In this document: positions 1 through 64,000 of the stretch, piece by piece
Position numbering within the stretch: the stretch's first letter is position 1
Layout: the number at the start of each line of letters is the position of its first letter
Assembly (NCBI GenBank): GCA_951406725.2
Contig: OX597817.1
Location: 48,608,001-48,672,000 of the forward strand
Length of the DNA: 64,000 bases
Source: Octopus vulgaris
Lineage: Eukaryota
Direction of reading: 5' to 3'
Position numbers and translations under genes: made by a program
The notes under the pieces: generated by a model
The model's input: the letters and a program-made list of their open reading frames with translations, nothing else
The model's database searches: none
What the model was told of the DNA's origin: nothing

Positions 1-959
1 AGGTTGTAACATTATTCGAAAATAAACTGTTATATAATAATATTTTACATTAATGATGACGGTTTTACTAATTTTCCCCAGAAAATATAGAACCAATCTT
101 CAATAACCCAGAAATACAACGAAACTCTTGCTATGATCGTGAAGCCAAAATTTTTGAACTATTCAATATTTTATCCACACGACCAGTTCACACACACAAC
201 CGTCTGTTTATAAACCCATTATTTGTGTAGCAGTTTCTGGCTTCAGAATTATAGATTAATGGATAAAAATAACCTAATAATCCTCAACATTCTTTAATCT
301 GAAGAGATTTGCTTGTCCAGTTCGTTGTTATTATTTGAATCCTATCATACTCTTTTCGATTGAAGTCGTATGTTTTCTAAAAGTTTGCTTGATGTTATAC
401 AGCAAATGGACTATGTTAAAATTAATACTTTGAACAGCTAGCCATCAACAGCTTTCACTAGAATCATTTAGGTCTAACGGCAAAAAATTGCTTGTGGTAT
501 TTTCTTTTTGGCCATCTTTATGAGTTTAAAAGATATGATAGCTCGCTAGTGCTAACTTATATAAGTTTCAATTCCTGTCTATTTATATTTTATTTAGTTT
601 ATTCTCTTCAGAGAGACAATTTCTTTTCGTCCCACCATTACAATCTAACACATTATGCCACCCACGGGATAATCTGTATGGAAAGTGGTGATGATAATAT
701 ATTTTCTAAGAGAATCCACAATTCGTAAAAAAACTATGATTAGTATCTGGCATCTTTAATAAAATCAATTTTTTGTTGATTTTTTTCCCCTTAATTTCTG
801 CTGCTAACCTAAAAACCTTTTGTGTTGCTTTACTATTATCAGTTGAACTTTTCCCAAACGATTTTATTGACCGCGCGCATACATACACAATTGATCAGTT
901 AAAAATATATTAAGAAAAAGCTGTCACTGCATTTCAATCGTACTAAACGTAGCAGTAGT

Positions 960-1244
960 CACTAACAATCAATGACTGGCACACCTAGGTGACGTCACGC
1001 AGGTAATGCAGGTAGATAACCACATTAAAAAATAAGTAGAACAGTCTAAAGGTGGTAAGCGACCACTTCGTAACAAAAAAGCCGAGGGGGGAGTTATATT
1101 GAAAAGAAAAAAAAAAAAAGGCGCTGTTTATTCACAGAAATAATTTTCCATCTGTTCCCACATCACAATTTTTATTTATTTATCACAGCTTCGGGGGATA
1201 AGGTCTAACATCAACTTCCGCTTATCGTCCACACTGGAACTGCC
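960..1244 (+). promoter_or_regulatory. Putative promoter / 5' region of exon A
   Basis: Repeat-free, CpG-retaining region. Full CRE TGACGTCA at 990-997, CAGGTA at 1000 and 1009, AGATAA GATA site, and an acceptor-like tttatcacag ending at 1188. Confidence 0.45.
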
Positions 1245-1515
1245 ATGCCCACTGAGCGGAATTTCCCGAAGATCTTCTTCATCGCAGGTCTTACTGGGAC
1301 CTTTCTAGCAGGACTGTTCAAACTGATTTGTTTTTCTAGTTCACACTGGATCGATCGACATGAAGGTGGTGATCCAAATTTCATTAGTGCAGGTTTATGG
1401 GAAGTATGTTATGATGGTTATAAAAGACCGGACTCTATGAGTGGCCAAAACTACAAAGGATGTTACTGGGTATTTTCAGACGAAGTAAGAGCTCTCCGGG
1501 ATATTATATTGCCAT
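1245..1515 (+). CDS. Claudin-superfamily (Sinuous/Kune-like) gene, first coding exon variant A: N-terminus, TM1 and ECL1
   Basis: ATG at 1245 in gccATG context. Translation has a hydrophobic TM1, then FSSSHW...AGLWEVC-x17-GCYWVF, the claudin W-GLW-C-C signature. Donor CCAT|GTAAGT at 1515/1516, phase 1 (271 nt). Confidence 0.85.
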
Positions 1516-2857
1516 GTAAGTACTTTATAAGCAATTATTTACTGGACATTTTTTGGTATGAAATCATTATCTCCCTTACGTAAACAAGCTTTGAACTTTC
1601 ATTATCGTGGGATGTTCGGTTTATCGCATGACATCTTCCCAAGCTTACAATCTGTTAATTCGTGTTATGTTGACATCGATCTTAAATACCTATTTCTTTA
1701 CTACCTACAAGGAGCTAAACACAGAGAGGACAAACAAGGACAGACAAAGGGATTAAGTCGATTAGATCGAGCTCAGTGCGTAACTGGTACTTAATTTATC
1801 GACCTCGAAATGATGAAAGGCAAAGTCGACCTCGGCGGAATTTGAAATCGATCTTAAATATCGTTGACCCATTCACATTATTCTAACTGTTACTGGCATG
1901 GTATCTGTTTGTGGTCAACAAAAGTATGTATTTGATTCAATTAGAACAAACTTCGATGTCTTTTATTTCGAAACTCACTTTTTAATAATCTTTTCACTTT
2001 CATTAAGAAACCAGAAACCAAACCAATTTTGTCTTCGTTTTAAATTAGCCTCCAAGGGATGGGAGTGTATCCATATCCATTGCAGGTCCTCCCAAGTTGA
2101 TGTTCAACTTGAATTTCTACCTGTTGATGTCTACAGACAAATCATACACGCAGAGAGAATTCTAGCGAGTAATCATTCTAGGGATGTCTTAGCAGTGCCT
2201 CTGGTCAAATTTAATGCATTGGGCCTTGTAGTATTTATTTATTGACAGCAATCAGATTCCTAGGCCTGTGAGATCCCCAGGCAAATCAATGCACTGGGTC
2301 CTATTGTTAGGGCCTGCCTTAGGGTTGCTGGCGCTAGATTAGTTGAACTTCGGCACCCTTACAAGTATAGTTTTTAAAAACTTTCACAAGGAGCAAAATA
2401 GAAAATGTAGACTAAAAAACACATGACACCCTGGGCGACTGCCCGAGTTGCTGGTACCTTGACCTATAGTAGTTATTGATTGACACTAAGTTACAGCATA
2501 CATAGATCAGAATTGGGTCCCTAGGTCTGTGAAACCCTTAGCAATTGCCCTGTGTGCCTGTGTCTTAAGATGGTACTGGGTAAGAGTTTGGATGAAATAC
2601 TTTGTAGGAGAAGCAGGTAAATTTGAAAGAAGACACAGAGGGAGTATGTATTTACTCTTTTACTTGTTTCAGTCATTTGACTGCGGTCATGCTGGAGCAC
2701 CGTCTTTAGGACATTCTTTGTAAGCCTAGTACTTATTCTATCGGTCTCTTTTGCTGAACCGGTAAGTTACGGAGATGTAAACACACCAGCATCGGTTTTC
2801 AAACGATGTTGGGGCGACAAACACAGACACACAAACACACACACACATACCTTTTAT

Positions 2858-2891
<34 letters not shown>

Positions 2892-3815
2892 GACGATGGG
2901 CTTCTTTCAGTTTCCGTCTACCAAATCCACTCACAAGGCTTTGGTCAGTTCGAGGCTACAGTAGAAGATACTTGCCCAAGGTGCCACACAGTGAGACTGA
3001 ACCCAGAACCATGTGTTTGGGAAGCAAGCTACTTTACCACACAGCCGCTCCTGCGCCTACACGCTGGAGTATTACACTGGTAGTGGTTGTAGTGTGTTGA
3101 TGAATGAGGATTTAGCAACCAATTTCAAAGGCATTTTTGTTCAATGCAATTGAGAATAGTCTGATAAGTTTTAGATAATTGAACCATGACTAATGTAATT
3201 CCAGCTTGTTGTGCAATCTGGCAGGTGATACTTATTAGTGGAATATATCGCATGATGGTAAGAAGATGAGGTCTAAAATCTTGGGCAGAGCTCTTTCTTG
3301 GGGAGACATGAAATATTCAAAAGAGTTACAGGATCCCAGTTTATTTATTCTGTAACAATCAGTAACCATTCCATTTCTGGTAACATATTCTGATGTAAGA
3401 CTTTCTTCTTCCTCATGGCATACAATTGTTAGAGCCTATCATAAGGTTGCTGGTGCCAGCATTGAGATGGTTTTGTGAAGAGTTTGCTGGCTGTTTCCTC
3501 TACAAAACTGATAATGCTTCACTGCAGCCAGTAAATTGGAATCATGATACTTTTCTTTAAATAAAACAAAACAGAAAAACTGTAGAATTTGAAGACACTA
3601 GTGATGGATTGAGCTGGCAAATTGTATAAAGAGAGATTTAGGCATGGCTGTGTGGTAAGAAGCTTGCTTCCCAATAACGTGGTTCCAGGTTCAATCCCAC
3701 CGCTTGGCACTTTGGGCAAGTGTCTTTTGCTATAGCCTTCGGCTGACCAAAGCCTTGTGAGTGGATTTGGTAGACGTAAACTGAAAGAAGTCTGTCATAT
3801 ATATCAATTCATTAA

Positions 3816-5778
3816 CACAAGAAGGACCGAGTGAGTCATTTGATGAATTTTGAAATCTTAATTGCTTACAGTTCCAAAACTATTGTAGATTTTGACATCA
3901 TAGTGCTTGAATTTTCATAGTTTTATGATATCTTTAGACACTATAAATTATAGGTTGCTTGCACCAACTGTAAAAAAAAATAATAAACCACTTCCTATAT
4001 GGATCACGTGCGTCAATTAATGGATGCATTGGCAACTTTTGAAAACTTGCACCTGTTTTGGTTAATAAATACATGTGACAATGTTTTAGATATTCAGTAA
4101 CTGCATAGCCTTTACAGCTCACAAAACAAAACTGCAGTTTGGCCAGAGCAGTTCATTACAACAGAAGGGAATTGCCAGAAGCAGTAGAACAGGTGGAACC
4201 AGTGCATGAAACTGGTTTTGAAATCCACAGAAAAGCCCACTGTCTCACTTATATCATACCAGTGTTAAAAATCAAAGTCTGTTGTTGTTGTTTTGAGTAC
4301 CTTGCATCAACATGTAGAAGATTCTTCTGAAAATAACCTCGAAAAAATGCCTGACACCATACTTTTTTTTATAACAAGAATAAGGTAGGCGTAGATGTGA
4401 TTGACCAAATCGCAAAACTTTATTCAGTCAAAGCAAGCAGTAGACAATGGCTAATGCATGTTTTTTTATAATATTTTGGATGTTGCTCTCAAAACAGCTG
4501 CGCAATTCAGTCATCAGTCGATGGGAAGATATTCAAAATGTTGCAAAAGAAATTTGTGGTGATTCACCTCGCGGTTGTTCGTGTACTATCAAATACCCTT
4601 TTGAAGAAAGCTCTACCTCTGGAACTAAAGTCAAATGTATGTGTGTGAAAACAAAATGCTGAAACAGAACCACAGAAATGCATGGAGTCTGTAAAAAAAA
4701 AAAGAATCTATGTATGCAATGTGTGCTAAAATGTTCTGATAGGCGTAGGAGTGGCTGTGTGGTTCGAAGCTTGTTTACCAACCACATGATTCTGGGTTCA
4801 GTCCCACTGCGTGGCACCTTGGGCAAGTGTCTTCTGTTATAGCCTTGGGCTGACCAAAGCCTTGTGAGTGGATTTGGTAGACGGAAACTGAAAGAAGCTC
4901 ATTGTTATATGTACATATATATATATATATGTGTGTGTATGTCTGTGTTTGTCCCCCCAACATCGCTTAACAACCGATGTTGGTGTGTTTACGTCTACGT
5001 AACTTAGCGGTTCGGCAAAAGAGGCCGATAGAATCAGTTCTAGGCTTACAAAGAATAAGTCCTGGGGTCGATTTGCTCAACTACATGCGGTGCTCCAGCA
5101 TGGCCGTAGTCAATTGACTGAAACGAGTAAAAGACTAAAAGAGAGTATGAATGTTTAGAATTTCAATAAATTTCTTTTTATTTTGTGAGGATAGATTTCT
5201 TTCAAAATATCAAACAATTGTGACTAATATCATCGAGAAGCCATAAAATTCAATAGAGTTATACATTTAATAAAGGTTTTCCACTTCTCCTTTTCTTTTT
5301 CTCCTTCATCATCATCATCATCGCTTCTCATGCTGTTATGGGTTGGACAGCTTGACTGAGGACTGGCAAGCCAGAAGGCAGTACCAGGCTCCAATCTGAT
5401 CTGGCAGGCTTTCTACAGCTGGATGCCCTTCCTAACACAAACCACTCCAAGAGTGTAGTAGGTGCTTTTTATGTGCCACCAGCATAGGGGCCAGTCAGGC
5501 GGTACTGGCATTGACCATGCTCAAATGGTGCATTTTATGTGCCACCGACATGGGAGCCATCAAGTGACACTGGAAATGACGACGCTCAAATGGTACTTTT
5601 GACATGCCACCGGCACAGGGGCCAGTCAAGTGACACTGGCAACGACCATGCTCAAATGGTACTTTTTATGTGCCACCAGCACAGGAGCCAGTCAGGCGAC
5701 ACTGGCAGAAAAACATCTTTGCATCAATTGATGCATTCTGGTCCTTAAAGGTAGGTGAAGAATCCAGTCCTGCTAATG
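3816..5778 (+). mobile_element. Internally deleted piggyBac-like element with nested SINE and LINE fragments
   Basis: TTAA flanks at 3812-3815 and 5779-5782, degenerate TIRs (CACAAGAAGGACCG / CATTAGCAGGACTG). 4345-4490 reads KMPDTILFYNKNKVGVDVIDQIAKLYSVKASSRQWLMHVFYNILDVA across frameshifts, followed by a Cys-rich tail near 4630-4740. Confidence 0.7.
5305..5705 (-). mobile_element. RTE LINE 3'-UTR fragment. Other copies near 24886-25573, 26090-26405, 28770-28920, 35595-35865, 38350-38843, 39030-39277, 41927-42184, 42530-42793, 46975-47370, 51385-51780, 55240-55525, 57700-57985
   Basis: Shared GAGTGGTTGGCGTTAGGAAGGGCATCCAGCTGTAGAAAC...CCCATGCTAGCATGGAAA motif and (GAT)n/(CAT)n tail, matching 14900-15078. 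Confidence 0.8.
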
Positions 5779-6449
5779 TTAAGAAGAATTATAAAGCTTT
5801 ACTCGTTAATAAATTAGTTAGACTTACAGTGAAGCCTTTTGTGTATGACACAAGTGTTGATGTTGTCTGGTGTTATTTTGATATTGCCTGAGTCAATTGA
5901 CTGTTGCCATGCTGGAGCACCACCTTGAAGGATTTGTAATTGAATGTATTGACCCCAGTACATTTTTTTTTACAAGCCTGGTACTTATTCTATTGGTTCC
6001 CTTTACTGAACTGCTAAGTTATGAGGATGTAAACACATGGTTGTGGGACACACACACATATGATAGACTTCTTTCAGTTTCCATCTACCGAATCCTCTGA
6101 CAAGGCATTGGTTGACTTGAGGTAATAGGTACCATGGTGTGAGACTGAACCCAGAACCATAGGGTTGCTGGCCTTGTGCCAAAATTTGAAACCAATAATT
6201 ACTAAGTTATTTTATTAAATTCTTCATTATTTTGAAAATTAATTGAAATAAATGCACTGCAAAGAGTTAAATGCTGCTGTCCATCATTTCAGAATATTAA
6301 AAAAATTCTCTGGCAGCTGTATAATGAGGCAAACCCATACCCTCTCCTTAAAGTTCTAACCTTATTCTGATAGTGTGGGTTCACTAGAATTTTTTCTAAC
6401 ATGGTACTGTTTATACTGTTAATTTGTCCATAACCAGTATTGACATGTG

Positions 6450-6748
6450 TGGAGGCACATGGCCTAGTGGCTAGAGCAGCGGACTCACAGTCGAGGGATC
6501 GCGGGTTCGAATCTCAGACCGGGTGATGTGTGTGTTTATGAGCGAAACACCTAAGCTCCACGCGGCTCCGGTAGAAGGTAATGGCAAACTTCTGCTGACT
6601 CTTTCGCCACAACTTTCTCTCATTCTTCCTCCTGCATCTTGCAGCTCACCTGCGATGGACCGGCGTCCCGTCCAGGTGAGGAACCTATACACCAAGGAAA
6701 CTGGCCCTTATGAGCGAGGCCTGGCTCGAGAAGGAACAAACAACAACA
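6450..6748 (+). mobile_element. tRNA-derived SINE family C with (CAA)n tail. Related heads at 52451-52755(+) and 33240-33520(-)
   Basis: TGGCCTAGTGG A-box, GGTTCGAATC B-box and the GAGCGAAACACCTAAGCTCCACG core. Confidence 0.8.
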
Positions 6749-7611
6749 GTATTGCCATCTGTGTAATTTCTTGTGAATTTAAAGTATTCTTTGTCATTAT
6801 TTTGTATAACTGTTTAATTAAGAAGTTAGCTTCCAATTACATGAATTTTGGGTTCAGTGCCATTGTATTGTATCTTGGGCAAGTGTCTTCTACTAAAGTC
6901 CTGGTCCTGGCTGGCTAAAGCTTTGTGAGTAGATTTGGTAGATCATCATCATAATTGTTTAACATTCATTTTTCCATGCTGGCATGGGTTGGTTGAATTG
7001 ACAGGAGCTGATGAGCTAAAAGACTGTGCCAAACTACAATATCTACTTTGGTATGGTTTCTATAGCTGAATGCCCTTCCTGACTTTAATTGTGGCAATGC
7101 TGGAGCACCACCTTTAGTTGAGCAAATCAACCCCAGAGCCTATTCTTTGTAATCCTTGTACTTATTCTATTGGTCTCTTTTGCTGAATTGCTATGTTACA
7201 GGGACGTAAACACACCAGCATTGGTTGTCAAGCAATGTTGGAGGGACAAACAGACACGAAAACATATACACACACATATATATACAGATATATATATAAT
7301 ATACAACAGGTTTCTTCCATTTTCCGTCTACCAAATCCACTCACAAGGCTTTGGTTGGCCCAAGGCTATAGTAGAAGACACTTGCCCAAGGTGCCACACA
7401 GTGGGACTGAACCCAGGACCATGTGGATGGTAAGCAAGCTACTTACCACACAGCCACTCCTGTATACATTTCTTGCCAAATTCTCTTCCCAATGTTTACA
7501 GCGCGGAACTGATCTCACGATCTGAAGCTTCTTCACTCATATCTGTATCCATTTGTATCAATATTATATTTGGAACATCTTAAGGGACGTATGAAACTAC
7601 TTTCTTCTAAC

Positions 7612-7750
7612 AATTCACGTAAGAGTCCGACAGTCCCTATCTGAAAGTTTTGGTTTTCTTCTGGAGTTCTGTTTCAATGAGGTGGTTTTTCCTTCTTTCT
7701 CAAAGGCTGTCATTACTTTCGAGACAGTACCTCTTGATACACCATACTTC
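7612..7750 (-). mobile_element. Fragment of the same Tc1 family (HTH region)
   Basis: YGVSRGTVSKVMTAFEKEGKTTSLKQNSRRKPKLSDRD matches the 9460-9590 region of the Tc1 copy. Confidence 0.8.
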
Positions 7751-9195
7751 TTTTCATCAACTGCCATCACTATTTCAGCCACTATTATCTGCACATTTCT
7801 ATGCAGAATGATTTCTTCCCCTCTTAAGTTCAACATTCTTTCTTGTACTAATATAAATAGTTCCTGCTTAGAGAGAAGAGCCTTCAATAAGGCAGGAATT
7901 TCTTTGTAGACCAACTAGAAATAGCAGCCAAATTTCCTTCTTATAACATCCTAACATCATCCTTTTCAACTCTATACACAAGGCTCGAAATTTTTGGGGA
8001 AGAGTCAGTCAATTAGATCGGCCCTAGTATGCAACTGGTACTTAATTTATCAACCCTGAAAGGATGAAAGGCAAAATTGACCTCAGCGAAATTTGAACTC
8101 AGAACATAAAGAAAGATGAAATACTGCTAAGCATTTCACTCGGCGTGCTAATGTTTCTGCCAGATTGCTGCTTTACATCCTAACATCATCATCAGTATCA
8201 TTGCTTAACATCTACTTTTCCATACTTGACAGAATTTGTAGAAGCAGATTTTCTATGGTCAGATACCTTTCTTGTTACTAAAACCTCACCTGTTTCCAAG
8301 CAAAATAATATTTCCTTGTGGCCAGACATCTATTTTTCTTTAGAAGACTGGAAATGAGCTACATTCTTGTTTACAACCATCCTGTGATGTTAAGGTAAAG
8401 TTACACAAACACACACACACACTTGTTTCTGATGATCAGCTGGTCAACTGAGCCTGATTTTTCTTTTGAATATTTTTTTGAAACATGAAATGAATGTTTG
8501 AAGAAAACATTTATCCTTATGTTCGTTTGTTTAAAAACATTTGTGAACGAGACCTGTAATACTGCCTACTTGAAAATCATGTTTTTGATTTCATTTCTGG
8601 TTCTTGTGGTAATATTATGAACATCTTAAACATTATACAATGCAATTTCATGACTTCACTTGTGTGGTGTTTAATGTAATCTGAGGTCAATTCTGGAGGG
8701 GGGGGGTCAATAAAATAACAGTCAAGCATTAGGATCAATGTATTAACTAACCCCACCCCTTAAACTAGATGTCCTTGTGCTAAAATTTGAAACCAATATA
8801 TAAGATACTAGAAAAGATTAAGGTAGTCCTTCCTGTTTGTTTGTAAGTAGTTAATGTCACACATTTTGCTATAATTGAAGTGCTACCAGTGTATTTTATT
8901 ACACCATACTTCTGTTTCACCTCCATATTGTATCTCACGATGTTTCTAGGTTGTTATGTTTCGTACAACTTGTTCATGTTAAAAGAGGAGAAAAGAGAAA
9001 CTTTGAAAAGAAAATACTTGATGTTATTAAACTGTGGCTGTGTGGTAAGTAGCTTGCTTACCAACCACATGGTTTTAGGTTCAGTCCCACTGCATGGCAC
9101 CTTGGGCAAGTGTCTTCTACTATAGTTTCGGGGTGACCAAAGCCTTGTGAGTGGATTTGGTAGATGGAAACTGAAAGAAGCCCATCACATATATA

Positions 9196-10455
9196 TAGTA
9201 GTTGGACAAAATAATGGAAACACCTAGCATAATAGCATCATAATTTTGAAATATCTATGAAACCATCAAAAGCTTGTTTATTTTTATGTTTTTTTGATTT
9301 ATTATTAGAGTTGCTTAATATGGTTTGTTAAAATTGCTGTTTCTCAGAAAAAGGTAATTAAAATTCATTAAAATGACAGATCTATCAGACTTTCAATGAG
9401 GTCAAATTGTTGTTCCTCGTATGGCAAGTGCTAGCGTAATGAAAACAGCCGAAATGTATGGTGTATCAAGAAGTACTGTCTCGAAAGTAATAACAGCCTT
9501 TGAGAAAGAGGGGAAAACCTCCTTGTCGAAACAGAACTCCAGAAGAAAACCAACACTTTCAGAAAGGGACCGTCGGATTCTTACGTGAATTGTTAGAAAG
9601 GATCACGAAAGTACAGCTCCCAAAATTACTGCAGAGTTTAATGACCACCTTGAGAACTCACTTCCCATAAAAACTGTTCGCTGGGAGCTGCACAAAGCTG
9701 GATTTCATGGGAAGGCTGCAATCAGAAAACCACTACTTTCAAAAACAAACGTTGCAAAGCATTTAGAATGGAGTAAAAACCTACAGAATTGGTCCCTAGA
9801 GCAGTAGAAGAATGATATTTTCTTGGACAAGTCATCCTTTACCCTATTTCTGACCACCGGCCAAATATACGCGTGGAGACAGCCAAAAGATCCATTTGAC
9901 CCAGACTGCCTTCTTCCAACTGTTAAACATGGAGGAGGATCTGTGATGATCTGGTGGGGTATATCTTGGAAATCTGCTGGCCCAATGGTTTCCCTTCATG
10001 GCAGAATTAATAGTCAAGACTATTTAAGCATTCTGTCTGATTTAAATTCATCCTATGATTGTGGAACTGTTTTCGGAGGGAAATGCAATCTTTCAGGATG
10101 ATAATGCACCAATTCACACAGCTAAATTTGTTACTGAATGGCACGAGGAACATTCTAGTGAAGTTAAACATCTTATCTGGCCACCACACTTCCCAGATCT
10201 CAATATTATTGAACATTTATGGTGCATTTTCGAAACACAAGTGATGAGACGATATCCTCCACCATCATCACTACGTGAACTGGAGACTTTTAGCTGAAGA
10301 ATGGACAAAAATTCCTTTGGAAACAATTCAAACTTTGTACAAGTCCATACCTCATAGAACTCAAGCTGTAATTACTGCTAAAGGCAGTCCTACCCCATAT
10401 TAAAATAAATTTGTTTGAAATTTTAAGGTGTTTCCATTATTTTGTCCAACCCCTG
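9196..10455 (+). mobile_element. Full-length decayed Tc1-family (DD34E) transposon inserted in the TA tract of a SINE
   Basis: TIR core GTTGGACAAAATAATGGAAACACCT at both ends, flanked by TA. Transposase pseudogene about 9373-10402 (MTDLSDFQ..., KHGGGSVMIW, FQDDNAPIH, PDLNIIEHLW) with stops and frameshifts. Confidence 0.93.
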
Positions 10456-11493
10456 TATATATGTGTGTGTGTGTATATGTTAGGGTGTCTGTGTTTGTCC
10501 CCTCATCATTGCTTGATAATTGATGATAGTGTGTTTACATCCCCATAACTTAACAGTTCGGCAAAAGAGATTGTTAGAATAAGTACTAGGCTTACAAAGA
10601 ATAAGTCCTGGGGTCGATTTGTTCGACTAAAGGTAGTGCTCCAGCATGGCTGCAGTCACATGACTGAAACAAATAAAAGAATAAAAAAAGTAAATTCTAC
10701 TAATAAGTGCAGGAGTGGCTGTGTGGTAAGCACCTTGGGCAAGTGTCTTCTACTATAGCCTCGAGCCGACCAAAGCCTTGTGAGTGGAATGGTAGACTGA
10801 ATGAAGCCCATCGTACATATGTATATATATATATATGTGTGTGTGTGTTTGTCCCCCCTCCCCCAACATCGCTTGACAACCGATGTTGGTGTTTAAGTCC
10901 CCATAACTTAGCGGTTCGGCCAAAGAGACCAATAGAATAAGCACTAGTCTTACAAACAATAAGTCCTGGGGTCAATTTGCTTGACTAAAGGTGGTGCTCC
11001 AGCATGGCTGCAGTCAAATGACTGAAACAAGTAAAAGAGTAATCATCAGATTGTTTTTAGTTCAAATTCTCTCTTTACTCTGTTTTACTCTTTTACTTGT
11101 TTCAGTCATTTGACTGTGGCTGTGCTGGAGCACTGCTTTTAGTCGAGCAAATCAACCCCAGGACTTATTCTTTGTAAACCTAGTACTTATTCTATCGGTC
11201 TCTTTTGCACACCAGCATCAGTGTTCAAGCGATGTTGGTGGTGGTGGTGGTGGGGGGGGGCGGAGACAAACACAAACACACACATATATATACATATATA
11301 TGACAGGCTTCTTTCAGTTTCCGTCTACCAAATCCACTCACAAGGCTTTGGTCAAGTGATGTTGGGGGACAAACACAGACACACAACATATACACACACA
11401 TACATATATATATTTCCTGAGCGCCATACTAATACAATTGTTCGTTTGTCTTCCACCTGCCTTCGTCTTTTGTCTATTTTCATAAAGCTTCCC

Positions 11494-11534
<41 letters not shown>

Positions 11535-11648
11535 ATATTTTGGAATGGTCATTTTGCCAGTTTAGCCAATAAAAACACACACACTATATATTTGGTGTTA
11601 CTTTGCTTCAGTGTTATTTATTTTTTACATTAATCTTAATCTTATTTC

Positions 11649-11693
11649 GGCCAGAGTTCTTTCGTCACACTCCTGTGACCGCATCAGTAGTCC
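11649..11693 (-). ncRNA. Degenerate hammerhead-like motif
   Basis: Minus strand CTA-CTGATGC-G-GTCAC-AGGAGT-GTGAC-GAAAGAACTC-TGG. A9 is replaced by C. Confidence 0.4.
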
Positions 11694-12281
11694 TTTGTTT
11701 TCTTCTTCCTTATTTGTGTCTCTCCTACTAACCGTCAGCCATTTTGTATTTCTATTGTATGTCTTCATTTGTACATGCTTATATCTCTATGTGCGTTTAT
11801 GTTTATTTAGTGTGTGTTTGTGGGGGATGCCTGTAATATTTGTATCTTCTGTTTATATATGTTCATGTAATTTGTAATTTTATATGTTCATGTAATTTGT
11901 ATTTTGTATTTTGTTTTTGTTGTTTTTGTTTATTCTTATTTTGTTCATGTGTTTACATCCACCCATTATTATCATTACATATGCTTGTATGTATGTATGT
12001 ATAACAACAATACTAGTAATAATAAGAATAAATTGAATCGAAAAAAAAAAAAATATATATATATATATATAGTTATTTATTTATCTGTGTATTTATTATG
12101 TTTTCAGGATCCTCTATCGTCATATGTTGTGGTGTGTGTTAGTGCTCCATTCTAGTTTTCTATTCAGGCTAGGTTTATTTTCTATTATGTGTGTAGCTTC
12201 TGTAATTTGTCTAATGAAATATAACAATATCTGTTTCAACACACGACTTCACATAAAAAATCTTGCACAACAAATATTTAA

Positions 12282-12323
<42 letters not shown>

Positions 12324-12719
12324 GATGGTCTTCTTTCAGTTTCCCTTTACCAAATCCACTCACAAGGCTTTGGTCAGCCCAAAGCTATAGTAATAGACAC
12401 TTGCTCAAGGTGCCATGGTGTGGGACTGAACCTGAAACCATGTGGTTCGCAAGCAAGCTACTTACCACACAGCCACTCCTTTGTCTTTTTCTATGAAAAT
12501 AATTTTCACATTTATTTTCTAAATCAGATTATTGTTGAATAACTCTAGCCAACTTTTCTGAAGTAAAAACTATGGTTATATACAGGTAGCTTGTCAAATG
12601 GACAGGGCTAGTGTGACATTCCAAACATATGGCTGTTAAGATGAGTAAACAAAGGAGCTTGTGTGAACTTACTTAACAAGCTACAAATAATAATCAAATC
12701 TCCCATTAATTACATTCTA

Positions 12720-13330
12720 TTGGGTCATCTCATAAATATTGTGGTTTTGTCAATTGCGTGAAATAAAAGTCAACTTGCAATAAGAGCAGGTAGTAATTTT
12801 ACTTAGTACTTATTCTTAGTGCAAGTTTTGAAGAGTGCAGTTTGATTTTAAGAGTTATTTTTTCAGAGCTATAATGGAAGTGACAAAGGAGCATATTCGG
12901 CATATTTTGCTTCACGAGTTCAATAAAGGCAACAATGCAGTGACAGTGTGAGGAATATTAATGCAGTATATGGTGATTGGACAATAAGCATCAGCCAATG
13001 TCAACGGTGGTTCCAGAAACTACAAGCCTAGAAGATCTGTAAGCTCGACAAGGATGTCCTGCAAACTCTGGTGGAGCAAAATCCCATCGTAACTGTTGAG
13101 GAACTAACAGAGAAGCTTGGATTTGGTCATTGAAAAAGTCAGGTTCCTCACAAACTTTCCGAGTCTAATCACATGCAAAGAGTGAATATGTGCTCTACTT
13201 TGCTGTCACATCTCATGAATAAACCCTTTCTGGACTAAATAGTGACTGGTGATGAGAAATGGGTTCTCTATAAAAATGTGAAGCACCAAAGACAGTAGGT
13301 AGAGAAAGGAGAAACACAGGCACCCCAGAA
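12720..13330 (+). mobile_element. Truncated mariner element (5' half)
   Basis: ATG at 12874: MEVTKEHIRHILLHEFNKG..., VPHKLS..., IVTGDEKWVLY. TIR-like GGGTCATCTCATAA near 12722. Confidence 0.85.
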
Positions 13331-14192
13331 ACTTTTGAACCAAGTAGCTGAGAAGCTAGGCCAAATATCTAAGGTAATATTAATAAATGAAAACAAAGAG
13401 AAAAGATAGTGTATTTCATCAGATAGGTTCTTAAATGATTTTATAATACACTGCTGAAAATAACCAAGGAGTTCAGAGAAGGCCATTTTTGTGTGTTGTA
13501 AAAATTAAGTTAAACTTGTATATTTAAATGATTTTCTGGAGAAGTTTCCTCATTTAATAAATTTTTTGTGGACTTAGCATTTAAACCAGCTATATCTGGC
13601 CCAAATATTCTACCGGTTTTGTGTCCAAACTGACCATATCTAGCTTCTCACACCTTCCCTACACTATCACTATAAAGAGAGACAATCACATTATCAAGAT
13701 CTTGAAGCTTATGAGATAATGTATAATTGATTCCAAAGAATGAGAATAAACAAGCAGTATGTTTGACAGAGTAATCTGAATGCTGAAGGGTTGAACTACA
13801 ATGATAATGGAATATTTTGTGTTTGTATTTGGTTTGCAAGATTCTTGATGGGAACACCTGTATTGAAACAGATTCTGTTATAATGAGTTGTGACACACCT
13901 GAAGTACAGAGGGTGAGTCATTGATGAGATTGTAAATGGTGATGAAAGTACTTTGACAAACTAGCTTATTAATTGACTGAATAAATAATTAATCAAACAA
14001 TCAGTTAACTCGTTACATAGTTGACAGATGAAAGTAAAGAAATAGAACAGGTGTGTGTGTTTATTTTGATTTAATGACCCTCTTAAGACACAGCAAAATC
14101 ATAATGGAATATTTAATTTAATTTTCAGTTATACTTGGACACATGAGTGAAATATTTTTCTTTTGTAATCATTTATTTAATCTATTAGTACC

Positions 14193-15078
14193 TTGAGAGA
14201 AATGTTGTACCTAAGAAGCATCAGTTGTGGTGTGCAAGAGAGACGATTGCGCTGGTATCGTCATGTGGCGAGAATGGATGAAGATAGGTGTGTGAGAAAG
14301 TGCCAATCCCTAGCAGTTGAGGGAACCCGTGGAAGAGGTAGACCCAGGAAAACCTGGGATGAGGTGGTGAAGCACGACCTTCGAACGTTAGGTCTCACCA
14401 TGGAAATGACTAGAGACCGAGACCTATGGAAGTATGCTGTGCGTGAGAAGACCCGGCAAGACTAGTGAAGCCATAACCCGTGGCCCCTACCTGGGACGTA
14501 GTCAGTCCACCTGTGCATACCTTCCTTCTTGTGACACTTGTGAAGACCTGTTGAGGCAAGTGAAAATCAAATCAAATCAAACCAAATCAAAATAGATGAA
14601 CATCAATGGAATTTGTATCTTTGTAGTACCAGTGCCGGTGGCACATAAGAAAACCATCTGAACGTGGCCGTAGCCAGTACCGCATCGACTGGCCTCCGTG
14701 TTGTGGGCACGTAACAAACACCATCCGATCGTGGCCGTTCGCCAGCCTCGTCTGGCACCTGTGTCGGTGGCACATAAAAAACACCATCCGAGCGTGGCCG
14801 TCTGCCAGCCTTGTCTGGCACCTGTGTCGGTGGCACATAAAAAACACCATCCGAGCGTGGCCGTCTGCCAGCCTCGTCTGGCACCCGTGTCGGTGGCACA
14901 TAAAACCACCCACTACACTCTCGGAGTGGTTGGCGTTAGGAAGGGCATCCAGCTGTAGAAACACTGCTAGATCTGACTGGCCCGGTGCAGCCTTCGGGCT
15001 CGCCAGACCCCAGTTGAACCGTCCAACCCATGCTAGCATGGAAAGCGGACGTTAAACGATGATGATGATGGTGATGAT
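14193..15078 (+). mobile_element. 5'-truncated RTE-clade LINE (ORF C-terminus, 3' UTR with ~61-bp tandem repeats, (GAT)n tail)
   Basis: ERRLRWYRHVARMDEDRCVRKC...GRGRPRKTWDEVVKHDL...DRDLWK. The 3' UTR ends GGACGTTAAACGATGATG. This 3' end recurs many times in the window. Confidence 0.85.
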
Positions 15079-15469
15079 TATATGATAAATGACCAATTAA
15101 CAAATCAGGAGAGATGTGAGAGGCATTGAGAGTATTCATTTATCATATACAGCTGTAATTTTATGGCCATGAAAACTGGATGGAAGACAACAGGGCCGCT
15201 TCCAAGCCATTCTGTTTGAGGAATTCAGAAGACTGATATGTGTTTTCAGCAGTCTAAGTTATACAAAGACCATCATTGCAAAGAAATTCACCAAAGTAGC
15301 AATAACAAAATAATTTGATAAAGGAAGTTGACCTGACTAGAAAATCTGCCTCAACAAATTTTGTCTGACCCATGCAAGCTTGAAAACTGGGCATTAAATG
15401 ATGATGAGGTGTACTTGTAATGTCTGTCAGGCATTTGAGTTCATAAAAACATTTTCAGTGGCAGAGAAA

Positions 15470-15563
15470 AGATGTTGAAAGGAATGTTTATAGAGCAAAG
15501 GATGAAGATGTTGAAAGGAATGTTTATAGAGCAAAGGATGAAGATGTTGAAAGGAATGTTTAC
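15470..15563 (+). repeat. 36-bp tandem repeat (~2.6 units)
   Basis: AGATGTTGAAAGGAATGTTTATAGAGCAAAGGATGA repeated. Confidence 0.85.
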
Positions 15564-15564
15564 A

Positions 15565-15962
15565 GTGGTGAGCTGGCAGAAACGTTAACACGACAGGCGA
15601 AAAGCTTGGCGGTATTTCGTCTGCCATTACGTTCTGAGTTCAAATTCCGCTGTGGTCGACTTTGCCTTTCATCCTTTTGGAATCGATAAATTAGGTACCA
15701 GTTATGCACTGGGTTTGATGTAATCGACTTAATACCTATGTCTGTCCTTGTTTAGCCCTTTGTGGGTAATAAAGAAATAGGTATTTCGTCTGCCATTACG
15801 TTCTGAGTTCAAATTCCACCGAGGTCGACTTTGCCTTTCATCCTTTCAGGGTTGACAAATTAAGTACCTGTTACGCACTGGGGTCGATGTAATTGACTTA
15901 ATCCGTTTGTCTGTCCTTGTTTGTCCCCTCTATGTTTAGCCCCTTGTAGGCATTAAAGAAAT
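15565..15962 (+). mobile_element. SINE family B, dimeric copy. Other copies 1687-1850(-), 7975-8172(-), 22178-22390(+), 28349-28578(+), 29297-29519(-), 44698-44925(+), 59845-60281(-), 60473-60688(+), 63754-64000(-)
   Basis: Head GGCGAGCTGGCAGAA.CGTTAGCA, B-box GAGTTCAAATTCC, core GAGGTCGACTTTGCCTTTCATCCTTTCGGGGTCGATAAA (Meta/MESC-like domain by recollection). The body is tandemly duplicated here. Confidence 0.88.
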
Positions 15963-16980
15963 AATGAATGTTTATAGAGCGCTGGTACCTAATCTGACTT
16001 TCTTCTTAGGCTGCCCATGCATTGGTAGAAAGGTTGACTGTTTTTGTTCAGAAATCATCCCTGGCAGGTACACATATGGGCTGCAAGTCCTGCTTTTGAT
16101 CTGTAGCAGCGATGACATCTGCTGCGGATGAAGCTACTTGACTGATCTGACCAGAACTAGCTTGATCTGGAATGTAACAGCTCATGCTGGCCATCCCCAT
16201 CATTGGGGGGTAGATTTAATCAGTTGCCCAGTGTAACACCAGACCAGTTCTCTGCTTTGAGGATACATTTCTGACATTCCTCCTTTCAATCCCAGAGGCC
16301 TTGTAAAGAGTCATAGGCACTATCTCTTTCCTATTTACTTTTTTTCTTTTGATCTTTTAGGAGAAACAACAATGCCCAAGATCCTTTACAAGGTCTTTAA
16401 AACTAGTGGGAGGGAGAGAGAGAGAGAGAGGGAGGAAGATATCCTTAAAGACACATAACCAAAATGCTTACAACTAACTGTGCTTAAAACACTCAACACT
16501 CAAGATATCTGGTAGTGACATGGCTTCTTAGGCTGGATGTCCCTCCTAATGCCCACAGCTTTACTGTGTATATTGAGTACTTTTTATGTGGCACCACATA
16601 ATGTATATCACTGGCAACTCCTCTTCAAACTACATGTAATAGTAGTAGTAGTAGTGGTGTGGTGCACTACTAACTAGCTATATCCAGTCCTAATTTATTG
16701 GTTTCAAATTGTAGCACAAGGCCAGCAATTCATTTTTTGGAGATGGTGAAGTCAATTACTTTTCTTAATCAACCCTGAAAGGACAAAAGGCAAAGTCGAC
16801 TTTGGTGGAATTTGAACTTAGAATGCAAAAACAGTGCTGCTAAACATTAGCCCTGTGTGCAAATGATTCTACTAGCTTGCCACCTTATCCACAATTTTAA
16901 TTTAATTTGATTAGGTACAATACTAATTTTAAAAATAGGTGTATGGTCAATTGAATATGTTTTTACACATAAGTATATCA

Positions 16981-17390
16981 TAGGTGCAGGAGTGGCTGTG
17001 TGGCAAGTAGCTTGCTTACCAACCACATGGTTCCGGATTCAGTCCCACTGCGTGGCACCTTGGGCAAGTGGCTTCTACTATAGCCTCAGGCCAACCAAAG
17101 CCTTGTGAGTGAATTTGGTAGATGGAAACTGAAAGAAGCCCGTCGTATATATGTATGTGTGTGTATGTGTTTGTATGTCTGTGTCTGTCCCCCTAACATC
17201 GCTTGACAACCGATGCTGGTGTGTTTACATCACCGTAATCTAGCAGTTCGGCGAAAGAGACAGATAGAATAAGTACTGGGCTTACAAAGAATAAGTTCTG
17301 GGGTAGATTTGCTCAACTAAAGGCAGTGTTCCAGCATGGCCGCAGTCAAATGACTGAAACAAGTAAAAGAGTAAAAAAAGTAAAAAGAGT
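16981..17390 (+). mobile_element. tRNA-derived SINE family A (~400 bp with central TA/TG microsatellite). About 20 copies, e.g. 2653-3058(-), 4740-5145(+), 7090-7462(-), 9033-10685(+), 10706-11041(+), 17690-18108(-), 27636-28007(+), 30041-30440(-), 58667-59060(-), 59203-59578(+), 60916-61325(+)
   Basis: Head AGGCGCAGGAGTGGCTGTGTGGTAAG...GGTTCAGTCCC with A/B-box-like motifs, and tail ...GACTGAAACAAGTAAAAGAG, repeated throughout the window. Confidence 0.9.
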
Positions 17391-17397
17391 ATAGAAG

Positions 17398-17686
17398 CAG
17401 TGGTGGACAGGGTCTAAAAATATAGATTGCCAGGAGACTAAGGGGGCCCATTCGCTACTACAATGCTATCATTTTTTTTTTTTGTGTTAGAAGTATTCTT
17501 TTCAGCTGTCTACAAACACAGTCAGGCCGAAATAATTAATGCATTTTTCCAGGAGTGAATAAAAAATTCTCAAACTTGAGAAGATGGGCCCCTTACATGC
17601 TAACACGAGCCCCCATATATGGGTTCTAATGGCGTAGGGATCCATTTGCCATCGGGCAAGCTGGCAACCTGGCCAGTCCGCCACTC
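17398..17686. mobile_element. Possible hAT-like MITE remnant
   Basis: CAGTGGTGGACAGG at the left end and CCAGTCCGCCACT at the right end form imperfect inverted termini. Confidence 0.4.
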
Positions 17687-18949
17687 TTTACACTTTTACT
17701 CTTTTACTTGCCTCAGTCATTTGACTGTGGCCATGCTGGAGCACCACCTTTAGTCGAGCTAATCAACCCCAGGACTTATTCTTTGGAAGCCTAGTACTTA
17801 TTCTATCAGTCTTTTTTGCCGAACAGCTAAGTTACGGGGGCGTAAACACACCAGCATCGGTTGTCAAGCGATGTTGGGGGGACAAACACAGACACACAAA
17901 CAGATACACATACATACCTATATATATATATATATATATATAACAGGCTTCTTTCAGTTTCCATCTACCAAATCCACTCACAAGGCTTTGCTCGGCCCGA
18001 GGCTATAGTAGAAGACACTTGCCCAAGGTGCTGCCATGCAGTGCGACTGAACCCAGAACCATGAGGTTCGTAAGCAAGGTACTTACCACACAGCAACTCC
18101 TGCACCTGTATAGAAATATATTATCGAAGTCATCTCTCTCCCAGCAATCGTATCCTATTTTTAAAGAAAGACTGAATAATGTAATCCTAGATTCACTAGG
18201 TCTGAATAAAAAAACAAAAACAACCCAAACCTACTGGATAATGATGGCTGATATTCATTTGATTATAGGTCTATGATTAAGGCTGGCTTTAGATATTAGA
18301 GTGACATCAACAGTGGGAAGAAGGTTAAGCTGTGTTTGGAATTGAACTTAGAATGGCAAGTTCCAAATTTGCTACTATAGTTATCCTCCCCAACATCTCC
18401 ACTGCTCTTCTTTAGCACGCTGACAGCGAGCTTAAGTATAAGCTACAGAACGGAAGTTGATAATGTCCTCTAACTTGGAATTGAAACTGGCTTGGCTTGC
18501 TCTCAATCCCACCATTTGAGTTGTGGAAAAAGAAAAGTTAAAAAGAAAATAAAACGTCATATTTGCTATTTTTTAAAAGTTTAATAGTAAACTTTAAAAT
18601 TCCGTCTTTCCAGCTATGACCAACCTATATATTTAGTGTTGTATACTTACAATTTCGTTTCAACATTTAGATCCTTTTCCCTTTTATTAAATACCCCCTT
18701 AACGACCATTAAGTCTTTTTGTATATGTCTATCTAACTTAAAAGAAACCTTTACCTTTTCATTGTTTAGTCTGCTGCTACGTCGATTTGTATTTTAAATA
18801 AACTGCTTTGCTATTCTAGAACACATATCCTAATATTATTTTATATGTATATTTCCTGAATAATACTGGTATGTATATCTATTTAGATTTTCCTATTCTT
18901 CTGCAAGTTTCCCGGGTGATATGTGGCCAACTGCTATAAATTTACTGCT

Positions 18950-19255
18950 GTCACTTGTTGAACTACTTGGCTGATTTAGTTACTCACCTGTCCTTACCTG
19001 TAGATAACAAGCATAAACAATATAGTGACTTCAAATATAGGTAGGTAGCCAGCCTGACTGCTTGATCGTTGTCAGTTTCCTGTGTCTCGTCAGAGCAAGC
19101 AGCCAATCGTATATAAGGCGGCCATCAAAGCAATTATATTATATCGACAATAACTTGAGGTTAATTTTCACCTCAGATATATTAAATATATGTAGTATAG
19201 ATCAACGTAGGAACATTTACCTGTCGATAAGAGAGACCTTCGATATTGTTTGAAC
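18950..19255 (+). promoter_or_regulatory. Putative promoter / 5' region of exon B
   Basis: Repeat-free, CpG-retaining region. CACCTG at 18985, TACCTG at 18995, AGATAA, and CCAAT near 19103 followed by TATATAAG near 19111. Confidence 0.5.
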
Positions 19256-19511
19256 ATGTCGAGTTCTCGAATGTTTATATATGGCTTTTCCCTGACCGGT
19301 TTAGCCTTTTTTTTAATGGTTATAGCTTTCTCCAGTCCAAACTGGCTGGAATCTTTCGAACAGGCCAACAATAAATTCGTGAAACTCGGCCTTTGGGAAA
19401 CTTGTTTCAATGATTATACATTTTATCAAGACTACCAAGGTAAACGCTACAAAGGTTGCTGGTATATTTTCTCCTACGAATATAGACCCATCTGGGAGTG
19501 GCTGTCACCTC
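19256..19511 (+). CDS. Claudin-superfamily gene, first coding exon variant B: N-terminus, TM1 and ECL1
   Basis: MSSSRMFIYGFSLTGLAFFLMVIAFSSPNWLES...KLGLWETC-x17-GCWYIFSYEYRPIWEWLSP. Donor CCTC|GTAAGT at 19511/19512, phase 1 (256 nt). Confidence 0.9.
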
Positions 19512-20477
19512 GTAAGTCCATAACTTTTTTTTCTTCCTCTCTTCTTAAATTCTTTCTGTAGTTGCTCACGTATTAACGAAAATTAGGTCGACAAAGATAT
19601 TATGGTCTAATTGTGTCGACCGTTTTATTCTATGTTGCACTGTTTCAAAATTTCGTTTTCATGTGATATTCTTTTCTATATAGATATAAAAAGGAAATCG
19701 TAAAGTATAATTAACTAACCATCAAGTTAGTAAATTTCCTAGGAATTGGTGTCACGTTAGTTACCTGTTTACACCTTTAATTAATCATCACCAAAATATG
19801 GCGATATATGAAACTTTGAAATTAGTTTAGTTATAAACAACGGTCATTGAGTTATTTTCCGATAGTAAAGCAAAGAACTTTCTCAATATTAATAGATTTT
19901 AAATAAGTTCGTTTGTTAATTTGATATTTTTAAATATATTTTCCTTTTGTAACTTATAAAATATTGCCACCACGCATTGATCCAATTTAGTTATGTATTA
20001 TAGCGACATTAGATTAAATGCGTGTTTATGAATTGTTTTATTTCACCTGTAATTAAAATCGTAACACAAGAAATGGCGATTATATTTATAAAGATACAGG
20101 TAAGACAATAGACTATCAAATAATTCGTTATTTATTATCGACAATTCGTTATTAAAAATATCCATCAACAGGTGATTTATTACACCTGTAACTTAACGAC
20201 AAGGGCTGTGACGGTTATAATTTTCTAAAACACTTGGAAAATGGGGGAAAAAAAGTAAATAAAACTGTGCGACGAACTTCGCCATGTCGGCTTATATTTA
20301 CAGATCTTGCACTGATACGTGGGTATTAGGATTTATATTTTACTAACCGAAATTAACTTTGGTTAATACTTGTTCAAGAGTTTTTAGTTCACAGAGGCTT
20401 TGTCGTGTGCGCGCGCGTCAGCGTGTATAGGCATGGATATATATATATATATATATATATTTACACACACACACACA

Positions 20478-21693
20478 CGGAGAAGGTACGTAAGATATTT
20501 GAGGACAGATTTACGTTTATAAAAAAGAGCCATATATAATAACAGATAACTTTATCAAAAAATGCTATGAAACTAAAAATAAACCATTTCTATAATGTTA
20601 TTCAATAAAGCCATCTTCAGCATCAAAAACTGCTTTTATACGAGATCTAAATCATCTACATGCTCGAATCAAGTGGTCCTGGTTCATTCTGGACCTTATT
20701 CTGACTATGGCAGCTTTGTTGTTATGGGTGTGCTCATTGACCTCTCTCGCAACAACACTTCACATATAATAGTCCAATGGATCGAGATCTGGGGAATTAG
20801 GAGGCCAAATGTATGGGTTGTGTGATCATGAAAGTTTTCAACCATCCATTCCTATGTTACTAGAGCCATGTGTAATAGGGCACAGTCGCACTGAAACAGA
20901 TATGACCTTCCACTGTTTACACTGTCTATCTAGGGCTTAAATATTATTTCCAGGACCTCAATGTAGGCAGAAGTAGAGAAGGGGGGTATCACATGTCCTT
21001 CATTGCTGACAACCCCTAAAACCATGACATTTGCAAGACATTTTGTATGCATAACACTTGGAACTTCAGAAGGGCCTGCACATAACCATCATTTCTTCTG
21101 TTAACGTTTTGATCCTGGTCGGATTTTTTCTCGTTTGGGAGAAACCAAATCAAATCTTCTTCTACTGGATATTTCAGTTTGTTTAAGAGCCTTTTAGATC
21201 TGATGTAGTGATTTTCTTTTGCTTTTTCTGACAAATTGACCTTTCCTCATCATGTAAGACATCATCTGATGTCTTTGTGGACAGCATTTCTGACTGTTCC
21301 TTCTTACACATGGAGGTCTTTTGCAATTGACCTCATGAACTATCTGGGATTGTAATCAATAGTCTGTTGAGCTTGCTGGATAAATTGAGGTGTCCTAATG
21401 ATTTTAGAGTGTTTAGAATGCTTTTTATGTTTCAATACTGGTAATACGTTTCAATCTTCAGTCTCTAGCTCCTTACAAAACTTTGTAGATGAAAGATTTG
21501 GCAACTTTTAAAAATCAAGATATTTCTAAATCGCTATGCTCAGCCTTTATAACCACAATAACAACATGCCTCTTCATTTCTTGAGTAAGCTGAGTGTCTG
21601 CCATTATTATTTTCTGAGGCAAAGATTATACAGAGATAGCAAAAATGCATCAATGACCTCAAAAATGTGTCCTCAAATACCTTACACAGCCTG
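20478..21693 (-). mobile_element. Decayed Tc1/mariner (maT / DD37D-like) element
   Basis: Imperfect TIRs (GTAAG.TATTTGAGGACA). Minus-strand WPPNSPDLDPLDYY at about 20770-20810 and degenerate IWF..DEK...DQ..NRRND near 21100. Confidence 0.72.
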
Positions 21694-21726
21694 TATGCAT
21701 CATACAGCCTGTATACAAATATATAT

Positions 21727-21757
<31 letters not shown>

Positions 21758-22391
21758 TATGTATATATATATTGTATAAAAGATCGTGGATAAGGCCAGA
21801 ACAATGTGAAGTAAATGCCAGGCAAATAACATGAAAAGAAATATATGAATTAATGTAGACTTACCTTGCATTCAGTAATTTGGGGTTATGACCTCATTTT
21901 CAAGAAATCAATGAATGTTGCCGATGTGCTTGTGTGTGAGTATATGAAATAATTATTAGGGCACGAAGCTGAAAGAACCCTCAGAGCATCAAGCATAATA
22001 TTTCTTTGGGTCTTTACATTCTGAGTTCAAATCCTGATGAGGTAACATTGTCATTTGTCATTCCAGGTCAATAAAATAAAGTACCAATCAAGTATTGGGT
22101 TGATAGTATCAACTAATTCTCTCCCCTCAAAATTTATGGCATTGTGTCTATAGTAGAAAGAGTTATTATTATTATTAAGGCAGCAAGCTAGCAGAATCTT
22201 TAGCATGCCGGGCAAAACGCTTAGCAGCATTTCGTCCATCTTTACGTTCTGAGTTCAAATACCACTGGGATTGACTTTGCCTTTCATCTTTTCGGGTTTC
22301 GATAAAATAAATACCAGTTGAGTACTTGGTCTTTGTAATCAACTGATGCCCTCCCCACGAATTTTCAGTCCATGTGCCTATAGTTGAAAGG

Positions 22392-22430
<39 letters not shown>

Positions 22431-22728
22431 AACAAGCACAAAAGTTACACAGTTGATTAAAAATCTTAAAATCAACTAGATGTTGTACAATCATAAATGA
22501 ACAAAAGGATAAGGAACCTGAACTGCAGCCTCCTTGGTGGTTTGGAATGGCAGTTAAATACATTTCAAATATTTCAGCATGGTTCCTCATGTTTAAGTGC
22601 TAAGTGGACGATGAACATTTAGTCATAATATTTCCTGTTAAAAAAATCAACTGTATAGGTACATACTGATGATTCTTTTTATAGTACAATGTGTATTATG
22701 TACTTTAAGAGCATATAAAAAATGTACA

Positions 22729-23295
22729 GTTCTATATTTAAGTGATGAGGAATTATTATTTACATTTGATGGATATTTGGTCCTCATCTTGTTTGTTGTT
22801 AACACAACATTTTGGCTGATATACCCTACAGCCTTCTTCAGGTGTCTTGGGGAAATTTTGAACCTGGATTGTCATTCCTAAGGTATTTTTCAATGTTGTT
22901 GTTATTATTATTATTATTGTTATTTTTCAGGTCACTGCTTGGAATCGAACTCAGAATCTTGTGGTTAGTAGCCTGTGCTCTTAACCACTATGCCACTTAA
23001 CCACTTAAGTGGTGTAATGGTTAACCTCTACACACTATGCCCACAGGCATATGGCGTAGTGGTTAAGACCATGGGCTACTAACCCCAAGATTCCGAGTCC
23101 GATTCCAAGCAGTAACCTGAACAATAACAACAACAATAATAATAATAACATCGAAAAATATCTTAGGAATGAGAACCCAGGTTCGAAATTTCCCCAAGAC
23201 ACCTGAAGAAGGCTGGAGAGTATATCAGCTGAAATGTAGTGTTAATAACAAACAAGATGAGGACAAATATCCGTCAAATGTAAATAATGTAAATT
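22729..23295. mobile_element. Head-to-head inverted pair of a tRNA-headed, hammerhead-bearing element
   Basis: 22750-22995 is the reverse complement of 23052-23290. Each copy has a tRNA-like head (TGGCGTAGTGGTTAAG...GAGTTCGATTCC), an (AAT/AAC)n tract and GACAC-CTGAAGA-AGGCTG..CAGC(C)-GAAA..GTGTT. Confidence 0.8.
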
Positions 23296-23716
23296 TAAAA
23301 AATGTATTTTGGAAGGTTATTGTTGATTTATGATTAGCAAATTTTTGCCAACCATTTTACATTGTGCTTGTCATAAATTAATTAAAAATAAATTATGTCC
23401 TTGCACCATAATTTTCTAGCAGAGTGTAGATCCACATAAGACTTACGAAACAAATATTAAACGGATACCTTTTGACTTGACACTACGCAGACACAATAAA
23501 AATTGCCAATTTGACAATTTTTTTCAACTTCAGAAGGCTTGAGTAGTCACAAAACTCGTTTTAGAGCCCTGTCACTTTGTATATCTCATTTTTCATCCAC
23601 CAGCACCACATGAGACAATGATCCCTTAGAAAAAATTTTGACCCTGAAAACAGGACACCCTAATATATGTACACACACATACATATATATCATCATTCAT
23701 AATGATTGATGAAAAC

Positions 23717-23761
<45 letters not shown>

Positions 23762-23879
23762 TACATACATCTGGCATCTACCCTATCATAAGGACTCAAG
23801 GCATATCCAATTTGAATTTCCATAAAGCAACCTGGAAATCAATCTGCAAAGAGGTTCACAAAACTGGTTTGACAGTCTG

Positions 23880-26085
23880 TCTATCGAAGTCATCGACTTA
23901 AAACTCAAATCATTTGGTGTTGTCAGTGCAAACTGGATGCACTAAATATGTCCCTGAATAAAAGCCAACATTCCTACTAATAAGTCTCCTGAGATAGGAA
24001 AATCTTTGAGATGCAGAACAAAGATCTCAAACTGGTTGAGAAGGCAACTGAAGTATGGTGGAAAATCTAATTTAAGATGGACAGTCCTGGAAATTGAAAA
24101 CAAAATCAATTTCTTCCAGGCAAATGAAAGAGGAGAGAGAGAGAGAGTAGAGCTGTAGAAAGCATAAAAGCAATCCTAAAGTTTTCTATAAAAGGGAACA
24201 ATACTGTACAAAATAGGACCATTGTTCCAAAGGAATGACTCACTGACCATGGACTTCCAAAGGATAAGTGAAGTGCTCATTGAACAATTAAAAGTCTCTT
24301 CACCTCCTCCATGGAGCACATATGAATAAAAACTGGCTGAATTCTTTAATATTATAGCTCTGCAGATAAGTGGCAACCATCAATTTCATCGACATTGAGG
24401 AGGGAAATGTAACAGTGGCCATTGATAAAATGAGCTTTAGCTCAGCAACTGATCCTGACGGCTTTCCAGCTATTCTCTTGAAGTTATGGAAGTAAGTTTT
24501 AGCAAAACTACTTCAGGTACTTTTACAGAGTTTCCTTGCAAGTGGCAAACTTCCTAAAAGCTAAAATAAGGTATTTTATATGACCTGTTCATAAAGGTGG
24601 GAACTGACTCTAAGAACTACAGGCCCATTTCTCTGACTTCACACATCAGTCATGGAATGAATCGTCGGAAAGAAACCGATAATGTTCCTAGAAGAAAATG
24701 ACACTGAATGATACTCACTTGGCTTCTGTCCGGAAGAAGCTGCCTCACACAGCTTTTATGACTGAGTTTTGAAGTAGCTGCTTGGCTGTTTAAATGTTGA
24801 TGTGATATATCTTGACTTTGCAAAGGCCTTTGAAGAGGTGGACCATGGAATATGTCACAAGCTGCAAGACTTTGGAATAGTGGTGAGAAGACCCGGCAAG
24901 CCAAATGAGACCATAACCTGTAGCCTATGCCAGGAGCATAACCAGCCCACTTATGCACACCTTTTCCTTCTTTGGACACCAAACTTTGCTTCCAAAGACC
25001 TGTTGAGGCAAGTGAAATCAAAATCACACTCGATGACTGGCATCCGTACTAGTGGGGTGCAAAGAGCACCATACAAACGTAATTGTTGACAGAACGGCTA
25101 ACCGGCTTCCGTGCCAGTGGCACATAAAAAGGAACCATTCGAGTGTGATCATTACCAGTGTCGCCTTACTGGCACTTGTGCCCATGCTAGTAGGGTGCCA
25201 AGAGCACCATCCAAGCATGATCGTTGCCGGAGCAGCCAACTGGCTTCCGTGCCAGTGGCACATAAAAGGGTACCATTCGAGTGTGATCGTTACCAACGTC
25301 AGCTTACTGGCACCTTTGCTGGTGGCATGTGTAAAAAGATTTGAGTGAGGTCATTGCCAGTACTGCCAGACTGGTCTCCATGCCGGTGGCACGTAAAAAG
25401 TAACCACTACACTCTCTGAGTGGTTGGCATTAGGAAGGGCATCCATCTGTAGAAACACTGCCAAATCAAGATTGGAGCCTAGTGGAGCCATCTGGTTCGC
25501 CAGCCCTCAGTCAAAATCGTCCAACCCATGCTAGCATGGAAAGCGGACGTTAAACGATGAATGATGATGATGATAGAAAAGTGGTTGTACGACTTCTTAA
25601 AAGACAGTAGTCAGGCAGTTGCAAACAATAGTACCATCTCTGAGGAAACATATATTTCGAGTGTTATTCCCCAGTTAACTGTTTTGGAGCCATTATTGTT
25701 TATAATAGTTCTCTTAAACATGGCCATGGTCACCCAGACATCCACTGACACTAGATATGCTGATGATACAAAATTATCACAGGCAATAAAGAACCTTGAT
25801 GATGCTTTCAGCTTACAGTAAGATCCAAATGCAATATACAAGTAGACTGAAGAGAAAAACATGCAGTTTAATGCTAAAAGATTTCAAGTGCTTTGGTATC
25901 AGCTCACAGATACATCACAGCCTGCATATACAGAACCTGAAGGCACTGCAATCTCAGAGTCACAGACAGTGGGAAACTTGGTGATCAGTATGTGTTACGA
26001 TGCATTATTTCGTATGCACATTATTGAGATTGGTACCAAAGAGCAGACAATTGGCAGGATAGATACAAAGATCCTTCAGGACAAT
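23880..26085 (+). mobile_element. Decayed CR1/L2/Nimb-like LINE reverse transcriptase remnant, interrupted by an RTE 3' piece
   Basis: NYRPISLTSHI near 24615, IYLDFAKAFEEVDHG, VIPQLTVLEPLLF, RYADDTKL and MQFNAKRFQ motifs, with many stops. Confidence 0.8.
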
Positions 26086-27117
26086 CAATATCATCATCAT
26101 CATCATTGTTTAATGTCTGCTTTCCATGCTAGCATGGGTTGGACGATTTTACTGGGGACTGGCAAACCAGGTGACTGCACCAGGCTCCAGTCTTGATCTG
26201 GCAGAGTTTCTTCAGCTTTCCTAATGCCTTTCTACAGCTTTCCTAATGCCAACCATTCTGAGTGTATAGTGGGTGCTTTTATGTGCCACCAGCATGAGGG
26301 CCAGTCAGGCAGAACTGGCAACGACCACGCTCAAATGGTGTTTTTTACATGCCAACTGCACAGGAGCCAGTCCAGCAGCACTGGCAACGACCTCGCTTGA
26401 ATGTTTGACATAAGCACCTGTGTAGTGGCTGTGTATGAGATGGAACTTAAAAGGTAAGAGATATACACCAGTAGAAGCAATGTATATTGTGTGATGCAAC
26501 AGCTCTGTAGTATACATTGCCTGGGAGTTATGGATATGGAGACAAGAGCTTCAGTTTGATGTTATGAAACAGCAGAAGTTTGCTAGGGGACAGATATTAT
26601 GAGATATTTTAATTGCAGGACATTGTGACTATGCAGCAGATATCATTTACTGGCCATTTGCTTTGATTACTGCAGGAGAGACATGCAGTAGAGTGGACAT
26701 CAGGAGGAGGGAAAAGATTGAGAGGAAAGCCAAGTAAGATGTGGTACAGGGGATGACATGATAGTGATGGGAGTTGACCTGGGTGGAGCCAGGAGGAAGG
26801 CAAGTAATCGTCACGTCTGAAGATTTGTTACTGTTGTGCTGACAGCACTGGAAGATTGAAGAGCTAAGAGAAAGTATGTGCTATAGCCCCAACTTTGCAT
26901 ATAGGACCATATAAACACATTTTTGTTAAAAAAAGGTGTCTTGTATGCCATGAAATATGGTATGTTTCAAATCTACCAAGGAAAGGCATAAACATCACAA
27001 CAGTTATTCTCCATTTCTCAGAACATTCTTCTGGTTTTGTTGTGAAAAGTAGTTACCAGAAATCCATTCCACTTGATCCATAGCAGTAATTTAAAGTTTT
27101 CTTTGGAAATGGATATA

Positions 27118-27338
27118 CGAGGGAGTGCTGAAAAGTTCCTGGCTTTAAAGATATTGTTAAAGACCTAGGTTGGAGGCCCAACCTTTTGAGTTCTTTTACA
27201 GGGCTTTGAAAAGCTGAAGGATTGCTGCAATAAGTGTGTGAATCTGAGAGGAGAATTTGTTGAATAAAATCATAATTAACTGATGATCCTCCTGAATTTT
27301 ATTTTATCCAAAGCTAGGAACTTTTCAGCACCGCCTCA
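27118..27338. mobile_element. Mariner-type MITE
   Basis: TA-flanked TIRs GAGG..GTGCTGAAAAGTTCCT(G/A)GCTTT, about 220 bp long. Confidence 0.75.
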
Positions 27339-27538
27339 TAATTTTAAACAGGAATTAGAAAATTACTTTTTTATGAAATTGTGTATTTTATATACTGCTG
27401 TATTTATTTTGTAAAATTCTTGGTGTGAAATGGTGTGTTGAAACATATTGTTATGTTTGGGAATGGTCACTTTGCCAATAAGCAAACTATTTATCTGGTC
27501 ATCACTTTAGCTTTATTATTATTATTAATTACGGTGAT

Positions 27539-27628
27539 ACATATTCTAAAATTGGAGTGATACAGAGATTAGCATGGCCCTTGCGCAAGGATGACATGCA
27601 AATAAAATCGTGAAGCATTCCATATTTT
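27539..27628 (+). pseudogene. U6 snRNA retrocopy / pseudogene
   Basis: ACATATTCTAAAATTGGAGTGATACAGAGATTAGCATGGCCCTTGCGCAAGGATGACATGCAAATAAAATCGTGAAGCATTCCATATTTT aligns to canonical U6 from about nt 17 to the 3' U-tract. It keeps the ACAGAGA box and ISL, with a small deletion, an insertion and CpG transitions. Confidence 0.9.
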
Positions 27629-28279
27629 ATGCATAGGTGCGGGAGTGTCTGTGTGGTAAGTAAAGTTCTAACCAACCACATGGTTCCAGGTTCAGTTCCA
27701 CTGTGTGTCGCCTTGGGCAAGTGTCTTCTACTATAGCCTCAGGCCAACCAAAGCCTTGTGAGTGGATTTGGTAGACGGAAACTGAAAGAAGCCCGTCGTA
27801 TATATATATATGTATGTGTGTGTGTCCCATTATCGCTTGACAACCAATGCTGGTGTGTTTACGTCCCCGTCAGTTAGCGGTTCGGCATAAGAGACCGATA
27901 GAATAAGTACTAGGCTTCCACAGAATAAGTCCTGGGGTCGATTTGCTCGACTAAAGGTGGTGCTCCAGCATGGCCACAATCAAAGTGACTGAAACGAATA
28001 AAAGAATTAGCGGTATATTTAATGTGGTGAGCTGGCAGAATTGTTAGCATGCTGGGGCAAAGTGCTAAGCTGTATTTCATCCATCTTCATGTTCTGAATT
28101 CAAACTTCACTGAAGTTGACTTTGCTTTTCATCCTTTCGGGGTTGATAAAACACCTACTAGAAGACCACTGGGGTTGATGTAAATGATTTACCTTCCCTT
28201 CCCCCTGAACTTGATGGCCTTGTGCCAAAATTTGAAACCATTATTTTTAGTTTATTTGTTGGAGTTCTTTTACCTCTTC

Positions 28280-28715
28280 AATGACAATCTAGGGAGAGCA
28301 ATCCACTGGGAGCTATGTAGAAAGCTAGGATTTGAACATACTGATAAACGGCGAGCTGGCAGAAACGTTAGCATGCCGGGCAAAACGCTTAGCAGTATTT
28401 CATCTGCCATTACGTTCTGAGTTCAAATTCTGCCGAGGTCGACTTTGCCTTTCATCCTTTTGGGGGTTGATTAAATAAGTACCAGTTACGCACTGGGGTC
28501 GATATAATCAACTTAATCCCTTTGTCTGTCCTTGTTTGTCCTTCCTGTGTTTAGCCCCTTGTGGGCAATAAAGAAATAAGTATGAATATGAACCTAGTAA
28601 AGAACTAGAAAGTAAGAAATACAAGATGTTGTGGACTTTAACATTCAGACTGACAGAGTAATAGAAGCTAGAAGGCCTGATTTGGTAGTAGTAGATAAAA
28701 AGAATAGAAGTCCCA
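28280..28715 (+). mobile_element. R4/Dong-like (RLE-type) LINE C-terminal remnant interrupted by a SINE (28349-28578)
   Basis: DNLGRAIHWELCRKLG ... EP..ELE....KML-DFNIQTDRVIEARRPDLVVVDK, a restriction-like endonuclease motif. Confidence 0.7.
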
Positions 28716-28975
28716 AATGATGAAAAAATTGTGTCTCCTCTGGTCTTGTCCCATCTCTTAATTTTGAAAAGTGGTTGGCGTTAGGAAGGGCATCCTGCTG
28801 TAGAAACACTGCCAGATCAAGACTGGAGCCTGGTGCAGCCTCCTGGCTTCCCAGACCTTAGTCGAACCATGCAACCCATGCCAGCATGGAAAACGGCCGT
28901 TAAACGATGATGATGATGATAATATAATGATTCATATGATTTGTAACCATTTCTTTTCTCTATTTTTTTCTACAG

Positions 28976-29128
28976 CATGGTTCATCTCGGTGCAGGTTAT
29001 GATCAGTTTGACATTCCTCTTACAAGGGCTGGTTGCTGTTTTCCTTCTCTGCATGCTCATCCATTGCTGTCCAATCCATGTCAAACCTTTAATTCTCACG
29101 TTATCAAGTATTGTCATGTTTCTCTGTG
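28976..29128 (+). CDS. Claudin-superfamily gene, internal exon (TM2, intracellular loop, start of TM3)
   Basis: Polypyrimidine tract and tacag acceptor ending at 28975. 153 nt, phase 1-1, reads (P/S)WFISVQVMISLTFLLQGLVAVFLLCMLIHCCPIHVKPLILTLSSIVMFLC. Donor G|GTAAGT at 29128/29129. Confidence 0.88.
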
Positions 29129-30233
29129 GTAAGTAATTACATTTCATATTGTTTTTAAAAGATCTTTTTGTCTGTTGAGTGTGGGGGACAGGCATGCCTG
29201 TTTTGTGTAGAGGATCACTTCACATCTATGTGTTTCAGGTTCATTTCCACAGGGGTACTGTGGCTGTTTTTTTTATTATAGGCCTGGACTGACCAATACC
29301 TATTTCTTTACTACCCACAAGGGGCTAAACACAGAGAGGACAAACAAGGACAGACAAACGGATTAAGTTGATTATATCAACCCCAGTGCATAACTGGTAC
29401 TTATTTAATCGACCCCGAAAGGATGAAAGGCAAAGTTGACCTCGGCGGAATTTGAACTCAGAACATAGTGGCAGACGAAATACCGCTAAGCATTTCGCCC
29501 GGCGTGCTAGCGTTTCTGACCAATACCTTTTGAATGAAATTGGTGCACTGTATGGAAGATCATCAACTATCTTTTATCTTTTACCTGTTTCTGGTCATTA
29601 GATTGTGACCATGCTGGGGCACCACCTTGAAGAATTTTAGCCATAAGCTTGGTACTTCTATTACCTGTCTCTTTTGCTGAACCACCAAGTTATGGGGATG
29701 TAAACATACCAACACCTGGCGTCAAGTGGTGGTGGGGAACAGACACAAACACACACACACAAAATAGGCTTCTTTCAGTTTCTGTCTACCAAATCCACTC
29801 ACAAGTCTTTGGCTGACTCGAGGCTTATAGTTAAATACACTTACCTAAGGTGCCCTCCGGGGACCGAACCCAGAACCATATGGTTGGGAAGCTTACTTTT
29901 TACCACACAGCCATGCCTTTATGACAAGGTTGTCTTCCCCTATCATCCTTTCAAGGTTGCTGAAATAAGTACCAGTTGTGTACCAGGGTCAGTGATATGA
30001 ACTAAACTCCTCCATATAAAATTTAAGGCCTTGCACCTATACTCTTTTACTTGTTTCAGTTATTTGACTGCGGCTCTGCTGGAGCACCGCCTTTAGTTGA
30101 GCAAATTGACCCTAAGACTTATTCTTTGTAAGCCTAGTACTTATTCTATCGGTCTCTTTTGCCGAACCGCTAAGTTACGGGGACGTAAACACACCAGCAT
30201 CGGTTGTCAAGCGAAGTTGGGGGGGGGGGGGGA

Positions 30234-30277
<44 letters not shown>

Positions 30278-31570
30278 TATATATACATATATACGATGGG
30301 CTACCAAATCCACTCACAAGGCTTTGGTCGGCCCGAGGCTATAGTAGAAGACACTTGCCCAAGGTGCCACGCAGTGAGACTGAACCCGGAACCATGTAGT
30401 TGGTAAGCAAGCTACTTACCACACAGCCACTCCTGCACCTATAGTAGAAAGGATTATCATAGGTATTCAGGCTGTGATTATCCTCTCAGTTTGTAAGAAC
30501 TAAATTATCCTGGAGTCACTTCTTTCTTTCCTCAGCCACTTTGCTATTAGATGGCGAGATATGGTACAAAGGAGAATTAGCTGCTGTTTCTAGCAGGGTT
30601 GAATGACTCCCTCTCTTTGGTTTATATGTATTACACTATCGTTTATATAAAGAGAATGATTATATGTAAGTCTTATACTTACTGTCTATTCTTGCTTTTA
30701 TGGGTGGGAAATCTGTGCTGATCGCTTTGCTATTTTATTGTTGATCTTTGACAGATTTTATTATCAGTTTAAGTTATTTCACACATGCACTCACACACAC
30801 ACACAAATATTTTCAAGAGAATTTGAAGTTTGCACAAGTGTGGCTGTGTGGTAAGAGGCTTGCTTCCCAACCATATGGTTCCGGGTTCAGTCCCACTGCA
30901 TGACACCTAGGGTAAATGTTCTCTACTTTCGCCTTAGGCCTTAAGATTGCATTTGGTAGAGAGAAACTGAAAGAAGCCTGTATATATATATATCTAAGTA
31001 GAGTGAGTTGAGCGCAGATGCTATTCAAATTCTTTTACTTTCGACATATGTTTCAAAGATAACATTAGTTTTATGCAATCTTCTCATCAGGAAAGAAAGA
31101 GAACCTATCTCAACAACAAGACATTATAACAATTTTGATGACTGCATAAATGATAAACAGAAGGCTATTAAGTATTTTAGAAAACCATTAGTAGATTCGA
31201 CATCAAAGGCGGACACTAGGAAGAGAAGGGGTGAAGAAATAATAAGTAGAGAACAAATTAAGAGGGATATATTGGTTGAAAAATGTTCAAAGGCTTGGAA
31301 GTAGATTTCTCTATTGAAGTAAAGTGCAAGTTAAACTAACTGTTCAAACTATAAAGACTGGTAAAATCACTTACATGAGCTAAAGGTATGTTTCTGCCAG
31401 TGCTTACATTTGTAAGATCACTCTATAAGTGTGTTAACAAGGTGATTCTTAGAGAAGAGAGTATGGAAGAGTTCAGAGTTGCAAATGCTACAAAATCCTT
31501 TGCCCCTTATCATAAGGGAAAGATATGGACATGATGAACCAATCTAACTTAAAATCCTTATTGTTGTCTT

Positions 31571-31601
<31 letters not shown>

Positions 31602-32033
31602 TTTGTCTGTATTTGTCCCCCACCACTGCATGGCAACCAATGTTGGTATGTTTACGTCCATATAACATAGTGGTTTGGCAATAGAGAATGATAGAATAAA
31701 TATGAGGCTTGAAAAATTTAAATACAGAAATATAGTAAAAATAATAAGGGAAGTTATACTGAAGGTTGCAGCTATTATTAGCAACATTTTTTCTGCTTGA
31801 ACTTCGTAATTTTGCATTGAAGTAACTGCTAAAGCAGAGAAATGGGTGTGAGAAAATAATAGCCCTGTTATGCATGACTGGTTATCTAGGAGCTGCCATA
31901 TTGCATAACTTTCTCAGTGATTAAGTAATGTTAAAGAAAAATAATGTATCGTCTTTTATTCTATTTCAGTCTTTGGACTGTGGCCATGCTGGGGCCACTG
32001 CCTTAAAGGGTTTAGTTGAACAAATCAACTCCA

Positions 32034-32064
<31 letters not shown>

Positions 32065-32065
<1 letters not shown>

Positions 32066-32460
32066 TAGCAGTATCGCCCAGCATTGCTTGGGTTTGTTTC
32101 AACCCTTTAGAAATGGAATTTTTGAAAAGTAAAAATTTTGCATTATGTAGCTTGTTATTCTCTTTAAGGGAACATTTTTCTGGTTGAAATACACTGAAAA
32201 ATGGCAACACAGCAGTCAAAAAATTGTAAAAACTAGGGATTTTCATAGAAAAAAAAGCACCTTTTTGATGTAAATAATTTTTGATCCTAACATGGTCTGA
32301 TTTGAATTTTTTCTTCTATGGAAGGAAGAGCAAGCCTTCTTCTATCATACTCTCAATTTTGGTCAACTTGCACCTCAGGGTCTCGGAGGAGATAGTGTTA
32401 GTTGAAGGCTACCAAACCTGCCATACACAGACAACTTCACCTTTATATATATATATATAT
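32065..32460 (-). mobile_element. Non-autonomous Helitron-like element inserted into a SINE
   Basis: Minus-strand 3' end has a GC hairpin followed by ...ATACTGCTAG|T. Body is closely similar to 53060-53440. The host SINE continues on both sides. Confidence 0.7.
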
Positions 32461-33596
32461 AAGTCTGGTACTTATTTTATTGACCTCTTTTGCTGAACTA
32501 CTAAGTTACAAATACTTAGACTAACAATTGTTGTCAGATGATGGTGGGGGTCAAGCCCTACAGAAAGACCCCCCCCACACACACATACACATATATGACT
32601 GACTTCTATACAGTTTTTCTTTACCAAGTTCACTCACAAGGCATTGGTCATCTTGTGGCTAAAGTAGAAGACATTTACCTGAGGGGCCAAGCAGTGAGAC
32701 TGGACCTCAGACCACAGGGTTGTGAAGCAAATTCCTTGACCACACAGCCATGCTAAAATATGACAGTTTATTCCTGTTGTCCCCTTTCGGTAGTTGTTAC
32801 TCTTTCTACATCAAGCATTGTTTTGTTTCCTCCCTGTGTCTCATTTTCTTTAGCTTCGTTCAGCATCCACTTTTCCTTGCTGCTATGGATTGGATAGTTT
32901 ATATCCCTGTAACTTAGCAGTTCAGTTAAGAAATAGATAGAATATGTACCCGACAAAAAAAAAAATCAGAACATAAATTCAAGGTTGATTTGTGCAACTA
33001 AAATCTTTGAGGCAGTGCCTCAGCATGGCCATAGTCCAATGACTGAAATTAGTGACAGATAAGATAAAAATAGCTACTGCCACCTTCTTTCACATTGCTA
33101 TAGCCTGACATAAAAAATGTTAAAACAAATGAAAAGAGGAAATCTGACTAACCTTTTATAATGTTGATAAGACATGTCTTATGTATGCACATTACTTGTG
33201 TATGTGGGTGTGTATGTGTGTGTGTGTATATATATATATATCACCGTAATCACCGTGACCGACCAGGCTATCAGATGTTGCTACACATCGCTGGTCACAC
33301 TGCACTACGCATTGGTTTTAGCCTTCAAATAACGCCACCCTGCTGAATAAGTGAGCAGGCCAACAGAAGAAAGAGTGAGAGAAAGTTGTGGCAAAAGAAT
33401 ACAGCAGGGATCGCCAATGGAGCCTCGTGGAGCTTTAGATGTTTTTGCTCAATAAACACTCACAACGCTCGGTCTGGGAATCGATCCTGCCCTAACCACT
33501 GGGCCATTGCACTTCCATGTGTGTATATATATATATATATATATATGAAGAAAATGAAGAGTTAATAGTTATCTATTAATAAATAGATAATCATTT

Positions 33597-33693
33597 CTTC
33601 CTACAGCTGTTTTCATTTATATACATTGAATAAATTACAAATTTATGCATCAAATTTGCATTTATGAGTTATGAGTAAAATATCTTCAGGGAA
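33597..33693 (-). ncRNA. Degenerate hammerhead-like motif with a long AT-rich stem II
   Basis: Minus strand TTCC-CTGAAGA...GAAAACAGCTGTA-GGAA. Palindromic ACAGCTGT helix III and TTCC/GGAA stem I. A related half-motif occurs near 58230-58250. Confidence 0.5.
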
Positions 33694-35099
33694 AAGTTGT
33701 ACTTTAAAAAATTACATTTTGACCTCTCTGTTCATTCCCAAAGATATAAAGGTATAGAACCAGTGTTTTCTTGAATGCAATTATTCTGTTACGAGGTTAA
33801 TATATCCTCTAATTAAATTATATATACATACAAGATTTCAAGAGCCCACTGTTTTTTAATATTCTTCCAAAGAGTCTGAGGAACTTGCACAAAGTAGATA
33901 TAGGGGTTTTTAAATCAAAGCTGGACCTCTTCCTGTCGAGAGTCCCAGATGAACCTACCTCACGGCAAGAGGTGCAAATGAGGGTAGCTATATCAAGCTC
34001 CATGCTTCACCAAGTGCCAAATATTAGAGGAGGCTCTTAGTAATAACAGTGTAGCAAAACAGCAGTGCATCAGCATGGCCACAGCACTGAGCTGAAACTA
34101 GAGAAAGAAAAATACATGATTAGCCAAAAGTTAAGTGTTGGAGGCAATTCAGTTTGTGGCTTTGTATTTTTATTAGAAGTCATCTGTTAAATTTAAAATG
34201 TTCTAGAGAATTGCTAAAGGTTAAGACCATTTTCTTTTTGATGGTTCAAAGGGCTGAGTGGGATTAGAAGTATAAGGCCAGTGACTTTATGCAAACAAAT
34301 AAGGGTCCTTGTTAGAAGGACAGAAGCAGAAAGACAACTATTATGGGATTCTTTTGCTTTGGGGCTGTTGCTTGGGATGAACATGGTGGCTGCGTGAGTT
34401 CAGGAAATTTGCCGTTAGGTTCTGGCCAGAGGTTAAGCAGGTAGGGCTCCCACAGATATATATCCTTTCTGGAAAGGATTGACTGAACCTGGAACTATGT
34501 GACTATGAAGCAAGCTTCTTACCACACAGCCATGCCTACAGCTACATATGTCAATCCATATTTAAAATCTGCTATTGTAAAATATATTATTTTAAATGTA
34601 ATATGCTTGACAAACATTTGTTCAGGTTATAATTTACAGCTGGGTCATTGTAAACTTCATCGACCCTGTTGGAAAGATATTATTTATTAGAATTAAACAA
34701 ATGCATCCTGGTGCAATTGAATTAATGGGACATAAAAACAGTCACATATGGACATTGTAAATATGTGGATTGTACCCTCGTGTGTCATGAAAGGAAAGCA
34801 TTATCAATAAAAAGCCAGCTGTATTATTAAACATTTGGATGTCTGGGGAGAAGAAAATAGCTGCCGACTGTTATAACTCTGGCAGTCCCCAGCATCTGTT
34901 TGTAGCAGGACAAGGCTCCTGTGTGATATTATTTGGTCGTGTGGCTTAGAAGCTTGCTTTGTAGCCACTTGGTTTTGGGTTCATTTCCACTGTGTGGCAC
35001 CTTGGGCAAGAGTCTTTTACTGTAATCTTGGGCTGACTAATGAATGTTACACGAATTTGATTGATAGGAAGATGTTTGTGTGTAGGTGTGTGTATGTCT

Positions 35100-35228
35100 G
35101 TCTGTCCATCTATCTATCTATCTCTTTTTCTTTCTTTCTCTCTTTTTCTCTATCTCTTTCTTTCTCTCTCTCTTTCTCTATCTCTTTCTTTCTCTTTCTC
35201 TATCTCTCTTTCTTTTGAAATGTGTGTG

Positions 35229-35290
<62 letters not shown>

Positions 35291-35330
35291 CAACTCTCTC
35301 TTTATCTCTCTCTCTCTCTCTCTCTCTATA
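35100..35330. repeat. Compound (TCT/TC)n + (TATC)n microsatellite inside a SINE-A copy
   Basis: Directly visible in the sequence. Confidence 0.9.
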
Positions 35331-36649
35331 AATATATATGTGTATGTTTCTTCCTTACTGCTTGACAACTGGCGTTGCTTTTTTTACATTAGCAACTCAG
35401 CAAAAGAGTCCAATAAAAAAACGTACTAAGCTTATAATCAATAGTAATAAATAAATACAGGGATAGATAGATATCCTTAAAGGTGATGTCCCACCATGAA
35501 CGCTGTCCAATGATTAAAACAAGTAAAAGTATAGTTGTAGAAACATAAATGAAATCTGTAATCTCTAACGATTTTTAATTACATGGCTGATGCCAGCACT
35601 GCCTTGACTGTCTTTTGTGCTGGTGGTACATAAAAAGCACCAACTGATTGTGGCTGTTGCCAGCTTCCCCTGGCACCTGTGCCGGTGGCATGTAAAAAGC
35701 ACCCACTACACTCATGGAGTGGTTGGCGTTAGGAAGGACATCCAGCTGTACAAACACTGCCAGATCAGACTGAATCCTGGTGCAGCCTCCTGGCTTCCCA
35801 GATCCTGGTCAAACCATCCAACCCATGCTAGCATGGAAAACGGACGTTAAACGATGATGATGATGTTGAAAAATTAATTGTATTTTATAGTCAGTCTCAA
35901 AGTAACTTTTGCAGAATAAATTTCAGGGCTTAAGAAACCCTGGAAATGGCTTTCTGCTAAGGGCAGACTTTGTTGTATTGGAAAGAAATTCCATAAAAGA
36001 CCACTGGGATATAAGTAGGTATAGGACCTTCTTTTTATTAAGTTCTATAGAAGGATTATTATATTTGTGGTATTAAGGTGAAGGAGTGCCCCTATTGTCA
36101 CAAGACAATAGGGGGATTCTTTCACCTTCATATTGCAACTACTAATAATACATGTGTAAAACTTTATATAAAGAAAAAGCCAGCCCCTTGTTTAGTAACA
36201 ACTGATTGACCTTTGTTAAGATTTCTTTCTAGAAAAATGAAATCTGTCCTCAGAAGACAAACCTCTCTGTTTTTTGTTCTTCTTCTTGACTTGTCTTGAG
36301 ACAGCATTCACCAGGGGTGGGTTGAGCTGGCTTCATTCATACTCAATGCTGCATCTCTCACAAGCACCAACTAGACATGGCAATTTGAGGCTAACCACTC
36401 CTTATTCTTTGTGAGACTGAGAAAGAAAAATTGTGTTGACCCTTCCAAGCATTCAGATTACTCTGTTGAGCATAATGCTTATTTATTCAAATTGGTTTGA
36501 ATTAATCATGTTTCTTCTAGATTTTAGTGATGAGATAGTATATTTTTAGAATGACATTGTATGGTAGGTGTGAGAAGCTGAATTTGGTCAGTTTGTACAT
36601 AGAACAAGTTGAATATTTAGACCTGATATGGCTTGTTTAATTGTTTTCT

Positions 36650-37625
36650 TTCTTCTTTATGCCTTTAACCCTCCAACACGGAGTATAGGCCACTTATAAT
36701 TGAATTCCATGTCGCACAATTTTTGGCTTCTGTACTTATACTCTGCCATGAATGTCCCCCTTTCTCTAGTTCCTTTTGTGTTGATCTCCACCACGAGTTC
36801 TTAGGCCTACCTCTCCTTCTATATCCATCTGGATTCCACTGTAAAGCACTTTTCGCTACATTTGGTGTGTCTTTTCTAATTGCGCTACCAATCCACTTCC
36901 ACTTTTTCTTAAATATTTGCTCCCTAATCGAAACTTCATTTGTTCTTTGCCATAACTCCATATTGCTTATGTATTCGGGCCATCTAATTTTAGGTATACT
37001 ACGCAAGCATCTGTTGATGAATGTTTGTATTTGCTTATTTGACTTACTTACTTGTACTTGTGGCAACATTCACCCTGGGCGGGTTGAGTCGGCTTCTTCT
37101 ACCACTCTCAAGGCATCTCGAACCATGGCAGTGGAAGAAGTTTCATGGGAATATGAATTTCACAAGCAGTCCCCAACAATCCCGCATGTAGAGACATCCT
37201 ATTTGCTGCAGATTGTCTGCAGACACAGGGACAGAACAACTGAGGAGCCACCGGTTGCCGAAACAGACACTCCAAGGATTTTCACGGGTTGTGGCCCTAA
37301 TACCACTCGGTGTCAGACCAATCTGCCTTGGGTGGCTCTACCAGGAACCAAAGTTCCCGATGGCATAGCTCTGACACTACCCGTTGCCAGTGTCCCCACC
37401 ACGGTGAGGAGGGGATGGACTTAACTGTTGTTCGCCATGTCTCAGCCCCATACAATAACACTGCTTTTACGTTAGTGTTAAAAATTCTTATTTTGTTCTT
37501 TATTGAAATTACACTTGCACTCCATACTTTCTTTAACAGGTGAAAAGCGGTCCTTGCCTTACTTATTCTCGTCTTAATATCTTCGTCGGTGCCGCCTGAA
37601 AACGTTATCTCACTACCTAAATACT
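36650..37625 (-). mobile_element. RTE-clade LINE 3' fragment (a different family), interrupted at about 37060-37420
   Basis: YLGSEIT..GGTDEDIKTRISKARTAF...KIRIFNTNVKAVLLYGAETW and QTFINRCLRSI...WKWIG...GYRRRGRPKNSW. Confidence 0.88.
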
Positions 37626-38281
37626 GTTTAATTGCTAAAGGGTTAAATACAGAATATAAAGAATACCATGGTATATTATCATAAAAAAAATTGGGGCTGA
37701 GCAAGTTGAATGTACAATGTGATCATTCTTCAAATACTTACAGTTAATCCCTTATATTCGTTCCTTTGGAGATGAATTATATTAAACTGGTATTCTTGTA
37801 TAGGAATATAAAATGGCAATTACTCTCATAATGGTAATGATGTACACATTCTATAAAAGACTAACAGGATGGTAGTAGATATAGGACATTCTATGGAAGG
37901 ATTCTTATATTTATTATATATGTATTTTTGTGTGTATTTTATTTAAAATGTACATTTAAGAGATAAGTTATGATCGGTTTCTTAAATCTTACAGCAGTGT
38001 GTACTTATATGTGGTACTGGCAATGGCCACGCTCAAATGGTGTTTTTATGTGTCACCTACACAGGAGCCAGTCCAGCAGCACTGGCAACGACCTCATTCA
38101 AATGTTGTTTTTCATGTACCACCAGCACAAGTGCTAGTAAAGCGATGCTGGTAACTATCACACTCGAATGGTGCTTTTTACATTCCACCAGCATGGGGGC
38201 CAGTCAGCAGCCCTGGCGACAATCACACTTGGATGGTGCTCTTAGTGCCCCACCAGCATGGATGGCAGTCATGCGGTGCTG

Positions 38282-38327
<46 letters not shown>

Positions 38328-38893
38328 ACATGCACACACAGATATAGAAAAGTGTGTGAAGTGGTGAAGCATGACCTTCGAACTTTGGAACTTACAGAGG
38401 CAATGACAGGAGCCTGGGACCTTTGGAGATATGCTGTGATTGAGAAGACCCAGCAACTAAAGTGAGATTGCAACCACACATGTCCGGCCCTTTTAAGCAC
38501 ACCCCTGATGTGTCGGGCAATATGATATGCTTGAGAAGACCTGTTGAGTCAAAACCAATATCATAGCTGTGGCCAGTGTCCTCTGACTGGCTCCTGTGCC
38601 ATTTGCACGTAAAAAGCACCAACCAATTGTGGCTATTGCCAGTACCCCCAGACTAGCTCCTGTACCGGTGGCACATAAAAAGCACTCACTACACTCTCAG
38701 AATGGTTGGCATTAGGAAGGGTGTCCGGCTGTAGAAACATTGTCAGATCAGATTGGAGCCCGGTGCAGCTGCTGGCTCTCCAGACCTCAAACTGTCCAAT
38801 CCATGCCAGCATGGAAAACAGACGTTAAACGATGATGATGATGACATAATATTTTTTTCCTCCGTCTTACCTTTGGATCTTTCGTTTTCCTAT

Positions 38894-38928
38894 GTTTCTG
38901 ACGAAGAGCTCTGCTCGAAACGTTAAAC
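38894..38928 (+). ncRNA. Minimal type-I hammerhead ribozyme motif (Penelope-like LTR type)
   Basis: GTTT-CTGACGA-A-GAGC-TCT-GCTC-GAAACGTT-AAAC: intact CUGANGA/GAAA core, 4-bp stems I and II, palindromic ACGT helix III. Confidence 0.7.
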
Positions 38929-39272
38929 CCTCCTTCTTTCCTGAGCGTCCAATAACACTATACTTGTTCCATGTCCTCGCGTTGTTGTGTTTTCTCTTTG
39001 TGTTTTCATGCTTGGATTAACTATATATATATCATCATCATCATCTTCGTTTAGCATCCGTTTTCCATGCTAGCATGGGTTGGACGGTTCTACTGGGGTC
39101 TGTGAAGCCAGAAGGCTTCATCAGGCCCAGTCAAATCTGGCAGTGTTTCTACGGCTGGATGCCCTTCCTAATGCCAACCACTCCGTGAGTGTAGTGGGTG
39201 CTTTTTACGTGCCACCCGCACAGGTGCCAGACAGAGCTGGCAAACGGCCACAAACGGATGGTGCTTTTTATG

Positions 39273-39320
<48 letters not shown>

Positions 39321-39822
39321 CACTGTTTTATTGTCTACTTTTCTGTGCTAGCATAGATCAGACAAAATTTGTCAAGGCTGATATTTATAGTTGGCTGCTC
39401 TACAGTCCTCATCTTGTTTGTTATTACCAACAAACAAGATGAAGACAAATATCCGTCAAATGTAAATAATGTACAGTAAGCATTTGTTCACTAACACATG
39501 TAGACCAATGACTAATTGATGTCATATGATATGGCTATTATGAGATTGCAGGTTAAGACTATCCACAAATAGCAATATAGTTGTAAACATGTGTTGTCCG
39601 ACTGGTACACTACTTTAAATGTTCACTTTCTTTGTGGACAGATCTTATATGTTAGTGCAAAAGAATTGTGATAGGAAATTTTAGTTAATTAGCCATACAT
39701 AAGAGAATTTTAAAATGTCTCATAGATAAGAAGATAAGAGCAAACATTTGACATTGGCGTATTTTGTATGTCACATGTGGATAATTTCACTACAGTAAAA
39801 GTCAATCAGTTCAAAACGTGTT

Positions 39823-40395
39823 TAACAAAAGCACTCAGAGAGCACAAACCTTTGTCAAGGCAACATCAACATTCTCCTAACAATTAGTCAGAGATGACTT
39901 TTAAAATGAGAATATCTGGAATAAACTCAACTGTTCTCACAGATGAGAATACAAAAAATGAGCCTGACCTCTCTCAAATATTAATTATTCTATCAGTCTC
40001 TTTTGTTAGACCACTAAGCTATAGGGACGTAAACACACCAATACTGGTTGTCAGTTGGTAGTGGTATACACACACATTCACATGTGCATGCACACACATG
40101 CACACCTACACATACACTGACATACATACACACAATGGGCTTCTTTCAGTTTCCATCTACCAAATTCACTCACAAGGCTTTAGTAAAAAAAAAAAAAAAC
40201 AGAAAAATCATCCAGAATCCTTGTCCGGTAACAGATCGATCCCAAAATCTAATGAGTTCGTGCCAGTCATGAGGCCAAACATCCCTGAAAGTTTCACCCG
40301 AATCCATCCAGCGGTTCTTGAGATATCTTGTCCACGGACAAACAAACAAACACAACTGAAAACAATACCCCTGCTTTCACTAAGGCAGAAGTAAT
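39823..40395. mobile_element. Possible Helentron/HINE-like short element interrupted by a SINE
   Basis: Starts AACAAAAGCACTCAGAGAGCACAAACC and ends ...TAAGGCAGAAGTAA. A SINE-A fragment sits at about 39985-40185. Confidence 0.4.
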
Positions 40396-40741
40396 AATTT
40401 TCACAAGCTGATTGAAGAGTTCTCATCATCTTCTTAATGCCTATCTGTCGAATGTAAATAATGTACATAATTCCTCATCTCTTAAATATAGAATTGAAGA
40501 GTTTAGTCAAACAAACCACCTCACTACTTATTTTTTTAATGCTTGATACTTATTGATTGGTTTCACTGAACTACTAGGTTATGGGGATGTAAGCAAACCA
40601 ACACTGGTTGTCGAGTGATGGTGGTGGATACACACACATATATATATATGAGTTATCATGCAGTTTTGTCCACTAAATTCACTCACAAAGCAGAAGTTGA
40701 ACCTAGAGTTGTAGTTGATGATATATGCCCAAAGTGCTCTA

Positions 40742-41090
40742 CAGGAGGTTGGAAACCCCCTTCGGTCACGAATGACCATGGGGTTGCATCTAGAAAGTTA
40801 CCCCCCCCAGACACAAATCCGGGCAAGCTTGTTTATGGAAGACCAGCAGTTGCCCATGCATACCAGCCACCCCTCTCCACGCTACTGATGTTATCCAACG
40901 GAAGGACAAAGGCTGATAGAGCTTGGTACCAGTGACATCACAACTCATTTCTACAGCTGAGTGAACTGGAGCAACGTGAAATAAAATGTTTTGCTCAAGA
41001 ACACAACACACAGCCTGGTCCGGGATTCGAATTCACAACCTCACGGTCGTAAGATTGATGCTCTAACCACTGAGCCATGTGCCTTCACTG
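40742..41090 (-). mobile_element. tRNA-derived SINE family D inserted in a SINE-A copy
   Basis: Minus strand GGCACATGGCTCAGTGGTTAGAGC...GAATTCGAATCCCGG head, then GTGTTCTTGAGCAAAACATTTTA core. Confidence 0.75.
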
Positions 41091-41839
41091 TACAGGAGGA
41101 CTGAACCTCAAACTGTGTGCTTGCAAAGTGAGCCTCTTTACCAAGTGTAAACTTCTTAACTTGTATCATGTCGAGTCAAACTGTCCTGTTAAAACTGATT
41201 GTTTGTGAGCCCTCTACTGGAATTGGGAGTGAATTTATGTCAGGGCCGCAAGACTAGTCAAACTGCATCAAGGTTCTATGCACACGCATACACGTCCTGT
41301 TGGTTGTAATAATTTTTATGACTATTCAGTTATGCTGGATTTTAAATGCTTTCTGCAGTAATTTTTCTTCTGGTCAGCACTTATTTCATATTTGAGAAAG
41401 AAGAATGAAACTATATAATGAAAATACTTTTCTTAAGTGTATAAAGTGGATTGGTTGGTTCCCACTATGACTCATCCTGCAGTAACCTACTTCTGATAGC
41501 TTACTAATTTACTCCATGATTCAGGACTCTACTTGCTATTTTTATCAGAAATATGCAATTATTGTAAGGTAGATAACTCTCTGTTGTTGTCTGTAAAAGA
41601 GGCTACTCTAGAATTTGAAGCAGAATGACTAGAAGTTTGAAGTTCTTTGTAATTTTTTAAAAAACGCAAAAAAGAAAAGGTTATTTGGTGCATTTTTAGA
41701 TGACGCTTGAGGTGTCACGCAGTGGGATTGAACTTGAAACCTTATAGTAAGGAAGCAAACTTCTTACTCAGCCACACCTGAAATTAATTTGCAGTCATGA
41801 ATCAAGCTGGCATAAACAGTTTAAAATGTGGCACCTTGG

Positions 41840-42377
41840 AGCATATGGCATATTGGTTAAGAGCACGGGCTACTAACCCCACGATTCCGAGTTCGATTCC
41901 AGGCAGTGACCTGAATAATAATAATATGGCACTTGTGCAGGTGACATGTAAAAAAACACGATCTTTTCGTGGCTGTTGCCAGTACCGCCTAACTGGCCCT
42001 TGTGCTGGTGGCACGCAGAAAGCCCCCACTACGCTCTCGGAGTGGTTGGCGTTAAGAAGGGCATCCAGCTGTAGAGACTCTGCCAGATCAAGATTGGAGC
42101 CTGGTGTAGCCATCTGGTTCGCCAGTCCTCAGTCAAATTGTCCAACCCATTCTAGCATGGAAAGCAGACGTTAAATGATGATGAATAATAACAACAACAA
42201 CAACAACAGCAAAAAATACCTTAGGAATGAGAACCCAGGTTCAAAATTTCCCCAAGACACCTGATGAAAGCTGGAGGGTATATCAACCGAAAGGTTGTGT
42301 TAACAACAAACAAGATGACAAATATCTGTAAAATGTAAATAATGTAAATAATTCCTTATCTCTTAAATATAGAACTG
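41840..42377 (+). mobile_element. Third copy of the tRNA-headed hammerhead element, split by an RTE 3' fragment
   Basis: Head at 41843-41915. 3' part at 42184-42377 with GACACCTGATGAAAGCTGGAGGGTATATCAACCGAAAGGTTGTGTT. Confidence 0.8.
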
Positions 42378-42792
42378 TAGTATTTTGTCTGTCTTTACGT
42401 TCTGAGTTCAAATTCTTTTGAAGTTGACTTTGCCTTTTATCCTTTTGGGGCCAATAAATTGTCAGTTGCATACTAGGGTTGATCTAAATGCTGCCAAAAA
42501 AATTTTGGGCCTTGTGTCTTGGGTAGAAAAAGAATATGCCATGCTTGAAAAGACCCATCAGGCCATATGAAATCATACTTGTGGCAGATACTGGTGTTCT
42601 GCAATTGGTACCTATGCTGGTGGCATGTAAATGCACCCATTGCACTCTTGGAATGGTTGGTGTTAGGAAGGGCATCCAGTTGTAGACACCAAACCAAATC
42701 AGTTTGGAGTCTGGTGCAGCCCCTCAGCTTTCCAGTCCTGGTCAAACCATCCAACCCATGCTAGCATGGACAATAGACATTAAATAATGATG

Positions 42793-42832
<40 letters not shown>

Positions 42833-42843
42833 TTATATATATA

Positions 42844-43410
42844 CGAGCAAAATGCCCCCCCCCCCCGTCCAATGGACAGTGCTGAATCATATCTGCTGAA
42901 TAAAAAGCAATCAGTGTTTTCTTTTCATTAAAAAGTAATTAAGCATGCCTTTATTTCAATAAAAGTTTTGGTTTTGTTAAACGAAGTTAAAGCAAAAAAA
43001 AAAAACTTCTTGAGAAACCAAATAGTCTTTCCTTCCTTCATGCCAAGTTTGAAGAAAATATCTCTTTTGCATCTTACCTTTTTGGTCTCTTAAACATACT
43101 GCGTTTTGTGGCATTATTTCAAGCCAGCCGGCTTTTTTTTTTGTGCAAAAAATATGCACGTGCATTTTTCTCTTGTATGCATAGTATCGATCGCAACAGC
43201 TGATGTACTTGCACGTACAAATGCACGTTCTCACAGCTTTATCAATTCTCACCTAGAATCAATTTTTGTAATTTTTTCAAGACTTATACAAGCCTTCATA
43301 ACGGTATGTACATATCAAATTTGAGCGCAATCAGATGGAGGATGTCCAAGATCCTAGAAGACACACACACACACACACACACACAGACAGAACGGATTTT
43401 ATATAATAGA
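42844..43410 (-). mobile_element. Probable non-autonomous Helitron
   Basis: Minus-strand 5' end TCTATTATATAAAATCCGTTCTGTCTGTGTG. The 3' terminus is degenerate. Confidence 0.5.
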
Positions 43411-43753
43411 TATATATATATGTATGCCAACATGAAAAATGGGTGCTAAATGGTGATGATGACATGATGAGTTTCCCACACAGTTTTCCTCTACCAAATG
43501 TACTCACAAGGCATCAGTTGGTTCATAGTTATAGTAGAAGCCACTTGCCTAAGATGCCATACAGTGAGATGGAACCCAAAACTATTTTGTTGCAAAGTGA
43601 GTTACTTAACCATAGAGCCATGCTTGCAGACCAAAATCTGACGAGAGGAAAGTCAGTTTTGTCTATTTGACTTGCAGACCTACTACAGTCTCTTACAGTA
43701 CAAATATGTTATCTTGCCTCTTTTAGCCTTTTAACCAAGACTATAATGGTCTC

Positions 43754-44017
43754 TTCTGTTTTGTCTGGGGAGTCATTTTCTTTTTGTGCCTTATAATTTA
43801 ACACACCGGTAAAATTTCCACTTATTTCTTATTTTTATTCTCCTAAAATTTTCGTTGTGTCTTGGAACCTTTTCAATAGTCTTGACTATTGAGAGGGTTG
43901 CAAGATGCAAGGAAAATTTTAGGAAAATAAAAATAAGAAATAAGTGGAAATTTTACCGGTGAGTGTGTTAAATATTAAGGCACAAAAAGAAAATGGCTCT
44001 CCCCAGACACAACAGAA
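43754..44017. repeat. ~130-bp-arm palindrome (2-nt spacer) of a Penelope-like end with a variant hammerhead
   Basis: Arms are symmetric about CAATAGTC-TT-GACTATTG, centre 43882-43883. Confidence 0.85.
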
Positions 44018-47000
44018 TATACTTCAACACATGAAATCACATAAAGAATCTTGGAAACCAAATCCCAAAACGAAATCTAATGGCCTCTGTTATTTGGATG
44101 CTGGCTGTTCTTGAATCTCCTCTACTTGTCATCTCTCACCCTGGTATCCTAGTTCTTCCTCCCCAGAAGATATGATCCCGGCTCGTACTTTCCTACAGAT
44201 GTGGACTGTGAATATTTATAGCATCAAGCCCATAGGTCATAGAGGATCTGCAAAGGTCATGGCCACTGCTCCTCCTTCCAAACCCAGAAGTAATAAAAAC
44301 AAAAAAAAAAGCTATATTATCTTTTGTCTTGTTTCAGTCATTAGACTGTGAGCATGCTGGGGCATCATATTCAAAAAATTTCGAATGAATCAACTCCAGT
44401 ACATTTTTTTAAGCCTGGTACTTATTGTACTGGCCTCTTTTGCCAAACTACTAAGTTACAGAGATGTAAACAAACTAACACTGGTTGTCAAGTAGTGATG
44501 TGGAACAAACACAGACACACACATATACACATGATGGGCTTCTATCAGATTCATTCATAAGGCTTTGGCCAGTCCAAGGCCATAGCAGTTGCACATACCC
44601 ATGGGGCTACCCAGTATGACTGAACCCAGAACCATTTGGTTGGGAAGGAAGCATCATACCACACAGCCATGCCTGTGCCTATATTGTAGATAATAGGGCA
44701 GCGACCTGGCAGAATCATTAGCATGCTGGGCGAAATACTTAGCGGTATTCCGTCTGCTGCTACGTTCTGAGTTCAAATTCTGCTGAGGTCGACTTTACCT
44801 TTCATCCTTTCGGGTTCAATTAAATAAGTACCAGTTATGCTCTGGGGTCGATGTAATCGACTTAATCTTTTTGTCTGTCCTTGTTTGTCTCCTCTGTGTT
44901 TAGCTGCCTGTGGGCAATAAAGAAATATATATTGTAGATATAAGAAGTGAAGCAAAATTGCTGAGTGGTTGGTGTTTGGAAGGGCATCCAGCTGTAAAAA
45001 CCCTGCCAAAACAGTCACAGAAGTCTGGTGCAGGTTTCTGCCTGGCTGGCTCTTGTGGTACCATCCCACCCATGGTGGCATAGAACACAGACGGTAAATG
45101 ATGATTTGATGTCCTAGAAAATGTTTTTTTTTTCCTAATATTTTCTGGAAAGCCCTTCATTTTTTTTTTCCAGGCTTTTCTAGATTAAAGGCTAAAGTTA
45201 GCTGGTAGAGGTTAATGTGATTAAATGTATGATCTTTTGCAGATGAGGTATCTGAAAGGAAACACTGATACTGAAGCAGGAGAAATGTAATTCTGATAAT
45301 TAAGAATTTATTGAAATGTTTAGGAAATGATCTGGGAACCAAAATTGAATGGGTATAATAATAGGAAGAATGGTGTAGAATGAGGAAGTTTAGAATTTTG
45401 AGAGAACATTGTGAATAGCCTTTCCAGTTAAAGCTATACATTGCCGCTAAAATGCAAAGAACCAAAACACATTCCACAAAGCATTCCTTCCAATGCTTTA
45501 CCAATTCTGCCAATGTTTCACCCTAGACTGGTTCTTTATTTGTCAACCTGCTAAGGATGAAAAGCCAACTTAAATTTAGAGGAATATGAATTGTGAGTAT
45601 AAAGACCTGGAACAAATATCACAAGGCATCCGTCCTGATGCTCTTAGAATTCCACCAATTTGTCACCTTATATAGAATTCACCTCTTTGCTCTTGTGGAC
45701 CTTCCTCATAAGAACCTACCTTCCCTGCTAGCCTGATAATAATCCAGCTGGTGACACACCTGTGCCAGTGACCTGTAACAGGTACCCACTATGCCCTTGG
45801 AGTGGTTGGCCTTTAGCAAGGGAATCCAGCTGTAGAAACCAAACCGGAATCAGAGCAGAGCCTGGTACTGCTCTCCAGTTTACCAGTTCCAGTGAAACCA
45901 TCGAACCCATGCCAACATGGAAAACAGACACTAAATGATGATGATGTAGTTTATACTGGGTACAGAAGATATAATTTCTACTTATTCTGTTTCTTCCTAT
46001 TGACCAATGCCTTTCCTTGATGCCTGTTGTGTTCTCTCTTCTTCCCTACTTAACTAATACTTTAGTCTCTCAGCACCTGACATAAAACCACCTCCCCTTC
46101 CCAAGTACCCCCCATCACTTAATTATGGTGGTTTTTCTTCCTTGTCTTTTTTTTCTGTCTTGTAAGTTATTTGACCTCACTAGTACCAGTGGCACTGAAA
46201 ATAGCACCCAGTACACACTGTAAAACAGTTGGTGTTAGAAAGGGCATCCAGCTTTAGAAACCAATTCCAAAGGTGACATTGAAGCTTAGTGTAGCTCTGT
46301 GGCTTGTAAGATCCTGTCAAACACTCCGACCCATGCCAGCATAGAAAACAGACGTTAAATGAGGACATGCTCTTCTTTCTGCACTGTTAGGTCAATGAAC
46401 GATCTCTACTGCCTTCTTTCCTTAGTGGTCTGTGCTTGCTATGAAATTTTCATATGTCTATACAAAGTTTGTATCTCTATTACTTTCTTTTGGGCTTTTT
46501 TTTTACTGGACACATTCTTGTTGGCTAAACTCAAGCAACTTCATCAAGCAATTCAAAACATTAAGAACCAACATAAATACCACAAAGAAAAACTTTCCCC
46601 CCCCAAGCTGTTAGCTTGTGCCTACACCCACATTTTACGACCAGCTCTCTCTCTCTCTTCTCTCTTAATTCATTTGATTCCCCATGAAGCCATGGGGTGC
46701 CTACAAGAGATCTCCACATTCCTTTATTAACACCCTCTGACCAAAAATGCTGTCTTTGTTTACAATCTTTGGGAAGCAAAAATGTCACAATGTTTCAACT
46801 GTTGATGTGTGAAAAACTAGTGGAATGAAAAAAAAAATACCTTACTTGGAATACATGTAAAGGTTGGTGACAGGAAGAACATCCAGCTTTTGGAAATTTC
46901 TTCAGTGAGCCTTATGTAACTCATGCTAGCATGAAAGAAATGGACATAAAACCAAACAAATAAAATTTCCTCACCATCATCATCATTTAACATCTCTTTT

Positions 47001-48289
47001 CTATGCTAGCATGGGTTGGACGGTTTGACCGGGGTCTGGGAAGCCAGGAGGCTGCACCAGGCTCCAGTCTGATCTGGCAGTGTTTCTACAGGTGGATGCC
47101 CTTCCTAACGCCAATCACTCTGTGAGTGTAGTTGGTGCTTTATACGTGCCACTGGTACAGGGGCCAGAGGAGGCTGGCAACAGCCACAATTGGTTGGTGC
47201 TTTTTACATGCCACCAGCACAGAAGCCAGCCAAGGTGGCACTAGCATCGGCCACGTTCAGATGTTGCTTTTTACGTGCCACCAGCATGGGTATCACAACT
47301 ACAATTTCCGTTTGATTTTTATTCTGATGTTGATGTACTTGACTCAATAGGTCTCCTCAAGCACAGCATGAATACAAATTTATTTCATGAGAGTTAATGC
47401 ATTGTGGCAGTGATTACATGTTTGGTAAAGGCCTTCATTTTAATTGGAGCAGAGAACAGACTGCTCCTGCTACCATCTGCTCACCATGGTTTTAACGTTC
47501 ACTTTTCCATATTATCATGGATTAGAAAGAATTTGTTGAGGCAGATTTTCTATGATGCACTTCCCGTCATCAATTCTCACCTGTTTCCAAGTAAGGTAAT
47601 ATCTTCCCCACAACCAGACATGTCTTTCATGGAAGATTGGAAACAAAGGACCCTGCTTCATTTACAACTATTAAGGAGACAGTAACACACACAAACACCC
47701 AATTTTAACTCTATCTACACGGATACTACAACAAGAATTTGCAGTGCTCTGTTTGTCTTCAGTCAGAATCTACCAAATACTTTCAAAAGGCTTTGGTCGT
47801 GTCTGGGCTATAGTAGAAAACGCCCAAATTGCGATGCGAGTGAAACTGAAACCAAAGACTAAATGGTTGGGAAGCAAACTTTTACCATGCAGCTATGCTT
47901 GCTTCATTGCTTAAATAAAACACTGATGTTTAATTCATTTTGTATGCAAAATCTAAACCTAAGAATAAAGCTTTAATAGCAGACAACTTGAAACAAACAG
48001 AAAATTTGGTGGTGTTTATAAATTACAAAAAACTACAATTAAAACAAAAAACACAAATCTTCAAGTTGCAATATTTAGTTCTGAAGTGGTCGTTGATAAC
48101 AATGAGTAAAGAGATTCATGCTAATTCTTAGTGATTTCTTTGGTAAGAAGTGTGCTATTGTTGTGCCTACTTATCAGTAATTATCCAGAATAGCAAGAAC
48201 AGAATTGATTTGTATTCAAAGATTTCTAAATTTACTAGTGAGTCTTCACAATTTATTTAAATTAATTTTTTTTCTTTTATTTTCAACAG

Positions 48290-48510
48290 GTCTACTAATT
48301 ACAATATCCTTGATTGTGTTTGGAGTGAAGTCTGAAGATCGACAGTGGATGCCACGTCCTGATCAGAACTACTTATCCTGGTCTTTTGGTATTTGTGTAC
48401 TCTCTGGCTTCTTCTCCCTGTTTTCAGCAATGTGCTTGCTTGTGGCAAGCATCAGTTCCTCACGTGACCAGAATGTGGACTCTAAAGCACATCGTATGCG
48501 ACGCTATTAA
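48290..48510 (+). CDS. Claudin-superfamily gene, last coding exon (TM3, ECL2, TM4, C-tail)
   Basis: Acceptor ttttattttcaacag ending at 48289, phase 1. Reads GLLITISLIVFGVKSEDRQWMPRPDQNYLSWSFGICVLSGFFSLFSAMCLLV...RMRRY*. The WMP-x-N-LSWSF motif resembles ECL2/TM4 of arthropod septate-junction claudins. Joined ORFs give 209 aa (with B) or 214 aa (with A). Confidence 0.9.
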
Positions 48511-51360
48511 CATGCAAATAACAGTGGGAAAAAAAAAATATAACTTGAAAGACAAATCTGAGCGTTATATTTGCTTCTTTCTAACTTTTCTAATTTCATA
48601 ATGTATTTGTCTTGGAGGTTTTGTGGACATCTATTTCCTGTTTGCATCAACACCGCTCCCAAGATCTGACAAATTCTGGCAAACCATCTTTTGTAAATAT
48701 ATTCTTTTACCGATCTTTTGTATACAAAAATGAAAAACAACTTCATATATTTTTTAATGTTTCATCTAATAATACAGTAGTATGTTTCAATTTCAAAGAA
48801 CCATATTTTTAACATATAACCTTAAAAGAAACATCAAACCTAGAAACACGGTTGTTTTCTTAATTAATAATTAGAATATTCCTATTAAAACTTACATATA
48901 GTATTAAGTACTTTCAATATTCATTTTGAATTTTTATAATTTAGTATAGATAATAAGGGACTTGTGAGAAAATGCAATAAAAGACCAATTATTGACTTGT
49001 ATTGGAAAATCTGTAGACCTACATTTTAAAAATGTAAATTCTTTTGTATTAGTTTTCTCGTTAAATAATCCCCAAGGTTATCAATTAATTAATAAGTAAT
49101 TATAGCTAATGTTGATCATGGTGAGTGAATAATATTGATATATGCAATTAAGGTAATTTCATAGAGATCACTTCTAATTTAATGTATCTCCGTCATTGGG
49201 TTTTATTTCATTATAAATGGTGCTTATAGTCTGATCAAACAAGTATTAAACTTTGTTATATTTTTTGTTTTAACTATTTTTATATGCTATAATACACAAT
49301 ACTCTGACTGTTATATATATATAAATGTAATATGTGACAATTATTTGGTAGCCATGATATAATTCTGAGTTTTGGATGCTGAGGTGGAAACCCACGCCGC
49401 TATCTCTTCAGTTATCCGGCCATCAGCAAAGATTTCTCCGATGGCCGGATAACTGAAGAGATAGCGGCATGGATTTCCACTTCAGCATCCAAAACTCGGA
49501 GTTTTATCATGGCTACCGAACAATTGTCACATATTACATTTACAGATAAATTCCTCTATTTACATAATATTGAGGTCTCTTTCCTTCTTTTGTTGTCTTA
49601 CCAGTTTTATCAATATATATATATATATATATATATATGTATAGGTAGTTATAGTTATAAGTCCTTACAGTAAATAAACTCTTATGATTTTATAATTATA
49701 TATTTGGTAAATACTCAGCCATTGATATTTGGATAAGTTTTACACAACTCTTTTTGTTAATATTTTAATCTCCTAAAATTAATATAGTTTGTAAATAAGG
49801 TTCTCTAACACCAGACTTTTAACTATGGAAGACAAAATGTCAGTTCTTCACCTCTGTGTTAGTTCTTATCGTCTTAGTTGAAACAAAAGTAATGCTGTGA
49901 TGCATTTATGCATGTGTGTATGTGTGTGTGTGCATTGTTTGGCAATGATATAAAGAGACAGACTAGGTTCCTAAGCTCTGCATGATAAAAAATAATTTAT
50001 GACAGAGGAGGTAGTCTAATAAAATAATTAAATGGAGATTAGGCATGCTATTAAAAACCATCATCATCCCATGGTTTCCTTTCAACAGGACTTTCTAAAT
50101 TCCAGTCAGGTACTAATGTAAGTATATACAATGATTTAAACAAATTACTTTTCTGGTAGATTCTGTTCAGACTATTTATATTGTAAGCAAATTCTTTGTC
50201 CAAGTATTTGATATACACAGCATGGAAACCAAACAATCTGTTGACATTGTTGGCTGCAGACTCTGTTCACACATGAAAAGTCGTTTTTGTATTGCCTCCA
50301 TAAGAGTTAGCTTTGTTTGTTTATGTCATTGTAACGTTGTGTTGTATATTGTTGACCATGCTCTCTCTGACATGATACATGACGGTAGAAGATGACTGAA
50401 TCATGCATGTCTGCTGATCTATGGGAAGAAAAAAACCACAATTTATTATCTTGAATTGCATTGATGTATGTGTGTTTTTGGTTGAGTTTTTGTGATTTTA
50501 TTCTAGCTCTTAGAAATATGGTTGCATTACAGATAGTTTGGTAGGATTGAACATAATTTAGAGGAGTTTCCTTTGAAAACTTTAAATATTATTAGTGTTG
50601 CTCAATAGACATCCATGTTAACAAAGTGGCCTTTCCAATGACTTGTTTCCATAATCGACACTTTGAAGTTTATATCAACAGATTTTTGTAAATACAGCCG
50701 TAGGAAATGTGCCAGAATTGGAACAACCAAGTCTGATATGATCTCTCCTTGACCTGTTTCGGAGTGCAGGGATCCCAAATAAGAACCAGCTTGGGCTGTA
50801 GCTAATTGTCTATTCCATTCCATTTACACCAACTTAAAAAAAGATGTAGATGTGAAATGACAATCAAGATGATTTTTAAAATATTGTTCATCAAGAATCA
50901 CTGATATTTTTGGATAGAATTTCAACAGGTTCATGCAAAAATTTGGTAATTAATTCATAGTGAAATGAAATTGGACAGACGTTTTAGGTTGATGATTAGG
51001 ATGACAACATTAGATCCATAATAACATTTACATCTATATTTTGATATAAAACTTTTTTTTATTTCCAGTCTTATATAAAAACATTTTGCCATTTTGGTGC
51101 AGATTAAGACTTAAAAATTTTTTTATTAGTTATAGAAGTTTCTTTTTTACCTCACTTCTTAAAGCATATTTTTTTGTTTTAAGTAAATTTTCACATTTGA
51201 TAAAATCTTAATATAGTATATATTCAAAAATATATCATATTCCATATCTTTATCCTAAAAAGGAATTGTACTTTTTTGTATAATAAATATATTTTCTTTG
51301 ATTGTTTTTGTGTACTGTTTTCATTTATTCTGCCTGAGTAAATTTAAGTACATTAAAAGT
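48511..51360 (+). other. Probable long 3' UTR of the claudin-like gene
   Basis: About 2.8 kb AT-rich stretch largely free of SINEs after the stop codon. Candidate AATAAA signals near 48977, 49673 and 51283. The actual end is uncertain. Confidence 0.4.
49322..49542. repeat. 103-bp-arm palindrome (15-nt spacer) downstream of the claudin stop codon, containing a hammerhead-like motif
   Basis: 49322-49424 is the reverse complement of 49440-49542 with few mismatches. The right arm continues as a unique tail to about 49610. Confidence 0.9.
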
Positions 51361-53059
51361 GAACTTTTATTTTTGTCGAAGGCACTCGAGCCCTGTGCTA
51401 GTAGGGTGTTAAGAGCACCATCCGAGCATGATCATTGCCAGAGCGGCTATCTGGCCTCCGTGCCGGTGGTACGTAAAAGACACCATCCAAGCGTGATCAT
51501 TACCAGCATCGCCTTACTGGCACCTGTGCTGGTGGCATGTGTAAAAGATTCGAGCGAGGTCATTGCCAGTACCGCCTGACTGGCCCCATACTGGTGGTAC
51601 GTAAAAGCACCCACTACACTCTTGGAGTGGTTGGTGTTAGGAAGGGCATCAAGCTGTAGAAACTCTGCCAGTTCAAGAGCCTGGTGTAGCCATCTGGTTT
51701 GCCAGCCCTCAGTTAAATTGTCCAACCCATGCTAGCATGAAAAGCGGATGTTAAACGATGATGATGATGATGACGATGAGACATATTATTATACACTGAA
51801 TAGATGTTTTGGGGAAACTTGAAATTTGTGATTTACAAATGTTGATTTTGAATCATCCTCATCAACGTTTAATTTTCACTTTCCATACTTGTGTGTCGCA
51901 GATTTTTTATGGGTGAGTGTCCTTCCATTGTAAGCTCTCTCCTGTTTCCCAGCAAGATAATATTTTCCCATAGCTGGACATGTTTTTTTTTTGCAGGAGA
52001 TTGGAAACATCTTTGCTTATATAACAGTTAAGATCATTTACAACCATCATATGATGCCTAGACAAGGATACACACACACACGATGGACTTCTTTCAGTTT
52101 GCACCCAACCAAATCCACTCACATGGCTTTGGTTGACCCCGGGCTATAGTAGTCACTTGCTCAGTAGGAGTGAATCTGTGACTACATGGTTGTGAAGTAA
52201 GCTACTTAAATACAACGAAGCCCACATCTTAATCATGGGGTAATTATAAGGGACTTTAAGTAAGTCAGGCTTTTAGGAGGAAGGCTTTTAATGAGGGCCC
52301 AAAACATTTCCTTGCTTGAGCATAAAGCCAAAGAGGAAATTTACAGACACATTCCACCCATCTCTTATTGTTGCTCGATGCCGTGTAGGCTTTGTTTATT
52401 ACTGCTGTCTTGCTGAACATCAGGTCATATTGCATGTTATATTTTGGTAGGTGGAGGTGCAGTGGCCCAGTGGTTAGGGCAGCAGACTCACAGTCGTAGG
52501 ATTGCAGTTTTGATTCCCAGACCGGGTGTTGTGAGTGTTTATTGAGCGAAAACACCTAAAGCTCCATGAGGCTCCAGCAGGGGGTAGTGGCAATCCCTGT
52601 TGTACTCTTTCACCACAACTTTCTCTCACTCTTTCTTCTTCTCACTTAGCCAGCCGGGTGGCATCATTTGAAGGCTAAAACAATGTGAAGCGCATTGTGA
52701 CCAGCGATGTGTGGCGACATCTGATAGCCTGGTTGGTCACGGTGATTACAGTGATAGTTTGGTAGCTTCAGCACCCGAATAGTAGATGTAAACATCACTC
52801 AGCTACATTGAGGTTATTAGTAGGGACATACAATATGAAATTGAGGATTTACCGAGACTAATAAGAAACAGAAATTCCTTGTACTGCATGGTAAAAACCC
52901 CTCTTGGTTAAAGCTCAAAGGAATGTTGAGGGCAAAATAAAATTCTTAATTGAAATCTTAAAAGTTGGAAAGTAGATGAAAAACGTTGCAATTGTTAGCA
53001 TCTACCACAGAAAAGGGGAGATAATTTTATGAAATTAAGAATTTAATTTTACAAGTTAA

Positions 53060-53445
53060 CTAGCAGTATCGCCTGGCGTTGCTCGGGTTTGTTTCAACAC
53101 TTTAGATTTGGAATTTTTGAAAAGTAAAAATTTTGTATTATGTAGCTTGTTATTTTCTGTGAACATTTTTCTGGTTGAAATACACCAAAAAATGGCGACA
53201 CAGCAGTAAAAAAAATCGTAAAAAATAGGAATTTTCATAGAAAAAAAGCGCCATTTTGATGTAAATAATTTTTGGTGTTAACATGGTCCGATTTAATTTT
53301 TTTTCTTCTACGGAAGGAAGAGCAAGCCTTCTTCTATCATACTCTCAATTTTGGTCAACTTGCGCCGCAGTGTCTCGGAGGAGATAGTGTTAGTTGAAGG
53401 CTGCCAAACCTGACACACACAGACAACTTCAGTTTTATATACATA
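53060..53445 (-). mobile_element. Non-autonomous Helitron-like element (same family as 32065-32460)
   Basis: Minus strand reads CCCGAGCAACGCCAGG hairpin then CGATACTGCTAG terminus. Confidence 0.72.
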
Positions 53446-53818
53446 CTAGCAGTATTGCCCGGCGTTGCTCAGGTTTGTAAGGGAAATAACTATAAAGCAT
53501 TTTTAGAGAGTTATAGCCAAAAAAATGGAAAAAATGATGGTAAATTTTTTTTGAGAGTTAAAAAAGGTCGAGTTGCGTCCCCTAGACCATCTGTGGTTTG
53601 TGTTTCTGATTCTCGACCCCATGTCGAATTTATCGATTTTTTTCAGAACTGGGGGAACTTTTCGAAATTTTCGCTGCGTTAGTTTTGAATTATGACATTG
53701 GGCTATGTGTGTGTCAAGTTTCATCAGAATCGGTTGAAAGCCGTGGTCAAGGTGAGGGTACAACCTAACAGACACACAGAAACACACACAGACAAACTGC
53801 CGTTTATATAGAGAGAGA
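53446..53818 (-). mobile_element. Second, tandem Helitron-like element with the same 3' end and a different body
   Basis: Same hairpin + CTAG end. The minus-strand 5' end TCTCTCTATATAAACGGCAG..TCTGTGTG is typical of short Helitrons. Confidence 0.68.
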
Positions 53819-53971
53819 TAGAGATTGACATTCTCAAGGAAAGCACTGCTTGATAGATGCTTTTAGGCAAAAGAATAAAATGCAACATTGACGAGTATAG
53901 ATTGTAAGATTTTGCACAGAGCAATAAGTAATTCATTCTAGCATAAATTATAGTCTATATGAATATTAATA

Positions 53972-54827
53972 CAGGGTGTCCCAAAAGTCAATGATGGGTT
54001 TCAATTTTAAATAACTTCCTTAACTTTACAAATAAATGCATGAAATTTTGATACAATATAAAGGACATAATGGAAATTAATATGCACGAGTCAAATTTTA
54101 AAACACTACTACATCACTTATGAAAAATGACATCGCTTAAATGCAGCCATTTTCGGCTTTGCATGCCCATGCACTTTCCAAAACTTGCACCCTAACACCC
54201 TCAAGAGTTTCAGACCCCACTTCTCTGATTTCTCTGTTGATGTTCTCTTTCAGTTGCACCAAGGTCTCCAGTTTGTTAACGTAAATACTCTCTTTTAGGT
54301 ATCTATAATTGAGAACTTTTTGTGCCCGGCCATTCAAAGTAGACTTCACACATGGCTCCAACAAGATGGGGCAACTGCTCATACCGCAAGGGAAACAATG
54401 CAGTTGCTATGGCAGTGCTTTGGAGAGAGAATAATCTCCTGCTACGGTAATGTCAACTGGCCTTCACATTCCCTTACTTGACTAGCCTGAATTTTCTCTT
54501 ATGGAGATATCCGAAAGAGAGGGTTTACATCAACAAACCGGAGACCTTGGAGCAACTGAAGGAGAACATCAACAGAGAAGTGGGGTCTGAAACTCTTGAG
54601 GGTGTTATGGTGCAAGTTTTGGAAAGTGCATGGTTGTGTGAAGACGAAAATGGCTGCTATTTAAGTGATAGAATTTTCCATGAGATGTAGTGGTGTTGTG
54701 AAATTTGACTTCTGCATATTAATTTCCATTATGTCCTTTATATTGTATCAAAATTCCGTATATTTATTTGCAAAATTAAGGAAATTACCAACAATTAAAA
54801 CCCATCAGTGACTTTTGGGACACCATG
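53972..54827. mobile_element. Foldback (palindromic) derivative of a Tc1/mariner-superfamily element built from two 3' ends
   Basis: TA-flanked CAGGGTGTCCCAAAAGTCA termini. Inverted arms of about 335 bp each encode KE.VY.NK.ETL.QLKENINRE. The central spacer has a QQDGATAHTA...WP remnant. Confidence 0.85.
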
Positions 54828-55797
54828 TACTTGCACTTAGAGTCGGTCATCATCATTGTTTAAATGTCAACTTATCCATGCTTGGATGGAATGAAATGAG
54901 GCAGATTTAATACAGCTGGATACCCTTCCTGTCACCAACCATCACCTGTACCCAAGCAAGGTAATATTTCCCATGGCTAGATTTGTTTCAGAATATTGGA
55001 AATATATGACACAATGACTGACACTTTATTTACAAATATGTGATGTCAAAAGAAGGAGAGACACATATACATGACAGGCTTCTTTCAGTTTCTATCCACC
55101 AAATTTCCTTATCAGGAATTGGTTGGTCTGTGGCTATAGAAGGCATTTCTCAAAATGTGACACAGTGGCACTATACAGTTAGGAAACAAACCTCTCAGTT
55201 ACACAGCCATATCTCTGCTAATATCAATATTTAGAACATAGTGCCGCCTTGACTGGCTTCCGTGTAGGTGGCACGTAAAAACCACCAACCGATCGTGGCC
55301 GTTGCCAGCCTCCCCTGGCACCTGTGCTGGTGGCTCGTAAAAAAGCACCACTACACTCACGGAGTGGTTGGCGTTAGGAAGGGCATCCAGCTGTAGAAAC
55401 TTTGCCAGATCAGACTGGAGCCTGGTGCAGCCTCCTGGCTTCCCAGACCCCAGTCAAACCGTCCAACCCATGCTAGCATGGAAAACGGACGTTAAACGAT
55501 AATGTTGATGATGATGATGATGATGTCCAATCTACTCTAATTTCACTTTTCTTACTGCCAGCCATCACTCTCTCTTTCCTCCGGGCCTCATCTTTTGTCA
55601 CTCACCACCTTACTCCAATATATAATTATAATTTGGAGGAGTTGAGTCAAGCTGTTATTAAATACACATAACTCCAAACAAATTGTGTTGAATGCTACAT
55701 TCTTTTGTATTTTCCACCTGTATCATCATCATCATCATTTAACATCCGTTTTCCATGCTGACATGTGTTGGATAGTTTGACAGGATTTCCACATATA

Positions 55798-57474
55798 CCA
55801 GGTCATCCCATAAGTTATGTCCAAATTTTGGGTAAGGGAAAAGTGATCTAATTTTACATTTTTATTAAAATTTAACCCTACATATAATTCCCATCATTAT
55901 TGATGACTTCCTTCTACTCACCAGTTTTTAAATTCCATTGGTGAAAAATTCTTCTGTTTTGCTGAGAAGGAAGAGAAGTTAAAACAGAGGTCAGTTTTGA
56001 CCTCTTTCGGGAGTTTTGAAAAAATGGTTATCAGAAGGAGTGAGGTCCAAGGAATAAGGTGGGTGAGGGATGTTTTCCTAACCAAGTTCTTTGATTTTTT
56101 TTCTGATGTAATCTTTGCAGTATGAGGCCTTACAATATCATAATGAAGCCCCACTCACTTACAATTCACCAAAGCAGACTTTTTTTTATTCAAAGCAACA
56201 TCCAAATGCTCTAATTGTTGGCAATAGGTGTGGGCAGTAAAAGGCGGCGAGCTGGCAGAATCGTTAGCACACTGGGCGAAATGCTTAGAGGTATTTCACC
56301 TGTCGCTACGTTCTGAGTTCAAATTCCGCCGAGGTCGACTTTGCCTTTCATCCTTTCGGGGTCGATAAATTAAGCACATTACGCACTGGGGTCGATGTAA
56401 TTGACTTAATCCATCTGTCTGTCCTTGTTTGTCTCCTCTGTGTTTAGCCCCTTGTGGATAGGTGTGGGCAGTAATTGTTGCATTAGTTGGTAGCAGCTTA
56501 AAGTGGATGACTCTAGCGCAATCTCACCAAACAAAGAACTTCTTTGCATGAAGGTCTTTTTTGCTTTGTGGTTTAGCCTGTTCTCCACAACTAAGCCATT
56601 GCTTAACATTATAATTAAAAATACATTTTTTCATCACCACTAATTTGTCCAAAAATGGCAAGATACGCTCACAAGAAGGAAGAAATGAACAGATGTCCAC
56701 TTGTGATTTTCAGTTGTTTTCTGTCAAATCATTGGGAACCCATTTTCTGAGTTTGGGCACCTTTCCAATCTGTCGAAGATGGTTGTTGTTGTTGTTGTTA
56801 AGCAACAAGACGGGTAAGGGTGATTAGGTGATGGTGTTGGGCTTAGGGGTGGGAGGCCCCAGACCTTGGAAAAAAATACTTTGGTCGTCTTGTTGTAGTC
56901 GAGGGCTCTTCGTTGATGCCCGACACCACTGGGAGGTGGCCCTCGATGACGCTGGAAATGAAGGTCCAAATTCTTGAATGGCTGAAGATGGTGGTGAAAA
57001 GTTGAATGGCTTGAATTGAACTTGCTTGCCAATTCTTTAACTGATACAGCATTATCCTTCTCAAGTTCTGACAAAAGAAGCTCATCATCAAATTCAACAG
57101 GGCATCCTATTCTTGGCCCCTTTATGAAATCACTATTTTGTACTTGCAAACCTCTTCTGCAACTTCTTTTGTTCAAGCACTCTTCCCCATAAACACAATG
57201 GATATTTTGAGTTGCTTCTGCTGCATTGCTTCCCTTTTTGAACTCATAAAGCATTATCTGCCTTAAATGCTCCTTTGATACATCCATTTTTGAGTGGGGG
57301 TTGATATTAATAATTAATGTAGTCAGATTATTCTTTCAAAAAATAAAAATTATATTAAATTAAAGGTTTCCAAATTAATGAGTATCAATCAATACCATTT
57401 TACATTTTAGAATACTGCAAAATTTGTTAGAAATTACATATGAAATTTTGGATATTATTTATGGGATGACCTGA
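55798..57474 (-). mobile_element. Decayed mariner element with both TIRs and two nested insertions
   Basis: TIRs (T/C)CAGGTCATCCCATAA with TA flanks. MDVSKEHLRQIMLYEFKKGSNAAEA... from 57287, and LHYDIVRPHTA (degenerate HDNARPH) near 56140. Confidence 0.88.
56241..56457 (+). mobile_element. tRNA-derived SINE (family B) inserted in the mariner with a 17-bp TSD
   Basis: ATAGGTGTGGGCAGTAA is duplicated at 56224-56240 and 56458-56474. Body contains GCCGAGGTCGACTTTGCCTTTCATCCTTTCGGGGTCGATAAA. Confidence 0.9.
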
Positions 57475-57504
57475 TATATATATATAAATATATATGGAGG
57501 CATA

Positions 57505-57715
57505 GTGGCTGAGTTCCTTTTGAGCAAAGGGCCTGATAGAGAAAAAGTGGCTCAGTTTCTTTCAAGTATTGAGCCTAATGGAGGCAAAGTTGCTGAATTC
57601 GTTTTGAGTGTTGGGCCTCACAGAGGTGGGGTGGCTGAGTTTATTTTGAATGTTGGGCCTCATCAAGGCAAAGTGGCCAAGTTCCTTCAAGTGTTGGACC
57701 TCACAGAGGCAATGA
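57505..57715 (+). repeat. 42-bp minisatellite (5 units) at the 5' end of an RTE fragment
   Basis: Units start with GTGGCT/GTTGCT/GTGGCC at 57505, 57547, 57589, 57631 and 57673. Confidence 0.8.
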
Positions 57716-57985
57716 CTTAAGCCTTTGGCATTATGTTGTGCTTAAGAAGAAGACCCATGAAGCAAAATCGCAATTGTGGCAGATACTGGTGTCATGCAAA
57801 CGGCACCCATACCTGTGGCACATAAAAGCACCCTTTACACTCTCAGAGTGGCTGGCATTAGGAAGGGCATACAGCTGTAGAAAACCATGCCAAATCAGAC
57901 TAGAGCCTGGTGCAGCCTTCCAGCATGCCAGCCAGTCAAACTGTCCAACCCATGCCAGCAGAGACACCGGACATTAAAATGATGA

Positions 57986-58031
<46 letters not shown>

Positions 58032-58282
58032 CAAATAAGAAAATGGAGAAACAAAATTAGTTTGTTCATCAACTTTCGGATATTATAATGTTAGATTATT
58101 TATTCCTTTAACAAAATGAGAACATCAATAGCATACATATATATCTTATAATTCAATACATATAAGATATAAGATAAGAATACAAATTAAAACAGTCATA
58201 ATATACATTAATAAATCGTTAAAATCACTCCTTACAGCTGTTTCAGCCTATGGCTAAAAGTAGCTAATTTTATTTTCATTGC

Positions 58283-58313
<31 letters not shown>

Positions 58314-59357
58314 GGAATGTGTACACTTATGAGTGTCATATATATGACATGCATAAAATGTGTACACATGCATACATATATATTATCATCATTTTAGGTT
58401 TTCTTTCCATGCTGGCATAGGCTGGGCAGGTTGTCACAACCCAAGCGATTTCTTATTGGGAGCTGCTGCTCTCATAGTTACTGCTTTCAGGAACTGTTTT
58501 AGTTTCTACTGCTAGATGTCTTTACCCTCCTCAACTATCTTACAGAGTGTATGGGTGCATTTTGTGAATGCTAGAGAGGTTGGTAGGTCCTTGGGAAGAC
58601 AAGACAAAGAGACCTCGCAACCGTAAGCTTTCTCTGCTCATCTATCATCCACTTCATGCTGTGTACTCTTTCTCTTTTACCTGTTTCAGTCATTTGACTG
58701 CGACCATGCTGGAGCACCACCTTTAGTCGAGCAAATTGACTCCAGGACTTATTCTGTGTAAGCCTAGTACTTGTTATATCAGTCTCTTTTGCTGAACCGC
58801 TAAGTTACGGGGATGTAAACACACTAGGATCAGTTGTCAAGCGATGCTGGTGGGTGACAAAATCAGACACACAAACATATACACAGACATACATATATAC
58901 GATGGGCTTCTTTCAGTTTCTGTCTATCAAATCCATTCACAAGGCTTTGGTCAGCCTGAGGCTATAGTAGAAGACACTTGCCCAAGGTGCCACGCAGTGG
59001 GACTGAACCCGGAAGCATGTGGTTGGTAAAAAAGCTACTTACCACACAGCCACACATGCGGTACATTTTTCATGGCATCAGCACTAGAGAGCCTTCCTCA
59101 CTAACCACTCTTTAGAGCGTAGGGAAGGCCTTTCAACTGTGGCACTAGCTTAGGGGTTGCATACAGTAAATGCAGAATGTACTCAGTAACCAGTCACTGC
59201 AGGTATGGTGATTTGATAAGAAGTTTGCTTCCCAACCACAGTTTTCTTGGTTCAGTCCCACTGCATGGCACCTTTCGAAAGTGTCTTTTGTTATAGCCCC
59301 GGGCTGACCAAAACCATGCAAGTGGATTTGGCTGATGGAAACTAAAAGAAGCCCATT

Positions 59358-59404
<47 letters not shown>

Positions 59405-60330
59405 TGTGTCTGTGTTTGTCCCTCATCACTGCTTGACAACCGGTGTTGGTTTGTTTACGTCCTTATAATCAGCAAAAAGGAACCGATAAAATAAGTACCT
59501 GGCTTTAAAAAAAGTACTGGGGTTGATTCAGTCAACTAAAAAATTCTTCAAGATGGTGCCCCAGCATTGCCGCAGTCATCCTTGCTTCTTCCACCTGTCG
59601 TTTCTGATCTTTCTGTTGTCATCTTGCTCTCTCACTTTCTCTCTCTCTTTCTCCTCGACCATTTGAATGGATATTGCACATCTTTGGTTACTTATAAATT
59701 CGTAGTTCAGCAAAAGAGACTGATAGAATAAGAACCAGGCTTTAAAATTAAGCAGTGGGGTTGGTTTGTTTGACTAAACCCTTTAAGGTAGTGCCCGAGC
59801 AAGGACTGAAACAAATAAGATCAAAGTCATCTCTGTCACTCTTTCCTACTCAAGGCACAAGGCCCGAAAGTTTTGGAGAGGGGGCCAGTCCATTAGATCG
59901 ACCCCAGTACACAACGGGTACTTAATTTATCGATTCCCGAAAGGATGATTCGCAAAGTCGACCACGGCGGAATTTGAACTCAGAACGTAAAGACATACAA
60001 AATACTACTAAGCAGTTCCTCTGGCGCGCTTACGTTTCTTATTTCTTTATTGCCCACAAGGAGCTAAATATAGAGGGGGCAAAGAAGGACAGACAAAGGG
60101 ATTAAGTCGATTACATCGACCCCAGTGCTTACCAGTGCGTAACTGGTACTTAATTTATTGACCCCGAAAGGATGAAAGGCAAAGTCGACCTCGGCAGAAT
60201 TTGAACTCAGAACGTAAAGACGGACGGAATACCGCAAAGCATTTCGCCCGGCGTGCTGACGTTTCTGCCAGCTCACCGCCTTTTCTCTGTCAATCTTGCC
60301 CTTAACTCAAGCTATTCAGTACACCCCAAC

Positions 60331-60823
60331 CAGCGCTGGATTAACCATTAAGCAAAATAAGCACAAGCTTAGAGCATCAAGGGAAGAGCGAGGGCACCGC
60401 AGAAATGGTGAATGGCTTACGGCACGAAAGAAATCACTTTAAACTTGCTAAAATAATATTCGGGATGCTAAGGGCGGCGAGCTAGCAGAATCGTTAGCAC
60501 CCCGGGCGAGATGCTTAGCGGTATTTCATCTGTCTTTACGTTCTGAGTTCAAATTCTGCCGAGGTCAATTTTACTTTTCATCCTTTCGGGGTCGATAAAT
60601 TAAGTAGCAGCTGCGTACTGGGGTCGATGTAATCGATTGGCCCTCTTCCCCAAAATTTCGGTTCTTGTGCCTAGAGTGGAAAAGAATATTCGGGATGCTT
60701 TATCTCTACAAATTACAGAAGCAAATGTGTTATATAAGATCATTTTTTCTTTGATCTGATCAAAAAACTTTGAATTGAAAATGCCGGGGAGAACCTTTCA
60801 AATATAAATAAAGTGAAAGTATG

Positions 60824-60918
<95 letters not shown>

Positions 60919-61071
60919 CATAGGAGTGGTAATTAGCTTGCTTACGAACCACATGGTTCCAGGTTCAGTCCCACTGCGTGGCACTTTGGGCAAGTGTCTT
61001 CTACTATAGCCTCGGGCCGACCAAAGCCTTGTGAGTGGATTTGGTTTACGGAAACTGAAAGAATCCCGTCG

Positions 61072-61105
<34 letters not shown>

Positions 61106-61485
61106 TGTATGTATGTATGTATATATGTATGTGTATGTGTGTGTCTATGTTTGTCCCCCCAACATCGTTTGACAACCGATGCTGGTGTGTTTATGTCCCC
61201 GTAACTTAGCGGTTCGCCAAAAGAGACTAAGTACTAGGCTTACAAAGAATAAGTCCTGGGGTCGATTTGCTCGACTAAAGGCCACAGTCAAATGACTGAA
61301 ACAAGTAAAAGAGTAAGAGAGTAAAAATAAACATTATTTTCCATCTTACTGTTAGTTTTATTTCATTTTGAAAAAACCCCAAAATTTTACGGTTTATCAT
61401 TGTTTATATTTTAAGTTACATGTATATAAGGGGCCCCCAAATCTTCCAAATGCTTAGAGCCTCTATGGGACTTAATACGGCCCTG
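60331..61485. mobile_element. Possible hAT-like MITE carrying two nested SINEs
   Basis: Left CAGCGCTGGATTAA versus right TTAATACGGCCCTG. Flanks caccccaac / cgccccagt are only partly duplicated. Confidence 0.4.
60826..60916. repeat. (TA)n microsatellite
   Basis: About 90 bp of perfect TA repeat. Confidence 0.97.
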
Positions 61486-62534
61486 CGCCCCAGTCACGTC
61501 TTTCCATATATATCTCCTTTCATTTATACTCTGTTTTTAGAACTTTGATCATCATAATCTTTTCTTTTAAAAGATTGCATATCCACCAAGAACATCTCTT
61601 CTGTTTTTGCTTTCGACTTAATAATCATTCTGAAAGAGTTGAAGCCAAGCAACGAAGGCGTTAGCTTTATTCTGTTATCTCAGTAATGTCTATGAGCATT
61701 GCTTTCTCCCAAAGTAACTAAAGGAGAAAAACCCTCTAAAATCCTGAAAAAAGCAACAGAAAAAAAAAGACGACTTGTAATTATTTTATGAGTTACAGGT
61801 CCATGGGATTAGTTTTTCAATGTATTAGATGCCATCGGAATATATTTATTGCTAGTGTCGTGACAATATCACGTGTATATACCTACCAGGAAATGATTAT
61901 AATTTTATTCCTCCATTAAAAAGTATAGTTTCATTAAAATATTTGGTACAGGAAAGCAAAAAAAGTAATTATTTTGATTGAATAAAGTAATGGTAATTTC
62001 TTTTTTGGTTGATGTGTTTAGAAATTTGATGCTGTTATTAAGGAGAAAGACGAATCTGACGGCGGGGTAGATATTATTTCAAGTTTCTCCATTTTGTTCA
62101 TACGATAAAACGTGACGATATCATTCAGTATTGGTAGTTAAAATTTATCAAATAACAGAGGGTAAACACTCAGTTTATTTTAGTATCGTGTGCGTTTTAG
62201 TTTTTCTTGCTTTTAAAATCTCATTTTAAGAGTAGGCGTCGATATGAAAGCTTTGAATGTCGCTATGAAATTGTTCATTTTATGCGTGTTATTCTGCTTA
62301 TTTTTTTGCGCAGTAATCTGCCTCAGTTTTCTCTATATATCTATGGAAGTTGAACATGTATAAATAAGTAATGTTACAGTTTAACTCTTAAAACGAATAA
62401 CGACTTTCCGTGACTAACTTCAATTGAAACGAATCCGTGTATGGACTTCTGTGCTGTATCTTTGTATGCATGTGTGCATGTATGTGCGTAAATCTGCTTC
62501 TTTGAGTGTGTATGTATGTATGTATGTATGTATG

Positions 62535-62565
<31 letters not shown>

Positions 62566-62697
62566 CGTATGTTTGCACTATATGCATACGCTTGCACGCG
62601 TGTTTCGTTGCAACAGTATATTCGTGTATGTGCATCCCTGTGGAAATGTAAAGCTCTCATTGATTTTTACGTGATACATGCGCAGACACTGGTTAAG

Positions 62698-62762
<65 letters not shown>

Positions 62763-62860
62763 TATTATTATTGTTACTATTATTATCATTGTTACTATTA
62801 TTATTAATATTATTACTATTATTATTATCATTATTATTATTATTATTACTACTATTACTA

Positions 62861-62922
<62 letters not shown>

Positions 62923-62938
62923 GTTGTTGTTGTTGTTG

Positions 62939-63024
<86 letters not shown>

Positions 63025-63043
63025 GTTATTATTATTATTATTG
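62698..63043. repeat. Long (ATT)n microsatellite with ACT/GTT variants
   Basis: About 345 bp of trinucleotide repeat. Source of the poly-I and poly-L ORFs. Confidence 0.97.
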
Positions 63044-64000
63044 CAGTTTTGAAAGCTAACAAACTAATTACAAACGAAGAACTATTGTGATGATAGCGAA
63101 ACATGAAAACAAACAAACAAGCAATAACGATACACAAAATAGAATATTGTCACGTTCTTAACTCTGACAAAAAATAAATATAAAATTAATATATATATAT
63201 ATATATATATAAAAAGAAAGATAACTTTTAGGTTTTTTTCACTGGAAAACAACTTTTTCCCCCTAACTTCGTTGTTATTTCTTATTCATGGAAATGATAA
63301 GAAATAAGAAACGTAAACACAATCTCGAAGTTTCAGAAACACTGGAATGGTTCTTTCTACAAGCTTTTATTTTTCCATTCGTTTTTCCCATTTTTTTCCC
63401 TACTTAAACGTGTTTATAATGATCCCTTGCCCAACAGAAGCGACAACACCAGTAGATTGTTGCTTCACAAATAATGCGCGACTGATCTCAATATGACAGA
63501 GACTCATACAATATTCACATGTCATGGCTTAAGGGAACTAATAAAGTATGGTCGAAAAATAGAACCTGTCCAAGCTGAGTTTCCACAAGGTTCTTTTCAA
63601 AACGAAATGTGTAAACTGAATTGGCCTGAAATTGTTTACGTCAGACATAAAGGGATATTATGTTAGCAATGCTAGGCATGTCCATATGCCTACGAAGCTT
63701 CATTGCAACCGCGTTTTAGGCTTTGGCTCCACTGCGTAAGTGTCTTCTACAATACCTATTTCTTTACTACCTACAAGGGGCTAAACACAGAGAGGACAAA
63801 CAAGGACACACAAACGGATTAAGTCGATTAGATCGACCCCAGAAATTGGTCCTTAATTTATCGACCCCGAAAGGATGAAAAGCCAAGTCGTCCTCGGCGG
63901 AATTTGAACTCGGTACGTAGCGGCAGACGAAATACCTATTTCTTTACTACCCACAAGGGGCTAAAGACAGAGAGGACAAACAAGGACAGAAAAACGGATT

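Follow-up and report, generated by a model that had tools for sequence, protein, structure and literature searches.

The window, the whole stretch of 64,000 nucleotides of Octopus vulgaris DNA that we analyzed, carries on its forward strand a gene of the claudin superfamily. Two variable first coding exons, A and B, precede a single set of constant exons, and a third variable exon, C, is located upstream of the window. The features are as follows.

1..999, + strand: end of the 6-kb spacer after exon C, which itself lies outside the window
1000..1014, + strand: paired CAGGTA, 245 and 236 bases upstream of the exon A ATG; candidate promoter element, alternatively a pair of 5' splice donors for an intron in the UTR
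1245..1515, + strand: variable first coding exon A with Met, TM1 and the whole ECL1; 90 codons plus 1 base, phase-1 donor
18985..19000, + strand: paired CACCTG/TACCTG, 271 and 261 bases upstream of the exon B ATG; putative function
19103..19116, + strand: CCAAT and TATATAA boxes, 153 and 146 bases upstream of the exon B ATG; candidate core promoter by consensus match only
19256..19511, + strand: variable first coding exon B with Met, TM1 and the whole ECL1; 85 codons plus 1 base, phase-1 donor
28976..29128, + strand: constant exon 2 of 153 bases with TM2, the inner loop and most of TM3
48290..48510, + strand: coding part of constant exon 3 with the end of TM3, ECL2, TM4, the RRY-ending tail and the stop codon TAA
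G000:C4:48602939-48603194, outside the window: variable exon C, 256 coding bases; 85 codons plus 1 base, phase-1 GTAAGT donor

A 3' UTR follows the coding part of constant exon 3. Exons A and B start with ATG at 1245 and 19256, GTAAGT donors stand 3' of 1515, 19511 and 29128, and the acceptors preceding 28976 and 48290 consist of a pyrimidine tract and CAG. Joining A or B to exons 2 and 3 yields open frames without internal stop of 214 and 209 amino acids, respectively. Both exons contain the W..GLWExC-x17-C pattern, and they align with 29/79 identities (E 2e-20). The first-pass annotation had described these two exons, each with its own ATG, TM1 and complete ECL1, as ending after the same proline at a phase-1 GTAAGT donor and as joining in frame, and it was accurate in all these points. 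It had also supposed that further variable exons might lie upstream, and exon C was indeed found 5 kb before the window, with its ATG 5,061 bases upstream of the window start and its end at the same proline. The W-GLW-C-C signature is present in all three loops, with an ECL1 cysteine spacing of x17 (A), x17 (B) and x15 (C). Identity among the whole exons C, A and B is 31-34%, and the ECL1 of A and C is 34-37% identical to that of B. Together, C, A and B form a tandem array of paralogous first coding exons, each of which breaks the frame in phase 1 behind the shared proline.

A second exon 2 or exon 3 was found neither in the window nor 200 kb upstream or 50 kb downstream (314 kb), as the annotation of a single constant set had implied. 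Genome-wide, exon 3 had four matches, of which one is this locus, two are paralogous genes located on contig C3 and the last is weak (C11, E 0.51). The two C3 paralogues have one first exon each (70 kb examined, about 50 kb of that upstream). In the genome-wide exon 3 search and the 314-kb locus search, exon A showed no exon 2/3 set of its own, which a separate paralogue would have. No fourth variable exon was detected within 200 kb upstream, where the best other profile matches had E 0.28 and 0.33. The proposed likeness to protocadherin loci thus held for the exon layout and not for its scale, as three exons were present in the 314 kb examined and no sign was seen of a large array of a dozen or more.

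Splice joins and conservation of the variable exons

Evidence for the junctions comes from contigs of four public sequencing runs (X1, X3, X8 and X10), which were classed 'RNA?' by guess, have no tissue label, are not on record as RNA, and whose contigs give neither starts nor levels. The contigs span exon 2 alone, and depth in the flanking introns is zero. The exon 2-exon 3 join was found in all four runs, with loose ends reaching the start of exon 3. In X1, X8 and X10, the loose ends were the last 30 bases of B, so that the junction 19511->28976 was read directly in three of four runs; in X3 it was decoded from a mixed consensus, which places the B join in 4/4 runs overall. The junction 1515->28976 was decoded in one of the four runs, again X3. 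In two contigs of this run, the mixed loose-end consensus agrees at 30/30 positions with a merge, letter by letter, of the ends of A and B, and merges of other exon-end pairs fit at only 22 and 24 of 30. Within 264 kb, searched on both strands, the A end is the sole 30-mer that gives this consensus. A processed DNA copy was considered as the origin of the junction contigs and is unlikely, as the exon 3 search found no second near-identical copy. For exon C, a direct join to exon 2 was not seen in the contigs of the four runs. X1 and X10 contain a 31-base contig made of one extra base and 30 bases of exon 2, which would fit A and C, both ending in T, converging at exon 2. RefSeq isoform X3 in two species and this indirect contig pattern make it likely that exon C is joined to exons 2 and 3.

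RefSeq isoforms X1-X3, which are automated models, exist for LOC115211099 (O. sinensis) and LOC106876987 (O. bimaculoides) and are named 'uncharacterized protein'. Both loci correspond to the O. vulgaris gene and encode its three proteins; in the literature searched, we found no paper on the gene or naming either locus. The protein joined from C is identical to O. sinensis isoform X3 at 207/209 positions, and the isoform X1 proteins (P0019, P0084 and P0085) carry exon A. The O. vulgaris protein records have names copied from O. sinensis and possibly stem from the same genome, and hence are not independent. ECL1 identity to O. bimaculoides is 54/56 for A, 56/56 for B and 50/51 for C. In O. sinensis and O. 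bimaculoides exon A is likewise intact, and run X3 shows it joined to exon 2, both of which speak against an untranscribed or disrupted exon.

Exon B is the one conserved across molluscs. Its ECL1 is 89% identical to cuttlefish-type proteins vs 57% on the A/C side; B is the native, slowly evolving exon, and A and C are a fast-evolving pair. An unnamed protein, P0022, combines an A-type exon (52-53%) with a constant region that matches a named protein of Sepia pharaonis at 98-99% identity, and the A-type exon likely predates the octopus/cuttlefish split. Surveying protein collections for loop swaps, we obtained 219 proteins with a single loop and a single constant part, among which 33 pairs with near-identical constant part differ in the first exon. 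All 33 have octopus-, argonaut- or cuttlefish-type constant regions, although the collections are clustered and miss isoforms and thus are weak evidence of absence in other taxa. In another unnamed protein, P0266, an A-type exon runs on into unrelated sequence.

Protein family and possible role of the swapped loop

We assign a probability of roughly 0.62 to the following reading: the locus is one claudin-superfamily gene in which tandem exons C, A and B (A and B spliced, C likely so) lead to exons 2 and 3, probably from their own promoters, and encode what are likely septate-junction proteins. The products would be three four-helix membrane proteins with constant membrane core and tail in which TM1 and the outer loop are swapped. 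All isoforms score above the Pfam Claudin_2 cut-off of 29.1 bits (A 72.3, B 76.9, C 66.1). With PF00822 (PMP22_Claudin), A and B remain below the cut-off (23.5 and 23.7 vs 26.7 bits), and C is not listed. The predicted model of isoform B (pLDDT 94.4) features four long helices and an ECL1 beta-sheet, and its TM2 begins at residue 86, the exon border. Four helices, the W-GLW-C-C loop and the ECL2 motif are shared with Drosophila Kune-kune, Sinuous and Megatrachea/Pickel, and the isoforms are 31-32% identical to an insect (moth) protein named Kune-kune (pairwise E 1e-25 to 3e-26). From this likeness to insect Kune-kune-type proteins, a location in septate junctions appears likely. The sequences do not point to close kinship with classic vertebrate tight-junction claudins. 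Among named insect proteins, the nearest matches are of the Kune/Sinu/Pickel type; the trees, whose rows were without a Drosophila reference sequence, did not resolve the deep nodes relative to Kune/Sinu/Pickel. The octopus cysteine spacing of 17, 17 and 15 is longer than the 8-10 of C. elegans claudins (PMC3879130).

For isoform B, no PDB match was obtained at E up to 1. With the family profile, TARP gamma-7 (E 1e-4), LIM2 (6e-4), gamma-1 (1.5e-3) and TARP gamma-2 outrank claudin-18 (0.065). Weak Pfam L_HMGIC_fpl and Clc-like matches point in the same direction, and the ECL1 of TARPs contacts AMPA receptors. The proteins might accordingly be ion-channel or receptor auxiliary subunits of the TARP/LIM2/LHFPL type, with the same gene structure and a TM1 and ECL1 swap that tunes gating or trafficking. 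We consider this unlikely, because the TARP and LIM2 matches are weak and partly confined to residues 4-53, whereas the insect Kune-kune-type proteins are much closer, with their 31-32% identity extending over about 180-190 residues. Moreover, Kune, Sinu and Pickel belong to the core components of septate junctions (PMC8006247).

The first-pass annotation had transferred from vertebrate tight junctions the role of ECL1 in pore charge selectivity and trans-interaction, so that the exons would give paracellular pores differing in charge selectivity or trans-binding, as in claudin-10a/b. In vertebrate claudins, the swapped region sets charge selectivity (passages of PMC6862131 and PMC3879130), and the octopus loops are merely 34-37% identical. 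However, positive/negative residues in ECL1 number 6/9 in A, 6/7 in B and 6/5 in C, i.e., net charges of -3, -1 and +1, and the 7/6 of the cuttlefish-type A exon shows that conservation does not extend to the net charge of A. For claudin-10a, by comparison, seven positive and one negative charged residues are given in a passage of PMC6862131. Septate clefts, furthermore, measure 10-20 nm without kissing points (PMC3879130). A review states that the size of septate claudin loops 'would likely preclude' trans adhesion, the junctions appearing too wide for claudin-claudin contact (PMC8006247). As net charge is a crude measure, the pore reading is weakened only; we nevertheless regard it as improbable. 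The earlier interpretation is thus partly supported: it was right about the gene design, and its functional step, borrowed from vertebrate tight junctions, found little support. In our preferred reading, the swapped loop would rather change binding neighbors in the same membrane or in the junction complex than the paracellular pore charge.

Upstream motifs and choice of the first exon

A paired YACCTG motif occurs 217-271 bases upstream of all three ATGs. There are four such pairs in 264 kb, and only 3/3000 random triples had any tandem 5-mer in common, a control to be read with the paired ACCTG motif having been picked after inspection of the sequences. A Grainyhead-like motif was absent from all five upstream regions scanned, and PMC6055758 gave no support for the motif, as its sole CAGGTA occurrence is a primer. 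Judging from the upstream sequence, C, A and B likely each have a separate promoter. Their use may be tissue- or stage-specific, and tissues would then likely build seals with different outer surfaces.

In front of exon A, the motif also reads as splice donors, and an acceptor-like site, composed of a pyrimidine tract and CAG, has its last base at 1188, 56 bases upstream of the ATG. This would agree with C, A and B being mutually exclusive internal exons that are chosen by splicing and have one upstream non-coding exon and promoter in common. However, the donor-like sites at 1000-1014 would make the 1188 acceptor part of a short UTR intron. All three exons are preceded by the paired motif, which at B and C lies on the strand unable to serve as donor, and B also has its own CCAAT box (153 bases upstream) and TATATAA box (146 bases upstream). 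We hence give a common upstream exon odds as low as those of the pore reading. A reading of A and C as pseudo-exons, orphan exons or parts of separate paralogous genes could be argued from their faster evolution (57% vs 89% ECL1 identity to cuttlefish-type proteins) and from the A-type exon of P0266. It is highly implausible, and for A already largely refuted, given that the frames are open and the donors conserved, that ECL1 is 96-98% identical between Octopus species, that run X3 contains the A join, that two species have isoform records and that no other 3' exons were found nearby.

Comparison with known loci and origin of the exon array

In claudin-10, alternative first exons swap TM1 and 'most of' ECL1 on a common remainder, as a passage of PMC6862131 describes, and CLDN18 isoforms arise from lung and stomach promoters according to part of PMC11178514. 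Like human CLDN10 (10a/10b) and CLDN18 (18.1/18.2), the octopus first exons swap TM1 and ECL1; unlike these, the octopus gene has three such exons where the human genes have two major ones, exchanges ECL1 in full and lacks opposite charges. By its profile scores, the octopus protein is of Claudin_2/Kune type and below the PMP22_Claudin cut-off, which makes an origin separate from CLDN10/CLDN18 likely. The exon design of claudin-10a/b and 18.1/18.2 thus likely arose again in cephalopods. It would be cheap to evolve, as a phase-1 intron at the boundary of ECL1 and TM2 is an old feature of the family.

Tandem first exons of one phase that lead to common constant exons are also found in GCNT2, UGT1 and the clustered protocadherins. 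GCNT2 combines three variable exons with two constant ones, and in UGT1 a conserved motif precedes each exon (from sections of PMC1885805). In contrast to these loci, the octopus array is small, its exons are divergent (31-34%) and its promoters are putative. Stochastic single-cell choice is a protocadherin feature of which the octopus gene gave no sign. Drosophila sinuous is reported as one isoform in an excerpt of PMC2172325. Kune-kune, Sinuous and Megatrachea/Pickel are three separate genes, whereas the octopus has three loop types on one 3' exon set.

Exon trees comprised 85-88 columns with long branches and weak support. In these, A, C and B as one clade were rejected (p-AU 0.011 with the mixture model, 0.032 with LG). 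A and C grouped with the second member of a tandem pair in a chiton (LOC135463362; support 82/86). Placing A and C with molluscan paralogue clade 1 gave p-AU 0.041 (mixture) and 0.084 (LG), and placing them with all molluscan rows was not rejected (p-AU 0.077). The test trees omitted, besides the two C3 paralogues, the rows for Capitella, Macrostomum, P0071 and unit three of P0096. Unit two of P0096, a partial one, was absent from every exon-1 tree; seven more near-redundant or long rows were dropped from two later trees, and the last of these also lacked further isoform duplicates. P0096 (551 aa), considered as a fused octopus model, instead is an insect-type fusion of three complete units. 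An annelid Owenia protein model (CAH1776236.1) has two loops preceding one constant region.

We may tentatively speculate that A and C derive from the first exon of an older neighboring claudin gene, complete in chiton, which lost its 3' exons and was rewired to the constant exons of B in the cephalopod ancestor. Each exon would have a paired Z/E-box promoter, and loop swapping would have arisen separately in vertebrates and perhaps in Owenia. We hold this scenario to be possible rather than probable; against it, the chiton order, with the B-type first, mismatches the octopus order, and the chiton and Owenia cases are known from protein models alone.

The isoform sequences were already known from automated annotation; new are the recognition of the design, its conservation and the common upstream motif. 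Cephalopod brain barriers are of interest, as part of PMC12487505 indicates. Three natural proteins that differ solely in TM1 and ECL1 provide a ready-made swap experiment on the septate-type first loop. If the capture of a neighboring exon proved true, first-loop swapping would be a recurrent route to diversify cell seals.

Three alternative first exons and one constant exon set

The claudin-type gene on contig C4 of the 2.8 Gb Octopus vulgaris genome is a real, conserved and transcript-supported gene with three variable first exons, which lie in and just before a window of 38% G+C.

Exons of the gene (window positions unless a contig is named)
1245-1515: variable first exon A, canonical donor
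19256-19511: variable first exon B, canonical donor
28976-29128: constant exon 2, canonical acceptor and donor
48290-48510: exon 3, coding part, canonical acceptor
G000:C4:48602939-48603194: variable first exon C, 5 kb before the window, with its own ATG, TM1, GLWEVC-x15-C loop and phase-1 GTAAGT donor

The first-pass annotation had proposed exons A, B, 2 and 3, and all four were found at these coordinates with canonical splice sites. A and B, identical at 29 of 79 aligned residues, both translate without a stop when joined to exons 2 and 3 (214 and 209 residues), as it had claimed. Its prediction of further variable exons upstream was borne out by a genome search with exon B; besides A and B themselves, the five matches comprise two on contig C3 and the new exon C. 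Like A and B, exon C stops at the same proline and carries a phase-1 GTAAGT donor. Profile searches with exons 1, 2 and 3, covering the window plus 200 kb before and 50 kb after it, returned three first exons and the single exon 2 and exon 3 already claimed, and neither a second copy of either constant exon nor a fourth first exon in that range. Taken by itself, the design of variable first exons on one constant set is hardly in doubt.

Both C3 matches are separate, paralogous claudin-type genes with their own last exons (G000:C3:8426157-8436444 and G000:C3:105279506-105293702), sharing the post-ECL1 intron position and having one first exon each. Further Claudin_2-like matches lie on contigs C23, C28 and C9 (loci L056-L058, L060, L062 and others), among the 20 matches listed. 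For a second close paralogue clade of bivalves and gastropods, no corresponding exon was found in this genome. Introns and downstream sequence hold transposon remnants (DDE_3, Mos1-type HTH_48, weak RVT_1, DUF6451) at 10046-10294 (+), 56727-57335 (-), 25561-25818 (+) and 37300-37722 (-), and a long trinucleotide repeat (TAT/TAC-type, about 62650-63100) is a source of spurious open frames.

Transcript evidence and upstream motifs

Of the 24 listed sequencing runs, none recorded as RNA, 20 contain exon 3 together with some of its UTR. In all four of these 24 that were mapped onto exon 2, each from a different study, coverage was confined to the exon, with zero depth on the intron sides and continuation into exon 3. 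The junction 19511 to 28976 was read in runs X1, X8 and X10, where the final 30 bases of B precede exon 2. In run X3, two contigs end before exon 2 with a mixed consensus (agreement 0.73) that matches, at 30/30 letters, what results when the ends of A and B are superimposed base by base (other pairs, 22/30 and 24/30). Across 264 kb and both strands, the A end is the only 30-mer that yields this consensus, from which the junction 1515 to 28976 was decoded.

In a 31-mer graph, an isolated 31-base piece arises where two paths converge. Runs X1 and X10 contain a further 31-base contig made up of a single added base and 30 bases from exon 2, and exons A and C share the final base T, which suggests that both are joined to exon 2 in these runs; the C-exon 2 junction was not directly seen in the four mapped runs. 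Run X8 showed B alone, a hint that first-exon use differs between runs, although contigs report presence only and not levels.

Two YACCTG words, spaced by 9-10 bases, precede each ATG (C -227/-217, A -245/-236, B -271/-261), with the pair of exon A in opposite orientation. Only four pairs of this kind are present in 264 kb of C4, and two in 190 kb elsewhere. ACCTG, a motif picked after inspection of the sequences, is the sole tandem 5-mer common to the three regions; any shared tandem 5-mer appeared in 3 of 3000 random triples. The pairs match in sequence the bipartite E-box/Z-box bound by a vertebrate factor, ZEB1 (PMC3979034). For exon A, the words could alternatively act as splice donors for a short UTR intron whose end is at 1188. 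Exon B has CCAAT and TATA boxes upstream. The accessible text of PMC6055758 was uninformative on the motif.

Conservation and origin of the first exons

Isoform B has an exact counterpart (209/209) in a protein recorded under O. vulgaris. The joins of A and C correspond to RefSeq isoforms X1 (212/214) and X3 (207/209) of O. sinensis LOC115211099; names in the O. vulgaris records were taken over from O. sinensis and are thus not independent. O. bimaculoides LOC106876987 likewise has isoforms X1, X2 and X3, and ECL1 identity to this species is 54/56 for A, 56/56 for B and 50/51 for C. All of the Octopus isoforms are named 'uncharacterized protein', the one exception being a UniRef label 'Claudin'. 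The unnamed protein P0022 carries an A-type exon (32/56 identical in ECL1) on a constant region that matches a named Sepia pharaonis protein at 98-99% identity and the unnamed B-type proteins in its cluster at 99-100%. From this A-type exon on a cuttlefish-type constant region it follows that the two-exon form likely predates the octopus-cuttlefish split. A C-type exon beyond Octopus was not found among the public protein matches searched. Among 219 proteins examined, 33 pairs combine a common constant part with differing first exons, and every one of them is cephalopod-type.

The unnamed P0266 has a cuttlefish-type A exon followed by unrelated sequence past the exon border, perhaps by cryptic splicing. 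Relatives in horseshoe crab (P0052/P0093) and Haliotis rubra (P0124) are labelled 'isoform X2', and their X1 forms could differ in the first exon. The six isoforms of Dreissena polymorpha LOC127857169 (P0051, P0088-P0092) share a first exon, with small constant-part differences including ECL2, and may reflect merged copies or 3' exons duplicated almost without change.

Exon B shares about 55-66% identity with full-length first exons of bivalve and gastropod orthologues, and A and C at most 20-37% with non-cephalopod proteins. In trees, exon B falls with the molluscan clade that also takes in the constant exons, and B is therefore native to the gene. The cuttlefish-type exon groups with A and C in a single clade (support 100/97). 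Constraining A and C with B was rejected (p-AU 0.011 under the mixture model, 0.032 under LG); with the other molluscan paralogue p-AU was 0.041 and 0.084, and with all molluscan rows 0.077. With more rows, A and C join the second of the two units in a tandem model from a chiton (82/86). The exon-1 trees have long branches on only 85-88 columns, so that A and C may have arisen either by duplication of B with fast change or by capture of a neighbour gene's exon. The chiton model, Liolophura sinensis LOC135463362 (P0120), fuses two complete tandem claudins, the first of them B-type and the second showing a weak grouping with A and C.

The intron between ECL1 and TM2 appears to be ancient, since P-[RCGS]-[KE], as expected from read-through of a phase-1 donor, occurs there in 28 of 36 proteins matching the exon-1 profile only, about a dozen being near-copies. 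The annelid Owenia fusiformis protein model CAH1776236.1 (P0121) has two successive ECL1 units ahead of a single constant region; it may conceal a pair of alternative first exons, which gene prediction would fuse in this way.

The swapped face and its proposed role

Isoforms A, B and C all score above the Claudin_2 cut-off. The predicted model of isoform B (pLDDT 94.4, pTM 0.87) has helices at 2-26, 86-113, 119-150 and 167-208, with ECL1 strands at 31-70 and a short helix at 74-83. Exon B ends at residue 85, and in the model first-exon choice hence swaps TM1 and the ECL1 sheet with its helix, leaving TM2-4, ECL2 and the tail.

The loops share 34-37% pairwise identity, and only that of C has an N-glycosylation sequon. 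The first-pass annotation had inferred a different extracellular specificity from the role of ECL1 in claudin charge selectivity and trans-interaction, and both effects look unlikely here. Net loop charges are -3 (A), -1 (B) and +1 (C), and a switch like that of claudin-10a, with seven positive residues and one negative (PMC6862131), is not apparent. Septate clefts measure 10-20 nm (PMC3879130), and whether septate claudins adhere in trans is called into doubt in a review (PMC8006247). Together with closest named insect relatives of Kune-kune type, these points favour septate-junction proteins that would differ in their partners. The main rival is a channel-auxiliary role, to which the best, though weak, solved-structure matches point (TARP and LIM2 chains).

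CLDN10 and CLDN18 use the same alternative-first-exon design, and GCNT2 and UGT1 a similar layout (PMC1885805). For Sinuous, PMC2172325 reports one isoform. We found no literature on claudin alternative first exons in septate junctions, although the gene could be mentioned in cephalopod supplementary isoform tables or in papers behind a subscription. Full-text searches with its locus and protein identifiers gave no paper, and the accessible portions of PMC12487505 and PMC3387010, on claudins and cephalopods, do not describe it. The gene is apparently undescribed, yet already in automated annotation.

The octopus gene is likely an independent version of the claudin-10/18 design. With a probability of roughly 0.6, its three isoforms would be septate-junction proteins in which the swapped TM1/ECL1 face determines which partners are bound within the same membrane or complex, a choice that would vary by tissue or stage.
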